Shown: one piece after another, positions 1 to 64,000 of the stretch | Numbering within the stretch: the stretch's first letter is position 1 | How the letters are laid out: each line of letters opens with the position of its first letter | Virus record (IMG/VR): IMGVR_UViG_3300025015_000010 | Coordinates: 64,001-128,000 of that record | Length of the DNA stretch: 64,000 nucleotides | Origin: a virus | Reading direction: 5' to 3' (one strand) | Notes under the pieces: generated by a model | The model's input: only the letters and a program-made list of their open reading frames with translations | The model's database searches: none | What the model was told of the DNA's origin: nothing | Made by a program: the position numbers and the translations under genes

Positions 1-187
1 TGGGATGCTATGTAAATCCGAGTGATGGTTCGAAGGAAGATTGGCTGTTTGCTAACGGTGAGTTTACGGAAAAGCCCAAGAGTTTTGGGTCCAAGCCCGA
101 AGGCACGCTGCCAGTGTGTTTGGTAGACAATGGCCCATTTACGGCTGCCGCAGTCGCGTTCGACGCTTCTGAGTTTAAGGAGTTTAT
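1..187 (+). pseudogene. N-terminal part of a small phage protein (GCYVNPSDG...VCLVDNGPFTAAA...EF), interrupted by an IS200/IS605 element
   Basis: Frame is open from nt 3. Joining 187 to 5017 restores E-F-I-D-P-M-D-T-R...YLK* in frame. Confidence 0.8.
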
Positions 188-237
188 TAGACAGCGCGAG
201 AATACCCCCAGCCTTGTGCTGGGGGATGACAGCGCCC

Positions 238-484
238 CTAGCTACGGCTCTTTTGTGATTTAATATACTGACGAACGATATCTTCCGAAATATGGCCTAC
301 AGTTGCGTAATATGTACCACGAGACCAAAGACCACTACCCCAGAATTTTTGCTTTTTAAGGACAGGAAATTTAGAAAAGATGTAGACTGTAGATATAGAC
401 TTGAGTGTTTTAGCGATTTCAGATGGTGCCGTTAGGTGGTCGGCTTGAACAAAGATATGAACATGATCGGGCATAACTTCGATT
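238..484 (-). pseudogene. tnpA: IS200 Y1 transposase TnpA, C-terminal half
   Basis: PDHVH (HUH) and LWSRGTY motifs. Joins 3674..3840 in frame (LQEIEV|MPDHVH). Confidence 0.92.
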
Positions 485-689
485 CAGGCTTATGCCTTAT
501 TTACATGTAAAGCCTAAGTTAGCCAAAGTTCCCTAATAAATAGCTAACAAAACCTGTCTACCTATGCTAAACAAAGATTCTATACTGTGGTAAGACAAGT
601 CGTATATTTGGTGTATTTTTCGGTTTCAACGAGGTCTCTTGACCTCGGGTAATAGACCTGATATAATTTATGATAATTGGAGATACTTT

Positions 690-1757
690 ATGGTTGAAGA
701 TACTTTACTGGACAGAATACATCACGGTGACGTGACCGACCTTTTGAGAGATTTGCCAGATTCCTGTGTTGATCTTGTGGTGTCGTCTCCTCCTTATAAT
801 CTTGGAAAAGAATATGAGGCGAGAAAAGCCTTGGGAAATTATCTCAAGGAACAAACAGATATATTGTCCGAGTGTGTTCGCGTGCTCAAACCATCTGGTT
901 CGTTGTTTTGGCAAGTAGGTGCATTTTCCGATGACGGTATTCTTATACCACTAGATATTCGATTTTTTCCAATACTGGAGTCTCTTGGGTTATACCCGAA
1001 AAATCGAATTGTGTGGGCACGACAGCACGGTTTACATGCCCGTAAGAAATTCTCGTGTCGCTACGAAACTATCTTGTGGTTTACCAAATCAGATAATTAT
1101 GTTTTCAACTTAGACGCTATAAGGGTGCCACAAAAATATAAGAACAAGAAGGCCCATAAAGGAGAGAACAGAGGGAAATATACATGTAATCCAGCCGGTA
1201 AGAATCCAGGTGATATCTGGATGTTCCGTAACGTAAAACATAATCACGAAGAACAAACAATTCATCCATGTCAGTTTCCAGAGGACTTAATCTCCAGGAT
1301 AATGCTTTGTACCACTGTGGTAGGTGGGGTTGTTTTTGATCCATACATAGGCACTGGTACAACTGCCGTCGTTGCTAGGGATCACGGTCGCCATTTTATA
1401 GGGGCAGAATTAAATATTGATTACTATAGAGTCGCAATAAGACGGCTAAGTGGACAACCAGATGAAAATGGTTTGTTTCCTAACCTGAAGACTCTTAGGG
1501 CATATGCCGAGAGAACCGGTCAACCAGTAGCTAATTTCAAATTTGATAAACAAGTAGGGAAATTTCCAACAGATCGGGCAAAGTCAAAAATATATACAGA
1601 AGAGTATCACCTAACCGAGTTGTCAAAACGACTTGAGTATGAAGAGGATTCTTTCGGTGCCCGGCTTCGCGGCAAAGACGCGCCAGCAGATTACTTCCCT
1701 GGTGGTTCGGTTAAATCAGTCGAAGACGATGCACCGTTGTTTAAGAGAGTCGTTTAA
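690..1757 (+). CDS. Beta-class N4-cytosine/N6-adenine DNA methyltransferase (M.BglII-like)
   Basis: SPPY motif precedes HPCQFP and DPYIGTGT. GGAGA RBS before the ATG at 690. Confidence 0.9.
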   Translation: MVEDTLLDRIHHGDVTDLLRDLPDSCVDLVVSSPPYNLGKEYEARKALGNYLKEQTDILSECVRVLKPSGSLFWQVGAFSDDGILIPLDIRFFPILESLGLYPKNRIVWARQHGLHARKKFSCRYETILWFTKSDNYVFNLDAIRVPQKYKNKKAHKGENRGKYTCNPAGKNPGDIWMFRNVKHNHEEQTIHPCQFPEDLISRIMLCTTVVGGVVFDPYIGTGTTAVVARDHGRHFIGAELNIDYYRVAIRRLSGQPDENGLFPNLKTLRAYAERTGQPVANFKFDKQVGKFPTDRAKSKIYTEEYHLTELSKRLEYEEDSFGARLRGKDAPADYFPGGSVKSVEDDAPLFKRVV

Positions 1758-2427
1758 ACGTTAGTCTCCATCCGTTAGTTGACTTAGAGCCGCGTTCAAC
1801 TAGGCAAAGTCCATTTATTTGTTCTTTAATTGTTCTGGATGTTCTGTCTGGATAAATCGTCTGTACAGATGGTACCTCGTGGCCGGGGTCAACAGACAGG
1901 TTTGTTACCCGCATCGGAATTCCAAACATATTAAATTTCGACAATCCATTGGCCTGTTCTACAGATTGTTCATAGTAGAGTGTGCTATTGGAAGCGGGAA
2001 GTCTTCCTGTCTTAGTCAAAAGGACAAGGGCCTTGACAGTTTTGTGCCCTAATTTGATACCAGCCCTTTTGAATATGTCACTGCGAATGACATTATTAAG
2101 AAAGAATGGGTAATTAGAAAACTGTGCTTCGAGCATTATCCCATTCTTGGCGAAATCCACATCTGAGCCAAGAAACCGGACTGCGGGAGGCACCGATGGC
2201 CCTGATATCCATCCAGATGACCCCAGAACGCGCTCCAAATAGGCGTTAGTGGCTACTGGATCAAAAATCAGATGTCCTGATTTGTTTTTCTGTAGAGATC
2301 CTTTTAGGTACAATGGCATATCCTCTGCGGCTTTTAGGATATCTGCCCATTCTTTTGCCGCTTCGTCTGATAATAACTGTTTTACCCCATTAAAATCTTG
2401 CCATTGAACTTTAATGTTCACCTCCAA
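1741..2427 (-). CDS. Type II restriction endonuclease, BglII-like
   Basis: LIFDPVATN, FLGSDVDFAK, EAQFSNYPF (E-x-Q) and PASNSTLYYEQ match BglII motifs as I recall them. Convergent with the MTase. Confidence 0.88.
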   Translation of the reverse strand: MEVNIKVQWQDFNGVKQLLSDEAAKEWADILKAAEDMPLYLKGSLQKNKSGHLIFDPVATNAYLERVLGSSGWISGPSVPPAVRFLGSDVDFAKNGIMLEAQFSNYPFFLNNVIRSDIFKRAGIKLGHKTVKALVLLTKTGRLPASNSTLYYEQSVEQANGLSKFNMFGIPMRVTNLSVDPGHEVPSVQTIYPDRTSRTIKEQINGLCLVERGSKSTNGWRLTFKRLS

Positions 2428-2527
2428 TCCCTATTTTTGTGTATCGGAGGCTGGTGCCCAAAGCTGAAGCCTTGGTTATAAAATCGGTCAAAAAAATCGC
2501 CGATTGTAAGTACATCCTGAATTATAC

Positions 2528-2557
2528 GGACGAGCGTTCTCAGATAGTGCTAGACTT
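2528..2557 (+). promoter_or_regulatory. Class-2 promoter (GGAC...AGTGCTAGACTT) upstream of the transposase
   Basis: Same motif and spacing at 38181, 40998 and 56986(-). Core also at 19396 and 31565. Confidence 0.6.
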
Positions 2558-2594
2558 CAAATAGCAGATGTCACATAACTATTTGGAGTTAGAA

Positions 2595-3605
2595 ATGTCT
2601 ACAACACTACCGTTCCCTAGAACAGATTTTGAATTCCATGACATGTTTCCAAATGACAGGGCGTGCATTGAATACCTGGCCGAGCTACGTTGGTCCGACG
2701 GCTTTATATGTCCTCATTGTGAGTCACACGAAGGTTATTGGAACGACAAGCGCCTGTATTTCGAGTGCAAATACTGTCACAAACAGACCTATTTAACAGC
2801 CGGGACTGTGATGCACAGTTCCAAGATACCTCTAACGGAGTGGTTCTTAGCAGCGTGGTTTATGGCTACGCTTAAACCTGGGATCAGCGCTTATCAATAT
2901 TGGGAGCGTTCTCGGATTGTAAGTTACAAGACCGTGTTCAATATGCTGCATAAATTGCGTTTCGGTCTTGTAGATCCGAATCCGTATATTTTGGAAGGCA
3001 TGGTCGAAGTGGACGAGGCACTTCTTTGGGGCGAAAAACAGCCGAAGGGCGTCAATAAAGGGCCGAAGGGTAAGATCATTTTGGCTGGCGCCGTAGAACT
3101 CAGAGAGCGCAAGGAAAAGAAGAAACATTTCCCGAATTATTACGTGTCCAGAGTACGTTTACGTGTCGTGCCCAATCGCTCAGAAGAACATCTAGCGGGT
3201 TTCGTTTATGACGCCGTAGCACCTGGAAGCATTGTTTACACAGATGCTCATGCGAGTTACCAAAACCTGGGCGGATACTATGATCATCACGTAATTAGTG
3301 AAGCCCATGGAATGTCCGCCGATAGCGTACTACCAGCATTTCACCAGGTCATCGGGAACTTTCGGGCGTGGATTATCGGTACTCACCATGGCGTAAGCTC
3401 GAAACACATGCAGACCTATGCCAATGAGTTTGCATTCAGAGTGTCCACGACGTTTGACCAGTTTCTGGCTTTTCAACAGATGCTTGGTTCTTCAGTCGTG
3501 GCGCGAGGCCCGACTTACCCAGAACTTTACAATGTCGGCCAAAAGGGTGGTTATGCCCATCTTGGGGACTGCAACCTGGGCTCTTTACCGCTCATAACGT
3601 TCTAA
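2595..3605 (+). CDS. IS1595-family transposase (ISSod11-like, DDH), intact
   Basis: CxxC...CxxC Zn ribbon, VEVDE, VYTD, FHQVIGNF..W..GTHHGVS.KH..Y.NEF.FR. Start chosen from the RBS and alignment to 41489. Confidence 0.92.
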   Translation: MSTTLPFPRTDFEFHDMFPNDRACIEYLAELRWSDGFICPHCESHEGYWNDKRLYFECKYCHKQTYLTAGTVMHSSKIPLTEWFLAAWFMATLKPGISAYQYWERSRIVSYKTVFNMLHKLRFGLVDPNPYILEGMVEVDEALLWGEKQPKGVNKGPKGKIILAGAVELRERKEKKKHFPNYYVSRVRLRVVPNRSEEHLAGFVYDAVAPGSIVYTDAHASYQNLGGYYDHHVISEAHGMSADSVLPAFHQVIGNFRAWIIGTHHGVSSKHMQTYANEFAFRVSTTFDQFLAFQQMLGSSVVARGPTYPELYNVGQKGGYAHLGDCNLGSLPLITF

Positions 3606-3673
3606 TAAGTTAGGATAGTTAAGTCTAAGTTCTAGTGATATTTATAATCACATGTAAATAAGGCATAAGCCTG

Positions 3674-3840
3674 ACTTCGATTTCTTGAAGTAGCCATTTG
3701 TAGGTAGTACAAGTTTCGGCAAGAATCTTCTTCAACTCAGCGGCTACAAAGCCTTCTAGTACAGTATGACGATACTTGGGACACCAAATGATATGATAAC
3801 CGAGAGAATGAACCGCGTGACTACTCGAAGTCGTTTTCAT
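3674..3840 (-). pseudogene. tnpA: TnpA N-terminal half
   Basis: YHIIWCPKYR motif. Truncated at the transposon TIR. Confidence 0.92.
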
Positions 3841-3857
3841 AACGAGGTATTATAACT

Positions 3858-5015
3858 GTGTTTCGTACAGTGTCAATACCCACTGATCTTGAACCAGAGC
3901 GGTTTCTACCGTTGATGTCTCAGTGCGCAGATATTTTCAACGCACATGTCGATTGGGCCTTGGAACAGCATAGTTGCAATAAGAGCAAGGCTCATGACGC
4001 GCTGTATTTACAATTCAGACAATCCAATCCAGATGTGCCCTCGGCGTTGATTCAGGCAGTGCGTGATACAGCTTTAGAGGCGGTCAAGGCCAATAAGTAC
4101 AAGAACTGTCCACGAAAGAAAGCATACTCAGGACTTCGTTACGACAAGCGCACAATAACTAGGCGCGGCAATCAATTAACACTTTCTACCTTAGGAACCA
4201 GGGCCAAAACTATACTAAATGTTCCAGAATACTACAGAGAAATCTATAACACTTGGGTATTCAAGAGCGCAACAATTACCTACAAGCGTTACGATCAAAG
4301 AATTTGGGTGCAGTTAGTATTTGACCACGCCACACCTGAGCGATGCCCTATGAACCAAATCCAGGGCATCGATAAAGGACTGTACCATCTGGCAACAACT
4401 TCGGATGGGCAGGTGTATTCTAATGCAAAGGTTCGTTCTGTTCAGCGCAGGTATTTGTACAACAGAGGCACGCTCCAGGCAAAAGGCACTCGCGCAGCGA
4501 AACGTCGTTTGAAAAAGATGTCAGGTCGTGAGAAGCGGTTTAGTCGGAACATGAATCATGTTGTCACTAAGTATCTTGCAAATCAAGAGAGTGTAACGAT
4601 CTTCGTATTAGAAGATTTAACAGGTATTCGCAATCAGAATCGCGGTAAGAAAATGAACAAGTGGATGGCATCGTGGCCGTTCTACGAGTTCGACTCGTTT
4701 CTTATTTACAAATGCGAAGCCTTAGGCAAATTAGTCGTTTTTGTGGACCCGCGAAACACCAGTAGAAAGTGTAGCAGGTGTAAGCACGTCTGCAAAAAGA
4801 ATCGTCACAAGTCTCATTTTCACTGTGTAAAGTGTGGCTTTAGAGCGCATGCCGACTTTAATGCCGCAATCAATATCCGTGACGATTACATTCTCTCTAC
4901 TATGCCTTTGGCAACGGTAGAGCAGGCGGCTGTCAATCCGCCATATGTTTCGAGTGTTATGGGTGAAAATCCCGCCTTAGTTACAAGCCACCAGCCTTGT
5001 GCTGGTGGTCATTGA
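3858..5015 (+). CDS. tnpB: TnpB RNA-guided endonuclease
   Basis: RuvC D (GIDKG), E (VLEDL) and D (HADFNAA), plus a Zn ribbon. Confidence 0.93.
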   Translation: MFRTVSIPTDLEPERFLPLMSQCADIFNAHVDWALEQHSCNKSKAHDALYLQFRQSNPDVPSALIQAVRDTALEAVKANKYKNCPRKKAYSGLRYDKRTITRRGNQLTLSTLGTRAKTILNVPEYYREIYNTWVFKSATITYKRYDQRIWVQLVFDHATPERCPMNQIQGIDKGLYHLATTSDGQVYSNAKVRSVQRRYLYNRGTLQAKGTRAAKRRLKKMSGREKRFSRNMNHVVTKYLANQESVTIFVLEDLTGIRNQNRGKKMNKWMASWPFYEFDSFLIYKCEALGKLVVFVDPRNTSRKCSRCKHVCKKNRHKSHFHCVKCGFRAHADFNAAINIRDDYILSTMPLATVEQAAVNPPYVSSVMGENPALVTSHQPCAGGH

Positions 5016-5016
5016 C

Positions 5017-5107
5017 TGATCCGATGGACACCAGAGCGAAGCTTTGGTACTGGGTCAAGATCGAGGATCTTCGTAAGGTGTCGCCTCTCGAACGCTATCT
5101 GAAGTAG
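5017..5107 (+). pseudogene. C-terminal part of the gene at 1..187
   Basis: In-frame continuation DPMDTRAKLWYWVKIEDLRKVSPLERYLK*. Confidence 0.8.
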
Positions 5108-5121
5108 AAAGGAAATAAGTC

Positions 5122-5325
5122 ATGGCATTAAAACTGTATGTATGGCAGAATATGCTGAGCGATTATTACCCTGGGATCGCTTTCGCTATGGCAGAAAACG
5201 CGGCAGATGCCCGCAGGCAGATTATCAGAAGTGGACTCAGTGCCACAGAAGCTAAGCTAGAGTTGGCTGGTAAGCCCAGTGTCTATCGCAGTCCAAAAGG
5301 TTTTCATGAGTATGGAGGCGGCTAA
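5122..5325 (+). CDS. Hypothetical protein
   Basis: AAGGA RBS, coupled to the next ORF. Confidence 0.7.
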   Translation: MALKLYVWQNMLSDYYPGIAFAMAENAADARRQIIRSGLSATEAKLELAGKPSVYRSPKGFHEYGGG

Positions 5326-5528
5326 TGTTCTGGCAACGAAAGGTCACTAAGCGTGAAGTAGTTCCGTGTAAGGCATGTGATGGGACGGGGTTGCGGGTGC
5401 CAAATAATGGCAATTTTGAATACACGAGTAAGTACACTTTTGATCAGGTTACTAAGCTGGCCCAAGGAATCTGTATAGCTTGCAACGGCCAGGGTGAGCA
5501 GCAGCGTGTTTGGACCGAATATGTATGA
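5325..5528 (+). CDS. Small DnaJ-type Zn-finger protein
   Basis: Two CxxCxGxG motifs. Confidence 0.7.
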   Translation: MFWQRKVTKREVVPCKACDGTGLRVPNNGNFEYTSKYTFDQVTKLAQGICIACNGQGEQQRVWTEYV

Positions 5529-5848
5529 GTTCTTCTCGCAATAGTGGTGAAAAGCGATCTTGGAAGGCAAAGTTATTTGGAGGCAGGGAAACAAAGCCAT
5601 GCTGTTTTTGTCGCTGTACTCTGTATTTTAGCTCAGCAACCCTAGAACACGTAGTACCAAGGTCTCAAGATGGAAATTGGTCTCTTGACAATCTAAGGCT
5701 TTCGTGCTATGATTGTAACCATGAACGGGGTTCAGACGATTTCGATGAGTTTCAACAGCGTAAGCGGGCAGAATTAAAGCAGCATGAGCAACGTCAAGAA
5801 GAAATGAGGTTAGTTAGACTTGCAGAATTATTGAAGCCGATAAATTAG
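5525..5848 (+). CDS. HNH endonuclease
   Basis: CxxC...TLEHVVPRSQDG...NLRLSCYDCN. Confidence 0.85.
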   Translation: MSSSRNSGEKRSWKAKLFGGRETKPCCFCRCTLYFSSATLEHVVPRSQDGNWSLDNLRLSCYDCNHERGSDDFDEFQQRKRAELKQHEQRQEEMRLVRLAELLKPIN

Positions 5849-5850
5849 AT

Positions 5851-6531
5851 ATGAAAAGAACTAGTTGGAGCGACGAGGAATTTATAGTCGCTGTTAAGTC
5901 GAGCATTTCTATTGCTGAAACGTTAAGAAAGTTACGCCTTGTACCGATTGGCGGTAATTACAGAACAGTGCATAGAAAGGTCAAAGAATTATCGTTAGAT
6001 ACGAATCATTGGCTTGGCCAAAAACACTTGATTGGAAAAAGCCGAAAAGGAATAGGGCAGAAACCTCTTACGGAAGTGCTACTTGAACATAGCGAGTACA
6101 GTCGAGGAAGTATTAAAAAGAGACTTTTAGCAGAGGGTGTTCTAAAAAATGAGTGCGCCATATGCGGGCAAGGCCCTGTTTGGAATGGAAAACCGCTTGT
6201 TCTAACTTTGGACCATATAAACGGCACAAACAACGATAATCGGCTAGAAAATCTGAGAATAATTTGTCATCATTGTGGTAGTCAACTCGAAACTTTTTGT
6301 GGCAAAAAGAATAAGGGGAAAAAATATACAGAGGAAAGTGTCTGTTTTAATTGTGGTAAAAAAGTAGAGCCTTATGCAAAACACTGTGTTGATTGCTACC
6401 ATAAATCAATACGAAGGATTGAAAGGCCTCATATAGACGTTTTGAATAGTGAAATAGATGAGTTTGGATATGAAGCTGTGGGAAGAAAATATGGAGTATC
6501 AGGTAACTCGATAAAAAAATGGGCAAAATAA
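5851..6531 (+). CDS. HNH homing endonuclease adjacent to a tRNA
   Basis: LTLDHINGTNNDNRLENLRIIC, Zn ribbons, C-terminal HTH-like segment. Confidence 0.88.
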   Translation: MKRTSWSDEEFIVAVKSSISIAETLRKLRLVPIGGNYRTVHRKVKELSLDTNHWLGQKHLIGKSRKGIGQKPLTEVLLEHSEYSRGSIKKRLLAEGVLKNECAICGQGPVWNGKPLVLTLDHINGTNNDNRLENLRIICHHCGSQLETFCGKKNKGKKYTEESVCFNCGKKVEPYAKHCVDCYHKSIRRIERPHIDVLNSEIDEFGYEAVGRKYGVSGNSIKKWAK

Positions 6532-6561
6532 CCAGCCTCATTGGTTTAATAAAATACAGTC

Positions 6562-6637
6562 GGGGGCGTGGCGCAGCGATTAACGCAGCGGACTTTTAAT
6601 CCGATGATCGCAGGTTTGAATCCTGCCGCCCCCACCA
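6562..6637 (+). tRNA. tRNA-Lys(UUU)
   Basis: Acceptor stem GGGGGCG/CGCCCCC, anticodon loop CTTTTAA, T arm GCAGG-TTTGAAT-CCTGC, encoded CCA. Confidence 0.92.
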
Positions 6638-6658
6638 CATTTTTAGAAAGTAGGAAAG

Positions 6659-8515
6659 ATGCTGATTAAGCTAACAAAATCCTTGTGGATTGATCCGTCC
6701 GCTATAGTAACTGTTACTCAGAAGTACGATTTCACTACACCAGGACAGACGCCAGCAATTAAAAAGCAGTGTTCGGTACTCGCGTCCTGTGGCAATAAGC
6801 AGTTAGAATATCTTGTAGATGAACTTGCTGATACAGTGAGCAATCAGATTAATATTGCCGTGGGGCACGTCTGATGTGTGAACAGTGTGTTGCAAACGCT
6901 CATGGGTGGATAGAAATACTGCCTGGTTGGCAGCTTTGTCGTGCCCACAAGAGCGGTAACGACATGAAAGCCGGTCAGTGGGGACTGCTAACTTGCAATG
7001 ATCCTAGCTTAATTTTGGCTACTGACCCAAGAACAAGTGAGCACCATGACTGTTGTGCCCACGAAATGTTTACTGGACTAGGTGGCGTCCAGATATACTC
7101 AGAAATTTGGTTTTCTATTCTGAAGGCAGCTAAGACTGTTGGCTACAGTGATAACGATGGTTCGTTGGAATCGTGGCTCATGGAACGAATCTGCAAGTTG
7201 GTCAAAGAAAATCTAGGCAAAGTCCCATTTCGTATAAATCGATCAGGCACGTGGATGGGTGGTGTGGCACCTGAGTTGGAAGATGATCTGCTAAAATATG
7301 GTGAAGTGGATGTATATGCTACAACCGAAAGTGAGGAAGAATGCTAACAGTTTCGGCCATAGTAATTTCCTTATATGTTATATTAATGTCTGTGCATGTA
7401 GGATACAGACTAGGTTTTGATCGCGGCCAAAGGAGCGGTATTAGTCAAGCTGAAAGACTGTTAGGCGCACAGAAAGAAGCCTTTGAGTGCTCGCAGTTGG
7501 CTGACAGATGTGAAGCTTCGGCCGAGCACTTAGTCAGTCCGATGTATGAGGTTCTATATACCCAAGAGACATTTGAGAAGTTACGGCAAGCTGGGCCAAA
7601 AGCACCCGATAAGGTTTATCCAGAAGATGACGATCTTTGAATTTAATTATGATACTGTTAATAGCTGGTCTTGCTCTGTATATAGCTTTAGCGAGGGACT
7701 AATTTGAGACCTGAAGAAACCGTCGAGAATCACCGTCGCACAATAGCCAATTTAGCCAAGAATAGCCTGTCCGAGCACGTGATCACCCAGAGGTCTGAGT
7801 CAGATTTAGTCAAAGCCTATATTTGTCGAGGACCTAAAAATTCGTTTCACTGGTTTGGAGTTATCTTCGCGCCAAGGTTGGTAGTAGTCTATGGTGATAT
7901 AGGGGATTTAACTCTGAACGTGAGCCAGCAAGACACTCGTGCGTGGGCTTTGGTATCCGATGAACTAGACTATGTGCTTGGTAAGGCTGTTCGCCCAGAG
8001 TTAGACTTCTTCTTAGAAGAAGCTAAGCGAGCTATCGAGGACATTCGTAAAGACGAGCCGGGCTTAGCTGAAGGACTAGATGATGCCATGTCTATGTTGC
8101 AGTACGATATGGATGATCGATCTTGGCACGAGTTATTCTATGAGTTTGCTAATACAAGCGAAGCGCCAGACTGTACCGACTTTTCGAGCGAAATGCTGTG
8201 GTGTTTCCACGCTCTGAGGAAGTTTGCCGAGTTGTTTAACAGGGATTTGCCGACAGCAGTACAGGAAAGGTTAATATGAGCATAGAGACCGATTTTGTAA
8301 AAGGCTGGACTCAGCATGTCGATAGGCTGGAATTAGCGAATCAAATTCGCGCTAGCCTACCGGTTGCGGCTATTCTAGCCACACGGCTCGTTGACGAAAA
8401 TCTAGATGAGGTAACCGAGGCCGTTTTAGTTGAATCTGCACTGAGAATTGCTCAGAAGTTAGTTATAGGTGCAGACGATTTGGCAGCTAGAACGGTAGAT
8501 AGCAAAAATAGCTAG
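6659..8515 (+). other. Run of hypothetical phage ORFs (6659-6874, 6874-7347, 7341-7640, 7704-8279, 8276-8515)
   Basis: RBSs and overlapping stop/start codons. No recognisable motifs. Confidence 0.65.
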
Positions 8516-8527
8516 AAAGTTTGTAGT

Positions 8528-8947
8528 ATGCAGACGTTTCTACCTTATCCCTCGTTTAGTCTGACCGTAGAAGTGCTGGACTACAGGCGGTTGGGGAAAC
8601 AAAGAGTCGAAGCGGCACAAATATGGCGTGTCTTAATGGGAAGGACAAAGTCATCCGCTTGGAAGAACCATCCTGCCGTGTTAATGTGGCGCGGATACGA
8701 AGACGCGCTTGCTCTGTATGCGAATGTATGCATCGGTGAATGGATTCGCCGTGGATACAAAAATAACATGCTATTGATGAGTCACGACCAACACCTGAGA
8801 ATGCCGAGATGGCTAGGCGATGCTGGATTCCACGCTTCGCACCGAAGCAATCTGCTCCGCAAGGATCACTCCTACTATAGTCAGTTTAAGTGGCCCGAGC
8901 CAATTGATTTACCCTACGTTTGGCCAGAAAGTGAGACAGCTAAGTGA
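8528..8947 (+). CDS. Pyrimidine-dimer glycosylase-like protein (MSMEG_6728 family)
   Basis: MQTFLPY...LDYRRLGKQRVEA...NHPAVLMWRG...SHRSNLLRKD. Confidence 0.85.
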   Translation: MQTFLPYPSFSLTVEVLDYRRLGKQRVEAAQIWRVLMGRTKSSAWKNHPAVLMWRGYEDALALYANVCIGEWIRRGYKNNMLLMSHDQHLRMPRWLGDAGFHASHRSNLLRKDHSYYSQFKWPEPIDLPYVWPESETAK

Positions 8948-9405
8948 AGAACGATACCGGGCCGATTTTATATGAACTAGACAATGCGCTTATGCTGGCT
9001 ACAACGGCACACGCGGGCCAAATCGATAAGAACGGTGTGCCGTTTGTTTGGCATCCTATTAGGGTCGCGTTAAAGTTGTCAGAGCCAGACCGTGTAGTTG
9101 CGCTACTACATGACGCAGTAGAAGATTCCACAATGGATTTTCAGGATCTATTGAATCTAGGTATTTCATTTGAAGCCGTCGAAGTAATTAAAGTTTTGAC
9201 CCACGAGGACAGTATAAGTTATGACGATTACGTTGAGCGCGTGGCTAATAATCCACAGGCCGTTCGAGTGAAAGTGGCTGATCTGTTAGATAATTTGTCT
9301 GAGAGTAGGCGATATAAAGGGGATGAGCAGACTCGTGAGAAGCACAAGAAGGCTTTGTTAAGGCTGACTGGATGCACGTGGGAAGATTATGTTCAAGGCC
9401 ACTAG
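8944..9405 (+). CDS. HD-domain hydrolase (RelA/SpoT HD, Mesh1-like)
   Basis: AHAGQIDK, HPIRV, ALLHDAVED, VKVADLLDN. Confidence 0.88.
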   Translation: MKNDTGPILYELDNALMLATTAHAGQIDKNGVPFVWHPIRVALKLSEPDRVVALLHDAVEDSTMDFQDLLNLGISFEAVEVIKVLTHEDSISYDDYVERVANNPQAVRVKVADLLDNLSESRRYKGDEQTREKHKKALLRLTGCTWEDYVQGH

Positions 9406-9727
9406 CGGTGTAGCAGGCACATTCGAGATTTCAGATGTTCCAGTGTCCCTGGTGTTCGAGCCAGAAGATGTAGGCGCGAGTTACCACAATCAAGGCGGGT
9501 GTACTGTTTATTTGCATTATGCGTCGAGTAATTGTTTGACATCGGGCTACCCCGTTAGTCCAGGTGCATTTATTGATCGAAGTTGGACTGGAAGGATTGT
9601 GATTAGTAGCCCAGATGGCGCTGTGGCTTTTTTCCCAGGCCCATTTCCAGCTACGATGCATGCTGTTTGTGGCAAAGGACTCAAAACATCACTGACTTAT
9701 ATCAAGATGAGCAGAAAAAGTAGTTGA
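9389..9727 (+). CDS. Hypothetical protein
   Basis: Fills the operon gap. Confidence 0.55.
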   Translation: MFKATSGVAGTFEISDVPVSLVFEPEDVGASYHNQGGCTVYLHYASSNCLTSGYPVSPGAFIDRSWTGRIVISSPDGAVAFFPGPFPATMHAVCGKGLKTSLTYIKMSRKSS

Positions 9728-9751
9728 CATTCAGGTCAGACATGCTATAAT
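9724..9751 (+). promoter_or_regulatory. Sigma70-type promoter
   Basis: TTGACA-16 bp-TATAAT, with TG extension. Confidence 0.75.
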
Positions 9752-9757
9752 TTTGGC

Positions 9758-10414
9758 ATCAAATACCCGCGTACACCATATCTAACCTGTTCACCTACAA
9801 TCGACGAATCCGACCGACTTACGGTCGATCTCGCTTGCCTCTGTAACAAGCCTTTGGTCGCAACGATCAAGCTTGACGGCTCCAATGTGCAGCTGACTTG
9901 GAATCATGTCGCCGCCCGTAACGGGGCCACAGCCAACCATCCTAGTTTCAATATGTTAAAGCAGATCCATGCCCAAATCAGGAATCAGATTCCTGAGAAT
10001 GTAACGGTCTATGCTGAGTGGTGTTATGCTAAGCACAGCATTCACTACACAGGTGAATTGGCACTTAGGTCGTTGCTTCGTTTGTTTGGTGTTCATGATG
10101 ATAGTCAAAAATTCTGGTATAGTTGGCAGGACGTAGAAGCCCTGTCTTTGAGCCTCGGATTAGATACTGTTCCCGTTATTGGGAAATTTTCTTTCAATTT
10201 TCCCGCCGAAGTGGTCGCAGAAAGTGGTAGACTACAGTATGGAATTATGTCTAAAGGACATGAGGGATTCGTGTTCAGATCCGCAGGCATGATTCCAGAC
10301 AGCGATTTTTCTACCAATATAGGTAAGTGGGTGCGTCCAAATCATGTCCAGACAGATGACCATTGGTCAAAAAGTTCAATTGTTAAGAACGAAGTCTCAC
10401 CGACAGGTATCTAG
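9758..10414 (+). CDS. RNA-ligase-family nucleotidyltransferase, apparent ATC start
   Basis: KYPRTPYL N-terminus, KLDGSN (motif I), YAEW, EGFVFR, KWVR. Confidence 0.8.
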   Translation: MKYPRTPYLTCSPTIDESDRLTVDLACLCNKPLVATIKLDGSNVQLTWNHVAARNGATANHPSFNMLKQIHAQIRNQIPENVTVYAEWCYAKHSIHYTGELALRSLLRLFGVHDDSQKFWYSWQDVEALSLSLGLDTVPVIGKFSFNFPAEVVAESGRLQYGIMSKGHEGFVFRSAGMIPDSDFSTNIGKWVRPNHVQTDDHWSKSSIVKNEVSPTGI

Positions 10415-11246
10415 GCTGTCAGGTTTATTGGACGTTGTACCCACCGACTTAGATATAAGATTGGGCAATGATTCAGCAGCCAAGGTCGAAAAAGATCTTG
10501 GTGGGTTACTTAATGATCCTAAAATCACCGCCTATGTCTCCGCAGTAGGTAAAAAAGTAGCAGCTAATTCGAAGCTGCCTAATCTTCCTTATTCATTTCA
10601 TGTCATTAATAATAAAGTCATCAATGCCTTTGCATTGCCAGGCGGTCGTGTTTACGTGACCAAAGGGCTATTGGATACTTTGTCTACCGAAGCGCAGCTA
10701 GCCGCTGTCCTGGGGCATGAAATAAGCCATGCAGCAGCCCGTCATGGTATTCAGCAAACTGCGGCTACTCTCGGGCTTAATACTGTGTCACTGGCCTTAG
10801 CTGGCAATAACGCAGCTAAGCAGGCTATGACAGGCGTAGTTAGTAGCCTAGTTACAGCACAGTACAGTCAGAGTCAAGAAAGCGAAGCCGATATCTTAGG
10901 TTTAGATGCCGCTGTAAAATCAGGCTACAACCCGTTTGGTGCAGTCGAGGTTATGCAAATACTGCAAGCTAAAGGTGGTAATCAGAACGTCGATTGGTTT
11001 GCCTCACATCCGCTGACGTCTACTAGGGTAGCCGAGTTGAAAGGAACAATCCTAGGCAGCGGCTATACCAACACAGGCGAAGTCGGCGCAGAACGTTATC
11101 AGGTAATTATGAGTAGAACCGTTGCGGATAAGCCAAGTATTTTTGGATTACCTAGCTGGGTGATGCCGGTGGTGATTGCCATACCATGGACAGTAGTGGT
11201 TGCTGTAGGACTAGCCATGTTTAAAAGGAAGAAGGTGAAAGCGTGA
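10344..11246 (+). CDS. M48 family metallopeptidase with C-terminal TM anchor (start uncertain)
   Basis: NAFALPGG, HEISH, QESEAD, SHP. Hydrophobic tail followed by KRKKVKA. Confidence 0.88.
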   Translation: MSRQMTIGQKVQLLRTKSHRQVSRLSGLLDVVPTDLDIRLGNDSAAKVEKDLGGLLNDPKITAYVSAVGKKVAANSKLPNLPYSFHVINNKVINAFALPGGRVYVTKGLLDTLSTEAQLAAVLGHEISHAAARHGIQQTAATLGLNTVSLALAGNNAAKQAMTGVVSSLVTAQYSQSQESEADILGLDAAVKSGYNPFGAVEVMQILQAKGGNQNVDWFASHPLTSTRVAELKGTILGSGYTNTGEVGAERYQVIMSRTVADKPSIFGLPSWVMPVVIAIPWTVVVAVGLAMFKRKKVKA

Positions 11247-11587
11247 AAACCAATATCGATCTTCTCAGGTTCATGCCTAGGCATGTGCAAACCAGGGATC
11301 AGTATAATGATTCGTGGGTTGTGCAACACATGCAGGCTATCAAATCACCTAAAACACTGCAAGAGCAAGCCTTGGTAAGTTTGCTGTCAGGGCTGCTACT
11401 GTATGCCGACTACCTGGAGTCAGTAGGCTATATTGCAGCCGAAGACGACGCACTAGGTTCTGTGTGGCTCGATATGGCTGACAGGATAAAAGCGTTGCTA
11501 GATGGTGACGTGGGTCGCCTTGATACAGGTGTGCTGCTAGTTATATTGGATCGAGTTAGAGCCAGACAAGGATTTGAGGCTGAATAA
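11243..11587 (+). CDS. Hypothetical protein
   Basis: Coupled ORF. Confidence 0.6.
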   Translation: MKTNIDLLRFMPRHVQTRDQYNDSWVVQHMQAIKSPKTLQEQALVSLLSGLLLYADYLESVGYIAAEDDALGSVWLDMADRIKALLDGDVGRLDTGVLLVILDRVRARQGFEAE

Positions 11588-11617
11588 TGAAAACATCTAG
11601 TTCGGAGGGCAGCAGAC

Positions 11618-11887
11618 GTGTTGACTCTACTGGCCTTCTTTTTTACTGGCTTGATCCAGGATTTTCTTGTAACGCTTAATTGGCGTTATGTTGCTAAGCA
11701 AAAGATCGCGCCAGCAGCATTAATGTCCTGTCTGACAACTTTCGTAGGTATGACTGTATTTTATAACATTATTCATGACAATTGCGGTCTTGTGGTGATT
11801 CTAGTTTATGCTTTGGGCGTTGCTGCTGGGACCGTGATAGCAATGAAGTGCAGGTGGGGATTCAATGACAAAAGCAAGCTTAGATAA
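11618..11887 (+). CDS. Small membrane protein (DUF5698-like)
   Basis: Three hydrophobic segments, YALGVAAGT motif. Confidence 0.6.
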   Translation: MLTLLAFFFTGLIQDFLVTLNWRYVAKQKIAPAALMSCLTTFVGMTVFYNIIHDNCGLVVILVYALGVAAGTVIAMKCRWGFNDKSKLR

Positions 11888-12257
11888 ATTGTTTAAATTG
11901 GCTAACAAGCGATATCCCCATGCAGGCAGCACGGTAAGTGGATTACTAGTTCGTGGGCAGGCCGACAATCAGGAGTCCATCGAAGCTAGTCTGACTGACT
12001 ATAAAATTCTGCCGGGAGTACGTGAAGTTCCAACGGGTGACTTTGACGCCGATCCTAGGCACATGTACTATGATGTCTACGACCTAAAACGATGTGAAGA
12101 ACTGGCGTTGGAAATTAGCATTAAAGGTTGGATTTCGCCTTTGATTGTTGTTATAGACGAGCACGGTCCTTATGTACTGGAAGGCGGTCACAGACTTGGT
12201 GCAATGTATTTATCTGGCACAAAATCATTTCCTGCTTTAGTAGTTGTGGGTGAGTAG
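11865..12257 (+). CDS. ParB/Srx-like protein
   Basis: PLIVV...VLEGGHRLGA...FPALVV. Confidence 0.75.
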   Translation: MTKASLDKLFKLANKRYPHAGSTVSGLLVRGQADNQESIEASLTDYKILPGVREVPTGDFDADPRHMYYDVYDLKRCEELALEISIKGWISPLIVVIDEHGPYVLEGGHRLGAMYLSGTKSFPALVVVGE

Positions 12258-12258
12258 A

Positions 12259-12630
12259 ATGCCACCATACGTTGATAAGTCAATCTATTTTGATTCTGCA
12301 CTGGATAGATTTAGCGAGAATTACCCTGTGTCCGGTTTGATATCAGATTCGTTTCAGATCAATAAAAATTTTATCGCTTTTGTGAATATATACGAGCCAT
12401 TTTCTAGTGGTGCTAAAATTTTTGTAGTGCCAATAAGCGACGCGGATAACTTGCCAACTCGTAGTAAAGATTTAACTGTTAGATGCATAGCAAAATATGC
12501 AATTGGTGGCGTTATTTTGGCGGACTGTACAGTGATATCTATTTTTGCAGACAAATTATGGCAGTCTTTGATGAGATATGGTCAAGTAGTCGATGCCTAT
12601 GATCGGTATTTACTTTTATGCAAGGAGTAA
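12259..12630 (+). CDS. Hypothetical protein
   Basis: Operon ORF. Confidence 0.55.
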   Translation: MPPYVDKSIYFDSALDRFSENYPVSGLISDSFQINKNFIAFVNIYEPFSSGAKIFVVPISDADNLPTRSKDLTVRCIAKYAIGGVILADCTVISIFADKLWQSLMRYGQVVDAYDRYLLLCKE

Positions 12631-12631
12631 T

Positions 12632-13429
12632 ATGCCAACACGGAAGCAAATAAAGGATTTTGAAAAGACCTTGCTATTTCATGGCACAATCGAACCGTTT
12701 GATACTGCGCTCGAACCGCAGAGTCACGGCGGTTGTTTGTGGGTCGCATTTACGTCTACGATAGCTCAGAGTTATATACCAGCGAGTGGCGGGGCACAGT
12801 GGTTAAATATTGATGCACATAGGCTGGACGAGCTTTTGCGGCCAAGTAAAAATAAATTCTGGGTCGCAGTCTATGACTTGATGAGAATAAAACCTAGATC
12901 AGATACTGAGTATGATGCTTGGGACAGATCTACCTTTTGGGCATGGGAAGGTGATCATGCATACTGGCCTACGTACCGAGATGTTGTAGATTTTTTCGAT
13001 AGCATCGGATATTATGGTAAGCGTGATAAGTATAGCTATATATACGAGATTAGGACAGGCTATGCTGATCATCGGGAGATTGTTTATCCGGCAGATTACA
13101 AAAAACCTGGCAGACTGTTTATTTTTTACGGACAAGAGCATTTAAACATTTTGAACATTTCACGCGGAGAGAGCGATTTAACTGATCTACAGTATCATAA
13201 GTACAATGTGTTTAAACAGGCTAAAGAGCAAGGTTATGACGGTGTGAGAATTGATGACTTTGCTCAGAGTAAGATTCACGGTAATTATGGTCATCAAAGC
13301 ATTTGCTTGAATGGCAATGGGCTAAAAAAATTGACCTATGATGTGATTCCAGCAACCAATTACGACGAGGAAGAATGGGCCGATTTTACACCCGAGTTTG
13401 AGCAGTATGCCAGAAAGGTATTGTGGTAG
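12632..13429 (+). CDS. ADP-ribosyltransferase-like protein (ART-PolyVal-like)
   Basis: LFHGT, AQSY, GYDGVRI motifs. Confidence 0.6.
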   Translation: MPTRKQIKDFEKTLLFHGTIEPFDTALEPQSHGGCLWVAFTSTIAQSYIPASGGAQWLNIDAHRLDELLRPSKNKFWVAVYDLMRIKPRSDTEYDAWDRSTFWAWEGDHAYWPTYRDVVDFFDSIGYYGKRDKYSYIYEIRTGYADHREIVYPADYKKPGRLFIFYGQEHLNILNISRGESDLTDLQYHKYNVFKQAKEQGYDGVRIDDFAQSKIHGNYGHQSICLNGNGLKKLTYDVIPATNYDEEEWADFTPEFEQYARKVLW

Positions 13430-13430
13430 A

Positions 13431-14576
13431 ATGCTAACTAATCCGCACGATCTAATTCAATATGGCGTCAATTATCTTATGAAGCAGTCAGAGGATAATT
13501 CTGCTTCAGTAAAGTCATATTTGGCTAAATATGCCAAGACTGATGATCTGAGCTACTTGCAATATGCTATTCAAAAGGCAGGTAACTGTGCAGGTAACTT
13601 TGATGCTAGTATGTGGCTTAGTGAGTTATATGCTTTTATCCACGACCCATATTTTATCGAAGCCGTAGAAAGTCTGTATCAGCAAATAGTGAAGTTTATA
13701 CGTTTGCCGCCAGCCGGTCAGGTGCGTAAGCGGTTTGATGAGGTGATGGCTGCATTTGATATCAATGTTCAAGGGTTGCGTTTGCCGAGAACAAAATACT
13801 ACGAAGAATATGGCGATCCCTTTATGCAGTTTATGGAAGAGTATGCCCGCTATTGGACTTTCTCATCAGCGGCTCACACATTGGAACAAATATTAGCTGC
13901 CGCACGGGCAGATGATGATGTGTCATGGAGTCGAGAACTACAGATGTTAGTATTGAATCGTAGCCGAGATTGGGCCGAGCGAATAACAGACAGGGATCTT
14001 GCTAATATTCTGGACAATATCAATTCGGAAATTTCCGGCCGTGATACTTACGGTCTGCGTAATCAGCAAGGATTTCCAGGAGATGCCACTAAGCTAGTCT
14101 GGAGTAATGGCTCGGCATCGTGGCATATATCCAGGACGCTAGGTACACAGTTATTAGACAAACATGTGTACAACCGCACCAGAGACATTCGACTCGATGC
14201 CAATGAGATCATTGTACCTTATCCGCCAGAAATAGTGGAAATGATACAGTCCTCTTTGTACCCGCTTCCGCTGTATGCATATAGTTTAGAGGGTAAAGGT
14301 CGAGCTAGAGCCAAGCATGCAGGCGAGCCGTTAGTTTCGGACAAGGAAGTCAAGATGATGATCAAATCGACATACAAACAGGCATATGGTGAGGATAAAC
14401 CGTTGCTTGATTATATGATTGACGGCGATTGGGCCAAATTTATGCAGTTCAAATCAGAGTCGTTTGATGAGACAGAACTTGTGGCTTATCTGGAAGACCG
14501 TGTTCGGTACGATGTGATCTATCCAGAATCGTTTAAGGCAAGAATCATTAATTGGTTTTTGAACAGGCAGATGTAA
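13431..14576 (+). CDS. Hypothetical protein
   Basis: Long ORF, no motif recognised. Confidence 0.7.
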   Translation: MLTNPHDLIQYGVNYLMKQSEDNSASVKSYLAKYAKTDDLSYLQYAIQKAGNCAGNFDASMWLSELYAFIHDPYFIEAVESLYQQIVKFIRLPPAGQVRKRFDEVMAAFDINVQGLRLPRTKYYEEYGDPFMQFMEEYARYWTFSSAAHTLEQILAAARADDDVSWSRELQMLVLNRSRDWAERITDRDLANILDNINSEISGRDTYGLRNQQGFPGDATKLVWSNGSASWHISRTLGTQLLDKHVYNRTRDIRLDANEIIVPYPPEIVEMIQSSLYPLPLYAYSLEGKGRARAKHAGEPLVSDKEVKMMIKSTYKQAYGEDKPLLDYMIDGDWAKFMQFKSESFDETELVAYLEDRVRYDVIYPESFKARIINWFLNRQM

Positions 14577-15103
14577 TGCAAAGTAGTTACGGAATAGACA
14601 CTGTGCATGATTGCAAGGATCGTGCAAAGATGACTGGCGCGAGTAATCCGAAGCTGATTAATGAGGGTGGCACCGCTCTTATTTTTTCATCGGACGACTT
14701 GGTTTATAAAGTGTATATGCATGGATTCCTGGAAAATACCTGTTCGGATTTTCTTTGTTTTACTCAGTTGTGGGATCATTATCCAAAATTTAGAAAGCAT
14801 CTTCCGAAAATCTATGCTGTAGATGCTAGGTATAGCGTGATAATTAAGGAATATGTACCTGGAGGTAATTGGCTAGAAGTTAACAATACAGGTAAAATGG
14901 CTATTAAGTACGATACTGTGATAGATGCTATTAAGTCTAAAAGCGCATCACTGGGATGGAGAGTTTTTGACCTGTCAGACCTGAATGTTATTTGGACAGG
15001 CAAAGACTGGGTTGTTATCGATTTTTATGCAGTGCCAGTAACAGAGGAAACTGAGAAGACGGTCATGGATTGTATGCTTAGTGTGAGAAACAATGCCTCC
15101 TAA
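14576..15103 (+). CDS. Minimal protein-kinase-fold enzyme
   Basis: EGGTALIF, VYKV, KEYV, DLSDLNV, VIDF. Paralog of 16652. Confidence 0.7.
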   Translation: MQSSYGIDTVHDCKDRAKMTGASNPKLINEGGTALIFSSDDLVYKVYMHGFLENTCSDFLCFTQLWDHYPKFRKHLPKIYAVDARYSVIIKEYVPGGNWLEVNNTGKMAIKYDTVIDAIKSKSASLGWRVFDLSDLNVIWTGKDWVVIDFYAVPVTEETEKTVMDCMLSVRNNAS

Positions 15104-15608
15104 AGTCAAGTCCGTATACGAAGTATGTCCAGGTTTTGATGTCGAAATGGAAGACATGCTAGCTGATATAGTATCATTTCGTCGCCACAAGCCAGTAAAG
15201 ATTTTGCCTATACAAAAAGGCATAATTGCTGTGGTGATAAAAGATTTCTACCAGTATGGATTTGACTATTCAGTCTGGATTATGACCAAAGAAAATTATA
15301 GCAAGGTAAAAGGTTATTGCAAACTTAGCTATCTTCCTGCTATGGGAATAGTGCAGTTAGATCGTAATAATCGGCGCGTAGCAGACGAGCCCGCATTAGA
15401 CATAGTGAATTCTTACATGTTCCCATTTTATCGCGGACAGGGGATTATGAGAAACGCATACTTAGCTATTATACACTATTTTGGCAGTGTACGAAGCTAT
15501 GCGACACTGTCTAAAGATGCGTGGAATTTGTGGCAGTCATTGATGGATGAGCGGAGCATTAGCGTAGAAGACGATGGCCATCGCTGGCGAGCAGTGAGTC
15601 TAAAATGA
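15093..15608 (+). CDS. GNAT acetyltransferase-like protein
   Basis: YRGQGIM acetyl-CoA motif, LSKDAWNLWQSL. Confidence 0.72.
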   Translation: MPPKVKSVYEVCPGFDVEMEDMLADIVSFRRHKPVKILPIQKGIIAVVIKDFYQYGFDYSVWIMTKENYSKVKGYCKLSYLPAMGIVQLDRNNRRVADEPALDIVNSYMFPFYRGQGIMRNAYLAIIHYFGSVRSYATLSKDAWNLWQSLMDERSISVEDDGHRWRAVSLK

Positions 15609-16225
15609 TCCCAGTTGTTCATTTCTCAAAATCGGCTGGTATATCTGAGGTTAGATCCGGAACTTTTTTCGCGGAGAATCCAGACTCAGTGCCTGTATTA
15701 AGGGCTGGTTTAGGCTCTTATGGTAAAGGTTACGTGTACGAAGCCGAGATAGACCCAATAAGTGCCATGGATCTTCTGGATTGGGAGCTATCTGGTAAGT
15801 TAGTTTGGGGGTCAAAAATATTAAGAGCAGAAATTATTCGCATTATTAACAGCGCTAGGCATAAAGATCACAAGCGCCCCGTAACAGAGATACAAAAGCA
15901 GAAACAGTATTTGCTAGATTCGTATACGGTAATAGATGCCTTTCGAGTTGTGTGGCATTCACTGGATATGGGCACAGATGATGATATAGTGTCTGGTGTG
16001 TGGGATATGTGTTTTGATTATTCGGGAGCAATTAAGGAAATAGTCAAGGTAGCAAAGAAGTATCAAATAGCGTCTTTATGCTACGATACTCAAAAGGATA
16101 AAGCCGAGCGAGTATGGATCGCAATCGATCCGACAGTAGTAAGCAATCTGAGACTAGCAAAGAAGTACGCTGAGTACACAGAAGCAGAACTAGACGAATT
16201 GGGCACAGGAAGGCATCCTGGTTAA
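15605..16225 (+). CDS. Possible ART-fold protein
   Basis: N-terminal VVHFS...GTFFA...YG..YVYEAEI pattern. Confidence 0.4.
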   Translation: MIPVVHFSKSAGISEVRSGTFFAENPDSVPVLRAGLGSYGKGYVYEAEIDPISAMDLLDWELSGKLVWGSKILRAEIIRIINSARHKDHKRPVTEIQKQKQYLLDSYTVIDAFRVVWHSLDMGTDDDIVSGVWDMCFDYSGAIKEIVKVAKKYQIASLCYDTQKDKAERVWIAIDPTVVSNLRLAKKYAEYTEAELDELGTGRHPG

Positions 16226-16247
16226 TTCCAGAGAAAGTAGGTAAGCC

Positions 16248-16652
16248 ATGGACACACGAGAACAGAATAATATTATCAAGCAGATGCGCGGCGAGCAGTG
16301 GAGACAGCAGGACGTTGGTGTATTTGATGAAGATGTAAGAACATTGATTTGGTATGGTCCAGGCGGTGTTGAAGGTGATTGTGCGTCTGAGTTGGAAGAC
16401 GAGGGTGGCTTTTGGCAGTTTAGTAGCTATCAACGTGTTGATGGTTATTTTGACGAGTACGATAAAGATTTTCCGTTCCTTAAAACCACTGTAAGTTTTG
16501 ATACTGTAAGTTTAAAAGATGCTTTAAAATTATTATGTATAAGTACAAAATTAGACAGACTTGGTCTGGCTCTATATGCGGCTGACTATGGCCAGGCAGC
16601 ACTGGCCTATTATGGCAGCAGAGAAGAGATGGTAGAGGATCTACCAAGATAA
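16248..16652 (+). CDS. Hypothetical acidic protein
   Basis: RBS, coupled ORF. Confidence 0.65.
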   Translation: MDTREQNNIIKQMRGEQWRQQDVGVFDEDVRTLIWYGPGGVEGDCASELEDEGGFWQFSSYQRVDGYFDEYDKDFPFLKTTVSFDTVSLKDALKLLCISTKLDRLGLALYAADYGQAALAYYGSREEMVEDLPR

Positions 16653-17164
16653 TGTCACACAGAGAATATGCTGCTAAGAAGAGGGCCAGGTTGGCAGGTG
16701 CAATTAAGCCTATATATGTAGATGAGGGCACACGATCAACTGTGTTCGAATCTAAAGGTTTTGCATATAAAGTCTACAACAAGTATAGCTATTACATGGC
16801 TTGCGCCGAGTTTTTGTGCCTGGGGCAACTCTGGGATCAGTTCCCAGAAGTCAGAAAGCACATACCTCGCATAGAGTTTCTGGATCGTGATAACGTTGTA
16901 CTAGTAAAAGAATTCATTAACGGGACTGTACTTAACGGTATGGATTATAGAATCGACGACGATCCTGGCCAACAAGCTAGGGAGCAAATTAAAGACGCAG
17001 CCAGTCAGCTAGGTTGGTTGGTAATTGATATGGAATATTATAGGAATGTTGTATTTGATGGCGAAAATTGGGTCATTATCGATATGTCACCGATTCCAGA
17101 CAGCGATAGTACACGGCAGCAGTTGAGCGAGTGTACCGCGCAGTTAGCTTTGCCAGAGGATTAG
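16652..17164 (+). CDS. Minimal protein-kinase-fold enzyme
   Basis: EGTRSTVF, AYKV, KEFI, D....NV, IIDM. Paralog of 14576. Confidence 0.7.
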   Translation: MSHREYAAKKRARLAGAIKPIYVDEGTRSTVFESKGFAYKVYNKYSYYMACAEFLCLGQLWDQFPEVRKHIPRIEFLDRDNVVLVKEFINGTVLNGMDYRIDDDPGQQAREQIKDAASQLGWLVIDMEYYRNVVFDGENWVIIDMSPIPDSDSTRQQLSECTAQLALPED

Positions 17165-17165
17165 A

Positions 17166-17903
17166 ATGTCAAAACCATCTTATGCTCTAATCAACATAGC
17201 CCAGAAGTATTGGGAAATGATCGAGGCCTACAGCGATCTACCTTCAGGTCAGTTGCCTACTCGGGAAAACAGCCTGGGATGTGGGTCGTGGGGCTGTGCG
17301 TGGATGTCAGGCGATCCAAGATATGTGATCAAAATCAGCCGTGATCCAACAGAAGGCCCAACAGTAGCCGCGATACAGCATTTTGTAGGCAACCGTCAAG
17401 ATAGTTATCCAGGGTTGGCTATTATCAAGGCAGTTTGGCGGCTACCCGAGAAGATGGTCTACGGGGGTAAATCTCGGGATGTTTATGCTGTAGTGCGAGA
17501 AGCAGTCCAGCCTCTAGACTACCTTGGTTATCGTGGCAGGTCTAATTCAGATGATTATATCATACGTGAGACATCATTAGGCTTAACGCATTTGCGTGAT
17601 TATGTTAATGCAGGCATAGAATATAAGCAAGTGAAGAGAAATAAAGCCTGGTATTTTGATAAAATGAGAGATTCTGCTGTCGAGATGTACAATTACGAGC
17701 CTACCTATTACATAGCCGCAGCCTTAGAAGAACTACTCGATGCGGAAATTACATTGACTGATATACATCAAGGCAACATAGGATATCGTCTGATTGATTG
17801 GGATACAAATGGTAAGTTTGAACTTGCACCAAGCAATAGCCTACTGATCTTTGATTTTGGCCACTCAACTGTGCAGTTTGAAGTTCCTGTTTTGGGCGAG
17901 TGA
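17166..17903 (+). CDS. Ser/Thr-kinase-like protein
   Basis: LGCGSWG, VIKIS, DIHQGN, FDFG. Confidence 0.8.
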   Translation: MSKPSYALINIAQKYWEMIEAYSDLPSGQLPTRENSLGCGSWGCAWMSGDPRYVIKISRDPTEGPTVAAIQHFVGNRQDSYPGLAIIKAVWRLPEKMVYGGKSRDVYAVVREAVQPLDYLGYRGRSNSDDYIIRETSLGLTHLRDYVNAGIEYKQVKRNKAWYFDKMRDSAVEMYNYEPTYYIAAALEELLDAEITLTDIHQGNIGYRLIDWDTNGKFELAPSNSLLIFDFGHSTVQFEVPVLGE

Positions 17904-18631
17904 TGATTCTATATCACGGTACAACGCTTCAGAATCTACAGAGTATTTTAGAACACGGCTTGATAGCTGGTAAGGGAAATAGTCTGCACAGAACAAAGAC
18001 ACGCAGTATGTTGTTTCTTGCAGGCGATATTCAAGGTGCGTTTGTATATGCGTCACCGGATTGTTATGATTCTAGTCGTGCAGATAAGACGCCTGTAGTG
18101 CTCGAAATCATATTGTCAGATGCATCTAAATTAGAACCCGACTATGACGATATAGACATAGGCAGTGTTTTGGATTATTTAAGAGAATTGGCCGAAAGTT
18201 TGGATATAGACCCATTGGAAATCTCACTAGATACGCCACTAGATGATACTTTGTATGAGCGAGTCAGCAGCAGAATATACAGAGACAAGATGGATTACGG
18301 GTATACGGGCATACGAGTTGATACAAATGACAATTTGAGAACTTTGTATGTTGATCCACTTGTATTTTTGTATATTGCATTAGAAGATATAGACCCAGAA
18401 ATTTTGGACGACGGTACTATAGACTGGGAAGATTCAGGCCTACCTGGGCTGTGGACACGTCAGTACAGGTATAACGGTAAAATTCCGACCTCAGACATTA
18501 GAGCAGTATGGTCGCCAGAAGGCGTAGCACCTAGTAATGGGAGATTAATGTCGATCAAGAATTATGCATGCTGGTCCGATGATAGAACAGAGCCACAAAA
18601 GGTTAACATGATAAGAAATTTGGTGTGGTGA
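17900..18631 (+). CDS. ART-fold protein (YHGT / KptA-like)
   Basis: LYHGTTLQNLQSILEHGL, LFLA, YRYNGKIP. Confidence 0.7.
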   Translation: MMILYHGTTLQNLQSILEHGLIAGKGNSLHRTKTRSMLFLAGDIQGAFVYASPDCYDSSRADKTPVVLEIILSDASKLEPDYDDIDIGSVLDYLRELAESLDIDPLEISLDTPLDDTLYERVSSRIYRDKMDYGYTGIRVDTNDNLRTLYVDPLVFLYIALEDIDPEILDDGTIDWEDSGLPGLWTRQYRYNGKIPTSDIRAVWSPEGVAPSNGRLMSIKNYACWSDDRTEPQKVNMIRNLVW

Positions 18632-19395
18632 TGTTCGCTATCCATAGAGTTAACTATGATAACGTGTTGTCAGCCAGCGAGGTAGATGGTGTTGTTCGTG
18701 CTATCGAGCATACAGGATATATCTTGCCCCAGGCCGAGTTAGTTCGTCGAGGACTATCTGGTAATATGTGTTTTGGGTTAGACTACCTGGCAGGTGATTG
18801 CGAGTATGTGTTTTTAAAACCTGTTGCCGAGGATTGGCAAGGTTGGTTGAGACAGTTCAAGATCACGGACGCTTTTGTTTTTGATTTAGATGTGCTGTTT
18901 GAGCAGGGCGCGTTGTACGGATTAAAAGATTTACTGGAAGATTATAAGCGGCTAGCTTATGAAACACTACTAGACAGAATTGGTGTTAGATTCAGCGCGG
19001 CTTATGTGTCTATATTTTTTGATTTACTGTTAGTGGAAATAGACGATGTGCCTATGTCTAGCAGTGCTAAAAGATCCTATAGTCAGATGTCCTACGGTAG
19101 TAAAATGCTACTTGAAGAAGTAGTTGGCGATGTACTTAAGCAGGAATTAGGTAATAAAATACTGGACGGAGTAAGGTCTAGATGCACTGATGCACAAAAT
19201 GCGTCTAGACACGCGTCAAGAACTATTATGAGCAAAGATTTAATCTCGTTAAACAGGTTATTACAAGTAGCAATCAACGAAGATCGGAAATCACCGCACG
19301 TGCTCGCTTCAGAACTATGCTATGAACATGTATTAGGCAGAGAGGTTCTATTTCCAGGCCCGCTGCCAGTCAGCCTTGCAATAAGTTGTCCATGA
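18631..19395 (+). CDS. DarT-like ART paralog 1
   Basis: H..GYILP..DYLAGD.EYVFL..FVFD..DLL..Y..EVLFPGPLP. Confidence 0.6.
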   Translation: MFAIHRVNYDNVLSASEVDGVVRAIEHTGYILPQAELVRRGLSGNMCFGLDYLAGDCEYVFLKPVAEDWQGWLRQFKITDAFVFDLDVLFEQGALYGLKDLLEDYKRLAYETLLDRIGVRFSAAYVSIFFDLLLVEIDDVPMSSSAKRSYSQMSYGSKMLLEEVVGDVLKQELGNKILDGVRSRCTDAQNASRHASRTIMSKDLISLNRLLQVAINEDRKSPHVLASELCYEHVLGREVLFPGPLPVSLAISCP

Positions 19396-19412
19396 TGGTA
19401 GACTTAATATAG
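19396..19412 (+). promoter_or_regulatory. Class-2 promoter, separated from its gene by an IS
   Basis: TGGTAGACTTAATATAG, 16/17 identical to 31568-31584. Confidence 0.6.
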
Positions 19413-19427
19413 GTAAACAGCCCCTGG

Positions 19428-20600
19428 CTAAAGCCAGAGGCTTTGTGCCAACCGCAGCACACTCGGGTGGTTTACATCGCCCGTTGCAATATCGGCAGAC
19501 ATTGCAAGCCGTTCGTGATTCAACGCAGCGTTGACATCACTGTGCATTCGGCTAGCACACAGGAAACATTCAAAAAGGTGTTTAAGACGATGACCACGAC
19601 TGGAGCACTTAGAACACGTTTTGCTCGTGTACGCGGGGTTGACATAGATTATATACAACCCCGCTGCAAGAGCTTTGTACTCAATAAAAGTCTGAAGTTG
19701 TTTCCAGGCCCATCGATGGAGCCTCGTGCGCTCTCGTTTTCTAGCTTTGATCCTGTCTCGGATATGAGTCAAGTCTTCCATTGCGATGGCATTACAGCCA
19801 TGGGCAAGGGCCTCTTCGACAAGTTGCTTACTGACGACGTGATTCACATGGGTCATGTAACGACTTTCTCTGCCAGAGATCATGCTCAAGCGCTTTTTAG
19901 CGCCCTTACTACCGTTGGCTTGAAGACGTCTACGAAGACTCAAATAGCAATCACGGTCGTGTCTTACTTTGCCCCCTTGGAAAAGTTTACCAGAACTAGT
20001 TGCTGCCATGACATTTTCACCAAGGTCAATACCAAGAACCTTAAGTGTTTTAACTGGAACAATTTCTTTGTTCTCAAGTTCAAGGGCGAGATTAAAATAC
20101 CAAGTATTATTTCTACAGACAAGTTCGGCCTCTTTAGGCGTACCCGAGGCAAGATAGTCACTCTGAAACCTGGCTACGACCATAGGCACTTTAATGCGCC
20201 CAAGAATCGTGTACATCGAAAGCTCGGAACCTTTTATCGAGTACGTCCGTTTGTCATAATGTACGCTGCCGGTGGGTCTGAAGTTAATCGCAGGGATCGG
20301 TTTGTTCTTGGCAAACGGTTTTTTAGACACAAGATCGCTATAGCTTCCACAAACATTCTTTAGAGCATTGCATACCATTTGAGACCCTAGTTTTGATCGT
20401 TTACGTAAGTCATCATAGCTGAAATTATGGAGCCTAAAGTGATTCCAACAACGATTTTTAATTACAACAGGCACAATACTTTGACATGTCGATATAAACT
20501 CGGTCCTAGTGTCCAAGAGAGCCTGGGCCTGTCCACTTGTTGTGTCAAGTTTGATTGACACAGTTCTGAGTATTTTGTTCTTATTTTCGGTTTTTGACAT
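19428..20600 (-). CDS. tnpB: TnpB RNA-guided endonuclease
   Basis: GIDLG, MEDL, HSDVNAA, Zn ribbon. Confidence 0.93.
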   Translation of the reverse strand: MSKTENKNKILRTVSIKLDTTSGQAQALLDTRTEFISTCQSIVPVVIKNRCWNHFRLHNFSYDDLRKRSKLGSQMVCNALKNVCGSYSDLVSKKPFAKNKPIPAINFRPTGSVHYDKRTYSIKGSELSMYTILGRIKVPMVVARFQSDYLASGTPKEAELVCRNNTWYFNLALELENKEIVPVKTLKVLGIDLGENVMAATSSGKLFQGGKVRHDRDCYLSLRRRLQANGSKGAKKRLSMISGRESRYMTHVNHVVSKQLVEEALAHGCNAIAMEDLTHIRDRIKARKRERTRLHRWAWKQLQTFIEYKALAAGLYIIYVNPAYTSKTCSKCSSRGHRLKHLFECFLCASRMHSDVNAALNHERLAMSADIATGDVNHPSVLRLAQSLWL

Positions 20601-20991
20601 GCTCAAGCCTGTTAATATAGTTCTGGATTGTTTCTGCGCTAACACTGCCAGCAGTACCGACATAGTAAGATGGAGACCATAAGTGACCGCCCCACAGTTT
20701 GTTCTTGATCATCGGATGTTTCAGAAACAAGGATCTGGCTGTACGTCCTTTAAGGATTTGAATTGCACTGGCCACAGAAATCGCAGGAGGAATCGAAACG
20801 AACAAGTGAACATGATCCGGTTGAATTTCGATAGCAATAATTGGCCAGGCACACTCGTTGCAAATATTTCTGAGCAACGCTTCGAGACTGGTTGCTACAT
20901 CTTTGGTGAGAACTTGTTTTCTGTACTTAGGACACCATACAATGTGATATGCTGTTTGATAAGTGCAGTTGCGATTGCTTACGACATTCAT
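20581..20991 (-). CDS. tnpA: IS200 Y1 transposase
   Basis: YHIVWCPKYR, PDHVH, LWSPSYY. Confidence 0.95.
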   Translation of the reverse strand: MNVVSNRNCTYQTAYHIVWCPKYRKQVLTKDVATSLEALLRNICNECAWPIIAIEIQPDHVHLFVSIPPAISVASAIQILKGRTARSLFLKHPMIKNKLWGGHLWSPSYYVGTAGSVSAETIQNYINRLEHVKNRK

Positions 20992-21092
20992 TACCTTAAT
21001 TCTACACTATGTTTTGAATATTTTCAAGGTGATACCGTGTTGCTCGCCTTCCTCCCCTGGCTAAAGCCAGAGGTTTCCGGCGAGGTTTCGCT

Positions 21093-21488
21093 ATGAAAAT
21101 TATTACACATGCTTGGGACGATATTGACGACAGAGATAATCTTTTGAGTATAGTTAGTCAGGTTAGGGCAGATGCAGAACGTGAGTGGGTCACAAAAGAG
21201 TGCGATTCGGAAGGAAGTTGTATTATTTGTTCGGCTATGCTGGCCGATAAATTACGCGAGGCCGGGTTTACAGCCAGAGATGTTCACGGCGCCTATATGG
21301 CACCAAACAGGCTGTGGTTTAATGATAATAATGTGAGTAGGCATAATTTTCATGGCGCTCACCACTGGTTTGTAATAGTGGATGATTTCTACATCGTCGA
21401 TATAACGGCCGATCAGTTTCACAGAGGCGAAGATGGCTATGAGATTGTCATTTCGGACGTAAACGATTTTAAGCACTACGATTTTTAA
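21093..21488 (+). CDS. Papain/transglutaminase-like C-H-D protein
   Basis: GSC..CS, HHWF, IVDITADQF. Confidence 0.65.
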   Translation: MKIITHAWDDIDDRDNLLSIVSQVRADAEREWVTKECDSEGSCIICSAMLADKLREAGFTARDVHGAYMAPNRLWFNDNNVSRHNFHGAHHWFVIVDDFYIVDITADQFHRGEDGYEIVISDVNDFKHYDF

Positions 21489-21501
21489 TCTAGGAGAAAA
21501 A

Positions 21502-21894
21502 ATGTCAAACGGTTGGATCACTGAAGAAGATCATGCACTGCTATTAACAGTGTGTACAAGCTTGGCTAAGACATTCCATGGAAATATAGGCGAAGAGACC
21601 GAATTTAGATTCCGCCAACCCAATATTACTCGTTACATGCAGATAGATGAAGGGATCACACTGGGTGTTTCGTTGGCTGCCGACTCTCCAACTGAAGGTG
21701 ATATCGTTATCAAGTTTTGGATTACGCAGCGCGGAATCGACTACACTAAGTTTGGCCCGTCAGAGTTCGATCAGGCGCTAGAAGGTTGGTCGAGTTTACT
21801 GTACGCCCCAGACGTAAAGTCTGTGCCAGAAATGCGAAAAGACATTAAGGACTTTTTGAAGGAACTTCGCAGAGTGCGCAGAAGTTGGAAGTGA
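21502..21894 (+). CDS. Hypothetical protein
   Basis: AGGAG RBS. Confidence 0.7.
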   Translation: MSNGWITEEDHALLLTVCTSLAKTFHGNIGEETEFRFRQPNITRYMQIDEGITLGVSLAADSPTEGDIVIKFWITQRGIDYTKFGPSEFDQALEGWSSLLYAPDVKSVPEMRKDIKDFLKELRRVRRSWK

Positions 21895-21895
21895 A

Positions 21896-22351
21896 ATGAC
21901 CAAGTATTGGGGTCGTATGGGAGCTGGGGTGTTGTTTATGCACAAAAATAAAGTGCTTCTAACCCTGCGTAGCGACGAAGTCGAGCAGCCAGGTACGTGG
22001 GGAGTCCCAGGGGGAGCAGTGTCGCTAGATAGTTATGATGAGGTTTATACGCAGTCCAGCAGCGCAGGTAATATACAATTATCTGAAGACGCCATTTTTG
22101 ACTCTGCAATGCGTGAGTCGGCAGAGGAACTTGGAGCATTGCCAGACGACTACGAAGTGATGGATCATGTAGTTTACGCCGATCAGAAATTTCAGTATCA
22201 TACATTTTTCGTCGCAGTAGACATTAAGTGGCCGGTAACCCTGAATTGGGAAAATACCGATTATGGCTGGTTCAGTAAGAAGAAGTTACCTAGCCCACTG
22301 CATTTTGGAGTAGAGTACTTGATTGATCAGCGCCCAGAGTTTTTTCGATGA
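21896..22351 (+). CDS. Nudix hydrolase
   Basis: WGVPGG...AMRESAEELG, with an insertion in the Nudix box. Confidence 0.88.
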   Translation: MTKYWGRMGAGVLFMHKNKVLLTLRSDEVEQPGTWGVPGGAVSLDSYDEVYTQSSSAGNIQLSEDAIFDSAMRESAEELGALPDDYEVMDHVVYADQKFQYHTFFVAVDIKWPVTLNWENTDYGWFSKKKLPSPLHFGVEYLIDQRPEFFR

Positions 22352-22872
22352 TGACGCTAGAACAATTTGGAAGTTTTGAGCATGTATTCACGGACAGTTT
22401 TAGGCAAGCCGTGGAAGATATTGATGCCGCGCCTAGGCAAGACAGATATCCTTATGTATACACAGAGTTTATATCAGAAATTCGAGAGGCATTAAACCCC
22501 ATTTTCCATGTTGTTATTCCGGACGCTGTTTTAGATATATGGGTTCTTCTTTTCACCTCAGATGATAAGATAGGCGGTTGGGTAGAGTATACAGGTGGCG
22601 AACTAACATTGGCGCAGAATACGCATAGACCGAGAGCTAGATTTGTTGAGGTATTTTTCCACGAGGTTCAGCATTTGATTGATCTGTATCACGGCTACCC
22701 ATACATAGACTTAGCTGGATTTAGCCCAGAAACTGTAAGTGACGAGAGTTTGTATGTAAGTTCATCAAAAAAGTACAGAATGCAGTTAACTGAGCGCAGA
22801 GCTAGGCGAGCAGAGACAGGAATTGTACGCAAAGTATACAAGTACTATGTAAGGAACAGTTTTCCATCATGA
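22348..22872 (+). CDS. Zincin-like metallopeptidase
   Basis: FFHEVQHLID...ERRA. Tandem paralog of 22869. Confidence 0.72.
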   Translation: MMTLEQFGSFEHVFTDSFRQAVEDIDAAPRQDRYPYVYTEFISEIREALNPIFHVVIPDAVLDIWVLLFTSDDKIGGWVEYTGGELTLAQNTHRPRARFVEVFFHEVQHLIDLYHGYPYIDLAGFSPETVSDESLYVSSSKKYRMQLTERRARRAETGIVRKVYKYYVRNSFPS

Positions 22873-23372
22873 TGACGCTAGAGCGGTTCAGTTATTTTAC
22901 TAATGTATTTACGCCAGAATTTCAGACTGCTGTTCATAAAGGTGCATTCAACGGGTCTAAGTACAGTTATTACTATACTGCTGTGGCCGAGCCCGTGATG
23001 ACAGTGCGAGAAGCTTTAACCGGCTGGTTTCATGCAGTAATACCGGACGAAGTTTTAGATATTATGGTTTGGTTTGAGCCAGACAGGTATGATGGCAACG
23101 GAAATATAAGATATCATAATGGTGAGTTAGTTATGGGATATAAACCCAGCATGCGTCCTTTCGATCTTGTCAGAGTGTTCTTTCACGAGATTAAGCACTT
23201 GATCGATGTGTATAATGGTTATCCCTATGTGGATCTTGGCGGGTATAGAGAAAGTTTTGGTAAAGAGACACAAGAGGAAGAATGGGACTTGCTATGGGAG
23301 CGTCGAGCTAGGTATGCAGAAACAGCTTTGATCAAACAAGCATATAGACTATGCCAGAAAGGTCTGAGATGA
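22869..23372 (+). CDS. Zincin-like metallopeptidase
   Basis: FFHEIKHLID...ERRA. Confidence 0.72.
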   Translation: MMTLERFSYFTNVFTPEFQTAVHKGAFNGSKYSYYYTAVAEPVMTVREALTGWFHAVIPDEVLDIMVWFEPDRYDGNGNIRYHNGELVMGYKPSMRPFDLVRVFFHEIKHLIDVYNGYPYVDLGGYRESFGKETQEEEWDLLWERRARYAETALIKQAYRLCQKGLR

Positions 23373-23727
23373 AAATAAATCCAACACCGACAATCTACAA
23401 ACCGACGGACAAGCCCAAGGAAGACTTAAAAGAAAAGCCGTGCAAGAAACCATCGAGTTTCTTCAAGGCTTTGCAAAAAGAAATCAAGAAAGGCAGGAAG
23501 TAATGGACGCTAGAAAAGACGTTCAAAATGCGCGCGACGCCGTTCAGTATGCTGCATCTGTATGGACTCGGCTGGCTTTAAGTGCCTAGTCATGAAGACG
23601 GAGGTGTGGCAGAAAATATATCTGATCTACTTACAGAGGCTTTGAGGTTAGTTCGATTGGCGTCGTCTAGGGCTAATGGTCTTGCTAAAGTTAATTACGA
23701 TCCAGATTTACTGTTTCCGGATTAAAT

Positions 23728-24111
23728 ATGGACGTTCCTGCATATCTATACCACGGTACTTTTAGGAGCCTTGTGCCAAGTATTTTGGAGCATGGCTTGT
23801 TAGCTGTGCCGAAAGATTGGCGTATATGGCCTAATTTTTCTAAAGAAGATTCTGTATATCTGGCCGATAATTACAGGTCAGCATTGGAATGGGCAAGAGA
23901 CGGACTTGGGCAAATCGAGTTAGCCCTAACGGATGGCACAGACTCTTTCGGCTATGGCACCGGATTGATGCTGAACGTCTTGAGGATAGAAACGAGAGGC
24001 TTGTATTTGTGGCTGCTGATAGAAGAAGCGCCAGTTAAATGGGGTGAGTACGGTAGAGAATACAGATATCGCGGCGATATTCCTCCAGAATTAATCACCG
24101 TACTGGATTAA
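23728..24111 (+). CDS. ART-fold protein (YHGT)
   Basis: YLYHGT..SILEHGL, VYLA, EYRYRGDIPP. Paralog of 26253. Confidence 0.72.
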   Translation: MDVPAYLYHGTFRSLVPSILEHGLLAVPKDWRIWPNFSKEDSVYLADNYRSALEWARDGLGQIELALTDGTDSFGYGTGLMLNVLRIETRGLYLWLLIEEAPVKWGEYGREYRYRGDIPPELITVLD

Positions 24112-24115
24112 ACAA

Positions 24116-24478
24116 ATGGAAGATCCTAATAGCAGCCTAGCAGACTTGATAAAAGAACAGTATCGCAAAGGTGTGATTATTGTTAGTAAGTTGGCTATAG
24201 GCACTAAACTCGAAGTTAAAACAACGAATGCAGTCTACCAAATCGAAGTAGTCGATCCGAAGAAACAGAAGCTGCGAATCCAAGGGGGATCGCAGTTCGC
24301 TAAGGTTACAGATGCTGAGCTAACTGGCTCGACATGGGGCGGGTCAGCTTTATGGGCTGATCGGATCGGCCGAGATATGTATATGGAATTATTCGCCAGA
24401 GGGATAGCACTCGCAACGCTGCAAGTCGAGAGTGTTGTAATCAAGGGCGATAAATGGGAATACGCAATGGAGTGGTGA
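24116..24478 (+). CDS. Hypothetical phage protein
   Basis: Operon ORF (GSTWGGS motif). Confidence 0.65.
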   Translation: MEDPNSSLADLIKEQYRKGVIIVSKLAIGTKLEVKTTNAVYQIEVVDPKKQKLRIQGGSQFAKVTDAELTGSTWGGSALWADRIGRDMYMELFARGIALATLQVESVVIKGDKWEYAMEW

Positions 24479-24500
24479 TTATTGTGGACAAAATAAATAT

Positions 24501-25673
24501 ATGATATTAGGACACAAAATCAGGCTGGACCCTACATGCAGGCAAGTTAAGTTATTTAACCGAGCTTGCGGCGTTGCACGTTTCACATATAACTGGGCAT
24601 TGGCCGAGTGGAATAAACAGTACGATGCCGGTCAGAAGCCAAGCATATCTAATCTTATAAAACAATGGAATAAGATTAAGGGCGCGGAGTTTCCTTGGGT
24701 TTATGATTCACCTAAAGGCGCTAATCAGAGACCATTCACTTGTCTGAGGGCTGCGTTCTCCGGGTTCTTTAAGAAGCAGACAAAATACCCAAAGTTCAAG
24801 AAGAAATTTGTTCACGACTCATTTTATGTCGAAAATGATAAGTTCCATTTTATTGGCGATGCCCACGTACGTTTGCCTAAAATCGGCACGGTAAAAACTT
24901 GTGAGAAGTTACGTTTTACGGGTAAGATTATGGGCGCAGTAGTGTCTAGAATCGCAGATCGCTGGTTTATTGCAGTCCAAGTCGATGTTGGCGACTACCA
25001 TAAACCCAGAACCGGCAATGGCATAGCAGGTACAGATTTGGGGCTTATCACAGCAGCTACGATTGCTGTTAGTGATACGAAAACGATCAAGATAAAATCG
25101 CCGAAGCCGCTAAAGAAAGCATTATCAAAGCTTAGACGAATTAACCGGAAATTTTCAAGACAACAGAAAGGATCAAAACGCCGAGAAAAGACCCGGCGCA
25201 GACTGGCTAGACTGCATTTTCGAGTCAGTAACATTCGTAGAGATTTTACACAGAAGCTTACAACTCGACTCTGCCGCGAGAACCAAGTGGTAGTTATTGA
25301 GGATTTGAACGTGAAAGGCATGCTTAGCAACCATTGTCTTGCGCGTTCTTTGAATGACATTGGATTCTCTGAAATCAGACGCGAGCTTGGCTACAAGAAT
25401 CCAATCTATGATATGCAACTCGTTGTTGCAGATCGCTGGTTTCCGTCTTCAAGACAGTGTAGAATGTGTCTACATGTCAACAAAAATCTTGCACTCAGGG
25501 ATCGTATCTTTGTGTGTCCGAAGTGTAATCATACAGAAGACAGAGACGATCAGGCAGCATATAATTTACGTACCCTCGGCTTGAGGGAAATTCACGCTCA
25601 GGGAGAGGCCATGGCTTCGAGCACCCTCGACGAACTGAGAACTAACCCGTACTCACAAATGAGTACAATTTAG
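24501..25673 (+). CDS. tnpB: Solo TnpB (IS607-associated type), no transposase
   Basis: MILGHKIRLDP HTH, GTDLG, IEDL, DRD. 3' hairpin GTACTCA-CAAA-TGAGTAC, probable right end at ~25680. Confidence 0.9.
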   Translation: MILGHKIRLDPTCRQVKLFNRACGVARFTYNWALAEWNKQYDAGQKPSISNLIKQWNKIKGAEFPWVYDSPKGANQRPFTCLRAAFSGFFKKQTKYPKFKKKFVHDSFYVENDKFHFIGDAHVRLPKIGTVKTCEKLRFTGKIMGAVVSRIADRWFIAVQVDVGDYHKPRTGNGIAGTDLGLITAATIAVSDTKTIKIKSPKPLKKALSKLRRINRKFSRQQKGSKRREKTRRRLARLHFRVSNIRRDFTQKLTTRLCRENQVVVIEDLNVKGMLSNHCLARSLNDIGFSEIRRELGYKNPIYDMQLVVADRWFPSSRQCRMCLHVNKNLALRDRIFVCPKCNHTEDRDDQAAYNLRTLGLREIHAQGEAMASSTLDELRTNPYSQMSTI

Positions 25674-25699
25674 AGAGCAGTATAGGATGGAATGGTGAT

Positions 25700-26266
25700 A
25701 TGCATCTCATAAACACTGTCCCTGTTGAAGGTCATCCAGAGCTAAAGCTAGCTTTGTGGGTAAGAATGTTTTATGGCGAAGTTGCGTACAAGGATTTTCC
25801 AGGTACTATCGAAGTAGGTTCCGCAAGATTTGCACTGTTGCCTAAACGAATAGATAGACGGGCTATTGAGCGGTCAAATGGCTCTCAAATGATATCGGAG
25901 GTGGGTCATATTGGCATCGGTTTGTTCAGGCCAGTATATTCGAGTTATCGAAAAATGCTAGACAGTTTTGATTACGAGCACGAACTTTTTGCGATGGTGA
26001 AATATGCAGAAATTACCGACCCAGAAGCACGCAAACACGGTTTGGGCTCTGCCATGTACATTACGGCTGTACGAGAACTTGGTGTGTTATTAGCCGATAC
26101 GACCTGGAGTGAAGGTGCCGAAAAGCTGTGGGAAAAATTACACACTAGGCACAAGTGTGTGTCGGTCGAGACTTGGGACCAGATATTTTTGACGCCTATA
26201 GCCATATGGAATTGTAGTAAATCAAGGCAGAATAAGTTTTGGAGGCAGGTCGATGAAATTGCCTGA
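25700..26266 (+). CDS. GNAT-like protein
   Basis: ARKHGLGSAMY, SEGAEKLWEKL. Confidence 0.7.
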   Translation: MHLINTVPVEGHPELKLALWVRMFYGEVAYKDFPGTIEVGSARFALLPKRIDRRAIERSNGSQMISEVGHIGIGLFRPVYSSYRKMLDSFDYEHELFAMVKYAEITDPEARKHGLGSAMYITAVRELGVLLADTTWSEGAEKLWEKLHTRHKCVSVETWDQIFLTPIAIWNCSKSRQNKFWRQVDEIA

Positions 26267-26609
26267 ATATCTCTATCACGGTACGTACAGTACACTGGTC
26301 GAACATATTATGGCTAACGGTTTGATCCGTGTGCCCAGGGATTGGCGAATCTGGCCGAGTCATGCCGAGATCGAGTGTGTCTATTTGACTAGTGATCCAC
26401 ACAATGCGCTGCACTGGGCGCTCCAGGGACTCGATAAACTTGATTATATGGATAACTATCGCAGTAAATACAATATTCTGCCAGTAGCGCTTCAAATTAA
26501 TAAGGCAGGCATAAACATGGATTTGTTATTAGAAGATACCAACATGAGTAACAAACAAGATTTTTGCTACGCGGGTGACATTGAGCCGATGTGGATCGAG
26601 GTAGTTTGA
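26253..26609 (+). CDS. ART-fold protein (YHGT)
   Basis: YLYHGT, VYLTSD, YAGDIEP. Confidence 0.72.
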   Translation: MKLPEYLYHGTYSTLVEHIMANGLIRVPRDWRIWPSHAEIECVYLTSDPHNALHWALQGLDKLDYMDNYRSKYNILPVALQINKAGINMDLLLEDTNMSNKQDFCYAGDIEPMWIEVV

Positions 26610-27316
26610 TGGGCAGAATAATTGCAATTCATGACGTGGCATATAATAAACAGAGTGTGTCTAATAAGCTGATTCGTCAGATACTAGATTATGGCTCGTT
26701 ATTGCCAGCATCGATGCGGGATCGTTGGAAGCAGATTGGCGCGTTCGATTATTTAGCCGGTGACGCTGATTACGTATTTTTGTCTTTGTATGACGGGCTC
26801 GATGACTCCGAGTACGGTATTGGATTTAATAAGTCGGCATTTTGGTTTGATGCCGAGCACTTGATCAAGCTAGGCGCAATAGTTAGAGACTATGATCTGT
26901 TAGATGATTACTTCATTGTAGCCGAAGACGCCGCGCTTGAAATTATCAATTTCGACGTCACAGGTAATCGATATAAAAACATTGAAGACCACGTAGATGT
27001 CTTAGACCTGATACAATGCGCCGTGATGCACAACATAAATAGTAGGCTTGATCCTAAGGCTTTGGTTGATTATTCCGGTAAACAAGCATATCCATGGTAT
27101 AAGAAACTCGCCAAAGATGGCTTGATATCTCCAATGCTAGATGCCGTTCACTGTGCGCTAGTAGAATATAAAAAGCAGTATAATCACGTAGGTAAAGATG
27201 CAATTAGAGAGCTACATAATGCAATGGACCATGCCACAGGCACAGAAATCTTATGGCACGGTCCACTTCCGCTGTTATATGCTCTTCCAGAATCCCCTGC
27301 TTTTCGGGTGAAGTGA
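26609..27316 (+). CDS. DarT-like ART paralog 2
   Basis: AIH, GSLLP, DYLAGDADYVFL, FWFDA, EILWHGPLP. Confidence 0.6.
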   Translation: MGRIIAIHDVAYNKQSVSNKLIRQILDYGSLLPASMRDRWKQIGAFDYLAGDADYVFLSLYDGLDDSEYGIGFNKSAFWFDAEHLIKLGAIVRDYDLLDDYFIVAEDAALEIINFDVTGNRYKNIEDHVDVLDLIQCAVMHNINSRLDPKALVDYSGKQAYPWYKKLAKDGLISPMLDAVHCALVEYKKQYNHVGKDAIRELHNAMDHATGTEILWHGPLPLLYALPESPAFRVK

Positions 27317-27927
27317 TGTATGCAGTCCACAGCATAACTTACCATAGAAACTCAGATCCAGACGAGATCATTCATCAGATTCTTGCCACGGGTAAACTAT
27401 TGCCGCTCGCAGATCGTCTGCCAGTAGACGAGACAGGTATGCAGCCCGTTGATGTGTTTGCCGGGGATCATTATTTTGTTTTCCTTCGAGTTCGAGATTC
27501 TTGGCCTAACCAGTCTTCGGCATTTGTATTCGATGCCGAAGATTTGATAGCGCGTGGAGCAGCCTTTAGAAAAAGCGATCTGTTGCTGAGTTATTGGGCA
27601 GAAGCAAAGTCAGTAATAGACGAATTTAGATTGATAGATGCTTTTAATGCTACCGAGTGCGGTATATTACAAGACTTGATGCACTACGTCGATGATAAGT
27701 TTGAAGAACCATATATGCGTTATTATGGGGATTCCCAGGCCCGTACTGTGGTAAGGATATTGCAAGCTAGGCTGGGTCAGATTGCCGAAGAAGGTACATA
27801 CTACGGTAAAGAGGCCCTGAGATTGCTGTCCGACCCAAATTCTAGGTCAGGATATAGCGAGTTAGTCTGGCGAGGTCCGCTGCCAATTAGTTTAGCACTT
27901 CCAGAATCACCTGTGTTTCAAAGGTAA
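27316..27927 (+). CDS. DarT-like ART paralog 3
   Basis: AVH, GKLLP, DVFAGDHYFVFL, FVFDA, ELVWRGPLP. Confidence 0.6.
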   Translation: MYAVHSITYHRNSDPDEIIHQILATGKLLPLADRLPVDETGMQPVDVFAGDHYFVFLRVRDSWPNQSSAFVFDAEDLIARGAAFRKSDLLLSYWAEAKSVIDEFRLIDAFNATECGILQDLMHYVDDKFEEPYMRYYGDSQARTVVRILQARLGQIAEEGTYYGKEALRLLSDPNSRSGYSELVWRGPLPISLALPESPVFQR

Positions 27928-27930
27928 ACT

Positions 27931-28452
27931 ATGAGCATAACATTCTATGCATCAGAAGCAAAATATCATTATCAGCGCATACTTTGTACTTCACCAGAAA
28001 TGGGCCTGACATGTACCCCGTCAAGTCGTTGTGGATATTGTGAGGATGGTTGGACGGAAGAACCTGTGTACGAAATTGAGCCACTGAATTTGTCCAATAG
28101 AAATGCCAAGCAAATTATGACTATTTTGGGTCTACCAAGCACAGACGAAGGATCTATAGATAATTCAGATTTAGATCATCTGAAAAGGCGGATCGACTAC
28201 TTGACGTCCGATAAACGGTCTCTGGTTCATCAAGGCGGCTATGATGAGTTGATGCGTTACGCTTTCGATACTGTAGACTATCGAGATATAGATTTAGAAG
28301 AAGATATGTTTGGACAAGTAGTAGCGACCCCGATTGGTCCACGTGTTATTGATGTAGGCATGAGTTACGAATATCTTGTACGCAGGTTGTTAGAACTGCG
28401 CGATTTGTTTGATCAAGCTTGGCGATCTGGTTATTCGATAGGTTGGTACTAA
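27931..28452 (+). CDS. Hypothetical protein with Cys cluster
   Basis: Operon ORF. Confidence 0.65.
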   Translation: MSITFYASEAKYHYQRILCTSPEMGLTCTPSSRCGYCEDGWTEEPVYEIEPLNLSNRNAKQIMTILGLPSTDEGSIDNSDLDHLKRRIDYLTSDKRSLVHQGGYDELMRYAFDTVDYRDIDLEEDMFGQVVATPIGPRVIDVGMSYEYLVRRLLELRDLFDQAWRSGYSIGWY

Positions 28453-28453
28453 G

Positions 28454-29212
28454 GTGGCCAAAAAATCACATTTACGTAAGCACAGTCCGAAAGCCGCTTG
28501 GGACATACAATCCTGGCTGGCAAGTTATCTAAATACAGACGTGGATATCTATGATTTTTCGTGGACTATCCGTGAGTTCTTAGCAGATCAAGAAATTGAG
28601 TCCGATGCTGAGTATGTTGAAGATTTGACTGAGCAACAGCAGGTCGAATTCAAAGATTGGCTGTTGAGGGATAGTAAAATAGACAACATCTGTCAGGGTC
28701 AAGAAGTAGACTGTCCATCATATTTAATGTTCAGGGACGCTCGGGTACTCCCTAAAGGTACTTGGCTAGTACATTTTTCTAGCAAGTATTTTAGCCAGTT
28801 TAAGTACGGTTCAAACTATGAGCGGTTGCATCTGTCAACATGGTTCATTAAAAAGCATAAAGTTAAGTCTAACAATCTCAGTGATGAAATTGGTGCTGCT
28901 GAAGTAGTATTCGGTTTTGCTTTTGATACGGATCAGATGAATCGTATTATATGTCATGGTCACAGGTTTGGTAAGCACGTTAAGCTATTCCAATGTGATA
29001 TGGCAGTAGAAGCATACCATACTAGCGACGGCTATAGACAGGTTATTTTCCCTCTTGGCAGTGAGTATAACGTGATTGATCTATCCGAGGTATATAGTAA
29101 TGGCAACATTGATGTTGAGTTAAGTGGCGGCGACGTAATCAGGGTAGACAGTGTCTCAGAAGTTATTGATCTAGCAGCACATGGCAGAATCGAAGTGAGT
29201 AATTACACATGA
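28454..29212 (+). CDS. Acidic protein with possible C-terminal ART fold
   Basis: WLVHFS...FGFAF...QVIF pattern. Confidence 0.45.
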   Translation: MAKKSHLRKHSPKAAWDIQSWLASYLNTDVDIYDFSWTIREFLADQEIESDAEYVEDLTEQQQVEFKDWLLRDSKIDNICQGQEVDCPSYLMFRDARVLPKGTWLVHFSSKYFSQFKYGSNYERLHLSTWFIKKHKVKSNNLSDEIGAAEVVFGFAFDTDQMNRIICHGHRFGKHVKLFQCDMAVEAYHTSDGYRQVIFPLGSEYNVIDLSEVYSNGNIDVELSGGDVIRVDSVSEVIDLAAHGRIEVSNYT

Positions 29213-30189
29213 GACCTATTTTTGCAATGCCTAAATATAGACCGTTCTCGGCCGTTATAACCAGCCACAGAGATGGCTGGCTATATGGTCATTCTGGTGA
29301 TGAGTATGATGTGTATAGACCTTTGCATATGACCTTAGACGGTTGGATGTACGCTACGCATTCATTTGGTCAAGTACTGACCAATGGTAAGTCTGTCTTT
29401 GGTGCAATCAGAAAGTCAGGTTATTTGTTGCCGGAAATAGACCGTAATTCAGCTACGCTCAAACGTAGTCCCACGGGGCAAGGCTCTATGTTTCCAATCG
29501 ATGCGATTGCTGGTGATGATAAGCTAGTATTTTTTCGCCCAGGATCACCACTCCCTGGCGCTGGTGCTTTCTTCTTCGCCGCCAGGTCGTTGATACTGGA
29601 TTTCGGAGGTAGAGTAGGCACGGATATATTAGGCGATTACAAGAGAATATTGGAAAAAGCGATGGCCGATTTTGGGTTACCATACAATAAATGGACTCAT
29701 GCACGAGAGAGCATAAAGCATAAAGAACTCGATTTGCTGGAACAGATGAAAGGTGAGCTAACTGGAGACGAAGCCTACAAAATGCGTGACGAGATTTTTA
29801 CAAAGTTTGATTCTGATCTTCGTTGGGCTATCCTAGATTTGCCACAAGAAATTGTTGAGGAATTCTATGTGCGCGTGCAAAGGTTTCGTGATACTGAACG
29901 ATCAGGTGGACTAGAAGCAGCAGATTTCGTGGACAGACTAGAGGCTCAGCAGGCTATTGGTTACCCAGGAGCGGCAATTAACTATTCAGAAAGATACGAG
30001 ATCACCGTCGAAGGTCGCGTGCCTATTGATAGCGCATTTGGGTGGATGTATAACACTACAAACGGAGTAGACTTTGGTTTTCGAGAGGAATTCTATCCGT
30101 ATTACGAGTATGTTGAATTGTTAGATAGAGCAGTCGCTAGCAGATTGAACCCAGATACGTATTTTCTTGAGGATGTGGTGAACATATGA
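29209..30189 (+). CDS. DarT-like ART paralog 4
   Basis: ATH, GYLLP, DAIAGDDKLVFF, DIL.DY, EITVEGRVP. Confidence 0.55.
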   Translation: MRPIFAMPKYRPFSAVITSHRDGWLYGHSGDEYDVYRPLHMTLDGWMYATHSFGQVLTNGKSVFGAIRKSGYLLPEIDRNSATLKRSPTGQGSMFPIDAIAGDDKLVFFRPGSPLPGAGAFFFAARSLILDFGGRVGTDILGDYKRILEKAMADFGLPYNKWTHARESIKHKELDLLEQMKGELTGDEAYKMRDEIFTKFDSDLRWAILDLPQEIVEEFYVRVQRFRDTERSGGLEAADFVDRLEAQQAIGYPGAAINYSERYEITVEGRVPIDSAFGWMYNTTNGVDFGFREEFYPYYEYVELLDRAVASRLNPDTYFLEDVVNI

Positions 30190-30965
30190 GATCAGTCTAT
30201 CATATTGTAGGCCTAAGCTACTGCCAGCCTGATCCCTCGGCAGCAGATAGTTATTATGATCAAGAAATCGAACAGCCAATTATAGAAACCTTTGAGGCCG
30301 TGTTAGCCAAAGGCGAATTACTGGCACCGAGTCAATTCGGTAGTATTGCGAGTCCGACACTGATCGATGCTATGGCAGGGGATAATCATTATGTTTTTCT
30401 CGGAGAGAGTCTAACTGGGCCTGCAAATTATGAGTGCCCAGAAGAATACTCCTACGGATTTGCATTTGATGCCTATCAGCTAATTGAGCTAGGCTGTGGC
30501 GTTCGATTTGGCGATTTGATTGTGGCTTATGAGCACGAAATTATGAATTTTGTAGGCGATGCGCCCTGGAGTCAGAATGATCTTGAGAAAGTTAACCAGT
30601 TTTTGGCCAATGGCAGCCTAGATCCGGTAGAAGAAATGATGGCTCTTAAAGGCCATGAGTATGAGATAGAAACGAAGAAAGCACGTAGGCGCGAAAAAGA
30701 GTTGATGGAGATAGTAGGTGTTCTCGAATCTCCACCTGATGAATTGCGTCATAGACTACAACAGATAGCTGATCAGAATACGATGTTCGGCAACGCGGCT
30801 ATTGAGGCACTAGAAAGTCATAGAGATATGGAGTTTGTGACGCCAGAGAAACTAAGTCTTACAGCTATGATTCACGTTATTATGGCAGGTAGAAAAGTTA
30901 GTTGGGACGAGTTGACAAGTCTGTATGATGTGAAAGTAATTAGACAGCGCGAGCTTTGGGAATAA
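30186..30965 (+). CDS. DarT-like ART paralog 5
   Basis: VYH, GELLA, DAMAGDNHYVFL, FAFDA, MEFV. Confidence 0.55.
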   Translation: MRSVYHIVGLSYCQPDPSAADSYYDQEIEQPIIETFEAVLAKGELLAPSQFGSIASPTLIDAMAGDNHYVFLGESLTGPANYECPEEYSYGFAFDAYQLIELGCGVRFGDLIVAYEHEIMNFVGDAPWSQNDLEKVNQFLANGSLDPVEEMMALKGHEYEIETKKARRREKELMEIVGVLESPPDELRHRLQQIADQNTMFGNAAIEALESHRDMEFVTPEKLSLTAMIHVIMAGRKVSWDELTSLYDVKVIRQRELWE

Positions 30966-30968
30966 CAT

Positions 30969-30996
30969 TTGACTTTGCAATAAACTATGCTATAAT
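30969..30996 (+). promoter_or_regulatory. Sigma70 promoter, leaderless transcript
   Basis: TTGACT...TGCTATAAT, with the ATG 6 nt downstream. Confidence 0.75.
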
Positions 30997-31002
30997 TTTG
31001 GC

Positions 31003-31557
31003 ATGCTTAAACCAGGTATAACTTATGCAGAAGAACTTCAGCACGCTTTAGCTCTTGCCGAGAACTGCAAATGGCTACTGGCTAAAAAGCTGAAGCAGGA
31101 ATATATGCCAGTAGTTAAGCCACAAATTGTTTGGAATACTAGACTTGGGACCACGGCTGGTAATTGCCGTACAAGAAACAAGCGCGACTATGCCAGAATG
31201 TCTCATGTAATCGAACTTAACCCTAAGCTTCTGATCGATGCCATAAAATTCAAAAGAACTCTAGTACACGAGTTAGCCCACGCAGTGACTATCGAATTGT
31301 GGCCCAGGTCTAAGCATCACGGGCGTGAGTGGAAAGCTGTAATGAGGTACATGCTAGCAGAGCCAGCAAGGTGTCATTGTTATGATACGAGTCATATCAA
31401 GCGCAGGCAGACTAGAGCCGAGATTCAATGCTCCTGCGGGAAGATATTCACACTCAGTAAGAACTGTTATACCAGGATGACCAACGGCACTACGGGCTAT
31501 AGACACAAGGAATGTAAGCGCAATCTGATCGATGCAAAATTTGTCAGGTACGTTTAG
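31003..31557 (+). CDS. SprT-like metalloprotease
   Basis: TTAG, IELN, HELAH, HGREWK, C-terminal Zn ribbon. Confidence 0.9.
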   Translation: MLKPGITYAEELQHALALAENCKWLLAKKLKQEYMPVVKPQIVWNTRLGTTAGNCRTRNKRDYARMSHVIELNPKLLIDAIKFKRTLVHELAHAVTIELWPRSKHHGREWKAVMRYMLAEPARCHCYDTSHIKRRQTRAEIQCSCGKIFTLSKNCYTRMTNGTTGYRHKECKRNLIDAKFVRYV

Positions 31558-31564
31558 TTGTGAA

Positions 31565-31584
31565 TAGTGGTAGACTTAAGATAG
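31565..31584 (+). promoter_or_regulatory. Class-2 promoter
   Basis: TAGTGGTAGACTTAAGATAG. Confidence 0.6.
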
Positions 31585-31607
31585 GCAGTGTTTAGAAAGG
31601 AAAAATC

Positions 31608-31856
31608 ATGGCAAAGCGAAGAAGTTCAAAGAAGTTATCTTATCGTGAGCAGCTAATAAAGAAAATCAAAGCCGCTTGGAAGAAATATGATCACGCTTAT
31701 ACCTCTGGTGATGCTAGAGAAGCTAAGTTAGAGGCAATCTACTGCACTGAAAACCTGGGCGGCGTAGCCTGTGCTTCCTGGAAAACATACAGAGACTCCT
31801 GGGCAGGTAAAGAGTGGATTAGGCGGGAAGAAATAAGGCAAAATACGAGAGCATAG
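31608..31856 (+). CDS. Small basic hypothetical protein
   Basis: AAGGA RBS. Confidence 0.65.
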   Translation: MAKRRSSKKLSYREQLIKKIKAAWKKYDHAYTSGDAREAKLEAIYCTENLGGVACASWKTYRDSWAGKEWIRREEIRQNTRA

Positions 31857-31865
31857 AGCTACTTA

Positions 31866-32579
31866 ATGATTAACGGCATCAAATTTTTAGCATGGCATAG
31901 TGTTGGTAGTGACGATGTTAAAGCTACAATCAAGCAGATAGTCAAGCGAGGTTTCTTGCTGCCTGCTTCGATGCGCACAGGTAGAACTTGCAAGATTCAG
32001 GTCGAGGACTATCTAGCCGGTGATGCCGCATTTGTGTTTATGCATGTAGGCGCTTTTAGTGAAATACATCAAGAAAACCAGTTTATGACTGGGTATAATC
32101 ATAGGAATTTCTATTTTGACGCAGTTGAACTGATCGAGATGGGCGCAATACTGAGGCACCACGATCTATTATTTGAGTACAAGAAGGTCATGTGTAGTAT
32201 TGTCAATAATTTTCTTGGCAGCAATTTAGATCGCAATCAGACCGCATATTTTCTTGAGTATGCTGCCTATATGAGTGGCGTAGACGTTAATTGTCGCGAT
32301 TCTTGGTCGTTCGATTGTTACCGTGAGTTAGCAGATAATTTCATAGCGGGTTTAAGCCGACTACAAGGTGAGCATAGATTAGGTGAAATGTTCGATAAGG
32401 TGTATAAAAAGTGTTTGAAAATCCGAGCCCAGAACGAGCATGTAGGCGACAAGGCAATAAGCATGCTTGAAAGTATGTATGATCACAGAAATCTTTCGAA
32501 TGTAGAAATCATCTGGGAAGGCCCACTCCCGACGTATCTAGCTTTGCATGACTCACCTGCTTTTAGGACGGCACAGTGA
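31866..32579 (+). CDS. DarT-like ART paralog 6
   Basis: AWH, GFLLP, DYLAGDAAFVFM, FYFDA, EIIWEGPLP. Confidence 0.6.
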   Translation: MINGIKFLAWHSVGSDDVKATIKQIVKRGFLLPASMRTGRTCKIQVEDYLAGDAAFVFMHVGAFSEIHQENQFMTGYNHRNFYFDAVELIEMGAILRHHDLLFEYKKVMCSIVNNFLGSNLDRNQTAYFLEYAAYMSGVDVNCRDSWSFDCYRELADNFIAGLSRLQGEHRLGEMFDKVYKKCLKIRAQNEHVGDKAISMLESMYDHRNLSNVEIIWEGPLPTYLALHDSPAFRTAQ

Positions 32580-32649
32580 TGGCTAACGAGCACATTAATA
32601 AAAATTTGCATATCTATGCTCCTGGATCGCCATATAGAGGAAATGCTAG

Positions 32650-33231
32650 ATGAGGCTGTTAGGCTATCATGGAACACACGCTGTGTTCAGGAATTTTGAG
32701 AAGCGCGGAGGTGTTCGTCAGATACTATTTGCTAGTTTCAAGGTTCCGTCGAATGGTTTTTTCTTTTCTGACAATCTCGATGACGCGGCTGGTTTCGGGC
32801 CTAATGTGATTGTTGCTAATCTAATTTTGCGACGGCCATTAGTATTTCCCGAGCACGATAAGCACGCCGCGTTCTGGAACAATGAATTCTCTTACTTTTT
32901 CGGTCAAGATATGGACGAAGCGGCTACAGTGTGGCAGAGCGATTTGGATTATATTTTTGCCCCGCTCATCCAAGAAGATCATGGCAAGTTCGTCGTTGAT
33001 CTAGGCTCAACTAGGTACTATGTTGATCCTAACGACATAGATTGGTCAGAGTTTGCAGTTCTGAGTGGCGGCGTTGAATGGAATATATTGGATAATCCGG
33101 ATGTTGTGGTCCGCATGCAAGAACGTGGCTATGATGGAACAGTGGTGTATGAGCCAGGAACATATAGTGGCTATTCTTATTTTGTGATTGATCAAAGCCA
33201 GATAGAAATTTTAGAGATAGTCCGAAGATGA
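32650..33231 (+). CDS. ART-PolyVal-like ADP-ribosyltransferase
   Basis: YHGT, GFFFS, A..FG, GYDG, QI. Confidence 0.78.
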   Translation: MRLLGYHGTHAVFRNFEKRGGVRQILFASFKVPSNGFFFSDNLDDAAGFGPNVIVANLILRRPLVFPEHDKHAAFWNNEFSYFFGQDMDEAATVWQSDLDYIFAPLIQEDHGKFVVDLGSTRYYVDPNDIDWSEFAVLSGGVEWNILDNPDVVVRMQERGYDGTVVYEPGTYSGYSYFVIDQSQIEILEIVRR

Positions 33232-33747
33232 TTAAATATCTAGCTGCCATGTTGTTACTATTATCTACAGCACATGCTCAGGAAAATTCAGTGGCCGAAG
33301 CAATGGCAAAATTTTCTGTAGATACCGATTTGACTCAGCCAGTGGATATTACTGCTGAAGATTTTGAGACATATTTTAAGCAGAAAGGTGCAAAGGGCAT
33401 GTTGGGTACGGGGGAAGCCTTCGTGGCCGCTCAAGAGAAATATGGTATCAACGCTGTATACATCATGGCCCATGCAGCCTGGGAATCTGGATGGGGAAAG
33501 TCCTGGATAGCACAAAACAAGAAAAATTTGTTCGGTTACGGCGCTTATGACAGATCACCTGCAAAATCAGCTTGGACTTTTGAGACCTACACCGACGGTG
33601 TAGATATCGTAATGTCACATGTCAAGGAAGACTACTTGACACCTGGTGGTAAGTATTGGAGCGGGGCGCCGTCGCTACGAGGAATGAACAATGCATATGC
33701 CACAGATAAAACCTGGCAGTTTGGTATTACGTCGATTATGAATGGGT
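33228..33747 (+). pseudogene. GH73 glucosaminidase/muramidase with signal peptide, truncated by transposon B
   Basis: HAAWESGWG, NLFG, YATD. Native C-terminus continues at 43501-43646. Confidence 0.88.
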
Positions 33748-33936
33748 TAGGCTTATGCCTTATTTACATGTAAGGTTCCAGTTAGCCTAAACGCCCCGAT
33801 AAATAGCTAACAAAAGCCGTTTAGGGCACTAATGCCAGGATGTCTAGTCTTGGTTCTTATCGACGGCCAAGTCCTGTCCAAGGGGTTTTACGGTGTTTTG
33901 AGTAACATAGACGACCATCTTTATAGGGAGGTCGTC

Positions 33937-34347
33937 ATGGGCAGTATACAGAGGGCTAAACTAGTCGAGGCAGCGTCCCAGAGGTTAGAAAAGGAACGAA
34001 TAGCTTTCTACGATTATCTCGCTGAGTTGACTAATGCTGATTTTGTCGCAGAGAGTGGGATAGCCAGAGGAGAAATGGAGCGACGCAAATTAGTTTTAGA
34101 ATCTCGCCAGGCGGAATATGATAAGGAATTTAAAATGTACATTCAGGATTTACATGAAGAAAACATAAGAGAAAGTCAGAGAATTTCAGCAGAGAGTCAG
34201 AAACTCACGGCATCGAGTCTTCGGTGGAGCAAGATTGCTGCTGCGGCGGTTATTGCTTATGCAGTAGCTACTGGAGTACAAATCTATTTTTCTATTATTT
34301 GGCATGTACCCGCAAATGTGCCTATACTTGTTCGATTGATACGTTAA
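33937..34347 (+). CDS. Coiled-coil protein with C-terminal TM helix (cargo)
   Basis: GGAGG RBS, hydrophobic C-terminus. Confidence 0.7.
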   Translation: MGSIQRAKLVEAASQRLEKERIAFYDYLAELTNADFVAESGIARGEMERRKLVLESRQAEYDKEFKMYIQDLHEENIRESQRISAESQKLTASSLRWSKIAAAAVIAYAVATGVQIYFSIIWHVPANVPILVRLIR

Positions 34348-34390
34348 TAGACACATTCCTCGGAGTAATTTCCGAGGAATGTGTCTATTA
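34345..34390. terminator. Long perfect hairpin between convergent genes
   Basis: TAATAGACACATTCCTCGGA-loop-TCCGAGGAATGTGTCTATTA. Confidence 0.75.
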
Positions 34391-34395
34391 CTTAG

Positions 34396-36375
34396 TTACG
34401 CCCCAAATCCTCGTACTTCCGGCCCATCTTCCCAACGGTCCTTAAGAACCGACTGGACAGCCTCTAACAATACTTCCTGGCTCAGTACAGTCAACCCTCG
34501 ATGCTCAACCAGTCTCACGGCGTAAAGCAGAGATTTTTTGATTTCCCCGCCCGATAACTCAGCCTGGGCCAACTCTTCAAAATTCACGTTACCTAGCTTG
34601 GTACAGTCCGCCAGTAGCCCGCGCCAGATAGCTTCCCTGGCTTCTTCGTCTGGCAAGTCGAATTCCAGGACAGCCGCAACGCGCCGAATAAGTGCCTCGT
34701 CTAGGGCTTCCTTTCGGTTGGTCGCTAGAATTACGCAGCCGTTGAAGCGTTCGATTTCTTGGAGCAGCACGGCCACGTCTTGAGCTTCCCACGTGTGGCT
34801 AGTCCCGCTACGGGCGTAGAACAGACTATCGGCTTCGTCAAAGAACAGCACGGCCTTGCCTTCGTGGTCGTCTTTAGCCGTTTGGAACACTTTGGCGATG
34901 TGCTTCTGAGTCATGCCAACCCAATGGCTGATTAGCTGGCTGGAATCGACGGTCAGCAACGGCCAGCCGAGTTCACCGGCTACGGCTTGCGCGGCGAGTG
35001 TCTTGCCTGTTCCTGGTAGCCCCGAAAACAACAATCCAGGCCCGGTTCCGTAAGCTATCTTCTTGTCCAGCCCCCAATCGGCTAGGTAAGAACGGTCAGA
35101 CTTCAGGGCTGAAATCGTCATTTCGATGGTTTCGCGGTGAGCATCAGGCAAAACCACGTCGGCAAGTTTCACTATGGGTCGAATACACCGTAGCGAGCCG
35201 CCCGCCTCTATCGCTTCGGGCTCCGATTTCCCAGGCTTGGCTATAAAGTCAACGTCTCCATGCCCAAGGAGATAACGCGCCAAGTCTTCGTCTACGTAGA
35301 AATCTGTCGCTTCAACATGTCCTGCCTTGCCAGAAACTCGCACAAGGCCAGATGTGTGCAATCTGGCCTCAGGGTAAAGATAGCGGCGCAAGTCTAAGCG
35401 TACCGCTCTAGTTCCACCCATGACCTCAAGGAGTAGCCTTCCTGGCGTTTTGGGTCGTCCTGCTGGCTCGTCATTTCCACCGAACATAAAGAACGGCCTA
35501 TCATCGCTGGTATCCCGGCCATTCAGAGCAAGAAACACCAGTGCGTCAATTTCAGGACTGGCTAGATGTTCCTGCCTGGCCAGATGGTGTAACGGTGTAT
35601 CGTCCCAACGGGCAGATTCGCGTTCCACGATAAGCGCCCGCTCCAGTTTGCATAGCTTGTCTTGAGCCTCGGCATCTTCGTCGTCGTCATCGAGTGCCCA
35701 AGGTGGCCTACGTAGTCTCCTGGGTCGTTCTGTGCAGCGGCCCGCCCTGGCTTCACAGCATTTCAATATCAAGTCCAAATAATCGGTATAAGTAGCGCAT
35801 GGAGCCACACTCGAAGACGGTTCAGGCACGCCGTAGTCTTGCCCCGTGAGTCTGGTTAGCAGCACTTCACCGACTCGATAGCCTTTGAGTTCGTGCCAGC
35901 GACCGTTTTCAAGTTGTATAACCAACTTGGATTTAATGAGTGGTGCGTTTCTATGCAAGGCACGACTAGCTAGAATCCTGTCCATCGCCTGGGTACTCAA
36001 GGCAGGTAATATTGCTGTAATTTCTCGCTCAGGCCCGCCTTTGCTATCCGCCGCGAGCAACAGCCAAAGTATGCTTTCTTCGATGGCTGTCAGTGATAAC
36101 TCACCGATGATCTTATCCCAAAGCAACACACAGCCTTGTTCCTGGGCTGCACGGCGAAGTTCAGCCATGCTCGCCCGGATAGGTGTAGTCTCTAATAATA
36201 AATCTCTGGGTGGCGCTTCAGGTGGGATTTCTACAGGTGACATAGCCCGGCGTGCGTGTCGCAAGTACCTGGGCAGTTCTTCGGGCGGGGAACCAATGCT
36301 GTCTAGTACATTTCCGAGCCGAAACCCAAGCTCAAGGAAATTGCGGTCCAACTCGGTAAGCGGGTTATCCTGCAT
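34396..36375 (-). CDS. AAA+ ATPase (SpoVK/CDC48-like C-terminal domain), GC-rich cargo
   Basis: GLPGTGKT, LFFDEAD, ILATN, RR. TTGACA-17-TATAAT promoter at ~36473-36501. Confidence 0.9.
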   Translation of the reverse strand: MQDNPLTELDRNFLELGFRLGNVLDSIGSPPEELPRYLRHARRAMSPVEIPPEAPPRDLLLETTPIRASMAELRRAAQEQGCVLLWDKIIGELSLTAIEESILWLLLAADSKGGPEREITAILPALSTQAMDRILASRALHRNAPLIKSKLVIQLENGRWHELKGYRVGEVLLTRLTGQDYGVPEPSSSVAPCATYTDYLDLILKCCEARAGRCTERPRRLRRPPWALDDDDEDAEAQDKLCKLERALIVERESARWDDTPLHHLARQEHLASPEIDALVFLALNGRDTSDDRPFFMFGGNDEPAGRPKTPGRLLLEVMGGTRAVRLDLRRYLYPEARLHTSGLVRVSGKAGHVEATDFYVDEDLARYLLGHGDVDFIAKPGKSEPEAIEAGGSLRCIRPIVKLADVVLPDAHRETIEMTISALKSDRSYLADWGLDKKIAYGTGPGLLFSGLPGTGKTLAAQAVAGELGWPLLTVDSSQLISHWVGMTQKHIAKVFQTAKDDHEGKAVLFFDEADSLFYARSGTSHTWEAQDVAVLLQEIERFNGCVILATNRKEALDEALIRRVAAVLEFDLPDEEAREAIWRGLLADCTKLGNVNFEELAQAELSGGEIKKSLLYAVRLVEHRGLTVLSQEVLLEAVQSVLKDRWEDGPEVRGFGA

Positions 36376-36693
36376 GGGCGTTCTCCTTTTTAGGACAAAG
36401 CTTATTTGTTCTTGGACCGAATTTCTCCATTATTGGTATTTATTTGTCATCCTAAGTTGGATGATGGTCAGGCATTATACACAATAGGTACATAATGTCA
36501 AGGATGAACTGTGCATATTAGTGCTAGAATTAAATTATGTCTAAACCCATGATTCAGTCACCGCCCGAAATCGACAAAGATGAGATGTCTAATCGTATTT
36601 TTAGTTTCCTTTCATCAGAAGGCCTATCGTTAAAAGAGATGTGGGAAGTCGGTGACTGGTTTTCTAAAGAAGCTCATCTTAAATATGTCGAGG

Positions 36694-36993
36694 CTAGACA
36701 AAGACTTTCTCACTAGTATTCGGTTTTAATGCCAGGCGTAGGTTGTCTATAACCCTGGAGTCATTTACTCCAGACATAGCAATAATAAAAGCCACAGCGC
36801 CTAGATAGGCATTGTCACTTAGCTTTAAGTTCAGAGCGTCTTTCCCTCCGACACTGACAGCTAACGTATTGATATACTTACCGAGTGAAGTTAAATCATA
36901 GCCAACCGGAAGCCACTGCACTGGCTGATGCCCCATGACATAGGCAACACGACCAAGAACAGTTGTTGGGTCAATGATGTTTACCGTGTCCAT
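36694..36993 (-). CDS. Hypothetical protein (cargo)
   Basis: AAGGAGG RBS before the ATG at 36993. Confidence 0.55.
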   Translation of the reverse strand: MDTVNIIDPTTVLGRVAYVMGHQPVQWLPVGYDLTSLGKYINTLAVSVGGKDALNLKLSDNAYLGAVAFIIAMSGVNDSRVIDNLRLALKPNTSEKVFV

Positions 36994-37096
36994 GAGTGCC
37001 TCCTTTAGTGGCTTAATTTCAAAACCAACTGTAACAACGCTTGGCACTCGCCCCGGAGTTCGCCTCCATCCTTCCTTTGATTTACTGTGCTCTAGG

Positions 37097-37957
37097 TTAA
37101 GGTTGCCAAGTTTCAATAACTACGATCATAAAACCATCTGGCCCTTGCCAGTCATCGCCGCTTGAACATCCTAGTCCGTGGACGTTTGGGCAGAGCACCA
37201 AAGGTCCACTTTGGTCGGCAATGAATTCGGTGGCGTCGCCCATTCCGCGTGGGTTTACAGGATCAATTCCTACACCAAATAGAAGTTGCATAGGTTTGCC
37301 AACAGGGAACATGCGTGAGTCACCGAAGGACTCTGCCTCAGATGATCCTTCAGGCCCGTGGTATCGCCAGTCAGACGCACATCGCCATTTGCCTTTAGCG
37401 CGTATTCTTATGTGATCCCCCGCTTGGATTGTAACTTTAGAAACATTTTGCCATCTTCCGTCACCGATTAATAATCCTACTCGTTGCTTGTAATTATGCG
37501 TATTGTCTGGAGTCCCGGCAGAGGTTATTTCGGCAAGCCAAGAGGTAATACTCTCTAGTAGCGGTGCCAAAGACGCGATAGTCTTCTCGCCTAGTCCATT
37601 AGGGTGGCCTGGGGGCTCAATTCTGGATTGGATTGTCGCTATTCCAGCCCAAACCAACTCTCGTTGTAGCGCCAAGTATTCGTCGCGTAACTGCGTGGGA
37701 GAAGCAGCTTGTTCTGCTACGGATAGTTTCTTTCTTAACGATTGATTTTCTTGTTGAAGTTGTACAACGGTGTCAGAAGAGGTCACAGGTGTTGCACGGT
37801 TGGTGGCGTTCAACTCTCGTTGTAGTGCATCGATCTTATGCTGAAGTTCAGCAATGGCTGTCACGTCTGGTGTGGCTGATGCTGCGGGCGTGCTGTTACC
37901 GCATCCGGCTAAAGCTAACCACGCCGCGCATAAACCTCCTAGTGCCCACTGTCCCAT
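37097..37957 (-). CDS. Lipoprotein with coiled coil and C-terminal beta-sandwich-like domain (cargo)
   Basis: LAGC lipobox, GGAGG RBS. Confidence 0.75.
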   Translation of the reverse strand: MGQWALGGLCAAWLALAGCGNSTPAASATPDVTAIAELQHKIDALQRELNATNRATPVTSSDTVVQLQQENQSLRKKLSVAEQAASPTQLRDEYLALQRELVWAGIATIQSRIEPPGHPNGLGEKTIASLAPLLESITSWLAEITSAGTPDNTHNYKQRVGLLIGDGRWQNVSKVTIQAGDHIRIRAKGKWRCASDWRYHGPEGSSEAESFGDSRMFPVGKPMQLLFGVGIDPVNPRGMGDATEFIADQSGPLVLCPNVHGLGCSSGDDWQGPDGFMIVVIETWQP

Positions 37958-38033
37958 ATCCTGCCTCCCTCCGAGAGGCGGCGTAATCGTCCTTCCATGA
38001 GAAAGGCGGGTACGCCGCTGATTGGTACTTCCC

Positions 38034-38127
38034 CTCGGTCGCACGAGTATCAATAGGGAAGGAGCACGCTATGTCCCCGTCCTCTGGGCGGGTACGTGCT
38101 GGCGTGCTCCCTACTCGTGCGACCGAG
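38034..38127 (-). ncRNA. Candidate structured leader RNA
   Basis: 16-bp perfect outer stem and 9-bp inner stem, directly after TTGCCT-17-TATCCT. Confidence 0.5.
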
Positions 38128-38248
38128 TGCCAACAGGATATCAGAAACAACTCAAAAAGGCAAGAAGTTACTTGGAGCCAAGGACGGGCGTCCTCAAATA
38201 GTGCTAGACTTCAAATAGCAATTGCCACATAACCAACTGGAGTTAGAG

Positions 38249-38398
38249 ATGTCTAGCACATTACCGTTTCCAAGAACTGATTATGAGTTCTACGAATTGT
38301 TTCCAAATGACCATGCGTGCATTGAATACTTAACCGCGCTACGGTGGCCAGATGGCTTCGTATGCCCGCACTGTGAGTCCCACGAAGGCTATTGGAAT
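38249..38398 (+). pseudogene. Transposon B transposase, N-terminal part
   Basis: Near-identical to the 2595 protein up to EGYWN. Resumes as DKRLYF at 42563. Confidence 0.92.
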
Positions 38399-38700
38399 CA
38401 GGCTTATCCGTTATTTGCCGGTAAGGCTTAGGTTAGCCTAAAAAGGCCAATAAATGCCCTTTGCGGCATTTAATCCCGCACGATATGTCCGGGGCAGACC
38501 CAATAGGGCTAATCCTGAGTTAGCATTTTTACGAGGTTTCATCGTCAGTTTCAAACACAGCTAGTCAGGAGACATTTTATGAAGACGCTGGGAGTTATCG
38601 GTATAAGCGCCTTACTCGCTTATAGCATATTTCAGTTATTGGCCTTCGTCGGCCCAGGGAAAATATCGATGCCAATGTACGAGGGCACTCATAAGACAAA

Positions 38701-39171
38701 TTAGTCACTAGTCTTTTCCCTGCGGAATATGAAGTACAAAGTCAGTGCTGCTAGAGAAGCCGAAGTAGCGAGTTGGATTACTTTCTTTTGTACTTGTGTA
38801 GAATATGCTTTTTTGTAATAGCACATGTTTTTGAAATGTTCGCAGTTGAATCTCTTTGTCCACTGAACATTAATCAGTGCTTCAGCCCGTGCAATAATTT
38901 GGTTAGCATGTTCTGGACTCTTAGGGTATCCCGCCGTAACAGCCCCGGATTTTACGGCTTCAATTCTTCCTCCGTGATCTTCTATGAATGTTTTGAAGAA
39001 TTCAGCCTTTGTAACTTTCGCGACACCTGCATTACTGTTGTTTGGCGAGTTGTGATAATAATGTCCTGCACCGTCGTAAATTCCATAATGGTCTACCTTA
39101 ATTGGTAGTCCTTTATAGACGGCGGGGATGTCGTGCAAGACTATGTACCAACCTTTCAACTTCGCGCTCAT
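38701..39171 (-). CDS. LRAT-like permuted NlpC/P60 protein with C-terminal TM (cargo)
   Basis: HYGIY..G...H and NCEHF motifs. Confidence 0.8.
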   Translation of the reverse strand: MSAKLKGWYIVLHDIPAVYKGLPIKVDHYGIYDGAGHYYHNSPNNSNAGVAKVTKAEFFKTFIEDHGGRIEAVKSGAVTAGYPKSPEHANQIIARAEALINVQWTKRFNCEHFKNMCYYKKAYSTQVQKKVIQLATSASLAALTLYFIFRREKTSD

Positions 39172-39292
39172 AATTTTACTCCTAGATAATTTGAGCCGCG
39201 TTTCGTCCGGCCTGAGTCTATCGGTTGAACCTAGCACCGTCTAGGTTCCTATTGACAAGCTGCCATCCGGCTCTTTATCCTACTTCAAGTTA

Positions 39293-39441
39293 CGTCACCG
39301 GGCTGTAGTACATAGGGAGAAACTCTGTTTTCTCCTCGGGGAGCAAGCCCCGCCCTGTCCATTGGGGACAGGCGCGGCGGCTATGCTTGCTCCCCACCTT
39401 GCCCGGTGACGGACAGTACGCCGTTCGCGTCTGTCCTTTTT
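39293..39441 (+). ncRNA. Candidate structured RNA with intrinsic terminator
   Basis: Two nested 11-bp perfect stems after TTGACA-18-TATCCT, then a hairpin plus T-run. Confidence 0.5.
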
Positions 39442-39466
39442 ATTTGCCTTCGGGCAAGGAGGCGGT

Positions 39467-39851
39467 ATGGGCAAGGCAATGTTCTTGGCCATTGTTTTAA
39501 TTTCGTTTTTAGGTGGTTGCTCGTCCGTAGCAACTATGCGCGAGGCCGATCCCACCGAGGGCGCGTCGAAAACATATTCCGCTGATGTGCAACGGGTGGT
39601 AGACGCAGTCAGGCAAGCTATAACAGATGCAGGCTTCCCGTGTAGACGGCGGTGGCTGGTCAATCGTTGCAAGTAAGGGAATGTCAGCGTTTAGCTACGG
39701 CGAGTTTGTACGTGTCATGGTCGCTCCAGCATCGAACCCTAAGTCGTCTATTGTGCATGTTCTTACACGGCGGCGACTGGCCACAAATGTCACGGCCAAG
39801 GGTGATTACTCAGAAGCTATATTTGCTGGTATAGACCTTAGATTGCAATAA
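39467..39851 (+). pseudogene. Frameshifted lipoprotein (cargo)
   Basis: LGGC lipobox in 39467..39676. Plausible C-terminus in another frame from ~39638. Confidence 0.6.
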
Positions 39852-39896
39852 TTGTTTAGCTTCGCGGATTCATTGACTATTGCTGGAGAATTTTCG

Positions 39897-40874
39897 ATGC
39901 TTAGAAATGTGATATACGGGTTTTCGGTGGCCCTGTTGTTTAGTGCTTGTGGAGGTGGCGGCGGGTCGTCCAGTGCAGCACCAGTGCCAGGACTTCAAAC
40001 ACTAGTAGTTCCGTCTGTAAGTGATGTCAGGTTGGACGATGTAAATAGCCAGGGTATTATGCCGAAGAATTTACTTCTTGCTAGTGGAGTTTGGCTTACT
40101 GATCTAACAGGTGATGCCGTCGGAGGCAGTAGCGAGAGAGATATCAGTAGTATGGGCTTATTGCGAGACAAGAATAGCCTGTATGTGGCTTTAGTATTGA
40201 CCGCAGGAGGTGTTCCTGACGTGTCTGGCACCATACAGTATATTTTTAAGATTCAGGCCAGTGGAGCTACACAGAGGTTCGCGTTTAATGGGGATCTTAC
40301 TGGATATGAACCTCTTGTGAGCAAATTCACTGGGACTAATAACGTTACCACCACAGTAATTACTGATGGTCTTGGCGAGGTTTATGCTAATGCTATCATA
40401 TTTGAGATTCCCCTTGCTAACATTACAAACAGCGGCGGAGGGTTATCAGGAATAACAGCAACTGGTTATGTTCAGGCCGCCAATGTAGTAGCCGATAGCA
40501 CGCCGAGTGTATTGCTCGATTTTGGAGGTTACGTGCCCCTAGGTGACGCTAGTAATGATGGCACCTTTAGTAGCCTTCCCGTGTATGTTGCCCCACTGGT
40601 TACTGTTATTTCACTCAATCAGTCTGTGACAGTTGAGTGGTTTGTTGGAAATCCACCAGTAACTACAATTATTGAAACCGATATTCGGTGGCGTCCGAGT
40701 ACGATTGCTACGACCACTGTTGGAACTCAACATGCTATGTCAAATCCGGGGACGATTACTTCGTTTACCGATTCTTTTCTGCCGACAGCCCGAGGAACTT
40801 GGTTATTTTCTGTCTATGTAACCGACGGAGTGACAGAAGCAACTTCGACGGAGAAAGTTGTGATTGTTCAGTAA
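39897..40874 (+). CDS. Ser/Thr/Gly-rich beta-strand lipoprotein (cargo)
   Basis: FSACGGGGGSS lipobox. Confidence 0.75.
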   Translation: MLRNVIYGFSVALLFSACGGGGGSSSAAPVPGLQTLVVPSVSDVRLDDVNSQGIMPKNLLLASGVWLTDLTGDAVGGSSERDISSMGLLRDKNSLYVALVLTAGGVPDVSGTIQYIFKIQASGATQRFAFNGDLTGYEPLVSKFTGTNNVTTTVITDGLGEVYANAIIFEIPLANITNSGGGLSGITATGYVQAANVVADSTPSVLLDFGGYVPLGDASNDGTFSSLPVYVAPLVTVISLNQSVTVEWFVGNPPVTTIIETDIRWRPSTIATTTVGTQHAMSNPGTITSFTDSFLPTARGTWLFSVYVTDGVTEATSTEKVVIVQ

Positions 40875-40887
40875 GTCCGTAGTACCG

Positions 40888-40941
40888 CAAATAAACAGTC
40901 GTGTTTGCCTTTTCATTGAGACAAACACGACTGTTTTATTT
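40888..40941 (+). terminator. Intrinsic terminator
   Basis: AAACAGTCGTGTTTG...CAAACACGACTGTTT followed by a T-rich tail. Confidence 0.7.
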
Positions 40942-41072
40942 TCGCTCATAATTCAACCTGTATGAGCATATCAAAAGCAAGTTATATGTTTTGTCAAGGA
41001 CAGTATCTAGTAAATAGTGCTAGACTTACAATAGGCACGTTACTTGTAAATTTATAATTAGGAGAAAATGGC

Positions 41073-41459
41073 ATGTCAATCTACATACCCGAGAGCGCGG
41101 ATATATCAGGTTTGGACGCATCATTCTGGAAGAAGAAAAAGAAGCCTGCCCCCGCTGTTAAACTGTCAGATAAATTGATGAAAGTTAAGACTTCAGCAGA
41201 ACAGAGCATGTTTAGTACAAAAGCTATTAGGATGACGACTGAACAAAGGTGCATTGCAATTGGTGGACGCTGGGACTCATCTACCAATAAGTGCTTCAAA
41301 CGAGTATGTAACAGCGCTGATATAACTTTGCCACAGCCAGTAGACCCTTATGCTCAGGCAAAGGCTGATTGTGCTGCTAAGGGCGGGCAGTGGTATCCAT
41401 TTGCTAACCCACAGAAGTGCTTCAAACGAGTATGTAACGAGGCTGATGCTGGATTTTAG
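41073..41459 (+). CDS. Small protein with two Cys-rich repeats (cargo)
   Basis: C...GG.W...KCFKRVCN twice. Identical 24-bp DNA repeat at 41289 and 41415. Confidence 0.75.
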   Translation: MSIYIPESADISGLDASFWKKKKKPAPAVKLSDKLMKVKTSAEQSMFSTKAIRMTTEQRCIAIGGRWDSSTNKCFKRVCNSADITLPQPVDPYAQAKADCAAKGGQWYPFANPQKCFKRVCNEADAGF

Positions 41460-41488
41460 GCCAATTAACCTAGTTGATCGGATGAGTA

Positions 41489-42481
41489 ATGTCTAGTAAG
41501 TTACCATTTCCAAGGACAGACCGTGAATTCCTGTTGATGTTTCCAAACGAGGAAGCCTGTCTTGAGTATTTGATTGCGCTGCGTTGGCCCGATGGTTTTA
41601 CGTGCCCGCATGATGGATCACAAGAAGCCTATTGGCGACCAGGTAGAAAAGCGTTTGAATGCAAATACTGTAAGTATCAAGCCTATGCCACGGCCGGAAC
41701 GGTCATGCACAGTTCTAAGATACCTCTGACCGAATGGTTTTGGGCCGCTTGGCTTATGGCCACGCTCAAGCCAGGAATCAGTGCCTATCAGCTTTGGGAG
41801 CGGTCAATTATCAAGAAGTACGAAACAGTATTCAGCATGCTTCATAAACTACGCTTTGGTCTAGTAGATCCGAATCAACGGTTGTTCGATGGCATGGTCG
41901 AAGTCGATGAAACCTTCGTATGGGGCGAGAAACAGCCCAAAGGAACTAGAGGCCCCAAAGGTAAGATCATTATGGCTGGTGCTGTAGAACTCAGACACCG
42001 ATCAGAGAAAAAGAAGAATTTTCCAGATTACTATGCTACAGGCGTAAGGTTTCGAGTTGTACCCGATAGATCGGAAGAATCGTTAGCAGGCTTCGTCTAC
42101 GATTCTGTGGCAGAGGGAAGCATGGTCTACACGGATGCTCATGCGAGCTACCAACATTTAGACGTTCTATATGAACACTATATTGTTAGTGAATCCCGTG
42201 GGATGGACGCCGATAGCGTACTTCCGCACTTCCACCACATTGTTGGTAATTTCAAGGCGTGGATCATTGGTACGCATCACGGTGTCAGCCCGAAGCATCT
42301 TCAAACCTATGCCAATGAGTATGCATTTCGAGTTTCGCATACCTACGACCAGTTTCTAGCGTTTCAGCTAATGTTGGGCTTTTCGCTCGTTTCTCGCGGT
42401 CCAACTTACCCAGAGCTTTATAACGTGGGCCAACACGGCGGATATGCCCACCTCTCAGGCGTGGGTCTAGGCTACTTATAG
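41489..42481 (+). CDS. IS1595-family transposase (ISSod11-like), intact
   Basis: VEVDE, VYTD, FHHIVGNFK.W..GTHHGVS. Confidence 0.92.
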   Translation: MSSKLPFPRTDREFLLMFPNEEACLEYLIALRWPDGFTCPHDGSQEAYWRPGRKAFECKYCKYQAYATAGTVMHSSKIPLTEWFWAAWLMATLKPGISAYQLWERSIIKKYETVFSMLHKLRFGLVDPNQRLFDGMVEVDETFVWGEKQPKGTRGPKGKIIMAGAVELRHRSEKKKNFPDYYATGVRFRVVPDRSEESLAGFVYDSVAEGSMVYTDAHASYQHLDVLYEHYIVSESRGMDADSVLPHFHHIVGNFKAWIIGTHHGVSPKHLQTYANEYAFRVSHTYDQFLAFQLMLGFSLVSRGPTYPELYNVGQHGGYAHLSGVGLGYL

Positions 42482-42562
42482 CAGAATAGTTAGGGCTAGT
42501 TAAGTCTATGATAGGGCTAATGTTAAATTTACCGGCAAATAACGGATAAGCCTGATTGGAAT

Positions 42563-43423
42563 GACAAGCGCCTATATTTCGAGTGCAAATACTGTCACAA
42601 GCAGACTTACTTGACGGCTGGAACCGTGATGCACAGTTCCAAAATACCTTTAACGGAGTGGTTTTTGGCAGCATGGTTTATGGCTACGCTCAAGCCTGGA
42701 ATTAGCGCGTATCAGTATTGGGAGCGTTCGCGCATTGTAAGTTACAAAACCGTATTCAATATGTTGCACAAGTTGCGTTTCGGTCTTGTGGACCCAAATC
42801 CGTATACTCTGGAAGGTATGGTCGAAGTTGATGAAGCCCTTCTTTGGGGCGAGAAACAGCCCAAGGGCATCAATAAAGGTCCGAAAGGTAAAATTGTATT
42901 GGCCGGTGCTATCGAACTCAGAGAACGCAAGGAAAAGAAGAAGCACTTCCCGGATTATTATGTGACTCGGGTACGTCTACGAATCGTGCCTAATCGTTCG
43001 GAAGAGCACTTAGCTGGCTTCGTTTACGATACCGTAGCACCTGGGAGTATTGTTTACACAGATGCCCACGCGAGTTATCAAAACCTGGGTGGTTACTACG
43101 ATCACCACGTTATCAGTGAAGCTCACGGAATGGCCGCCGATAGTGTGCTTCCAGCATTTCACCAGGTCATTGGGAACTTTCGGGCGTGGATTATTGGCAC
43201 CCATCACGGTGTAAGCTCGAAGCACATGCAGACCTATGCCAATGAGTTTGCTTTTAGGGTGTCTACTACGTTCGATCCGTTCTTGGCATTCCAGCAAATG
43301 CTAGGTTATTCAGTCGTAGCGCGAGGCCCGACCTATCATGAACTCTATAACGTAGGCGAAAAGGGCGGTTATGCCCATCTTGGGGACTGTAACTTAGGTT
43401 CCTTACCGCTCGTGATGTTCTAA
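42563..43423 (+). pseudogene. Transposon B transposase, C-terminal part
   Basis: Highly similar to 2595..3605. Confidence 0.92.
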
Positions 43424-43500
43424 AAAGTTAGGATAGTTAAGTCTAAGTTCTAGTGATATTTATAATCACATGTAAATAAGGCATAAGCCTGTGAATGGGT

Positions 43501-43646
43501 ATCGTGATTTTGATCGTAAGCAAATTCACGAAGGCAAGGATAGTACAGGCTTAAAAGCTGCGGCCAAGGCTGGTAACGTTGGCAGCATATTGTGGGTGCC
43601 AGTTCCTAGGTCTAAGCATCGTGGTGTGGACACGGTGCCTAGGTAG
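43501..43646 (+). pseudogene. Displaced C-terminus of the GH73 gene
   Basis: In frame after the TSD: MNG|YRDFDRKQ...DTVPR*. Confidence 0.75.
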
Positions 43647-43874
43647 ATTTGATTTTCGCTATGGCACCGAGACCCTGGATTACAGCCCATGGCGCGAATC
43701 GTCGGAGTGTCGTGGTTTCAAATATAAGATCATAAGTTAATCCAGCCTGGCTAGTTTTATGATTATATAGTCCCACTCTTTCGCCATTGACATATACTTC
43801 AAGGCGAGTCGTTTTATTAGATTCAAAACTGTCAATTAGATTTTTGACTTGCTCATTAAATGTGGCTTCATCCA

Positions 43875-44452
43875 TCAAAATTTCTCCAGTATGGCACTAA
43901 TTCTGCTTTTGAACATTACAGTCGTAGACCGGGTAACAACCTTTTCAGCTTCGGCCGACCAAGCAATCTCACCCGTAGATTCTTTCTTTACGTCAGCCAA
44001 CACAGCTTTGATTACCAGCCCAGTGTCCTCTATTCTCATTTTTCGACTATGAGTTCCAGCCAAAGCATCTAGCACATGAGTCAGCCTCATGGGTGTTACC
44101 CACTCGGTAGCAATGGCGTTAGCTTCTTGGAGTACAGCCAGTGTCGCGCCTTCAACTACTTTGCGTGGCTTGGCCGTCTCTTCAAATTCAGTATTTTTGT
44201 ACTTCGCTACGATTCGCTCGCCATTATTTTTTCTGATTTCAATTGGCGGTCGGAGTACATCGCCTTCGCGTATTTTGTCTTCGATAATGCTACAAAGTTA
44301 GTGTGTTTTTCTCCGCCAGAAAAGAAAGTCAACTGGCCGTCTTTCCACAAAATGTGTGCCGAAGTCCCATGGAGTTTTTCTAGAGCGTATACCTCTTTGA
44401 ATAGCAATACATCCTGGTTTTTGTATAGGTTCTCGATATCAGCGTAGCCCAT
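43875..44452 (-). pseudogene. Rnl2-like RNA ligase with an internal deletion and frameshift
   Basis: EKLHGT (motif I) in one frame. EGDVLRP and AKYK (motifs IV and V) in another frame running into the 43875..44090 ORF. Confidence 0.75.
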
Positions 44453-44454
44453 TT

Positions 44455-46477
44455 TTAGTCCTTGGTCGGGTATATAATGCCAAGAAGTTTCTGGCCAAGT
44501 TCGTGACGTACCTGGTTCTTGACGATCACGTCGTCAAAATTTGTTCTAATAAGTTCGACAGCAACTACTCCTTGGAGCAGTTTAATCGCAGCCATGATGG
44601 CGTTAGAATGATCCTCATGTAAGTTATCTTCAAATGTTACCAGAATGCCTTTGTATCTATCAGACACTAGTTCACCTCATAGAGTAAGTTGTATACCTCA
44701 GCGTATTTCCCGCCCGTACCAACATGAATAGCATTTTCTGTCTGCATGCGTTCGGTCATGCACCAAGCCAAAGAATTAACTATAATGTCTGATTCGACAA
44801 TAGCCTTCCAGTTTTTACCATACCGTCTAGCCCAACGAGAATCAGCCTCGATGATTAATGCATTAGCCGACTTCCAGCGTGTAAATAGCCAGTAAGAGTC
44901 TAAAATACCGTCTGACTGCTCTTTAAGATCATCAAACATGTAGCATTTGTGCAGTAACCACAGCCTAGACCATGAGGTAAATTTATTCGTATATTTAGCA
45001 TATTGATATAGCATAAGTCCAGCTATGAGTAGTAAAGCCAGAGATGTATATATGCCTATAATCATGGCTCAATATCCCACAGTGGATTGTCAATATCCTG
45101 ATTGTGAAATACATCGGCGTAGTGGTCTACGGATGTTCCGATGAGTCTATACAGTTCCTGTAGCTCAGCCTTGGTCAGGGTGCCATTTTGCTGTTCTAAA
45201 CTTAATTGATTAATTCCAAAACCGTGTTGCGTGGCTAAATTCAATAGTTTTTCTACGGCCCTGTTCTTTCGAAACCGCTGTACGCCGATTCCATCGATTT
45301 CGGTAATATACACCCGCCCATTCATGTTGATCGGTATAGGCATATTTTCAGATTTACAAGCCACTGTCATCTAGCTTCTCCCTGATCTGTAGACTTGCTT
45401 CAAGGTCAACCCCGAAAGTAAACTTAGCTTCTTCTATGGCCGATTGAAGCAGTTGATCGATGCTGCTTTTGAGCATTTTGGCAATGCTTTCTTTGGGCAC
45501 AGTGAACATGCCTGCGGCTATGCCGGACGATGCCAATAATGATGTTGCAGCCATAAAAAGACTAGTCGCAGCTATATCTCCTAAGTTTCTCTTTTCACTT
45601 TCGGCAATGCATCTCTCCAACAGTTTATTCTGAATTATGTTACTTTCTTTTATCAAAATAGTTGCCGCTAGATTGTAGTCTTCTTTGCTTGTTTGGTTCA
45701 AAGTTTCTCTCCAGGATCAATTATTGCAAAAATACCAGTTAATGGGTTACCCACAGTAATGAGCAGGTCGTCTTCAGTTAGTTCCTCAAAATCCTGAATA
45801 AAAATGTGCCATGCTTGAATTTTAGTCGCGTCAGTTTCTTCTAGCACGTCGCCTAGGGTTCGTATAGTGATTGTTCCAGATCCAGATTCGATTGTGAAGC
45901 CTGGACGTCGGTTATCGATTACTGAGGCCAGGGCAAGCAGAGTATCCAGCTTAGTATAGGAGCTTTCAACCTGCTCATCGAGTATGCTGAGGGCAAATTC
46001 AGCTTCCGGCCGATCCTGTGTATCTAAGTCGCCTATGGTAAATGCGAGTGCATCTAGCCCTTCGGTATTACCTTCCGGGTTCAATGCTCCGAATTGGTCA
46101 ATGAGCGTTTCGATAAGCCATGGCATGTCCTGTGGGTAGGTGCCAGAGCCATAAAGCGGAGTTTTCCCATAGACCCCGAGATACAATGACTGTTCGGACT
46201 CCTTGTTAGATAAATCCAGTCTAGCGTTTAGGTCAGCGTCGGCCTTTTCCTTGTCAAATTTGTCTATAGGGACTTGGCAGGATACAAGTGCATACCTATA
46301 GACTGAGTTCTCGACAGTCACCTTGATAGCCAGGTCGCGGGTAGGGATGACAGTAGTTCTGTGATCAGTCGTAACCATGCTACCCAGCGCAGACGGATGC
46401 ACAAAGAAATCGGGCGAGGCATAGCGCTTCCAGCGTCGGCCGAATAGGTACCAAGTTTTAGAACTTTGTTCAGACAT
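44455..46477 (-). other. Run of hypothetical ORFs (44455-44667, 44667-45065, 45062-45370, 45354-45701, 45698-46477)
   Basis: Overlapping stop/start codons. Confidence 0.65.
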
Positions 46478-46758
46478 TGTTAGGCTCCTTGTTTGAGGGT
46501 TGTTCGATGTCGTTTCATAATTCAATAGCTTTTTGCAAAGTAGTTTTTACACCTCTGTGATTTCGTTCGTCGTTTTCCTTGAGCCAACCTACAATGCCAG
46601 CAGATACCTGGGCTAAATGCGATCCGGTTTCAGTCAGTCAGATGGTCTAAGCGATGTTCTAGCCAAGTGACATAAGACAAATTGTCGATGTCAGTCAAAC
46701 GAAAATCCTGGTATTGTGCATAGAGCACACTGTTTAGTGGATGAGCCACGCTATTCCT

Positions 46759-47241
46759 TTACAGGGTGTTTTCCTTAGGCTGGTTCTGCCAGTGATTATA
46801 CTCTGTGAGTATGTCTAAGTCAAGATAATCTTTGTACTTTTTTGGGTTCGATCTGATTTCTGTGCCGCTCACAGGTATTTCTGTGCGCGGTATGACAATC
46901 AAATCAGCCCCGAGAGACTTAGCTATGGCCTCGCGGTGATCAGTTTCGCCAGAGAATAGATGTGTGATATTGGCCTTTCCAAACACTTTTTCGATGTATT
47001 TCACATGCAGTTTGGAATGTTCAGGGCCGAACTGGTGAGGATTCTGGCAGATCACTATCTGTACATTTGGAAATTTGTGCTTGATCCAGTTTGCTCGTAC
47101 AAATGCCGGAATGTTGGTTACGTCAGGACGATTATAAATCGCTACGAATAGTAAGTCAACTTGGTTTATAGCCTCCTGTAGCAGGTGTTCGTGCCCTTTG
47201 TGCAGAGGCACGAACTTGCCTAGTATAAGTCCTGTGCTCAT
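46759..47241 (-). CDS. NadR-type NMN adenylyltransferase (cytidyltransferase-like)
   Basis: GKFVPLHKGH, RANWI, VSGTEIR. Confidence 0.82.
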   Translation of the reverse strand: MSTGLILGKFVPLHKGHEHLLQEAINQVDLLFVAIYNRPDVTNIPAFVRANWIKHKFPNVQIVICQNPHQFGPEHSKLHVKYIEKVFGKANITHLFSGETDHREAIAKSLGADLIVIPRTEIPVSGTEIRSNPKKYKDYLDLDILTEYNHWQNQPKENTL

Positions 47242-47507
47242 CCTGGTGCCTTCTTTTTGTAGTGCTGGTTCACGAATGGCAATACTGCCTTTAGGGCAGC
47301 AGTTATTTCGTAGCTACATCCAGTGCATCCACAGTTTGGCGCTTCTGGTCCTAGGTTGTCATAGACTTCTTGAAGCGCAGCACGCATAGCGTCGTACTGG
47401 TAGCCCAAGTAAATTATAGTAGGAATACTTGCAACGCACAGGCCACAGCCTAGGGATATAAGTATTAGCATTAATGCAGACATGTCTCACCAAAATCTAG
47501 AGATAAA

Positions 47508-47543
47508 GTAAACAGCCTCTGGCTTTAGCCAGGGGCTGTTTAC
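47508..47543. repeat. 36-bp palindrome made of the right end of the IS at 19413
   Basis: Its reverse complement is identical to 19413-19442 over 30 nt. It has TTTAC ends on both strands. Confidence 0.85.
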
Positions 47544-47793
47544 GCATGGATTGTTTGGCGAGATTAGGAAGGTTTGTCATAGCACATTCTCTTTCGCCCA
47601 CTGTTCAAAGGACTCCGTGCCCTGACTCAGTAGTCTCCTTGCTGCGTTGTAACCACCTAAAAAGGCAATCCGCCTGCGATCATCGCTTGGGACCACCTGG
47701 TTCATTTGACTCTCGGTCCAACTACACATGGCGGCTTCCCAGCCACGCTCATAATCACTGCGGAGTAACACCAGTGAGTCAAGCGCTTCAACT

Positions 47794-48306
47794 TCAGGCA
47801 TACTGTAGATCTCCTGGGTGGTCAGTTACTAAAACAAATTGCAAGGGAATTATAGAGGTTGTTTCAGCGTTTGTCAAGAAATTAATCAGCCACGGCAGTA
47901 CGATTTCTGATTTCAACTTACCGTTACGGCATCCAAAGGGTACAACAAGTACCTGGTCGGTAGCGAATCCAGCACAGAAATCTGGAAGTTGCTGGACAGA
48001 TTGCTTGACTAATTGGAGTGTCGAGTCCTGTTGCCATGATAGATGCGGCGCATTCGGATTTAGTGCCTTGGTGGGTACACAGACATACTGTCTGGTGCCT
48101 GTGTGTTTAAATAGTGGAAATGGCTGGATATTTCTATTTTCTTGACAAAAGTTACCGTAGATTTCAGGAAGTTTTGGGTCGCGTCGCGCAGCTTCCTTGG
48201 CTAACCCCGCGCCCATGATGTTATGCCCGTGTTTATTCCAGCCCAGGTTGGTAGTTACACAGATAATACCAGGAAAATTAAAAACATTCCCAAGGACTAT
48301 TCTCAT
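47794..48306 (-). CDS. Macrodomain protein (DarG/Poa1-like ADP-ribosyl hydrolase)
   Basis: GNVF, VTTN, MGAGLAK, PTK..W, PFGCRNG. Confidence 0.8.
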   Translation of the reverse strand: MRIVLGNVFNFPGIICVTTNLGWNKHGHNIMGAGLAKEAARRDPKLPEIYGNFCQENRNIQPFPLFKHTGTRQYVCVPTKALNPNAPHLSWQQDSTLQLVKQSVQQLPDFCAGFATDQVLVVPFGCRNGKLKSEIVLPWLINFLTNAETTSIIPLQFVLVTDHPGDLQYA

Positions 48307-48977
48307 CAATGTTTTCCAGCGTCAGGTCGATGTTTGTCTTGAGGTCATCCAGGTCATTGGCTGTAGTGGAGCCAAGCGTTTTGGATATTAACGTAAGGTT
48401 AGCCTGAATGTTAGCTATGAGGATTTGTAGCTGTAATGTTTTGTACATGTTGATTCTTTCTGGCCTAAAAGCACAGCGAAGGAATTCCAAGCATAAAAGG
48501 AGAACTGGCCATGCTTGTTCTAGATCAGAGTTGATCTTCGGGTAACCATCCCGTCCCTTCGCCGTGCAGACTAAAGATATGGCATTTACATCGACCTCGC
48601 GTGTGGCACTTTTGCACTCGTCTTTCGCGTGTCGATTTTAGACGACTAGATCAGAACTTAGTCTTGATCAGATCCACTTATTGACTGATGTTTCTGCCAT
48701 AGTTTATTTCCGGCGATATCTGTCGTGAGCTACAGAGGAGAAAATTCCCAGCAAGCTTAGCTTTAACTAGTGTATGGCTAGGCTTGTTTTCCCGTGTCAC
48801 AGATCTCGGCTTTGAGGCTTTTGTCGCATCGCCGTTTCTTGGAGCAGCCCGGTGGTCCATTTCTAGGTGGAGCGAACAATTTTGTGTTGCTTATCTCCGT
48901 TTTTGACACAGCACAAGAGTCTAGACTGTTGATCGCTCATGGATACGGCCAGTTGCCAGCCGCTGGACTGCACGATT

Positions 48978-49240
48978 TATTTGGTCAGTCAGCCTTCAAA
49001 TTGTTGATAAAAATAGCTGACTGACCAAATATTTTTAACTAACCAGATAGTCTGTTCTATTTATGAGATGTATTCGTAGCAGTACCTGGTTAGTTATATT
49101 TATAGGCCAGTAGTGGTATCGGTATGCACTCTACTTTGCGCTGGTGCTCGCCTTCAGCCTGTCTAACCGTTTTCGAGGAGAGCCGACTACTGGGATCACT
49201 ACTGGCCTAGTTTTTTATAGTTTTGACTCGTTTCCGAGTC
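48978..49240 (-). ncRNA. Candidate polycistronic ncRNA array (four stem-closed units)
   Basis: Perfect IRs of 6, 13, 11 and 16 bp in tandem, with A-rich linkers, downstream of a promoter. Confidence 0.6.
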
Positions 49241-49259
49241 GTTTGTCTCTTATGCTGAT

Positions 49260-49288
49260 ACTATACACGGTTGATGTTTGAATGTCAA
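49260..49288 (-). promoter_or_regulatory. Sigma70 promoter
   Basis: TTGACA-17 bp-TATAGT, with TG extension. Confidence 0.75.
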
Positions 49289-50009
49289 GAAGAAATTTTG
49301 TTTTGAGATGGTTCGCACGTCCCTTTATGGTGTTCGTCCGTATACTCTGGTTTGAATTCCGCTGGTCTTGCCGCTCAACTACGGCTATGAGGTTGTCCAG
49401 CGGCTGCACCCCTGCTTGACAATGGATGACACCAGAAAAACACCCTAGTCGCTCCCTTCAGTTTTTAATTTCTCTAAACACATGTAAAGATTTCTGTGCA
49501 TTTTATCTGTGCGAGGAAAAGATCCATGAAACGAGTTTTCACCAAGCAGCGCAGCCCATGAAATTAGGGTTGGCCCTATGCTCAGTGTTACGAGTTTACG
49601 GCTGTGGATACAGTATTCTACGAGGATTTCGCCGTCCGTTTCGTCTACTGTTATGTCAGGATCTGGAAGTCCTGTAGGTACTGCATCAAGGATTTGTTTT
49701 ATGTCTTCCATGTTATTTCCGTTTTTCAAGCTTTTAACCGTGCGTTCGCTATCTTAACGTATGTGATATCATTCTCCCTGGATTTAATCCCTAAACAGTT
49801 TACGCCATCTAAGTTTAAATGTCAACTACTTTCCTTGATTCCTTGGACTAGTCCAGAGGCGCCTTTGAGTTTGAACCAATCTGGTTCTGATTAATAGGAT
49901 GTCTTCACCAGATAGATTGCCGCGTTCACGGTCAACAATATCTAAAAGTCTTGAAATCTCAGGATAGATTGATTCTCGCAGTACAGTGTTCATGATTATC
50001 CTCTCATAA

Positions 50010-50242
50010 TTGGGTCGGCTGGTTGAGGTTATTTTCAACGGGCCTCCACCAAGTTTCCAGCCGACCCAAGTTAAAATATCTGTCCCTACACGCCAAATTC
50101 GGAGCCGGAAGATTAGATTTCCTAGCTCAGCCTCGGGGACATATCCCCTTACAGGTTGGCCCGCCCGCTGAAAGGCCCTGACGAGCCCAGCGTCTCCCTA
50201 GGTTTCGGTGTCCGGCAACCTAACCTCCCCTCGGGACAGATA
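50010..50242 (-). ncRNA. Two candidate structured RNAs (50077-50242 and 50010-50069)
   Basis: 10-bp and 13-bp perfect closing stems. An internal 13-bp helix needs G-U pairs that exist only on the minus strand. Confidence 0.6.
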
Positions 50243-50249
50243 ATTTGTT

Positions 50250-50507
50250 TTAACCCAGTTTCCTTTCTAATTCACGAATTTTGCACTCGAAGTCCATGCG
50301 AATTCTCTCGGATTCTACGTGTGTTAACCTAGTCCCAGCAATAATTAACAAAGTTTGAATTTGATGAATATCTAGCTTTGTCTCGTATGTACTTATGCTA
50401 AGCCGACCTAGGAGTAATACAGATTGTACAAAATTTTCATAGGAAATTTGGTTTGATAGCGTCTGTGCTTCGTGCAGCAAATCCTCATATGATGCTATTC
50501 GATTCAT
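50250..50507 (-). CDS. Hypothetical protein, leaderless
   Basis: TTGACT-17-TAGACT, with the ATG 6 nt downstream. Confidence 0.6.
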   Translation of the reverse strand: MNRIASYEDLLHEAQTLSNQISYENFVQSVLLLGRLSISTYETKLDIHQIQTLLIIAGTRLTHVESERIRMDFECKIRELERKLG

Positions 50508-50617
50508 GTGAGCAGTCTACCATGTCTCAAGACTGAAGTCAAGAGTTATTTACTAAAAATTTATGTTGACTGTAATCTATATTATGGTATAATCCTAGTA
50601 ACTCAAGGAGAAAAGTC

Positions 50618-51763
50618 ATGTCTAAAGAACTGATTACGCAGCTAGAAAGTCGGGTAGCTAGGGGGCTGATTAGTCGTAGAGATCGTGGACCGTTATCGAT
50701 CTACAATTACACAGACACTTGTACATTTGATCGCGCCTGGGACGAGTACACGATGGCTGCTCGTGGCCTGATTGTTAACCAGGTAACTAAAAAGGTAGTG
50801 GCCAGGGGATTTAGTAAGTTTTTCAATTATGGTGAGAATCCCGATATCGATTATACAAATTTTGGTCAATTTGAAGTCACTGAGAAGCTTGACGGCAGTC
50901 TTGGCATTATGTATTGGGACGAGTTAACCCAAATGTACCGGATTGCCACACGAGGCAGCTTCGAGAGTGATCAAGCCACCTGGGCAACGAATTGGTTGCA
51001 CAAGGAATTTTCTAACAGAGTAGGCATTATTAATGGCTTTGGTCAAGATCGAGGAATCACCCTAGTATTTGAGATCATTTATCCCGATAACCGTATTATC
51101 GTGGACTATCACGGTATTGAGGGGCTATTTTTGATCGGTGTGATTGAAAATTCGACGGGACATTCCTTTGGCTATAATCGAGTAGTCAATTGGGGCGAAG
51201 ATCACGGTTTTCAGGTAGTTAAATCGGTTCAAGTGACCAGTGTTCAAGAGCTTTTGGACTTAGCTTCTAAGCCTACAGGCAGGCCGACTGACGAGGAGGG
51301 TTGGGTGGTATTTTGGCCAAAAGCCCAATTGCGTGTTAAGATAAAGCGCGACGACTACATGCAACTGGCCAGGATTCTATCTAGGATGTCAGCCAGAGCA
51401 GTATTTGAGGCGGTTAGGGACGGTACTTTTGAGAATATGATCAAGGATCTGCCCCCAGAGTTGGCTAATGTACCGAGATTGTTAGAAGACGAAGTCAGCG
51501 CGGCATTTGCAACTGTGCATGACAACGCTGTAGACGCCCAGGATATTTTGTATGATCAGACAAAGAATAAACCTGAAATGTCCAGAAAGGACAAAGCACT
51601 GTTGATCCAAAGTGATTTACGGATTAAATGGTGCGCTTCGTACTTGTTTTCTATGCTGGATGGACAGGTTAATAATAAATGGCTGTGGAGTCAAGTTGAA
51701 GACAGGCTCAAAAAGATGGGCTATTTTATCCGCAGATTGCCTACCGAAGAGATTACGCCGTGA
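50618..51763 (+). CDS. T4 Rnl1-like RNA ligase
   Basis: ARGLI, KFFN, EKLDGSL, ATRGSF, FEII, EEGWV, VKIK. Sigma70 promoter at ~50566-50594. Confidence 0.92.
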   Translation: MSKELITQLESRVARGLISRRDRGPLSIYNYTDTCTFDRAWDEYTMAARGLIVNQVTKKVVARGFSKFFNYGENPDIDYTNFGQFEVTEKLDGSLGIMYWDELTQMYRIATRGSFESDQATWATNWLHKEFSNRVGIINGFGQDRGITLVFEIIYPDNRIIVDYHGIEGLFLIGVIENSTGHSFGYNRVVNWGEDHGFQVVKSVQVTSVQELLDLASKPTGRPTDEEGWVVFWPKAQLRVKIKRDDYMQLARILSRMSARAVFEAVRDGTFENMIKDLPPELANVPRLLEDEVSAAFATVHDNAVDAQDILYDQTKNKPEMSRKDKALLIQSDLRIKWCASYLFSMLDGQVNNKWLWSQVEDRLKKMGYFIRRLPTEEITP

Positions 51764-51921
51764 TTCGTCCAGGTAGCAAAGTAAAATACTTGCTAATTTC
51801 AGGTGAGCGCGGAGAAGGTACGGTTATCAAGCACCAATACGGTAGTACGTGGTTTGTCACTAAGGAAAATGGCCAGACTGTTAGTATGCCAACTACGGCT
51901 TTTGAGGAGATTACGCCGTGA
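51760..51921 (+). CDS. 53-aa ORF flanked by 15-bp direct repeats
   Basis: GTG start overlaps the ligase stop. Both proteins end in EEITP. Confidence 0.6.
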   Translation: MIRPGSKVKYLLISGERGEGTVIKHQYGSTWFVTKENGQTVSMPTTAFEEITP

Positions 51922-52252
51922 AATACCAGATATGGAAACGTTGGGAGTATGATCATGCAGATGATCCAACAGCTTGGAAGTTAGCTGATGACTATCAGTA
52001 TTATACTTTAGAGCAAGCCAATGCAGAGGCACGTAATCTTAGACGTAGGTTGACTGGTCGTATAGTTGAAGTCAAGGAGCAGACTATGTCTAACGACCGT
52101 TTCATCGAAGCCTATGCACAACTACGCAGAAATCTTCGAGATTTGATGTTTAAAAATGGAGTTCAATCTAATCCAGGATTCGGAGACGATGAGATTGTTG
52201 CCTGTATGGCCGAAATTATTCGAAAAGCGGGTAATCACAAGAAAGGAAAGTC

Positions 52253-52639
52253 ATGAGATTTCTGTGCAGATATGCTATGCCAGGCTCGCCCAAGACCGAA
52301 TGGGCAACTGTAAATTCAGACACAAAAGAATCAGCCGTGATGGATTTTCACCATGTATGTGATCGGGGCATGGTATATACTCACTACCTAAACGCTGAGA
52401 AGACTCGAAAAGAAAATATCACATTCGCCTGCGTAGCAGTGAAAGCAGAATTAGACCTAGGCGACGGTGAAGAGTTTATAGCCAGAAATTATTTTTCTAA
52501 GATATGGCGTAGCGGAGGCGTGAAGCGCCCAGAGCACGATGTTACTTTAGCAGAGATCACCGAGAAACTAGGCTACACGTTTGAGCCAGAAACACTCTTA
52601 GAGAAGGGCTGGGACGAAGAATCCGAATCTTGGGACTAA
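52253..52639 (+). CDS. Hypothetical protein
   Basis: RBS, coupled ORF. Confidence 0.6.
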   Translation: MRFLCRYAMPGSPKTEWATVNSDTKESAVMDFHHVCDRGMVYTHYLNAEKTRKENITFACVAVKAELDLGDGEEFIARNYFSKIWRSGGVKRPEHDVTLAEITEKLGYTFEPETLLEKGWDEESESWD

Positions 52640-52679
52640 AAGTTCTTGACTCCATAATAATTTATGGTATATTACTCAT

Positions 52680-53930
52680 ATGACGACTAAGCTATATAAA
52701 GTTGGTGGAGCCGTACGGGATACGCTTCTCGGTAGAACGCCCAAGGACATCGACTATGTTCTTGTGGGCGCTACCTATGAGCAAGCCCAAGCTATGTATG
52801 GTGATCCCGTAGGAGCCACTTTCCCGGTATTTTTCGATGCCAATGGCAATGAAGTCGCTCTTGCTCGCAAGGAAACTAAGACCGGTGCAGGCCATACAGG
52901 ATTTGTCTGCGACTTCGGGCCAGACGTAACGATTGAGCAAGATTTAGCTCGCCGTGACTTTACAATTAATGCTATTGCTATGGATTCGGACGGAAAGTAC
53001 ACCGACCCATTTGGCGGTATCAATGATCTGAAGGCTAAGGTGCTTCGTGCTGTGGGTCCAGCGTTCGCCGAAGATCCACTCCGTGTTTACAGGCTCGCTA
53101 GGTTTGCAGCTACGCTGGAATTTAGTATGGTTTACGAGACGGCAGAAATGGCTAAATCCCTGGTTCAAGAAATCAGTTCACTGTCTGGCGAACGAGTTGC
53201 AGCCGAGATGCTCAAGACGTTTTTCAAGTCTGGTATCAAGCCGTCCGTATTTTTCAGAACGCTGCTTGATCTTGGAGTTCTGCACGTGCATTTTCCCGAG
53301 GTTCAGGCCCTTGTAGATGTTCCGGCCGGGCCAAAGGTTCATCACCAAGAAGGTAGCGCGTTTGAGCACACAATGCTGGTTCTGGATGAGATTCAGTGCA
53401 GCGATCCAGTATCCAGGTTCGGCGCTTTGGTGCATGATCTGGGTAAGGGAGTGACACCTAAGAGCGAACTTCCTAAGCACTACGGCCATGATTCCAGGGT
53501 TGAACTGGTTGACGCCCTGTGTGACCGGCTGAAGCTGCCTGCTGAGTATCTGCACTTTGGTCGTTTGGCCATGAGTCAGCACATGCGGGCACATGAAGTC
53601 AAGAAAATGTCCACGAAGAAGCTTGTGCAGTTTGTTCATCAGGTTTCTAAGCCTACCACGGACATGTACAGGCTGATTGAAATCGTGGAAGCTGATGGCC
53701 GTGGACGTCGGCCTAGTAGTGAGGATAAGACAACTGGCGAGCATATCCTGAAGGTGTACGCAGCCATCAAGAGCGTGAAGCCAGTGGAAGTTATTCAGGC
53801 TGCTGAGAAGTCCAGAGCAGAACGCGCTGTCAGGACCGGAATCAAGCCTGAAAAGCTTCTTGGTAAGCATATTGGTGAACTTATTTACATAGCGGAAATT
53901 CAGGCTGTCAATAAAGTACTGGAGGTTTGA
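52680..53930 (+). CDS. cca: CCA-adding tRNA nucleotidyltransferase with HD domain
   Basis: VGGAVRD, DIDY, DLARRDFTINA, EDPLRV.R.ARF, HDLGKG. Leaderless sigma70 promoter. Confidence 0.93.
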   Translation: MTTKLYKVGGAVRDTLLGRTPKDIDYVLVGATYEQAQAMYGDPVGATFPVFFDANGNEVALARKETKTGAGHTGFVCDFGPDVTIEQDLARRDFTINAIAMDSDGKYTDPFGGINDLKAKVLRAVGPAFAEDPLRVYRLARFAATLEFSMVYETAEMAKSLVQEISSLSGERVAAEMLKTFFKSGIKPSVFFRTLLDLGVLHVHFPEVQALVDVPAGPKVHHQEGSAFEHTMLVLDEIQCSDPVSRFGALVHDLGKGVTPKSELPKHYGHDSRVELVDALCDRLKLPAEYLHFGRLAMSQHMRAHEVKKMSTKKLVQFVHQVSKPTTDMYRLIEIVEADGRGRRPSSEDKTTGEHILKVYAAIKSVKPVEVIQAAEKSRAERAVRTGIKPEKLLGKHIGELIYIAEIQAVNKVLEV

Positions 53931-53931
53931 C

Positions 53932-55792
53932 ATGGTCGAGTTCGCGCTCCTTGGAGACGAAGATAAGATTCGAGTTGCAGGTTTAGCCACAAGTTGGTAT
54001 AGAGAGCATATACACCATGTTGTCAAATTAGTCAGAAAACAATCTGTAGCTTATTCACCTTCAGGGTCAGACCTGTTTCGTCCCGAATTGTGGAAAGCCG
54101 CACATTGGAAGTGGTTTACGGATGTTTATATTCTTAAGGCTGTTAAAGAGATAAAATGACTACTAGCGAGATTGTTCGGAGGCTGGAACTAATTACGCGG
54201 ATCACGTTAGAACTAAGGAATCGTGGTTCTTGGTTATGCAAAGCTGTTGATATCAAGTCAACACACAAAGGAAATATCTATTCACCCCACAGCGTAGAGG
54301 CTTTTGGTTCTACACCAGAGTATGCAGTTAGCGCATTGTGGGATCTTATCATGGACCGGCAGGCGGATGCCTATGTTGTACAGAAGCAGACCGATTCTGG
54401 CGTGAGCACTAACTACACATGGGAAGTGAAGGTGGGGCTGTGGCGTAATTGGGGAGATGGCTTTCCAGTATACAGTCCGGCAGAAATTCTTACTCAGGAG
54501 TAAAATTATGACGACCGTACACGAAATTAGCGTTTCAAATGTTTGTACCGCGTTCGACAAGATGCCTATCGGCACCGGAGTAATGCATCGCAATAATTTT
54601 TTGACCGCGCTGCTAGCCAGGATCGAGCAAACCGACTTTGGTACTTTGGGGCAGGTTTACATTGATCTTCCAGAGGCTCTGCTTTGTGTTTCCGGAGGTC
54701 TGGCTAGGCGAGAAGGTGTACGACACGTTAATGTCCGAGCACATCGTGGCCAGTTCGGCGTTTATGCTCCTAGGGTTCTGGCTGAGCCACCCGAAAAGCT
54801 GGGTGTTGTTGTGTACACCATCAAAGCTTATCTGGCTGATCCCGAAGTTGACGAGGAAGAGGCTAGGAGTCTGATTTGGAGCCAAGCCAAATATGTCATC
54901 GTAGCGGTACTCTCGGCCCCAAAAGGTGTTGGTGGAGATGGAGTGATGGGTACTTATCGGTTTACGTCTAACCTGGCAGGTGGGAATAATAAGTACAAGC
55001 CAGAAAATGGTTATACTCTTGACAAAGCAATTTCAGATGCTAAACTGTGTCTTGAATATGAGAATACTTGGATTACGGTTGCTGATTAGGGGCATAATGT
55101 GAAAATCATCGTTACAAAGCGTTTAAATGACTATCACGCATGCCTAGAGTCTAATACAGGCGTCTGGGGATGTGGTAAGAATCCTACGGAGGCTGTTGGT
55201 AGTTTCATTATTACACTGGCCAGTTTTAAGCCACACGAAGTCGAAGTCGTCAGAAAGGACGGTGCATAGTGAGTTTCAACCTAGATGATTTTCGTGAGAA
55301 GGTAGCTAGGCTAAATACTATCTTGCAAGACAGGGACGGTGAAGGGACTTTTGTTTATGCCGAGGCCATCCATAGACTAATGGACGAAGTACATGATGCG
55401 TGGTACGGTCCAGATGGTAAAATGAAGCCGGGAGCGAAGCTATGATTACATTGACTACAGAAAATTGGCGGCAAGAAATCGATCAAGCTAAACTGCCAAA
55501 TATTTTGAAAAGCATCGTTGGTGACTATTTAAACGATAGTATTCCGCCAGAAGCTTATGATTGGGACATTATGGTTGTCCAGCAGAAGACACAAGGTGAA
55601 TTAGAGATTGATCGAGTTCCATATAATATTGTAGTGTTCGTTCCTGATAATTCTGAGACTCACCGCAGATTCTTTACTCTGGTGAAGAAGTATCCAGGCG
55701 GAAAATTGACGAGCCTTGGTGATGCCATGAGTCAGTTAAATCTTGAGTACTTGGAAGGAGTGTTTTCGGGGATTAAGTTGGATGTTAATTAG
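53932..55792 (+). other. Run of hypothetical ORFs (53932-54159, 54156-54503, 54508-55089, 55442-55792)
   Basis: RBSs and coupling. Confidence 0.6.
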
Positions 55793-56066
55793 TCTAATTC
55801 TGGCAGCGGAGCACTAGGGTCGATTCTGAATACATGTTCTATGCAGATCCAGTCAAAGTAGTAGAATGTTTCGCCGCCCACGGTCGATTTGTGGAAACTG
55901 ACACCGTAGTACTTGGATGGAATTAATTCTAGCAGTTCTTGCTCAATGTAGACATGCCTCATAAAGGTAGCTCTGCTGATCACTCTTGAGTTTGCGACAA
56001 TAGCAATGAGTGCATCTACTTCATCTTCAGGCCACTGGACACAGGCACTGTAAAAATAGTAGTTTT

Positions 56067-56360
56067 TCATTTAGACCTTTCAATGTGTTTCATCCAGGCA
56101 CGCCCCTCTTGGGTAGCATAGTTACCGAGCATAGCCCAGGTCTCGAAGCCTTGGCTGTCTAGTAAATGTTCCAGCAAGGCAGTGGCAATGCCTTGTCTTT
56201 GATGATCAGGTTCTACTTCAACATGCCGAATGTAGGCTGTGCTGTCGTGAGGCATTGAGGTCCATGATATCTTGCCAACGATTTTTTGTTTGATAATTGC
56301 ATAATCTGTCCCTTGATATTCTTGCCCTAGAGCGTCGCCAGTATGTTCGAATCTAAGCAT
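56067..56360 (-). CDS. GNAT acetyltransferase
   Basis: VEVEPDHQRQGIATALL, TQEG. Confidence 0.85.
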   Translation of the reverse strand: MLRFEHTGDALGQEYQGTDYAIIKQKIVGKISWTSMPHDSTAYIRHVEVEPDHQRQGIATALLEHLLDSQGFETWAMLGNYATQEGRAWMKHIERSK

Positions 56361-56955
56361 TTTTGCACTCCATGTAAAATCTATTATTCCGCGTTTCTAC
56401 CTTTACGCCGTAGGTATTCTTCAAGGAATTCCATACCCGCCGTGCTCCTGTGGTAACGTGGCTATCAGAATAAAGCGGAAACATTTCGCAAGCAATAGTT
56501 TTATACAGACTAGTCATTAGACCACGACCGCGCCATCCATGCTGGATAGCCGATGCACTAACGTACCAACCGACTTGAGTATGTTTCCATTGAGTACCTG
56601 AAAATGCCCCTTCAGTAAGTGGGAATAAGTCAACACCACCAATGGCCTGTAGGTCCGGCTGGTGATCTTCCATCCACTGTTCCCGCTCGTGGTGGTGAAG
56701 TAACTCTGGCGGTACAGTAGACATCCAAATAAAGAAATCCTCCTCGGTAGTTCCAGGAAGTAGTATTCTAAAGGTATAACTTTGGTAGTGATTGTCAGTC
56801 TTGGTTACGGCCACAAGATATTGTCGAGATTCGTGATCCACAACGGTTAAAAATTGGTTATGCGTCTCTGTTTCGGCTATGTTAAGTCTAAATGACTCAA
56901 GGACATGCTTAGTCCATGACGGATCAAATCTATGATTTTTTGGGCCTGGTGGCAT
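56353..56955 (-). CDS. GNAT-like protein
   Basis: WRGRGLMTSLY, TTGARRVWNSL. Confidence 0.75.
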   Translation of the reverse strand: MPPGPKNHRFDPSWTKHVLESFRLNIAETETHNQFLTVVDHESRQYLVAVTKTDNHYQSYTFRILLPGTTEEDFFIWMSTVPPELLHHHEREQWMEDHQPDLQAIGGVDLFPLTEGAFSGTQWKHTQVGWYVSASAIQHGWRGRGLMTSLYKTIACEMFPLYSDSHVTTGARRVWNSLKNTYGVKVETRNNRFYMECKNA

Positions 56956-56984
56956 AAGATTACCTTTAAGTAGAACACTACCTA

Positions 56985-57014
56985 AAGTCTACCACTTTTC
57001 CTAGGTGCTTGTCC
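56985..57014 (-). promoter_or_regulatory. Class-2 promoter
   Basis: GGACAA-17 bp (ending AAGTGG)-TAGACTT. Confidence 0.6.
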
Positions 57015-57525
57015 TTCTACGGTGTTCTTTTGCCCGGCAGTTCCAGACAGGGAGCGGATGTTCAGTGTGTATAGGGCATGAGTCATCATGTACGCCGTAC
57101 TCGCCGTCAGGGTCGCCTAAGCAGGCACAAGTAATCGGGCAGATGCAGTGAATCGTGCTTTCGGCTATGATTGTGATATTAAATTCAGGTAAGTGTTTGT
57201 CGGCTATCTGCCTAGCAGTCCTTTTGGCCCCGCGCATGTAGTCAGGCTTGACATTTTTGAGTAGAATTGCAGTGCTTAGAAAAGTATAGTCGTCTAGGGT
57301 GCTGACTAAGATGTTCTTGTCACTTAGAGCCGTTTCTATGGCAGCTACGGCGTTGCCTACCCTTAAGGATAGTTCCCTGTAATCTGGGTTTTCAGGACGT
57401 CCTAGGGCTACTCTGGCCTGTTTACCGTGGTCTTGAATGATCTTGGCCATTCCGTCATGATAGGTGACCGGATTAGCATAGAACTCAAGCGCCGAAATTA
57501 ACTTATTGATATCCATAAGATTTCC

Positions 57526-58032
57526 TCACCACAAATTAGGGCCTATTCTGCTGGGTAATTTCAGTAAATCATCCTGCCAGTACAAATTATACACAGGTAT
57601 ATTCAGGTCTTCAGCAAGCCTTAATGCCCGCCCTGTGCCACCCGAGGCATGTCCGTCTTTAGTCCAACAGACTACGAAATCTACAGGGGATTTCAAATCG
57701 CGGCCAAGTATTTGGTAGCAATTTCTGGCCATTAGCTTTTTACCGGCTTGGGATAATTTATCCCAAGCCGGATGATATTTTTCAGCCAGCGCAAAAGCTT
57801 CTGCTGTTAGAGTATATAAATTTGAGTTATTTCTATTGAAGCTACGCCAAGGCAGGTAGATTTCTTTTTTGATAGCATGGCGTTCAAAGAAGGTGTCTGC
57901 ACCATCAGCCCCGCCAGACCGTAAGGTATATCCTTGAGAGTTAAGTTCAGTGACTATTTGGCTGATACTGGGCTCTAAGGTTATAGGAGTTTCTCTGGAG
58001 CCTATACCCGCGTAGAATTTAGCTATTCCCAC
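57526..58032 (-). CDS. SLOG/DprA-like Rossmann protein
   Basis: YAGIGSRETP, LRSGGADGAD, ARN, SGGTG. Confidence 0.85.
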   Translation of the reverse strand: MGIAKFYAGIGSRETPITLEPSISQIVTELNSQGYTLRSGGADGADTFFERHAIKKEIYLPWRSFNRNNSNLYTLTAEAFALAEKYHPAWDKLSQAGKKLMARNCYQILGRDLKSPVDFVVCWTKDGHASGGTGRALRLAEDLNIPVYNLYWQDDLLKLPSRIGPNLW

Positions 58033-60019
58033 TCAGTCCATTTTTCACTATAAACACGTTTTTCACATCTGGAGCATTTAAAGTGTAACGTGACCTTGTA
58101 GCACTTGTATCTTACCTTTTTTGAGAAGAAAAAGCGTTCACAGTTACAGGCTTCTGACGAACAGTAGCAGTCGCTTCTGCTACCTTCATCTCTTTCTTCG
58201 TAGTGTGTTTCCTGATCACGGCTGTCTTCGATGTAATCGTGTCCTCTACGGTTACATTCCCACAAGCCAGGATTCTCTTTTAACAGCCTTGCTTGCTGCC
58301 TTTCTTCTTCTAGGTCTTCCTGAGTCCTGTAGCTATCAGTCATAGCGGCACCTTTATGTTTTAGTTAGTTCGTCCAACGCCTGGCGCAGAATGGCTGCAC
58401 GTTCATCTCTGTGTTCAGCATAAGCTTCACCTGTGAGTAGTTTTAGTTGCTTGATCACTGAGTTTTCGACTGACCGTTTTGTGCTTTCTTGTTCAAATAA
58501 TTGACCGGCTTTATGTGCAGCAGTCATCCAATCTTTCTTTGGCCCAGCCTGTGTTTTTTGAAGTATTGCACTTAGGTTATATTTGTACAGATTCCCAAGG
58601 CTGTCTAAAGGTATTACGACTATTTCGCGCCCCAGATTGTCTAGTTTGTGTCGCCACAGTTCTACGCATAGAATAGCGGCTTCCTCAGGCGATTCTGTGT
58701 TGAGTTCAAGATTAGTGATTTTGCCAGAGGTTACTTTATATGCCCGCATAGAGTTGTTTCCTTCTTTCAGAGTCGAGTTTAAGTGTGGATTGTAATTCGT
58801 AGTCACCGACTTTGGTGCCAGACCCTTTACAGATTGTGGTCCTCCACAACGGGCGTCGAGTTCCTGGGCCGACTTTCTCAACATGGCCAAACGATTCAGA
58901 ATGTCTAACTATTTTGCCGTTGGCCATAAAACCGACTGACCAGGAAGCGCAGCATGGACATGATGTGTAGCCTATTACATGCCATGGCTTGAGAATTCTA
59001 TGTCTTCGGATCAAGTAGGCGTACCTCGAAGGTAGAGTCAGGTCGTGCTGCGGCTTCAAGAGCACTAATTGAGCCACAATCCTTTATGGCATTTCTTAGG
59101 GTCATGTCAAGTCCAGCGAGATTAGCCAGGATGTCCATTCCGTCGTCGTAGTTATCTTCCTGATGAATAAGCCGTATGGCCTGGCGGATTAATTGACGCT
59201 CTTTCTTGGTCACCGCCCTAGGGCCTTAGCAATTGCGATCTTTGCTTTAGATCCACAGTCACTGCTGCTTACAGAGTCCATGTGCTCAGGCGTAAATTCA
59301 CGGAGAATTTCCTGAAGCGCAGCCAGTAGTTCTGGCGCAGCGGATACGAGATGGCCATTAGCTGTGCAGCGTTCACTAGTAGGCGATCCAGGATGAAAGC
59401 TAAAAATTGCACAGTCCGCGACCATAAAGCCGTCTGGGCCTAACACAGCCTGGTACTCAACCTCTGGATTGGCGGTCCAAGGGCCTGGTGTATGAGTATC
59501 GTGCATGATTGTTACCTTTCTACGTAAGTGAGTACTTTAGTCTTTAGTAGTCATCACGGTCCTTCAATGGCCGATTCAGACTATCCTTGAGTAAGTTTTC
59601 GCCTTCCTCGCTCAGACCGCGCATCTTTAGAGTCATAGAACCAGTCTCTAATATTCGGCAATAATGATCTTGAACAGCCAGCGTACCGGCGTCGCTAGCC
59701 TGTTCAGTAGGCCCTACAAGTTCATAGTGTGATCCGCACATGACGTCTACGAATCTTATCTGGCCGTTCACGATTACAAATTTGAAACAGCCGCGAGGCA
59801 CTTTGTTAATATCTTCGATGTTCATGTAATCGATCATTCCTCATCTACCTCCACGTCGTGATCCACATCGTACTCTACACTCAGGCGTTCCCCCTGCTCA
59901 AGCAGAAAAGCCTCTGCTCTTTCCTCCCTCCCAGGGCCGATGAAGACCCTGCTAACCCCTGACAGGCCTCTTTCACCTTCATGCCAGTTCGTATGGATAA
60001 CCACCGAAACGTGTCTCAT
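58023..60019 (-). other. Run of small hypothetical ORFs
   Basis: Coupled ORFs behind a sigma70 promoter at ~60064-60091. Confidence 0.55.
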
Positions 60020-60076
60020 AGGTCACCAAGATTCTTTCGATTGCTAGGGTTAATTACAGGAGAATTATAGCATGAC

Positions 60077-60577
60077 TCAGACGTGAGTCAAGAGCTTTTC
60101 TTTAAGTTTAGTTACAATAGCCGCTGGCACTGAGCGTCTCACTTCATTCTCCCAGTTTGGATCAATACCTACGTGGCCTTTGACCATGCTGGAACTTACA
60201 TGCATTAGGCTTGGTAAACAAGGTATCCAGACAGTTTCGATGTTAGGACATATTTTTCTATTTTCTTCCGCCAAGGTCTGCTCAGCTTCGAGGTCTTTGA
60301 AATTTCGTATGCCACGGATAATAACTTGAGCGTCCAGTGATTTCGCATGCTTAACTACGTAGTGGCCTATGCAGATATCGATTGTGACATTTGGCATGTG
60401 CAGGGTCACTTCTCTGGCCATACTGGCACGTTCTTCGGGCGAGAATGTGTAGGTCTTTCGAGCATCTACGGCGATTAGAACTATGAGTTCATCATAGAGT
60501 TTAGCAGCGCGCTCGATGACGTTGATGTGTCCGTTTGTGATAGGATCAAGACTCGCAGCATAGACAGCTTTACGCAC
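60077..60577 (-). CDS. coaD: Phosphopantetheine adenylyltransferase
   Basis: DPITNGH..VIERA, FSPEER, IIRGIR, VSSSMVK. GTG start with RBS. Confidence 0.85.
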   Translation of the reverse strand: MRKAVYAASLDPITNGHINVIERAAKLYDELIVLIAVDARKTYTFSPEERASMAREVTLHMPNVTIDICIGHYVVKHAKSLDAQVIIRGIRNFKDLEAEQTLAEENRKICPNIETVWIPCLPSLMHVSSSMVKGHVGIDPNWENEVRRSVPAAIVTKLKEKLLTHV

Positions 60578-61534
60578 GTTTAGTCCTTTGTCGAAAATGA
60601 CGCGCAGCCGAGGCAGAGTAGTCCGTCTCCGCGTTTTTCTAAACCCTGAAAAGGCAGAGGTTGCTGACCGCAACGAGTGCAAGCTTTTATACCAGGTCTG
60701 AAATCGTAAAAGAAAGGTCGCTTTGCATGTGCCCAAGCGGCAGCCCAGGCTATTGCGGCCAGTCCAGCCATGAAACTAATGAGAGCACAAGCATTTGACC
60801 AGGCCATCGGAGTTACAGGCTCAGTTTCCATTTTGGTCCTTTCGTTTTCGCAAAAATCAATGCTATTTCGTTGATTCCAGTTATAGCCTGTCAACTCTCG
60901 CGTCTGCCCCTCCAAAGCTGAAGTTATTGTTAGTCTATCCGATTTCCGTTGTTATCTACGAAAGTAATTTCGTTGCTCATCGTAACATAAATAGGTTCGT
61001 CGTTGTCTGTGGTAGTCAAAAAATAACAGAGGTTAGATGGGTCGTCAGTAAAGAATTCACCCCACAAAGCCGTCATCGCTTCTCGGACGGAGTTAAATGG
61101 CCCGAAGGCATGTCCATGATCCAAGGCCACGACTTCTCGGGTGTCCTCAAAACGAAATACATACTGGGTCATGTTATTCTCCAAGTCAGAAGTCTTGTTT
61201 AACTCGACTTTAGAATATAGTACGTTACAAAGCTAAGTCAAATTAAAATTCGTAATCATCTGGATCTTCAGGATTGATAATAAGGTCGCCTGTTTCGGTA
61301 ATAGTCCACCGTTTAAAATTTCGACCACCAGACAAGTCCGCGCCTAGAAAGCCTTCGATCATCCCCTTGTGCTTTAACGTTTTGAGCCTTCCGGCAGCAG
61401 ATGCATAACTGAAGTCTTCAGTTGTTACACCGTGGTTATGATCGATGAATTTTAGCATGCTAAGCTGTTCAGCAGTAATCTCTTTCACGTTCTTCCTTTC
61501 TGTTTGGATACCAAAATTATAGCATAAACTAGTT

Positions 61535-62707
61535 TTAAGTCAAGCCTATTTTACTAATTATTTGAGACACGGTCAGATCGCCTATTTTGACATCGTATAT
61601 TTTCTTTGCTGCGGCCTGTGCTACATCTGGTCCTCTTTTGTATTTTTGACTGTAGTAGACTTCTACCCTGGTGTCTGCTATATTCGAGGCACATTTTTTA
61701 CAGGGATCATTACGTAGTATTCGTAATATACTATTGATTGCATTACAATTTTTGCATCGCCGATACTTTTTAAAGCTTTCGCCAACGTCATGCCTATAGG
61801 AGTAACTGAATTTTTTGTTAGTGGCATCACTTTTTTCATAGACTTTTTGTTTCTTACTTAGAAGTAATTTTACCCACCGATATGGCGGGTTGGCATTCTG
61901 AGGTTTGTTACGATTCCTTTTGCCCTTTGAGTTTTTAGGTTTTTCTAGCACAAGGCGCACGTTGACACTAGTGATTAAACATATGAGATTGTATGCGGCC
62001 ATAAGTAGAGGCAGGGCAAAAGGCCGTGTATAGGAAGAATCAGTAGAATTTATTATGTTTTCCCCGACAAATTTTTTACTGGAGTCTTCTTCACGTGCTA
62101 GTACGTCTAAGATGTAGTAAAATGGATAGCTTTTTTCTGAGCCACGCTTATTCTCAAAAAAGGCGTCAACTCGTATCAGCAGTTTGGCTGGTTCTTGGAG
62201 TTCTCCGTCTAATATGGCCTGATCTTTCACTTGTTTAAAGGATTCTCGTAATACGTTATCAGGCGGTAGTGGTTTGTTTGCATAAAGTGTTTTATATCTT
62301 TGAAATGCTAGTTCTGTGATTTCCAAAGCCCTATTTTCCGTAAAAATCTCTACCATGATTGCGCAAATAGGCTCTCTAATTCCAGGGATTCGTATAGGCG
62401 CGCCTTCAAACCAGCACTTCGATGTTGGCATTTGTAGGTCGCACCATCGAGGGAACCTATTTTTAGCTAGGCAGACTTCTTGGAAAATATTGCCTATAAA
62501 GTATACGGAGGCTTCGGACATGGTTTGATAGGCAGCCTCAAGGCCAAGCTCGTTCTTGAATTCATCCGACTCCAATTTTTTTAGAGCAGAGTCCTGTTCC
62601 TCAGCAAAGGCTAGTCGTTCTAATTCGGCTTTTACAGCACGTATTCGTTTGGCACGCTCATCATAGAAAGCGAGTATTTTAGGATAAACTAGATCAGGCT
62701 TATTCAT
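61535..62707 (-). CDS. Hypothetical protein with C-terminal Zn ribbon
   Basis: 390-aa ORF, CxxC pairs. Confidence 0.7.
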   Translation of the reverse strand: MNKPDLVYPKILAFYDERAKRIRAVKAELERLAFAEEQDSALKKLESDEFKNELGLEAAYQTMSEASVYFIGNIFQEVCLAKNRFPRWCDLQMPTSKCWFEGAPIRIPGIREPICAIMVEIFTENRALEITELAFQRYKTLYANKPLPPDNVLRESFKQVKDQAILDGELQEPAKLLIRVDAFFENKRGSEKSYPFYYILDVLAREEDSSKKFVGENIINSTDSSYTRPFALPLLMAAYNLICLITSVNVRLVLEKPKNSKGKRNRNKPQNANPPYRWVKLLLSKKQKVYEKSDATNKKFSYSYRHDVGESFKKYRRCKNCNAINSILRILRNDPCKKCASNIADTRVEVYYSQKYKRGPDVAQAAAKKIYDVKIGDLTVSQIISKIGLT

Positions 62708-63128
62708 AATCTGTAATTAACCTTCCGTTCAAGTGGTCAATTTCGTGGCAAACGACCCTGGCTTCGTAATTAGACAGGCACAGTTCTACCTTATGTTTGG
62801 ATAGATCATTTCCAGTAACCCTGATTTCCTTGGGCCTCGGTACCGCCACTCTGGCATCTGGTATAGACAGGCAACCTTCAAATTCGGTAATTACCTTTTT
62901 AGACCGCCAGATGATTTGAGGGTTGATAAGCCCAGGAATTCCGGGCAAATCAGTAATCAGCATTCTTAGCTGTTTACCTATTTGTGGAGCAGCCAGGCCA
63001 ATACCGCCAAGTTTTCGCATCAATGTTTGCATGGCCACGATAAGTGGCTCGATGTTATAATCCGATGGCACATCCAGGCATGGCTGGGTTAGTTTTGGAT
63101 CAGGCCAGAGGACTAGTTTAAGCTTCAT
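62700..63128 (-). CDS. def: Peptide deformylase (short C-terminus)
   Basis: GIGLAAPQ, EGCLS, HEIDHLNG. Confidence 0.95.
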   Translation of the reverse strand: MKLKLVLWPDPKLTQPCLDVPSDYNIEPLIVAMQTLMRKLGGIGLAAPQIGKQLRMLITDLPGIPGLINPQIIWRSKKVITEFEGCLSIPDARVAVPRPKEIRVTGNDLSKHKVELCLSNYEARVVCHEIDHLNGRLITDYE

Positions 63129-64000
63129 ACTGACGAAGTTGCGTGGAAGATACGTGAGCATACTTTCTATGCTCAGTAGCAGAATAGGCGAATCCACCAT
63201 TTTTACCCCAGGGGCTTGCAAGCGATTTGATGGCGCCGTTGATTTCACGAGAAAACACCATAAATGCTATGTCTAGGTTTTCCAACTCGGCTATCATTTT
63301 ATTACGGTCAGAAACGCTACCTGAGTAGTATTTAGGATCGATGATCCGCTCCCAAGTATCAATGCCTACCAGAAAGGTTACGCCTGGATTAAGCCTAGCT
63401 TTGTCAATGAATAGTGGCGCATTGGTCAGTACAAGATTGCCATCAAACTGAGCAGATCGCTGTTCGATTTCAACATAGTCAAGTGGCGGTTTGTCAACAT
63501 TAGTTATGGATAATTCAAATGCTGCATGAGCGTCATAAATTTCGAGTACTGTTTGGACCATCTCTTTATGTCCATCATGCAGTGGATTAAATGATCCGGA
63601 AAGTATAAAACGCTTTGTTGCTGGATATCTATGCAGTGGTTTAGGAATATAGCAACCGGGGCTGTGAAGGATGTTTACTAGGCCTGCATCAGCAACTATT
63701 TTTGCAGTAGGTTCAATATTTGTCGTATCCGTTACAGCATCGCCCAGGAAGTCAATAATAAGTTGCGAAACTTCTGCTTCTTCGAGTTCGCGAGTATTAT
63801 CCAACTCTGTATGGAAAGTACACGTTGTGTCTCGTGTTTGGTAGGCAAGGTATACTACATGCTTCCTGTTTTCACGCTCGTCGGTTTTAGCTAACGAGCA
63901 TGTCGCACCAAAGCCAACAACTTTCTCTTTTGTCAGCTTACCTGCCTTGATGTATGCTGCCATGGCAAGTTGCCTGGCTGTCAGGTCGGAGACATACTTT
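63118..64000 (-). CDS. NMN/NaMN adenylyltransferase-like protein, probably with a CinA-like N-terminus (5' end outside the window)
   Basis: SGSFNPLHDGH, NVDKP, VGIDT..RI.DPKYY, VSSTQLR. Confidence 0.78.
   Translation of the reverse strand, partial: KYVSDLTARQLAMAAYIKAGKLTKEKVVGFGATCSLAKTDERENRKHVVYLAYQTRDTTCTFHTELDNTRELEEAEVSQLIIDFLGDAVTDTTNIEPTAKIVADAGLVNILHSPGCYIPKPLHRYPATKRFILSGSFNPLHDGHKEMVQTVLEIYDAHAAFELSITNVDKPPLDYVEIEQRSAQFDGNLVLTNAPLFIDKARLNPGVTFLVGIDTWERIIDPKYYSGSVSDRNKMIAELENLDIAFMVFSREINGAIKSLASPWGKNGGFAYSATEHRKYAHVSSTQLRQYEA

Follow-up and report, generated by a model that had tools for sequence, protein, structure and literature searches.

IS1595-family transposons with differing passenger genes on a virus-classified groundwater contig

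A 169-kb groundwater contig that is classified as viral (IMG/VR record IMGVR_UViG_3300025015_000010) carries a small family of IS1595 transposons with differing passenger genes. Three of these, elements A, B and C, lie in the window, by which we mean the whole 64,000-nucleotide stretch that was analysed (positions 64,001 to 128,000 of the record), and they are confirmed as IS1595-family transposons with passenger genes inside their inverted repeats. Transporter IS (tIS) elements are a recognised class within this family (TnCentral preprint, doi 10.1101/2021.05.26.445724). It is probable, in our judgement, that A, B and C belong to one tIS lineage whose passengers diversify by ordinary processes and not by a dedicated cassette mechanism.

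Anatomy of elements A, B and C

Each element has perfect 24–26-nt terminal inverted repeats and 8–9-bp target duplications (Table 1), and each transposase has the Pfam domains Zn_ribbon_IS1595 and DDE_Tnp_IS1595 with D149, D226 and H274 invariant, which confirms the three elements and the common layout proposed in the first-pass annotation. The end motif CAGGCTTATSC occurs seven times, where chance would give 2.0, and six of the seven copies are element ends. The left subterminal block GTTAGCC ... ATAAATAGCTAAC forms a 75-nt repeat family (81% identity between A and B, 60% between A and C) and contains the palindrome GTTAGC...GCTAAC; the subterminal motifs are end-specific, with GTTAGCC...ATAAATAGC at the left and TAGACTTAACTA.CCTAAC at the right.

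The cargo is as first described, namely a restriction-modification (R-M) pair in A, an AAA ATPase and a lipoprotein in B, and LRAT-like, lipoprotein and Cys-repeat proteins in C, and that of A is indeed unrelated to that of B, the two elements having nothing in common beyond their ends and the transposase gene. Their transposases are closely related, although 'near-identical' was a generous wording for 92% identity: the genes are about 85% identical as DNA and 91.9% as protein, and the final 67 nt of the two elements are identical. The 67 identical bases beside coding DNA of about 85% identity suggest either recent exchange or strong constraint, and constraint on a binding site could explain them instead of exchange.

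An IS605-type element carries A within its tnpA gene, and deletion in silico of A plus one direct repeat yields an intact 134-aa Y1 transposase; contig L108 corresponds to window positions 186-5017. The methyltransferase reading frame is open from 639, with a near-consensus promoter TTGACC-17-TATAAT at 639-667, and its likely start is the ATG at 690 (355 aa, as called in L108). Element B has in turn received C within its transposase gene, whose reading frame is restored when C is removed; the rejoined 345-aa ORF is the one compared with the A transposase above. The arms of B match those of A over 33749-33771 and 43468-43490, its first base being T where A has C. Because C splits its transposase gene and the first base is mutated, B probably depends on other elements for movement, and in principle the A transposase, whose protein is 92% identical and whose element has the same repeats, could mobilise it.

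The promoter assigned to the layout is present as a motif of the AGTGCTAGACTT type, but it is not specific to the elements and heads backbone genes too, with backbone copies in the window, L007, L128 and L107. The string GTGSTAGACTT is present five times without mismatch in the window, where 0.04 copies would be expected.

Table 1. Features of elements A, B and C and associated sequences (window coordinates)
Feature	Position	Strand	Basis or remark
IS605-type element hosting A	186..5017	.	tnpA split by A; Pfam Y1_Tnp, Cas12f1-like_TNB on called genes
IS605 tnpA (Y1 transposase), two pieces	3674-3840 and 241-484	-	A inserted between
IS605 tnpB	3858-5015	+	Pfam Cas12f1-like_TNB
Element A, IS1595-family transporter IS with R-M pair, 3189 bp	485..3673	+	inverted repeats, direct repeats, empty alleles
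A inverted-repeat arms	485-508 and 3650-3673		perfect, 24-25 nt
A direct repeats	476-484 and 3674-3682		9 bp, ACTTCGATT
A type II DNA methyltransferase	690..1757	+	Pfam N6_N4_Mtase 4e-57; PADLOC MTase_II 3.5e-121
A BglII-like type II restriction endonuclease	1741..2427	-	PDB 1d2i (BglII) 5.9e-44; PADLOC REase_II 8.9e-44
A transposase, 345 aa, intact	2568..3605	+	Zn_ribbon_IS1595 and DDE_Tnp_IS1595; NCBIfam transpos_IS1595 3e-46; D149, D226, H274, K279, E287, R291
Element B, 5580 bp not counting nested C and its 8-bp repeat	33748..43491	+	inverted and direct repeats
B inverted repeats	33748-33771 and 43468-43491
B direct repeats	33739-33747 and 43492-43500		9 bp, TGAATGGGT
B 171-aa protein, slot adjoining left end	33832..34347	+	no match in Pfam, PADLOC, NCBIfam
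B AAA+ ATPase with WHD (PF22977), 659 aa, 54% GC	34396..36375	-	Pfam AAA 7.5e-29, WHD 2.4e-11; weak IetA/IteA-like match, far under curated cut-off
B 59-aa ORF	36537-36716	+	retained in L006
B small protein, 99-140 aa	36694..37116	-	retained alongside ATPase in L006
B 318-aa predicted lipoprotein, lipobox LAGC, 51% GC	37097..38053	-	translation; no match in Pfam, PADLOC, NCBIfam
B transposase gene, 5' part	38222..38398	+	resumes at 42563-43423
B transposase gene, 3' part	42563..43423	+	rest of gene split by C
Element C, 4156 bp, inside B transposase gene	38399..42554	+	inverted repeats, direct repeats
C inverted repeats	38399-38424 and 42529-42554
C direct repeats	38391-38398 and 42555-42562		8 bp, ATTGGAAT
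C LRAT/PLAAT-like protein, C-terminal hydrophobic helix	38701..39237	-	Pfam LRAT 8e-4 (below cut-off); NCEHF at residue 131
C left arm/core junction	39393..39402	+	window aligned with L007
C 340-aa predicted lipoprotein, lipobox LFSAC	39852..40874	+	translation; 53% identity to L007 counterpart
C 128-aa protein, KCFKRVCN repeated twice	41073..41459	+	translation; 32% identity to L007 counterpart
C transposase, 330 aa, intact	41489..42481	+	Pfam; identity 73% to A, 89% to L007
Promoter-like motif, A transposase gene (upstream)	2542..2564	+
Promoter-like motif, variant	36519
Promoter-like motif, B transposase gene	38196-38218
Promoter-like motif, C Cys-repeat gene	41012-41034
Promoter-like motif, backbone copies	31562-31584 and 56978-57000(-)

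Relation to known IS1595 elements

The passenger-carrying forms of the IS1595 family are ISPna2+, ISNwi1+ and ISNha5 (ISfinder subgroup names), and our elements resemble them in having a single Zn-ribbon/DDE transposase gene placed at one end, passengers inside the repeats and a target duplication round the whole unit of 1.5–8 kb. The end motif CAGGCTTAT(G/C)C and the D-D-H triad, which would be marks of ISSod11 in the ISfinder table, point to that branch instead, and A, B and C would fit the ISSod11 subgroup. The lineage also differs from known tIS in its location on phage-like contigs, the promoter-like motif that it has in common with the backbone, the insertion of one member in another and of one in an IS605 element, and its 132-bp miniature derivative. 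The nearest named IS found, ISAcr1 of Acidiphilium plasmids (transposase 41.8% identical), has the same domain pair and ends ..TGCCTATCCGGTT with the same GCnTATC core, but is a bare 1082-bp IS of bacterial plasmids without passengers, and its place in the tree is with the IMG/VR CATGCTTATCCGG clade, apart from the A/B/C clade.

ISSod11 elements had been regarded in the first-pass annotation as usually cargo-free, which does not hold for this branch, where passengers are nothing unusual: ends and target duplications were validated for 23 relatives on IMG/VR contigs, and 21 of these are 1.57–2.30 kb long with 0.4–1.2 kb of variable small genes preceding the transposase gene. The ISSod11-like elements of IMG/VR with ends CATGC(T/C)TATCCGGTTGAC, a type also found in element D' of the same genome (L100:1272-2827), share with our family the order of left end, small variable genes, transposase gene and right end, 8-bp duplications, and passengers that differ despite near-identical transposases (L023 versus L030, L064 versus L065). 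They are merely 36–43% identical to it and have high-GC hosts, and their passengers are small co-oriented genes of 0.4–1.2 kb (DUF551, deoxyribosyltransferase-like and PAPS-reductase-like genes among them), in contrast to the multi-gene sets of 2–6 kb in the A/B/C family.

Probable phage residence and origin

The contigs on which family members could be placed are all either phage-like or short, and the lineage would reside on phage-like genomes of one aquifer, with its genes behind a putative promoter that the backbones would use too. The elements might instead be ordinary transposons of the bacterial host that entered the phage genome in the course of an infection, in which case the phage would be an incidental target and the passengers and their turnover would be those of the host population. 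Bacterial chromosomes and plasmids are rich in distant relatives (36–47% identity), such as ISAcr1 and copies in Magnetospirillum and Planctomycetota, the ATPase and lipoprotein genes of B have 51–54% GC against 44% for the backbone, and R-M systems of the BglII family are typical bacterial genes. We nevertheless find this origin unlikely: one genome from each of 185,579 species, a collection that may not include this phage's host, contained no true match to the 24-nt end pattern, all close members with context (the window, L007 and L128) are on a phage-like backbone, and the promoter-like motif common to elements and backbones is absent from 80 distant IMG/VR loci. The one match to the end pattern, in Bacteroides, proved to be a chance one within an ORF. 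The proposal that the elements move host-like genes into a phage found no bacterial copy or donor among the same species genomes, and the closest relative found for the endonuclease is at most 47% identical.

The phage status of the record, and with it the description of the elements as phage-resident, is based on its IMG/VR classification and on its replication and RNA-repair genes; no virion gene came to light with two capsid/terminase Pfam models (Phage_capsid and TerL_ATPase) or in 30 ORFs scanned against PHROG, of which none had a structural match. Together with a largest ORF of only 671 aa, this would suit some other extrachromosomal element or a chromosomal island, on which the transposons would be real anyway. 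Such a record seems improbable in view of the viral class, a CheckV completeness of 77%, phage-type genes for DNA polymerase, ribonucleotide reductase, helicases, RNA ligases and a CCA-adding enzyme, HNH genes, densely packed co-oriented small ORFs and strong avoidance of restriction sites. The virion module may be located in the missing quarter.

Passenger turnover and insertion polymorphism

Further members of the lineage have their own target duplications: L128 (6897 bp, TCTATTGGA), L007 (3959 bp, AAACCAATA), L130 (1489 bp, ATTCATTA) and, in the same genome, a 132-bp miniature element (TACAGCAT). A 7293-bp relative is found in L006; the L006 and L129 contigs, from two independent assemblies, span exactly repeat to repeat, which is expected when an element sits in several contexts. 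The L006 and L128 transposases are 99.1% identical and yet the genes next to the left end differ, so that cargo does change between close relatives, as had been proposed. B, L006 and L128 have the ATPase block in common (81–83% DNA identity; ATPase copies 86–89% identical to that of B, and small protein and 59-aa ORF of B 84% and 80% identical to their L006 counterparts). The left-end slot is filled by unrelated genes, the 171-aa gene in B and, in L006 and L128, either PDC-S42 (a candidate defence gene) with small ORFs or genes of 240 and 322 aa. Also unrelated among the three are the genes adjoining the transposase gene, the 318-aa lipoprotein of B being dissimilar to the 340-aa and 337-aa products at that position in L006 and L128. 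L007 keeps a full right-type end internally and its tail is an inverted copy of the left arm of C, which points to a three-ended ancestor; more than one history is possible. At the junction of its left arm and core, C reads CCCACCTTGC against CAGGCTTAT in the L007 core, and the C sequence may represent an inner inverted-repeat tip that has decayed.

In the mechanism that we favour, one transposase of the Zn-ribbon/DDE type, with its D-D-H triad, would act on the 24–26-nt terminal inverted repeats, insertion would generate the 8–9-bp target duplications, and passenger DNA would be everything from the left end of about 75 nt to the promoter of the transposase gene. Passengers could then be exchanged if co-resident or co-infecting elements undergo homologous recombination within the conserved left end and within the transposase/right-end module, if the slot adjoining the left end is replaced, if one element nests in another, or if use of a second family end farther out adds an extra arm. 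Elements of the ISEcp1 type capture passenger DNA by read-through to an alternative distal end. The likeness is a functional analogy, in which DNA between the usual and a more distal end would join the mobile unit; two arrangements, the internal and outer ends of L007 and the decayed inner end of C, suggest such capture, with the difference that the distal end here truly belongs to the family, has left-type subterminal motifs and is no surrogate sequence.

No dedicated swapping mechanism was found, and the pattern can be accounted for by ordinary recombination between the conserved ends, nesting and the use of alternative ends. Integron-like cassette exchange, by site-specific recombination at either the left subterminal block or the boundary formed by the promoter of the transposase gene, would agree with the sharp start of A/B/L006 homology about 40 bp before the transposase gene (2528, 38182 and L006 6149), with its stop about 75 nt from the left tip, and with the palindrome in the left block. 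We hold it to be very unlikely, since A and C encode no recombinase besides the transposase, the B/L006/L128 breakpoints fall at several places in the passenger region and not at one site, and the modules have no repeated attC-like boundary site.

Empty-site alleles had been suggested as a check on mobility, and an exact one for A (GGGCATAACTTCGATTTCTTGAAGTAGCC) is present in three contigs from the same aquifer (L110, L111 and L113), so A is a genuine insertion polymorphism, present or absent at one site across samples; L111 (empty) and L107/L109 (filled) have downstream DNA in common. Both alleles, filled and empty, are found, so A at least has moved recently. Among the 24 contigs examined there were no empty alleles of B or C. 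The only candidate direct recombinants, L112 and L115, have the 3' end of a B-type transposase gene fused to the flank of A, and could be assembly chimeras through the 67-bp shared end. Metagenome assemblies do break and may mis-join at repeats, with L112, L115 and L018 as possible examples, but there is next to no chance that assembly errors created the elements or the nesting: B recurs with its nested C at 100% identity in at least 10 contigs, which several samples and assemblers produced, A is present in at least seven contigs, every target duplication is exact, and the empty site matches the prediction exactly.

Anatomy of the elements

A, B and C, the three IS1595-family elements of the window, form with their relatives a real and partly active family of transporter insertion sequences (tISs, whose inverted repeats enclose passenger genes) that resides on phage-like genomes and has mosaic passenger sets. 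Each of the three units placed by the first-pass annotation has perfect inverted repeats of 24-26 nt at its termini and is flanked as a whole by a direct repeat (see table); the passenger genes lie inside the repeats, and the duplications enclose the entire units. The motif CAGGCTTATSC forms all six ends, and 18 aligned ends from nine elements have a common tip, CAGGCTTAT. Subterminally, the left ends carry GTTAGCC and ATAAATAGC(T/C)AAC and the right ends TAGACTTAACTA.CCTAAC. Target duplications are of 8 bp for C, a miniature element, the sister-lineage element L130 and D' (elsewhere on the same record), and of 9 bp for A, B and the relatives L007 and L128.

Intact transposases are encoded by A and C, with the Pfam domains Zn_ribbon_IS1595 (PF12760) and DDE_Tnp_IS1595 (PF12762), an ISXO2-like catalytic domain; the NCBIfam model NF033547 scores the transposases at 158-160 bits (cut-off 75). 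The transposase gene of B is interrupted by C, and excision of C with one repeat copy in silico gives an ORF of 345 aa, the product of which is 91.9% identical to the A transposase. When aligned with 12 relatives, D149, D226, H274, E287 and R291 are invariant and K279 is conservative; at residue +7 after the E, as read off the alignment, the A/B/C clade has T or H and relatives of 40% identity have R. A and B match in all of their final 67 nt, although the adjoining coding DNA is about 85% identical; this suggests either recent exchange or very strong constraint.

IS1595-family elements and associated features. Positions are in window numbering unless prefixed; L100 and L104 are parts of the same record, and 'genome' is the whole record.
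Feature	Position	Strand	Length	Flanking direct repeat	Remarks
A	485-3673			ACTTCGATT	repeat around whole unit
B	33748-43491			TGAATGGGT	repeat around whole unit
C	38399-42554			ATTGGAAT	repeat around whole unit
IS605-type element with A	about 186-5017
tnpB of IS605-type element	3858-5015
Further TnpB-type gene (phrog_506)	19428-20991	-
Further TnpB-type gene (phrog_506)	24501-25673	+
Glucosaminidase (PF01832) gene	33228-33773 + 43491-43646				interrupted by B
D' (fifth IS1595 element)	L100:1272-2827 = genome 1272-2827		1556 bp	CTAAATCA	ends CATGCCTACCGGGTTGACG
Miniature element	L104:7174-7305 = genome 155174-155305		132 bp	TACAGCAT (8 bp)	outside window; 19-nt inverted repeats CAGGCTTATCGGGTTAACG; GTTAGCC block
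L006			7293 bp		contig exactly repeat to repeat
L128			6897 bp	TCTATTGGA	in related phage-like backbone
L129					same element as L128; contig exactly repeat to repeat
L007			3959 bp	AAACCAATA	in another phage-like backbone
L130			1489 bp	ATTCATTA	sister lineage, 47% identity
L105	L105:1373-1452				left end only; 24-nt inverted repeat same as A's

Ahead of the transposase genes is the motif GTG(C/G)TAGACTT, often with AAGGAC about 10 nt upstream, and five exact copies occur in the window against 0.04 expected. The first-pass annotation had described a conserved promoter as part of the element layout; the motif is not element-specific, since it also heads backbone genes, both in this genome and in the backbones hosting L007, L128 and L107 (an A-bearing contig), and is absent from 80 distant IMG/VR loci. 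It is thus a predicted promoter class of this phage group, common to elements and backbones. A, B and L006 show no relic inverted repeat upstream of the promoter of the transposase gene. All right ends (window 3594-3649 and 43412-43467) carry CTTAGACTTAACTA.CCTAAC, directed inward on the minus strand and containing the TAGACTT core; this sequence could serve either for antisense transcription or for binding of the transposase.

Passenger genes and their turnover

The passengers of A are a type II N6/N4 methyltransferase (PADLOC, 3.5e-121) and a BglII homologue (PDB 1d2i, 5.9e-44 over residues 6-203), encoded by adjoining genes that are convergent and overlap; from its sequence this pair is predicted to be a BglII-type type II restriction-modification (R-M) system. 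B carries genes for a WHD-bearing AAA+ ATPase of the classic clade, a predicted lipoprotein and a protein of 171 aa, as well as two small ORFs. The ATPase and lipoprotein genes are of 51-54% GC in a backbone of 44%, and the N-terminal region of the ATPase matches just the two other element copies. Likeness of this ATPase to the defence ATPase IetA goes no further than the generic AAA+ domain; an IetAS system was considered and rejected, the IteA model scoring 107.8 bits against a cut-off of 510 and no protease domain (the IetS partner) being present among the neighbouring genes. C encodes a lipoprotein, a protein with two KCFKRVCN repeats and an LRAT/PLAAT-like protein that has the NCEHF motif and scores 20.1 bits with Pfam LRAT, below the cut-off of 24.3.

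Close relatives of these elements are rare, and come from groundwater samples wherever a source is on record. The ATPase block is common to B, L006 and L128 at 81-83% DNA identity, and the slot next to the left end holds the 171-aa gene in B, PDC-S42 (PADLOC, 8e-73) with small ORFs in L006, and genes for 240 and 322 aa in L128; the gene adjoining the transposase gene in B also differs from that in L006 and L128. Because the transposases of L006 and L128 are 99.1% identical and their left-end slots wholly different, passenger genes turn over faster than the transposase diverges, and the fast cargo turnover proposed at first pass is borne out in this pair. The 132-bp miniature, with its family-type ends and block, is a non-autonomous member of the A/B/C family. 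In the 1.5-kb contig L105, the left end adjoins a high-GC gene for an IS4-like DDE transposase, which represents either one more passenger gene or a further nested IS.

Comparison of C with L007, in which the lipoproteins are 53%, the Cys-repeat proteins 32% and the transposases 89% identical, hints at how such elements acquire passengers. L007 has a full right-type end internally, directly after the transposase gene, and the DNA from this internal end to the outer end is an inverted copy of the C left arm; in C itself, the inner-end tip at the corresponding junction (39393-39402) has apparently decayed. The simplest reading is that the common ancestor would have been three-ended, its core (the lipoprotein, Cys-repeat and transposase genes) having been joined by an arm with a second left-type end, and that in one of the two lineages the core would later have inverted by way of its own repeats.

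The proposal that these elements move host-like genes into a phage is unsupported, because no copy of the A/B/C elements was found in bacterial genomes and no donors were found for the passenger genes; for the R-M pair of A there is no relative above 47% identity. The backbone contains no paralogues of the passenger genes of A, B or C. A search of IMG/VR with the A transposase alone gave no match, and the exact 24-nt end pattern has none in IMG/VR and one in JGI metagenome contigs, namely L105; its lone match among species genomes falls within an ORF of Bacteroides, has no element with it and is attributed to chance.

Insertion sites and movement

A sits in tnpA, the Y1 transposase gene of an IS605-type element in which tnpA and tnpB are divergent, and its removal in silico restores a TnpA of 134 aa. 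Alleles lacking the insertion, which the first-pass annotation had suggested looking for, do exist: the empty junction, with a single ACTTCGATT, is present exactly as predicted in three contigs from the same aquifer (L110, L111 and L113), where the methyltransferase, endonuclease and transposase genes are absent together. Downstream DNA is common to the empty L111 and the filled L107 and L109, at 99.5% identity. Contig L108, equal to window 186-5017, is a stand-alone copy of the unit formed by A within the IS605-type element, for which at least two downstream contexts are also seen. Since the A-free and A-bearing forms each occur with two or more different flanks among the aquifer contigs (L107-L116), the IS605-type element seems to move, as perhaps does the A-bearing composite, mobilized in trans.

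Empty sites for B (...GATTATGAATGGGTATCGTGATT...) and C were absent from the 24 contigs bearing the right-flank gene, and no empty B or C joints were present over 32500-44500 in the assembled contigs of four runs, in which rare variants are not visible. Loose ends at 43491 proved to be the flank of A, reached via the common right end. Two contigs (L112:84-727 and L115:1-254) have a transposase 3' end 100% identical to that of B joined to A's target flank in the IS605-type element; these joins pass through the common 67-bp right end, and the contigs may be A/B recombinants or assembly chimeras formed through it. B itself lies in a glucosaminidase gene, and since with B removed the ORF continues for about 52 further codons, a probable lysis or cell-wall enzyme is truncated by the insertion. 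One scaffold (L018:550-610 compared with window 42497-42592) is missing 96 bp comprising the C right inverted repeat, the 8-bp repeat and 30 bp of the B transposase gene, and may be a deletion variant that immobilizes C.

Relation to known elements and the source genome

The domain pair, inverted repeats and 8-9-bp duplications place A, B and C in the IS1595 family, and passengers that lie inside the repeats and are absent together at the empty A site make them tISs. In the ISSod11 subgroup the ends have the form nnnGCnTATC, the catalytic pattern is D-D-H with K and then E-R4-R7, and the elements are listed at about 1.0-1.1 kb, with no passenger genes. All A/B/C members end in CAGGCTTATG/C, and this motif and the D-D-H triad point to ISSod11 as the probable subgroup; the listed length and lack of passengers do not hold for the A/B/C clade (1.5-7.3 kb). 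The closest named IS, ISAcr1, has a 41.8% identical transposase and ends ..TGCCTATCCGG; it is of 1082 bp and without passenger genes. We found no literature on ISAcr1 or on phage-borne IS1595 tISs.

The first-pass annotation took ISSod11 elements to be usually cargo-free, which does not fit the wider branch as sampled by 80 IMG/VR relatives (L020-L099; 36-43% identity). Clear CATGC(T/C)TATCCGGTTGAC-type ends with a 7-9-bp duplication were found for 23 of them, and 21 of these 23 are of 1.57-2.30 kb, with 0.4-1.2 kb of variable small genes upstream of the transposase gene; passenger genes are thus the rule for the branch's validated elements from virus-classified contigs. In this clade the first passenger gene lies 61-88 nt (mostly 61-67 nt) from the left tip, and the small passengers, among them DUF551, deoxyribosyltransferase-like and PAPS-reductase-like genes, differ between near-identical transposases. 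D', with about 0.5 kb of passenger DNA and a transposase 37-39% identical to that of A, belongs to the IMG/VR CATGCTTATCCGG clade. In a quick IQ-TREE tree, bare 1.15-kb forms and ISAcr1 are nested among the passenger-bearing IMG/VR relatives, and a distinct long-branch clade with good support unites A, B, C, L006 and L007, the L130 transposase being its sister.

Insertion sequences are considered rare in phage genomes, and the gain and exchange of accessory genes in large phages are little understood. In the present case, phage-like genomes harbour a transposon lineage with entire sets of genes, some of which are of defence type; the lineage's presence/absence polymorphism and varied passengers with near-identical transposases offer a concrete, testable vehicle for the flow of accessory genes from phage to phage. 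A possible, if on balance somewhat doubtful, wider reading is that this is a tIS lineage specialized for large phages, which uses the promoter class of the phages themselves for its transcription, passes from phage to phage during co-infection within one aquifer, serves as a vehicle for competition or defence genes (the BglII-like R-M pair, PDC-S42 and the AAA+ ATPase module), acquires new passengers through end recombination and extra family ends (three-ended intermediates and miniature elements), and can ride other mobile elements, as A does in the multi-context IS605-type element. The native pair of transposase and ends may also serve as a tool for gene insertion into such phages. Added here are the presence/absence polymorphism of A, two cases of nesting (C within B, and A within the IS605-type element), the miniature element, the three-ended arrangement of L007 and C, and passengers as the rule in validated elements of an ISSod11-like branch, which the reference classification is not known to reflect.

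The source record, from aquifer (groundwater) metagenomes, is linear, of 168,734 bp, 77% complete by CheckV and classed as virus in IMG/VR; the window spans its bases 64001-128000. The tests run found no virion genes on it (no capsid, terminase or other structural match), its longest ORF being of 671 aa; the virion module either lies in the part still missing or has diverged beyond detection. No DNA match to the backbone or to A was found in the GenBank phage collection. The record is described as a phage on the strength of its IMG/VR classification, of genes for replication and RNA repair, and of a marked avoidance of restriction sites: in the whole genome GGATCC and CGATCG are both absent (about 30 and 28 expected, respectively) and AGATCT occurs 15 times (41-49 expected), with GATC common (735). 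IS200/IS605-type elements are plentiful in this genome, and a Y1 tnpA relative (36% identity) adjoins one of the two further TnpB-type genes.

Follow-up and report, generated by a model that had tools for sequence, protein, structure and literature searches.

Six paralogous genes in one co-directional block

The window analysed here, a 64,000-nucleotide stretch of a 168.7-kb viral record (77% complete), carries six paralogous open reading frames (ORFs) on the plus strand, referred to below as paralogues A to F. All lie where the original prediction had placed them, and their membership of one family is borne out by mutual phmmer matches, with pairwise E values from 1.8e-27 to 6e-4 in searches against the 288 ORFs of the window, none of which joined the six as a seventh member. 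A profile built from the six retrieves just these six, both in the window and in the whole viral record. The genes and the features discussed below are as follows.

18631..19395, plus strand: paralogue A, 254 aa; keeps the His, D-x-x-A-G-D, F-x-F-D, D-L-L-x-x-Y and the terminal Glu (…REVLFPGPLP)
26609..27316, plus strand: paralogue B, 235 aa; reference for residue numbers, modelled with AlphaFold2
26747..26779, plus strand: signature loop running into strand 3, codons 47-57 of paralogue B (D-Y-L-A-G-D-A-D-Y-V-F)
27245..27247, plus strand: E213 codon of paralogue B; the Glu is invariant in 57 sequences and opens the penultimate strand (213-217)
27316..27927, plus strand: paralogue C, 203 aa; shortest insert (70 aa), second AlphaFold2 model
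29209..30189, plus strand: paralogue D, 326 aa; same core with N-terminal (~45 aa) and C-terminal (~50 aa) extensions
30186..30965, plus strand: paralogue E, 259 aa; Glu within …MEFV…
31003..31557, plus strand: SprT-like zincin gene between paralogues E and F
31866..32579, plus strand: paralogue F, 237 aa; nearest to paralogue B (E 1.8e-27)
32650..33231, plus strand: 193-aa neighbour gene adjoining paralogue F, with a sub-threshold ART-PolyVal match (E 4e-6)

For paralogues A, B and C, the longest ORFs begin at 18625, 26591 and 27253, and the ATG starts at 18631, 26609 and 27316 match the N-termini of homologues better. The start of paralogue C overlaps the stop of paralogue B, as does the start of paralogue E the stop of paralogue D; the N-terminus of paralogue E (…VYHIVGL) is similar to that of the bacterial/MAG branch. 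A syntenic metagenomic phage contig holds one-to-one orthologues of five of the six paralogues at 60-82% identity, which argues that each paralogue is separately maintained. The orthologues of paralogues A and D in L009 have 60% identity and a length of 327 aa, respectively.

The surroundings of the six genes include three PARP/Tpt1-like minimal ADP-ribosyltransferase (ART) candidates and one NUDIX gene, in addition to the SprT-like zincin gene, whose kind of domain serves as a hub among those of polyvalent proteins (PMC5512222). The gene at 32650-33231 is the sole weak match to ART-PolyVal (PF18760) in the record. Neither a Macro domain nor an NAD+ salvage gene was found in the 168.7-kb, 77% complete record, and the flanking genes likewise lack a Macro domain; hence, the ADP-ribose context is confined to the neighbouring ART-like and NUDIX genes.

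Conserved residues and a fast-diverging helical insert

Thirteen positions are invariant among the six paralogues (G29, L32, D51, A54, G55, D56, V60, F61, F82, F84, L89, D100 and Y105 in paralogue A numbering), and these columns reproduce the motifs initially read from the sequences, G-x-L-L-P, D-x-x-A-G-D-x-x-x-V-F, F-x-F and D-L-L-x-x-Y. The proposed N-terminal His and C-terminal Glu are present in all six as well, as is seen once outside homologues join the alignment. A further proposed motif, G-x-x-A, is absent from paralogue A.

In paralogue B, the key residues are H8, G29, D47, G51, D52, Y55, F57, F78, F80, D96, Y101, G195, A198 and E213. An alignment of 57 sequences leaves D52, L85, D96 and E213 invariant and H8, D47, G51, F78, F80, Y101, G195 and A198 conserved in at least 90% of members, a level also reached by F57 in an alignment of 139 sequences. 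The signature loop thus carries three residues, D47, G51 and D52, that are invariant or nearly so across the family. The strand-3 Tyr position is not strictly conserved and is filled by Y, F, L and others.

Between strand 4 and the strand that bears the Glu lies a helical insert, which measures 70-93 aa across the six rather than the 80-120 aa first suggested. Its claimed variability stands, with the insert diverging faster than the core: identity between orthologues is 31-77% in the insert versus 75-85% in the core, and that between paralogues is 13-29% versus 24-45%. The predicted models locate the insert at the position of the ARTT loop, the substrate-recognition loop of ARTs.

Predicted fold

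Structures were predicted with AlphaFold2 for paralogue B (pLDDT 86, pTM 0.84) and paralogue C (pLDDT 89, pTM 0.85); the two models are not fully independent because the underlying alignments overlap. Their elements run in the order strand 1 (carrying the His), helix, G-x-L, loop, strand 3, strand 4, helical insert and Glu strand. As modelled, H8 lies within strand 1 (residues 5-9), Y55 and F57 lie within strand 3 (residues 55-60), and E213 opens the strand formed by residues 213-217. ARTs of the H-Y-[EDQ] clade are recognised by a conserved His on strand 1, an aromatic side chain on strand 3 and an acidic one opening strand 5, and the family as modelled shows this arrangement, with E213 opening the penultimate strand.

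Comparison of the models with a library of 48,161 chains using VIA-align, on whose own scale Z values of 7-9 are middling, placed DarT first in both cases. For model B, the best match is DarT 7omv (Z 7.8, 135 residues aligned, rmsd 4.2), with further DarT entries at 7.4 (7yk3), 6.7 (7omu) and 6.4 (8baq), followed by Tpt1, OspC3, CopC and SopF. Model C matches DarT at Z 8.7 (122 aligned, rmsd 3.3), 8.2, 7.7 and 7.3, then OspC3 (6.7), CopC (6.0), SopF (5.6) and Tpt1 (5.4), and also scabin and TreX; every match that covers residues 1-203 of this model is an ART, the remaining matches being confined to the insert. Foldseek also ranks DarT at the top for both models, weakly (E 0.04-0.08, probability up to 0.89), and TM-scores in the structure comparisons are below 0.5. 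A structure search of the ESM Atlas yields DarT, OspC and MuF-DUF3626 clusters, and a language-model feature search yields OspC and DarT clusters. The anticipated ART-type fold, nearest in shape to DarT, is thus predicted by both AlphaFold2 models and recovered by each of these approaches, and prediction supports an ART-superfamily fold with a split beta-sheet core for the six paralogues.

Distribution of the family

None of the six has a match in Pfam, PHROGs, NCBIfam or PADLOC, so the claim that the family is undescribed holds to the extent that four curated HMM libraries contain no entry for it. Sequence searches of the PDB with the family returned nothing, and no sequence- or profile-level link to any known ART was found. 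Searched against 1.8 billion proteins, the family profile nevertheless identifies ~260 cluster representatives at E<=1e-3, of which 129 pass the stricter threshold of E<=1e-10.

Several of these homologues are giant polyvalent proteins of mobile elements, within which the domain occurs in 2-4 tandem copies accompanied by RadC-JAB, amidoligase or trypsin domains.

P0007: 5358 aa, three tandem domain copies and RadC-JAB
P0097: 1973 aa, one domain copy, amidoligase and RadC
P0109: 1523 aa, three to four domain copies and a trypsin-like peptidase
P0077: 6513 aa, two domain copies

Insert-less copies of the domain are found in P0077 and in P0133, an outside homologue that fuses such a copy to an ART-PolyVal-like domain. 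By its presence within giant multidomain proteins, its multiple copies and its additional occurrence as solo phage genes, the domain has the features of a polyvalent-protein domain. As polyvalent proteins, these giants would be delivered by the virion, and ARTs are the commonest modifying domains of polyvalent proteins, of which one protein may hold many copies (PMC5512222); ARTs are encoded by more than 40% of jumbo phages (PMC9503650).

Proposed mechanism and alternatives

Computation establishes the family as conserved, as ART-like in its predicted fold, as repeated in tandem and as a constituent of polyvalent proteins. On this basis, the six genes probably encode a new, uncurated family of the ART superfamily, of the H-[Y/F]-E type and structurally nearest to DarT, that phages use as diversified effectors to modify the host. 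How these proteins would use NAD+ and catalyse the reaction, what the insert does, and when and on what they act are inferred in the following scheme. NAD+ would bind in the cleft of the split beta-sheet, its adenosine part held by H8 (paralogue B numbering), the His of strand 1, together with the G29-x-L backbone, and its nicotinamide stacked by the strand-3 aromatics Y55/F57, while the invariant E213 would stabilise the oxocarbenium intermediate. The acidic D47/G51-D52 loop ahead of strand 3 would stand in for the NAD-binding loop of DarT and may position phosphates or deprotonate the acceptor, which would itself be selected by the 70-93 aa helical bundle at the ARTT-loop position. The phage maintains the six as diverged copies that differ in their inserts, and the co-directional block in which they lie contains further ART-like genes as well as a SprT-like peptidase gene and a NUDIX gene; the block may be a counterpart of a polyvalent effector protein with its domains on separate genes. 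Different macromolecules of the host, whether nucleic acids or proteins, are the predicted ADP-ribosylation targets of the copies, which would thereby help the phage either to seize the cell or to neutralise its defences.

A bolder form of this proposal, which we put forward only tentatively and consider doubtful, is that the phage rather than the host wields DarT-style chemistry, through six enzymes that ADP-ribosylate nucleic-acid bases or several host targets, each by way of its own helical module at the ARTT position. The acidic D-x-x-A-G-D loop would then replace the catalytic Arg of DarT as the proton-abstracting element, pointing to a different activation of the acceptor.

Action on small molecules is an unlikely alternative to macromolecular targets: the six could be NAD+ glycohydrolases or phosphorylases, or could destroy or alter immune signals derived from ADP-ribose. 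[quoted passage not shown] However, six copies with fast-diverging acceptor-loop inserts, and tandem copies in polyvalent proteins, are better suited to diversification over macromolecular targets, and the nearest structures (DarT, OspC3 and SopF) are all modifiers of macromolecules.

DarT2 and DarT1 ADP-ribosylate thymidine and guanosine, respectively, in single-stranded DNA, and it is improbable that the six are genuine DarT toxins with this activity. The resemblance extends beyond the top structural matches of both models, as the order of family motifs (H … G-x-L … G-D-x-x-x-x-aromatic … E-h-h-h) parallels that of DarT (Y-H-I-x-H … G-x-L … G-D-Y-V-P-F-Y … Q-A-E-F-L-V). The D-x-x-A-G-D motif, which the original prediction had not recognised, has a plausible counterpart for its GD part in G-D-Y-V-P-F-Y-F of DarT, a motif reading made by eye in which an aromatic residue lies five positions past the Asp in both. 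Against this, PF14487 matches nothing across the entire record at a cutoff as loose as E<=10 and none of the 57 members, and hhalign, run against a profile of 15 DarT sequences, assigns a probability of about 1% (1.2%) locally and returns nothing when run globally. The catalytic Arg of the DarT NAD-binding loop (R51 in DarT2, R52 in DarT1; PMC11543638), invariant in our DarT alignment (R43 of A7), has no conserved counterpart in the family, as neither the 57- nor the 139-sequence alignment contains an invariant or near-invariant Arg. These results, together with the lack of a DarG/Macro partner in the 77% complete record, lead us to reject membership of the DarT family, and the helical bundle where DarT has its ARTT loop also speaks against it. 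The term "DarT-like" is hence apt for the predicted shape, for which DarT is the best solved match of both models, but not as a family assignment.

The six might instead be catalytically inert binders of ART fold, such as decoys for, or inhibitors of, NAD-dependent defence proteins of the host, a reading favoured by the variation at the canonical strand-3 Tyr and by the putative status of the NAD+ pocket. We regard this as very improbable: although the sequences share only 20-30% identity overall, all of them retain E213 and D52 and nearly all retain H8, D47 and G51, a pattern typical of active sites, and none of the six window copies has lost these residues. Least credible is that the ART resemblance reflects a prediction artefact or a convergent small alpha/beta arrangement of unrelated fold and function, for despite modest scores (Z below 9, Foldseek E above 0.01, the low TM-scores) and the missing sequence or profile signal to any ART, two paralogue models, two aligners, two structure libraries and a sequence-embedding search converge on this superfamily, the full-length matches of model C are all ARTs, a group that makes up very little of the 48,161-chain library, and the conserved His and Glu sit on the strands where ARTs have them.

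Significance

Conflict between phages and their hosts is in large part fought through ADP-ribosylation, as exemplified by Alt, ModA and ModB of T4, by host DarTG and by the ART domains of polyvalent proteins. The present family comprises hundreds of diverged members, yet it lacks an entry in the curated collections searched, and it recurs in tandem in two ways, as gene arrays and within giant, presumably injected proteins. If active, it would widen the ART repertoire by a catalytic loop of a separate kind and by a target-recognition insert that is modular and can be exchanged, and would offer six natural specificity variants in one phage for mapping host modification by large phages. With a curated HMM, a domain of polyvalent proteins that keeps appearing as "hypothetical" would receive an annotation.

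Comparison with known systems

The baculovirus/iridovirus ORF28 family has been linked to DarT-like ARTs (PMC9503650), and matches in BFVD/Atlas (E about 0.01 to 1) include granulovirus ORF30/ORF32 and Tupanvirus/mimivirus orphans. These viral proteins, including the giant-virus orphans (DUF5846, DUF5863), differ from the present family in their eukaryotic hosts, and the matches are weak. The ADP-riboxanases OspC3/CopC, together with SopF, form a second tier of whole-domain structural matches (Z 5.6-6.7 with model C) and are ART-fold effectors that are delivered into a target cell, where they modify specific host proteins. They are, however, type III secretion effectors directed at eukaryotes, with calmodulin/ARF cofactors and ankyrin domains, and have no sequence similarity to the family.

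ART-PolyVal (Tox-ART-HYD2, PF18760) resembles the family in its occurrence in polyvalent proteins of phages and conjugative elements, with several copies per protein (PMC5512222). Its active site is H-Y-D, whereas the acidic residue of the family is Glu; the signature motifs differ, the large helical insert sets the family further apart, and neither the six nor their 57 relatives match PF18760.

DarT (PF14487), represented by DarT2 of Thermus sp. 2.9 and M. tuberculosis and DarT1 of E. coli C7, is the closest in structure, at Z 7.3-8.7 over 116-124 residues aligned with model C. It carries its catalytic Arg in the loop that is the acidic D-x-x-A-G-D in the six-member family, and it forms a toxin-antitoxin pair with DarG, whereas the family occurs as six phage copies and as tandem domains of polyvalent proteins. 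In both, strand 1 ends with a His, G-x-L comes after a helix, a G-D stands ahead of the strand-3 aromatic, and a Glu starts a hydrophobic strand near the C-terminus (for DarT, PMC11543638).

Six paralogues share a conserved motif order

The family consists of six genes, designated A to F:

18631-19395, +, paralogue A
26609-27316, +, paralogue B
27316-27927, +, paralogue C
29209-30189, +, paralogue D
30186-30965, +, paralogue E
31866-32579, +, paralogue F

Translation and MAFFT alignment bore out both the six ORFs and the shared motifs of the original prediction, with 13 invariant columns in the N-terminal half that reproduce G-x-L-L-P, D-x-x-A-G-D-x-x-x-V-F, F-x-F, and D-L-L-x-x-Y, and with L211 and A250 near the C-terminus. 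The ATG starts proposed at 18631, 26609, and 27316 are consistent with the N-termini of outside homologues. All-against-all phmmer of the 288 ORFs in the window interlinked the six at E values of 1.8e-27 to 6e-4 and returned no seventh member among these ORFs; searches with profiles built from the six and from 57 relatives likewise detected no members beyond the six in the window or the whole record. Because stop-to-start overlaps occur at B/C and at D/E, translation of these pairs may be coupled. The helical insert between D-L-L-x-x-Y and G-x-x-A, predicted to span 80-120 aa, is slightly shorter (70-93 aa), and the G-x-x-A motif expected after it is missing from the 18631 copy.

Predicted structures resemble ADP-ribosyltransferases

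AlphaFold2 models were obtained for paralogue B (57-sequence alignment; pLDDT 86, pTM 0.84) and paralogue C (139 sequences; pLDDT 89, pTM 0.85). Both begin with a first strand ending in the conserved His, followed by a helix, a short G-x-L-L-P strand, and the D-x-x-A-G-D loop. Strand 3 (Y-V-F-L), strand 4 (F-x-F-D), and a short helix and strand make up the middle, and the C-terminal part contains the insert of four to six helices, a strand opening with the invariant Glu, and then G-P-L-P.

In an exhaustive VIA-align pass against 48,161 PDB representatives, the top four matches for both models were DarT entries, with Z scores that are middling by the tool's own grading (7.8, 7.4, 6.7, and 6.4 for model B; 8.7, 8.2, 7.7, and 7.3 for model C, the latter over 116-124 aligned residues at an rmsd of 3.3-3.6). 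OspC3, CopC, SopF, and Tpt1 followed, with scabin and TreX lower. All matches spanning residues 1-203 of model C are ADP-ribosyltransferases (ARTs), and the remaining ones cover only the insert (residues about 88-159) and are generic helical proteins. MarR-type matches, at Z of about 5, were confined to the insert and were read as generic helical-bundle similarity rather than as a sign of a DNA-binding winged helix. The originally suggested Foldseek comparison of AlphaFold models also placed DarT first for both, albeit weakly (E 0.04-0.08, probability up to 0.89). An ESM Atlas structure search returned DarT, OspC, and MuF-DUF3626 clusters, and a language-model feature search returned OspC clusters, DarT clusters, and giant-virus orphans; BFVD gave weak matches only, including Bacillus phage G proteins and granulovirus ORF30/32. 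We give weight to the ART fold because the methods agree and all whole-domain matches fall in one small superfamily.

The family extends beyond this genome

When 1.84 billion cluster representatives were searched with a profile, 260 proteins were retrieved at E<=1e-3, 129 of them at E<=1e-10. Across a 57-sequence alignment of only about 20-30% identity, D52, L85, D96, and E213 (paralogue B numbering) are invariant, and H8, D47, G51, F78, F80, Y101, G195, and A198 are at least 90% conserved; the D, G-D, F, F, G, A, and E positions are still conserved among 139 sequences. A word-index homologue search found only five proteins, none of them named, and a second genome-contig scan found three loci in metagenome-assembled genomes (MAGs). 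No match came from a genome-contig scan with P0012 or from megablast of the region against a phage collection, and neither paralogue B nor the six-sequence alignment retrieved further viral relatives from IMG/VR.

For five of the six paralogues, a one-to-one orthologue (60-82% identity) lies on the syntenic metagenomic contig L009, which also has the matching NUDIX neighbor and small ART-like genes. On the basis of this orthology, the paralogue expansion predates the split between this phage and the L009 phage, with each copy maintained. Further members occur on phage-like contigs, including tandem pairs in L007 and L011, and in Anaerolineae, Chloroflexi, and Paceibacterota MAGs. The Paceibacterota locus (L014) holds two tandem 341-aa members, at 2583-3608 and 3618-4643 (+), beside ankyrin-repeat genes. 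An Anaerolineae copy (L012, 3201-3986) has two in-frame TAA stops and hence represents either a pseudogene or sequencing errors.

Several relatives are embedded in giant proteins. P0007 (5358 aa) combines a RadC-JAB domain with three full tandem copies of the domain, P0109 (1523 aa) a trypsin-like peptidase with three to four copies, and P0097 (1973 aa) an amidoligase and RadC with one copy; P0077 (6513 aa) has two copies. These are polyvalent proteins of phages or conjugative elements as described previously (PMC5512222), in which ARTs are the commonest modifying domains, at up to 12 copies per protein (PMC5512222).

Genome setting and proposed role

The IMG/VR viral record (168,734 bases, estimated completeness 77%), of which the window covers bases 64001-128000, is from a large, tailed-phage-like genome. 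Between 5 and 34 kb, the window is a dense run of small plus-strand genes in the same direction, at about 43-44% G+C. Features in and around this run are as follows:

639-1757, +, DNA methyltransferase, elsewhere in the window
2568-3605, 41489-42481, and 42611-43423, +, three near-identical ORFs of about 270-345 aa (phmmer E 1e-146 to 1e-198)
3858-5015 (+), 19428-20663 (-), and 24501-25673 (+), three TnpB/IS605 OrfB-type genes within the effector block
10344-11246, +, M48 peptidase
14552-15103 and 16652-17164, +, paralogous small-gene pair, no family match
17900-18631, 23728-24111, and 26253-26609, +, small paralogue family of three (243, 127, and 118 aa)
20594-20621 and 30969-30996, +, two near-consensus sigma-70-type promoters in short intergenic gaps
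21896-22351, +, NUDIX hydrolase
22348-22872 and 22869-23372, +, paralogous small-gene pair, no family match
31003-31557, +, SprT-like zincin
32650-33231, +, ART-PolyVal-like gene (193 aa), directly after paralogue F, sub-threshold match
33228-33773, +, glucosaminidase-type lysozyme
50618-51763, +, Rnl1-type RNA ligase
52680-53930, +, tRNA nucleotidyltransferase (CCA-adding enzyme)

An AAA+ protein gene also lies within the window. RNA-repair-type equipment (RNA ligase, CCA-adding enzyme, methyltransferase) co-occurs with many ART-like genes in one phage, and the NUDIX, SprT-like, M48, and lysozyme genes are dispersed within one co-directional block. Local duplications are abundant there; the small-gene pairs at 22348/22869 and 14552/16652 are related at E 1e-32 and 2e-29. 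The near-identical ORFs at 2568, 41489, and 42611 resemble copies of a single transposase, with a fragment at 38219-38428. Since L009 has a 146-aa gene at the site of the 24501 TnpB-type copy, the insertion is restricted to the present phage. A scan of 15000-34500 gave promoter and terminator counts no higher than the shuffled expectation. Both near-consensus promoters have 11/12 matches, one with an extended -10 TG, and one lies between paralogue E and the SprT-like gene. The record yielded no NAD salvage gene of the NAPRTase type.

The 243/127/118-aa family, which has orthologues in L009, is characterized by an N-terminal L-Y-H-G-T…G-L and a C-terminal Y-R-Y-x-G-D-I-P, with sub-threshold Pfam matches to the PARP catalytic domain (E 1.3e-3) and Tpt1/KptA (E 0.02). 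The three are probably minimal ARTs of a family distinct from the six. The 193-aa gene matches ART-PolyVal at E 4e-6 (28 bits, cut-off 31). In P0133 (588 aa), a copy of the six-member domain that lacks the insert is joined to an ART-PolyVal-like domain, a Rosetta-stone-type link between paralogue F and this neighboring gene.

Beside the six, the 17.9-33.2 kb block holds the L-Y-H-G-T trio, the ART-PolyVal-like gene, the SprT-like zincin, and the NUDIX hydrolase, domain types that are strung together in polyvalent proteins (PMC5512222). The simplest reading is that the phage would carry an unlinked equivalent of a polyvalent effector, with the six genes as putative diversified host-modifying ARTs.

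In line with the original prediction of an undescribed family, it is absent from Pfam, PHROGs, NCBIfam, PADLOC, and the searched literature. Pfam gave no match for the six, the 57 relatives, or 10 members of an N-terminally extended subgroup; PHROGs, NCBIfam, and PADLOC gave nothing meaningful, and profile searches of PDB sequences no link to a known family. Already on record are the ART superfamily, its occurrence in phages, and its tendency to come in several copies; ARTs are encoded by more than 40% of jumbo phages, with no fewer than 10 in Bacillus phage G (PMC9503650). New relative to the four curated libraries and the searched literature are the family itself, its acidic signature loop, the helical module at the ARTT position (the substrate-recognition loop site), and the tandem recurrence. 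The family may overlap with an uncurated Aravind-group family (e.g., 'p0068-like').

Comparison with DarT

The proposed likeness to DarT holds for predicted shape and motif order but not for family membership. A DarT HMM found no match in the whole record even at E<=10. Against a profile of 15 genomic DarT loci, taken from genomes in the same phylum as MAG G002 (titled Chloroflexi bacterium), local hhalign gave 1% probability over 21 columns (helix 1 and G-x-L), and global mode gave no result. The DarT catalytic loop Arg (R51/R52; PMC11543638) is invariant in the 15-locus alignment, whereas the six-member family has no conserved counterpart, and the 168.7-kb record contains no Macro domain. 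Because of these differences, the family is DarT-like by its models and motif order rather than a member of the DarT family. By eye, DarT G-D-Y-V-P-F-Y-F and family G-D-x-x-Y-V-F are alike in placing an aromatic in strand 3, five positions after the Asp; by numbering offsets, DarT2 Y71 would fall at this spot, a by-eye reading that has no alignment-program support.

A mechanism proposed by analogy to DarT1 and DarT2 (PMC11543638) would assign contact with the adenosine ribose to the strand-1 His, contact with the adenine to the G-x-L backbone, stacking on the nicotinamide to the strand-3 aromatic, and NAD+ cleavage to the Glu. The NAD-binding loop of DarT holds a proton-abstracting Arg, plus an Asp in DarT1 (PMC11543638); the family would instead have its acidic D-x-x-A-G-D loop at this site, with phosphate/ribose positioning or acceptor activation as plausible roles.

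Sequence divergence is faster in the insert than in the core, both between orthologues (31-77% versus 75-85% identity) and between paralogues (13-29% versus 24-45%), and some natural members lack it. Given this divergence, its dispensability, and its predicted location at the ARTT position, the insert resembles what a target-selection module would look like, a helical segment occupying the place where DarT holds its DNA substrate.

Follow-up and report, generated by a model that had tools for sequence, protein, structure and literature searches.

A conserved three-way-junction leader at the head of cargo operons in IS1595-family transposons, one of them in a groundwater phage

The window analyzed here, a stretch of 64,000 nucleotides corresponding to bases 64001-128000 of a 168.7-kb IMG/VR virus record (a groundwater phage, estimated to be 77% complete), contains two nested cargo transposons of the IS1595 family, B (outer) and C (inner), and in each of them a promoter is followed by a series of hairpins and then by a lipoprotein gene. 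The locus raises the question of whether the two leaders are copies of one conserved motif, as a preliminary description had proposed from shared sequence words, and of what such a structured region could do in front of cargo genes. The transposons and the first gene of each cargo operon are the following (coordinates are those of the window).

33749..43490, plus strand: transposon B (outer, IS1595 family), with perfect 23-bp TIRs at 33749-33771/43468-43490
Ends at 38400 and 42553: transposon C (inner), with an intact transposase at 41489-42481
486-3672: transposon A, a third IS1595-family copy
37097..37957, minus strand: first cargo gene of B, encoding the orphan lipoprotein P0001 (286 aa)
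39467..39851, plus strand: first cargo gene of C, a small lipoprotein with a broken frame (39467-39676 and 39627-39851)

The context of B and C is that of the IS1595 family, given the matches to PF12760 and PF12762 (Zn_ribbon_IS1595, DDE_Tnp_IS1595), the TIRs and the target duplication. As in other IS1595-family ISs with passenger genes, a transposase with a Zn-ribbon and a DDE_Tnp_IS1595 domain lies beside the right end, the cargo is placed between the left end and the transposase, the TIRs measure 23-26 bp and the target duplications 8-10 bp. The transposase gene of B is interrupted by C, its Zn-ribbon part being at 38249-38428 and its DDE part at 42611-43420, and identical nesting of C in B was observed in several independent groundwater assemblies. 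Neither a search of IMG/VR for relatives of the window transposase nor a blastn comparison of 37000-40000 with GenBank phages gave a match.

The cargo operon of B, on the minus strand and divergent from the transposase gene, consists of P0001, a 99-aa ORF and an AAA+/winged-helix ATPase. P0001 starts with a lipoprotein-type signal peptide (..LALAGC); it had no relatives in IMG/VR, and among 5.8 billion proteins only one fragment, 100% identical, was found. On the plus strand, the C cargo comprises the broken small lipoprotein, a lipoprotein of 325-340 aa and a 128-aa ORF, after which comes the transposase; the first of these ORFs starts with a lipobox signal peptide (..SFLGGC), and both ORFs of the broken gene were also called in three other assemblies. 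Each of these two operons begins with one of the leaders, B or C. Transposon A also belongs to the IS1595 family and has no structured leader, and such a module is thus not obligatory.

All features that had been described for each leader separately were found: in B the TTGCCT-17-TATCCT promoter, a 16-bp perfect repeat, an inner stem, downstream hairpins and the lipoprotein gene, and in C the TTGACA-18-TATCCT promoter, an 11-bp stem, an inner stem, a terminator and the lipoprotein gene. They are arranged as listed.

38135..38163, minus strand: putative promoter of leader B, TTGCCT-17-TATCCT (hexamers 38163-38158 and 38140-38135; 8/12 consensus)
38034..38127, minus strand: leader B core, with the 16-bp perfect helix P1 (38034-38049/38112-38127) and an inner stem plus apical hairpin (38060-38111)
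37955..38033, minus strand: rest of the B 5' UTR, with a hairpin GGCGUA..UACGCC and an SD-masking pairing GCCUCUC/GGGAGGC; the ATG is at 37957
39252..39281, plus strand: promoter of leader C, TTGACA-18-TATCCT (10/12 consensus match in the promoter scan)
39293..39411, plus strand: leader C core, a three-way junction in MFE and co-transcriptional folds, with homologs found by covariance models R1 and R2
39411..39445, plus strand: intrinsic terminator of C, adjoining P1 (hairpin 39411-39436, U-tract 39437-45)
39444..39469, plus strand: SD-pairing hairpin of C, in which the fold pairs GGAGG; the ATG of the first cargo gene is at 39467

The B promoter was not reported by the scan because, with 8/12 matches, it falls under the scan threshold. 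Within leader B, the inner stem of 10 bp (GGGAGCACGC/GCGUGCUCCU) is stacked directly on P1, with 10-11 nt left unpaired on the 3' side as transcribed. In leader C, P1 (39293-39303/39401-39411, 11 bp) closes over P2 (39315-39336) and P3 (39338-39395); the junction UGUAGUACAUA at 39304-39314 is single-stranded between the 5' arm of P1 and P2, and the tip of P3 reads CCUGUCC-AUUGG-GGACAGG. The terminator that follows (GGACAG-U-ACGC, loop, GCGU-CUGUCC, then UUUUUAUUU) was missed by a simple scan because of its bulge, and the arms of the SD hairpin are UUGCCUUC/GGAGGCGG in the predicted fold. The SD is paired in the predicted folds of both B and C, and in both leaders the closing helix P1 begins within a few nucleotides of the predicted transcript start, at the head of the operon. 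Compared with dinucleotide shuffles, the pair of leaders gave fold z scores of -6.97 and -7.19, and none of 200 shuffles equaled either.

The proposal that the two leaders carry one and the same motif proved weak. The shared words and the compensatory C-G/A-U change do exist, but the similarity is no better than that of shuffled sequences: in local alignments of B with C under four scoring schemes, z was 1.3-1.8, 25-45 of 400 shuffles scored as high, and the reverse-complement control scored higher. In addition, CCCGCCC and GGGGACA occupy non-equivalent structural positions, these common 7-mers pairing differently in each fold. The word pattern GGGAGCAnGC..CCCGCCC..GGGGACA had no matches in IMG/VR, five in 596 Gb of genome contigs and three in metagenome contigs, and the five and the three were attributed to chance because the closing arm is missing from all of them and the surrounding DNA is GC-rich and unrelated. 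Having neither homologs by word pattern nor similarity above the level of shuffles, the motif is refuted in the form originally defined.

A conserved structured motif is nevertheless present, on evidence other than the resemblance between B and C. Related loci of three types were reached via transposase relatives. L024 (from Logan) and L028/L029 (from JGI and Logan) are intact B-like transposons, which have the AAA+ cargo (86-89% protein identity) and the transposase module in common with B, whereas the segment formed by first gene, leader and promoter shows no homology between B and these three. Within the divergent region of L024 and L028, the cargo strand has a promoter (TTGAtC/TTGAaC-17-TACAAT) and then a folded domain (fold z -6.1 for L024). 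A helix of 12-15 bp closes this domain, UACGUAGUACAUUCUUU is unpaired, and two hairpins complete it, one of 6 bp and a long one tipped UUUGCCC-AUUCG-GGGCAGG. Each sequence folded alone, that of C and those of the L024/L028 type, yields a matching three-way junction.

Three covariance models were built, R1 from C alone, R2 from C, L024 and L028, and R3 from P3 only and without B. With R1, cmsearch detected the leader of L024 (29.7 bits, E 2.7e-5) as well as those of L028/L029 (32.2 bits, E 1.5e-6), all where they were expected and on the right strand, and R1 and R2 also recovered the copy of leader C in L011. The features of the family are P1, the junction GUAGUACAU, a variable hairpin P2, and P3 with the base G-GAG-A-GC and the apical motif CUGyCC-AUUsG-GGrCAG; the junction and P2 are present in C, L011, L024 and L028, and both the base and the apical motif of P3 in C, L024 and L028. 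In the alignment guided by the model, 93% of the cells were paired, compared with 42-55% when partners were slid by 1-3 columns, and 18 pairs were changed on both sides, compared with 1-6 in the slid controls. Since the members fall into just two independent lineages (C/L011 and L024/L028/L029), this covariation amounts in effect to a single pairwise comparison, and it was counted on an alignment fitted to the model; MFE folds computed separately agree nonetheless, and the base of P3, which can be aligned between C and L024 by sequence, contains two compensated changes. We conclude that leader C truly belongs to a small and conserved leader family, so far uncatalogued, that heads IS1595 cargo operons.

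Neither leader region matched Rfam: at the gathering threshold, Rfam 15 identified only a tRNA in the whole window, and cmscan at E up to 10 gave nothing meaningful in 37800-39600 or in the L024 leader. No further members were detected in the rest of the phage, matches in IMG/VR to three patterns were judged to be chance, and no leader was matched in five distant IS1595 loci among L030-L035, whose transposases are 40-44% identical; within this searched range, in which the large collections were scanned with exact patterns only, the family thus appears narrow. Several candidates were discarded: L025 (GTAGTACAT..CCATTCGGGGC) had no model support and a fold z of -1.8, L041 is a mere 17-nt hairpin within an ORF, and L026/L027, retrieved with a 21-nt pattern from upstream of the transposase, lie inside a coding gene and have no leader. 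A leaderless ORF running through the L024 leader was also dismissed, as it is not conserved in C.

Whether leader B belongs to this family is a more delicate matter. The slot taken by the family leaders of L024, L028 and L029 is exactly that of leader B in its own transposon. With default filters, R2 did not find B; with filters off, the model aligned only P1 on the minus (transcribed) strand (9.4 bits), and P1 together with the inner hairpin on the plus strand (20.7 bits). The inner hairpin is aligned on the other strand because the unpaired stretch of B sits on the opposite side of the hairpin. With R3, the inner hairpin of B scored 17.1 bits on the plus strand (E 0.035) and 14.8 bits on the minus strand (E 0.15), being the top non-self match in the whole window (128 kb searched), under a rough calibration. 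The base of this hairpin conforms to C and L024 at each of the seven positions where those two do not differ, and it shows a compensated change; the apical stem is similar, although the loop differs.

A different account is that B and C are unrelated, that only C belongs to the family and that B is an independent stable 5' hairpin, for example an mRNA stabilizer or an RNase III site, the common words being due to chance. The shuffle-level alignment with its higher reverse-complement control, the failure of R2 to detect B by default and the restriction of the transcribed-strand alignment to P1 all point in that direction, as do the differently paired 7-mers and the lack in B of GUAGUACAU, P2 and the AUUsG loop. 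The identity of slot with L024/L028 and the finding that R3, built without B, ranks the B hairpin as its best non-self match with seven of seven invariant base positions point the other way, and we regard this account as a serious contender, somewhat short of an even chance. Leader B thus shares with the family its slot, its general design and perhaps P3, without the junction, P2 and the AUUsG loop, and we place true homology at roughly even odds; its kinship would probably be that of a degenerate or rearranged relative. As a speculation, flipping of the interior between the 16-bp arms of B would explain the orientation of its hairpin.

Conservation within the transposons sets the leader apart from the genes around it. 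Between L024 and L028, the 150-nt block that holds the leader is the most conserved part of the element (98.0%, versus 74-95% in the other aligned parts), and the sole difference in a leader stem replaces U.G by C-G. Between C and L011, there are 2 changes in 105 transcribed bases of the leader and none in the 62 bases of terminator and SD hairpin (the terminator being 100% identical), compared with 83% identity for the transposase gene; both promoter hexamers are intact in L011, four of the five substitutions in 39250-39270 falling in the spacer and one just before the -35. The first genes behind the three leaders (B, C and L024/L028 types) are unrelated, and the L011 lipoprotein departs from that of C after about 10 codons, the C/L011 boundary lying some 30 nt inside the ORF. 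Because the leader is constrained and the genes behind it are unrelated or divergent, the promoter-leader unit can be described as a conserved module and the cargo behind it as variable. On the side of the transposase, the border is marked by one feature.

38179..38192, strand not assigned: palindrome AGGACGCCCGTCCT, where the conserved transposase module meets the swappable cassette of promoter, leader and gene

Homology between B and L024 ends at 38178, the palindrome AGGACGCCCGTCCT is kept in L024 and L028, and this cassette boundary is upstream of the promoter and outside the leader hairpin. A further rearrangement is seen in L011-L013. There, everything in a C-type element from the 3' arm of P1 to the right end, the transposase included, has the opposite orientation to the promoter and the leader's 5' part, and the transposon end-tip 13-mer AGGCTTATCCGGT is present at both junctions. 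This arrangement matches an inversion between two inverted 13-mers, which would need an end-like 13-mer in the ancestral leader. The idea, taken from the L011 junction, that the leader mimics a transposon end was tried and rejected, since alignments of the inverted repeats with the leader were not significant (the lowest p values, 0.04-0.06, came from the ends of C itself).

These boundaries bear on the suggestion, also made in the preliminary description, that the folded element is an attC-like single-stranded DNA site for cargo capture, or more broadly a DNA hairpin or cruciform acting as a recombination site for cargo exchange. Sites of the attC type are located 3' of the cassette ORF, fold as single-stranded DNA with extrahelical bases and need an adjacent IntI integrase. 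The leaders resemble them as imperfect inverted repeats tied to swappable cassettes, but they are located 5' of an operon behind a promoter with conserved hexamers, their stems are nearly perfect, and the transposons contain no integrase or HUH gene, a DDE transposase being the only recombinase within any of them. A DNA site would fit the absence of a strand signal (the two strands fold equally well, G.U pairs are rare and the stems are almost purely Watson-Crick), the swapping of cargo behind the leader among relatives, and the L011-L013 breakpoint inside the leader with the end 13-mer at both junctions; moreover, other parts of the phage carry genes for a tyrosine recombinase and for IS200/IS605 Y1 transposases. 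However, the only tyrosine recombinase of the record (genome 38703-39236) is more than 58 kb from the leaders, neither the B/L024 nor the C/L011 boundary falls in the leader hairpin, the rearrangement is a single event, and the similarity of the leaders to the transposon ends is not significant. The attC-like proposal was not borne out, and we consider a role as a DNA site of any kind very improbable.

Our best explanation as a whole, which we favor with modest confidence, is that the module is a cis-acting 5' leader RNA that would serve as a portable expression platform for the cargo behind it. According to this model, each cargo operon of B and C would start from its own sigma-70-type promoter, and the mRNA would bear a very stable structured domain at its 5' end, because transcription would start only a few bases ahead of the long closing helix. 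Such a domain may protect and insulate the 5' end of the cargo mRNA. The equal folding of the two strands and the scarcity of G.U pairs weigh against a firm assignment to RNA, as does the weak promoter of B against the model. In C, a predicted terminator and a hairpin masking the RBS would come after the domain, and on thermodynamic grounds the C cargo is predicted to be off by default because both the terminator and the SD-masking hairpin come after the leader. The SD is predicted to be masked in B as well, and in L024 the predicted fold places it in a hairpin loop beside a UUG start; no clear terminator is evident in B or L024/L028, and there the RNA runs directly into the SD and start codon.

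How the cargo of C could be switched on was considered from the order of folding. In simulated co-transcriptional folding, P2 forms first, followed by P3, P1, the terminator and the GGAGG-pairing hairpin; no competing antiterminator fold appeared in this simulation, and blocking the 5' arm of the terminator cost 15.5 kcal/mol and led to no new pairing. Only about 5 nt lie upstream of P1 in leader C, with at most three weak extra pairs. A strand of the apical stem is repeated in the hairpin after P1, as GGACAG/CUGUCC in C, as CGUACCCGCC, present twice, in B (a second copy of the core's strand in the downstream part of the 5' UTR), and as UCUGCCC, present twice, in L028; this recurrence in the B, C and L024/L028 types hints at an alternative pairing, with no stable second fold predicted. 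Read-through or unmasking would probably need a factor acting in trans that recognizes the conserved junction and apical loop. We infer as much from the pattern of conservation, unpaired junction and loop being conserved amid varying stems, as would be expected of a site bound by a protein, by RNA polymerase or by a ligand.

The strong terminator could also be read as the end of a gene. Leader C would then be a free-standing, trans-acting small RNA gene of about 155 nt, placed beside the cargo by position only, with a good promoter and an intrinsic terminator flanking the structure and no antiterminator predicted; the persistence in L011 of the promoter and the 5' part of the leader (98% identical) apart from the cargo gene would agree with it. 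We judge this unlikely, given that L024/L028 and B lack a clear terminator and run into the SD and start codon, and that the module is always oriented into the cargo operon.

Another way to pass the terminator would be for the folded domain to modify RNA polymerase in cis, as a put-like processive antiterminator. The put RNAs of phage HK022 are promoter-proximal, multi-helix, cis-acting processive antiterminators with terminators downstream. Leader C similarly is a multi-helix RNA with conserved unpaired bases, lying between a promoter and a terminator where an operon of several genes begins, on a phage-borne element. It has no similarity, by sequence or model, to any catalogued RNA, and in L024 and B there is no evident terminator for it to pass. 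This reading appears quite unlikely.

The reading as a cis-acting expression platform can be taken one step further. The promoter-leader unit might be a mobile and exchangeable 'expression head', constrained above the level of the transposase, passed between lineages and with cargo recombined behind it. RNA polymerase, or a factor supplied by the host, the phage or the transposon, would recognize its junction and loop, giving expression specific to a state such as infection; this extension is offered as a doubtful conjecture.

Accessory genes travel on passenger-carrying ISs, in this case into phages, and the expression of such cargo after landing is poorly understood. A promoter and leader conserved above the transposase and placed before unrelated genes in different lineages point to a portable control unit. 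If the module senses something, it would represent a new class of regulatory RNA; if it only insulates or stabilizes, it would be a natural counterpart of the insulator parts of synthetic biology. For further searches, the usable model is the C/L024 covariance model, the B/C word motif being unsuited as a search pattern.

Among known systems, the titles and abstracts retrieved in a literature search mention no structured leader of IS1595 cargo. The put RNAs are similar in placement to leader C but share no detectable similarity with it. sRNA-Xcc1 (RF02221), a structured RNA of mobile elements beside accessory genes, gave no cmscan match at E up to 10 in either leader region or in L024. According to PMC13401043, cATTpLS20 is a zipper-type transcription attenuator of conjugative plasmids, whose 5' leader contains a long central stem-loop and then an intrinsic terminator gating the downstream genes, its hallmark being an upstream segment that is complementary to the terminator and extends the long stem into an antiterminator. 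Measured against that description, leader C differs in having a three-way junction and in lacking a comparable zipper segment (at most three weak extra pairs), and L024 and B have no clear terminator. The two are alike in that a structured 5' leader heads an operon of a mobile element, with a central stem and, in C only, a terminator.

A box with the sequence ATAGTGCTAGACTTnnAATAG is conserved 5' of every transposase operon in this IS1595 lineage, at the following positions:

window 38196-38218, ATAGTGCTAGACTTnnAATAG box
window 41012-41034, ATAGTGCTAGACTTnnAATAG box
window about 2545-2567 (minus reading), ATAGTGCTAGACTTnnAATAG box
L024 (a locus with a B-like transposon) about 6163-6185, ATAGTGCTAGACTTnnAATAG box

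In transposon B, as well as in L024 and L028, another locus with a B-like element, this box is adjoined by a GAGGACGnCCGTCCTC palindrome, and the box and palindrome together are probably the promoter or operator of the transposase, accompanied by an insulating hairpin.

A rearranged C-type transposon was observed in another phage (L011 6092-10048; L012 and L013 likewise). In this element the half carrying the cargo and the transposase is inverted relative to the 5' half with the promoter and leader, the end-tip 13-mer AGGCTTATCCGGT is present at each of the two inversion junctions, and the whole element is bracketed by a 9-10-bp target duplication (AAACCAATAC). The promoter and half-leader now run into the element's right end, in antisense orientation relative to the transposase gene.

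Downstream of leader C, the folded 5' RNA leader of the C cargo operon, the small lipoprotein gene (window 39467-39851) is split into two overlapping frames of 69 and 74 aa. Because the identical split was also called in three further assemblies (L014, L016 and L018), a sequencing error in a single assembly is ruled out as its cause, which leaves a genuine frameshift or pseudogene, or else a programmed shift. Elsewhere in the window, a hairpin at 48984-49025 gave a weak, non-significant match (12 bits, E about 0.7) to the covariance model of leader hairpin P3, built without leader B.

An IS200/IS605-type Y1 transposase gene (PF01797) appears to have been split when IS1595 transposon A (486-3672) inserted into it, and an intact Y1 transposase gene is also present:

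window 253-489, minus, left of transposon A, C-terminal part of the Y1 transposase (PF01797)
window 3586-3813, minus, right of transposon A, N-terminal part of the Y1 transposase (PF01797)
window 20611-20964, intact Y1 transposase gene

Beyond the window, at genome positions 155175-155304 (91175-91304 in window numbering), two IS1595-type end sequences (AGGCTTATCGGGTTAACG..) point towards one another at a distance of only 130 bp, in what looks like a miniature element without transposase.

The B-type transposons carry a conserved cargo ATPase:

window 34396-36375, minus, AAA+ ATPase with a winged-helix domain (PF22977)

An IetS-like protease is absent beside this gene, and the ATPase part of its product is matched by the PADLOC IetA models (E 5e-34).

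Follow-up and report, generated by a model that had tools for sequence, protein, structure and literature searches.

A tandem array of three perfect-stem hairpins behind a conserved promoter-leader cassette of a 169-kb phage: candidate variable RNA cargo

Introduction

RNase III hairpins are present in the leaders and between the genes of early transcripts of T7-type phages, where those between genes usually stand singly and contain internal loops. In the processing stalks of rRNA, closing stems bracket an RNA for excision or protection. Guide-RNA scaffolds sit at the 3′ end, that is, the right end, of TnpB elements.

Two published systems are of particular relevance to the locus analyzed here. 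The first consists of the PeSL mobile regulatory cassettes of T4-like phages (Arbiol et al., 2010, PMC2839356; Comeau et al., 2014, PMC4122927), in which a stem-loop that serves as a terminator precedes the promoter and which recur in many copies. The second comprises YrlA and YrlB, the Y RNAs of the Ro60/Rsr proteins (Chen et al., 2014, PMC4201824; Rfam families RF02553 and RF02565), whose 5′ and 3′ ends are paired in a long stem.

The window analyzed in this work is a stretch of 64,000 nucleotides that corresponds to bases 64001–128000 of a 168,734-base virus record, a 169-kb phage that is approximately 77% complete; the sample names of the matching contigs point to groundwater. Unless they are marked as genome positions or carry a contig label, coordinates are those of the window. 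On the minus strand of this window, a promoter and a leader are followed by three hairpins in series. The new element is the combination of promoter, leader and GAAA hairpin, which is a conserved cassette with interchangeable RNA cargo and is of greater interest than the array itself.

Results

Three adjacent perfect stems in a non-coding gap

An earlier note made from the sequence of this region had described a tandem array of stem-closed units, and all of its features are present on the minus strand where it had placed them. Unit 2 (49103–49209, 107 nt) is closed by a perfect 13-bp stem (49103–49115/49197–49209) around a branched interior, unit 3 (49036–49096, 61 nt) by a perfect 11-bp stem (49036–49046/49086–49096), and unit 4 (48978–49031, 54 nt) by a perfect 16-bp stem (48978–48993/49016–49031) with a 22-nt loop. 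The stems enclose spacers of 22, 39 and 81 nt, the linkers between the units are short and AU-rich, and every one of the 40 stem pairs is Watson-Crick. The stem of unit 3 lengthens on the minus strand by one G.U pair and a further 2 bp, with a loop of approximately 25–39 nt; unit 2 lengthens better on the plus strand, via three G.U pairs.

When compared with dinucleotide shuffles, the 341-nt stretch analyzed yields z-scores of -6.4 (minus strand) and -4.85 (plus strand). The single units give -2.9 (unit 2), -3.7 (unit 3) and -7.7 (unit 4) on the minus strand, the plus-strand value for unit 2 is -3.5, and both strands fold about equally well overall. Perfect stems of at least 11 bp with loops of at most 130 nt number 21 genome-wide versus 3–8 in shuffles, and the presence of three such stems inside 232 nt is unique to the array across the genome (Poisson P of approximately 4e-6 per scanned window and approximately 0.003 when corrected for all windows, at the genome's own rate). 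Three adjacent perfect stems are far beyond chance. A 12-nt perfect complement (48957–48968/49395–49406) brackets the promoter and the array, and such complements are equally frequent in shuffles.

The array sits in an ORF-free gap of approximately 950 nt between two small minus-strand ORFs, namely one of 88 amino acids (49448–49711), which forms the right border of the gap, and one of 56 amino acids (48281–48448), the next ORF downstream of the array. The initial impression that no credible ORF covers the units proved correct: stops occur in all six frames, a 276-nt minus-strand stretch is devoid of ATG, GGAG and AGGA, and the small ORFs overlapping the array had either no match in Pfam or matches far under the cut-off. 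The statement that this is not a CRISPR array also holds. The array has no direct-repeat family or iterons, its stems differ from each other, and it shows no similarity to the other loci of the genome; both a CRISPR array and a repeat mimic were rejected because the array contains no repeated near-identical units.

Stems of such perfection might function in DNA and not in RNA, either as palindromes that form single-stranded hairpins during replication, injection or packaging or create a recombination hot spot, or else they might be young, functionless inverted duplications that are kept perfect by template-switch repair. The exclusively Watson-Crick pairing and the comparable folding of the two strands are compatible with this possibility, as is the density of perfect stems in this and other phage DNA, approximately 12–14 per 100 kb, which is several times the shuffle rate; moreover, one neighboring hairpin (50010–50069, see below) is an indel between relatives. 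Nevertheless, we consider a DNA-level explanation improbable. With spacers of 22, 39 and 81 nt, cruciforms would not extrude readily; iterons, direct repeats and a GC-skew turning point are all absent from the locus, as are adjoining replication or packaging genes; the stems are unlike each other and hence do not provide a repeated site for a single protein; and the array occupies the exact cargo position of a conserved RNA cassette. A replication origin was rejected given that neither a GC-skew turning point nor iterons were found. A MITE was rejected as well: although the ends are inverted, no duplications flank them, and no further copies were found in the phage's own genome, IMG/VR or 185,579 species genomes. 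Outside the window, a 132-bp MITE-like element (G000:C1:155174–155305) has perfect 19-bp inverted ends and an 8-bp direct duplication, with two 29-nt partial matches (93% identical) in the relative L146.

A conserved promoter-leader cassette with a strand-specific hairpin

The sigma-70-type promoter upstream of the array (TTGACA-17-TATAGT, 49260–49288, minus strand) agrees with the consensus at 11 of the 12 positions. The predicted transcribed leader (49210–49259, minus strand) consists of a single-stranded start of approximately 13 nt, a 6-bp GAAA hairpin (49240–49225) and an A-rich linker (49224–49210). This region shows no enrichment of promoter-like sites (7 found versus 5.4 expected), and the promoter call therefore leans on the conservation of the cassette, not on the consensus match alone.

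This conservation became apparent from a genome-wide promoter scan, which found a paralogous cassette on the plus strand approximately 70 kb away (genome 40692–40770). The leader is 83% identical to genome 40714–40770 over 58 nt (E = 1e-7), with the similarity spanning the -10 element, the single-stranded start, the GAAA hairpin and the A-rich linker; the genome contains only these two copies of the cassette. Two relatives, L146 and L144, with Rsr 90% identical, keep the cassette upstream of rsr, in the same place as the paralogue. The -35 and -10 hexamers are common to the array cassette, the paralogue and both relatives (L144: TACAGT).

The GAAA loop and the pairing are kept in all four versions of the cassette; one pair of the leader hairpin reads U-A in the relatives but U.G in the paralogue, and one pair is missing from both arms in the array copy. 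The hairpin has a predicted stability of -6.8 to -8.4 kcal/mol on the promoter strand in four of four versions, whereas three of the four are weak on the opposite strand (-0.4 to -2.3). Among the sequence comparisons, this strand-specific conservation is the best evidence that the cassette may act as RNA on the minus strand. The earlier proposal of minus-strand transcription becomes credible in the light of the conserved cassette, its paralogue with the orthologues of the latter, and pairing that is kept only on the promoter strand.

The opposite polarity also has to be considered, namely that the units are plus-strand intrinsic terminators forming a wall that halts antisense transcription into the genes upstream of the array. 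Every unit has a U-rich tract behind it on the plus strand, the complement of the GAAA hairpin was flagged as terminator-like by the scan, and another stem-closed unit of this phage (genome 44834–44943) ends in a U run on the transcribed strand. However, there is no plus-strand promoter-like site from 39252 to 49004, and loops of 22–81 nt are atypical of such terminators. Furthermore, three of the four versions of the leader hairpin are unstable on the opposite strand, and what follows unit 2 on the plus strand is the A-rich linker conserved in the minus-strand cassette; because it belongs to the cassette, this A-rich tract, which precedes unit 2 on the minus strand, is no evidence for a plus-strand terminator. 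We regard this alternative as very improbable. Intrinsic terminators were accordingly rejected for both strands, as the minus-strand stems lack a following U run and the plus-strand structures have long loops and no promoter upstream.

Early promoters of this phage form families with common first transcribed bases after the -10 element (window 9724, 30969 and 61543; G000:C1:157139–160833). At the sequence level, this suggests repeated duplication of promoter cassettes.

Exchanged cargo behind the cassette at the rsr locus

The paralogous cassette and the rsr locus (L129:1193–3811, equivalent to G000:C1:40692–43310, plus strand) are located outside the window. There, the cassette heads an ORF-free stretch of approximately 900 nt, which also holds a YrlB-like unit and ends in two tandem Y-like RNAs directly before the TROVE (Ro60/Rsr) gene (113 bits). 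Behind rsr, there is a weak YrlA-like match (L131:340–451, 23 bits) with the order T-arm then D-arm, followed by a tRNA-Met(CAU) (L131:885–958); the same YrlA-like element is present in the relative L146 (27 bits). Matches to the YrlA and YrlB models in this genome are weak and confined to the rsr locus.

The four loci diverge directly past the A-rich linker. In this phage, the cargo of the rsr locus is a 293-nt segment (L129:1271–1563) that is 88.7% identical to the 3′ end, or right end, of a TnpB-like element at genome 47.5–49.0 kb; the genome has five TnpB-type matches. In the relatives, the cargo is an ORF-free segment of approximately 790 nt (L146:300–1090 and L144:2320–3118, 97–98% identical to each other) that has many GNRA-type loops, matches no Rfam family and is absent from this genome. 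At the array locus, the cargo is the three-hairpin array. The Y-like RNAs and rsr located behind the cargo are conserved in the relatives. The divergence of the cargo, together with this conservation, indicates that the cassette launches non-coding RNAs at the border of exchanged segments.

Comparison with known RNA families and partner machineries

The nature of the cargo at the rsr locus raises the question of whether the array itself provides partner RNAs for machines of the phage, that is, additional Y-like RNAs for Ro60 (Rsr) or a guide-RNA scaffold for a TnpB/Cas12-like nuclease. The phage encodes both an Rsr with Y-like RNAs and TnpB-type proteins, the paralogous cassette drives exactly these kinds of RNA, and unit 2, at 107 nt, has the size (80–130 nt) and the closed-end design of Y RNAs (PMC4201824), whereas units 3 and 4 are shorter (61 and 54 nt). 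Still, this possibility is remote enough to be judged highly improbable. A Y RNA was rejected because RF02553 and RF02565 remain unmatched in 48200–49800 even at E 10. The motif pair of the phage's own Y RNAs is confined to the rsr locus (genome 41452 and 41566) and is absent from the array; no GNCGAA-type Rsr-binding motif is visible in the 5′ arms of the units. Furthermore, the array (genome 113.0–113.2 kb) is separated by approximately 70 kb from the TROVE gene (genome 41.6–43.3 kb), as against the criterion for Y RNAs of a position within approximately 4 kb on the same strand. Likewise, the array shows no similarity to the CRISPR locus and matches no resident TnpB right end, and on the latter ground a stand-alone omega-RNA was rejected.

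The Infernal/Rfam check that the earlier note had called for identified no family at gathering thresholds and only noise-level matches at E up to 10. The preQ1-I riboswitch (RF00522) was rejected at 17.8 bits against a cut-off of 39 (E 1.3), with a loop of just four bases. ARAGORN and Rfam detected no tRNA-like features in the units, and a tRNA or tRNA-like RNA was rejected given that there is no cloverleaf and no T-arm/D-arm signature. The sole tRNA in the window is a tRNA-Lys(UUU) at 6562–6637, in a genome that also encodes an Rnl1-type RNA ligase (50618–51763) and a CCA-adding enzyme (52680–53930). Both of these enzymes are encoded near the array on the plus strand, opposite to it, and it had been suggested that they ligate or CCA-tag the ends of the units. 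This suggestion found no support beyond proximity, the units having neither tRNA-like nor minihelix-plus-CCA features; the hairpin clusters that other phages (L057, L068) have near Rnl1 are of a different, unrelated kind. Nor was any evidence found for the units as decoys, antitoxins or anti-CRISPR mimics; comparison with the CRISPR and TnpB loci of the phage revealed no repeat-like similarity. In an antisense scan of the phage's own genome, the sole complement of at least 12 nt was a 14-mer between 49046–49059 (unit 3) and approximately 34817–34830, on the coding strand of a minus-strand ORF (approximately genome 98.8 kb); with flanks, 22 of 26 positions are complementary, which is at chance level.

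Hairpin units confined to one phage population

No homologues of the array were found in the phage collection, and IMG/VR scans with a stem, the conserved neighboring RNA and the leader as queries returned chance matches only. In the 185,579 species genomes, unit 4 had no match and unit 2 had three, all at chance level and with unrelated interiors; the phage's own genome contains nothing similar to the array except the cassette paralogue. Thirteen other contigs from several samples represent the same phage population, with 99.5–100% identity over the shared stretch. In these contigs, the array is identical apart from one SNP, at 49028 in L117, which breaks one pair of unit 4 and is uncompensated. 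Because the array copies are essentially identical, no covariation signal is readable from the stems. By these sequence comparisons, the hairpin units are orphans confined to one phage population.

In an Rnl1-anchored search, the best relative in IMG/VR was just 38% identical. The nearest different relative, L036, has an Rnl1 that is 80% identical, and it is collinear with the window only over 49773–51923. The L036 contigs stop at the start of an IS607-type gene, which probably explains the assembly breaks there. In a relative, the cluster of small genes next to Rnl1 gives way at the contig end to the beginning of an IS607-type recombinase-like gene (L136:6237–6312). The relatives' homologues of the macrodomain and NMNAT genes, which are encoded downstream of the array on the same strand, are all on contigs shorter than 1 kb.

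Other stem-closed units were detected in this genome. The 110-nt unit at genome 44834–44943 (L131:1835–1944), which is followed by a U run on the transcribed strand, is kept in the relative L146, where 10 of the 31 pairs differ on both sides, and these two-sided changes indicate that stem-closed RNAs are a real class in this lineage. The invariant pyrimidine-rich loop of this unit resembles an anti-Shine-Dalgarno sequence. A 170-nt unit (50073–50246) with a closing stem of 10–14 bp and no Rfam match is approximately 97% identical in L036, versus approximately 75% for its flanks. A 60-nt hairpin with a perfect 13-bp stem (50010–50069) ends a few bases before a ribosome-binding site and is missing from L036, which keeps the sequences on both sides; given this absence, such hairpins may be young, short-lived and dispensable.

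The downstream region and a possible role in cis

Behind the array, an untranslated remainder (48449–48977, minus strand) with stops in all frames extends up to the 56-amino-acid ORF. The 470 nt behind the array fold no better than shuffles (z -0.72), and the tidy domains of approximately 124 nt that appear there in one fold prediction are not significant. The scan found no minus-strand terminator-like site between the array and 47675, so transcription through the array probably continues into the genes downstream.

This arrangement brings up the main rival explanation, under which the hairpins are purely cis-acting parts of a long 5′ untranslated leader that stabilize or insulate the downstream early mRNA (56-amino-acid ORF, macrodomain, NMNAT) or set its processing, with no separate small RNAs. 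Apart from the uninterrupted path into these genes, such a role would be in keeping with the leader hairpins of T7-type early transcripts, with the position of the 50010–50069 hairpin just ahead of a ribosome-binding site, and with further perfect stems at 38034–38127 and 39293–39411. However, three distinct long hairpins in series with no ORF between them exceed the need of any known leader, approximately 530 nt more of untranslated RNA precede the next start codon, and the paralogous cassette launches trans-acting RNAs (a guide-RNA scaffold and Y-like RNAs). On balance, an exclusively cis-acting leader is fairly unlikely by itself but ranks close behind the explanation favored below.

Discussion

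We tentatively favor, with slightly less than even confidence, the explanation that the array is a variable RNA cargo of the conserved early promoter-leader cassette, transcribed from the minus strand and probably processed into stable hairpin RNAs. Under this proposal, host-type RNA polymerase would start near 49253 on the minus strand and would first transcribe the conserved leader of approximately 45 nt, with its single-stranded start, GAAA hairpin and A-rich linker. The three very stable hairpin units, separated by short AU-rich linkers, would come next, and the transcript would then continue through approximately 530 nt of untranslated sequence into the operon of the small ORF, macrodomain and NMNAT genes. 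The units would fold during synthesis, and cuts would probably be made in the AU-rich linkers, as RNase E-type sites, and/or in the long stems, as RNase III-type substrates; stem lengths of 11–16 bp are compatible with a predicted RNase III site. The products would be hairpin RNAs resistant to nucleases, and the downstream message would be left with a trimmed 5′ end.

We infer the transcription of the array, its processing and any function in trans from the non-random structures, from the ORF-free stretch with no ATG or Shine-Dalgarno-like motif, and from the paralogue with its orthologues; the G.U pair gained by unit 3 on the minus strand favors a minus-strand RNA. Several observations weigh against the cargo explanation. 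The one variant in the population breaks a pair of unit 4 with no compensation, uniformly Watson-Crick pairing fits DNA palindromes or a recent origin equally well, the two strands fold about equally with unit 2 extending better on the plus strand, a relative lacks the 50010–50069 hairpin, and local promoter-like sites are not enriched.

It is also conceivable, although unlikely, that the cassette serves specifically to launch phage RNAs that act in trans and that the three orphan hairpins are a new kind of cargo, possibly decoys or partners of RNA-binding machinery. In that case, the partner could be a defense sensor, RNase III, Rsr or an RNA-guided nuclease, of either the host or the phage. 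Judging by their gene families, the macrodomain and NMNAT genes of the operon suggest a counter-defense role.

If the cargo explanation is correct, a single conserved promoter-leader module expresses interchangeable non-coding RNAs in this phage lineage: a transposon guide-RNA scaffold, Y RNAs, the large RNA of the relatives and the hairpin array. The idea of mobile regulatory cassettes would thereby widen from the swapping of genes to the swapping of RNAs, and the cassette would provide a handle for finding more phage RNA genes.

Comparison with known systems

With respect to stand-alone TnpB omega-RNAs, the array is similar in being a promoter-driven, multi-hairpin non-coding RNA candidate with no adjacent nuclease gene, and the paralogous cassette carries such a copy; in contrast, the array beyond the cassette shares no sequence with the TnpB-like elements of the genome. 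The processing hairpins of T7-type transcripts and of rRNA are likewise long hairpins in untranslated parts of polycistronic RNA, as would be those of the array in an early transcript. Unlike the T7-type hairpins, the array stacks three perfect stems with no gene between them, and its cleavage is a prediction. The similarity to Y RNAs lies in end-paired small RNAs that are sometimes tandem and co-transcribed with other genes, and, moreover, this phage has Rsr and Y-like RNAs that are launched from the paralogous cassette. The array units differ in that they have no Rsr-binding motif, tRNA-like domain or model match and are far from rsr.

The closest published concept to the cassette, by our comparison, appears to be PeSL, although the layout differs. 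Both combine a near-consensus sigma-70 early promoter with a stem-loop, are repeated in one genome, and are found in variable small-gene regions at the borders of segments that differ between relatives. In PeSL, however, the stem-loop is the terminator ahead of the promoter, whereas the hairpin of the cassette described here would be transcribed, lying after the start site in a conserved leader that is present in two copies, and the swapped segments are non-coding RNAs.
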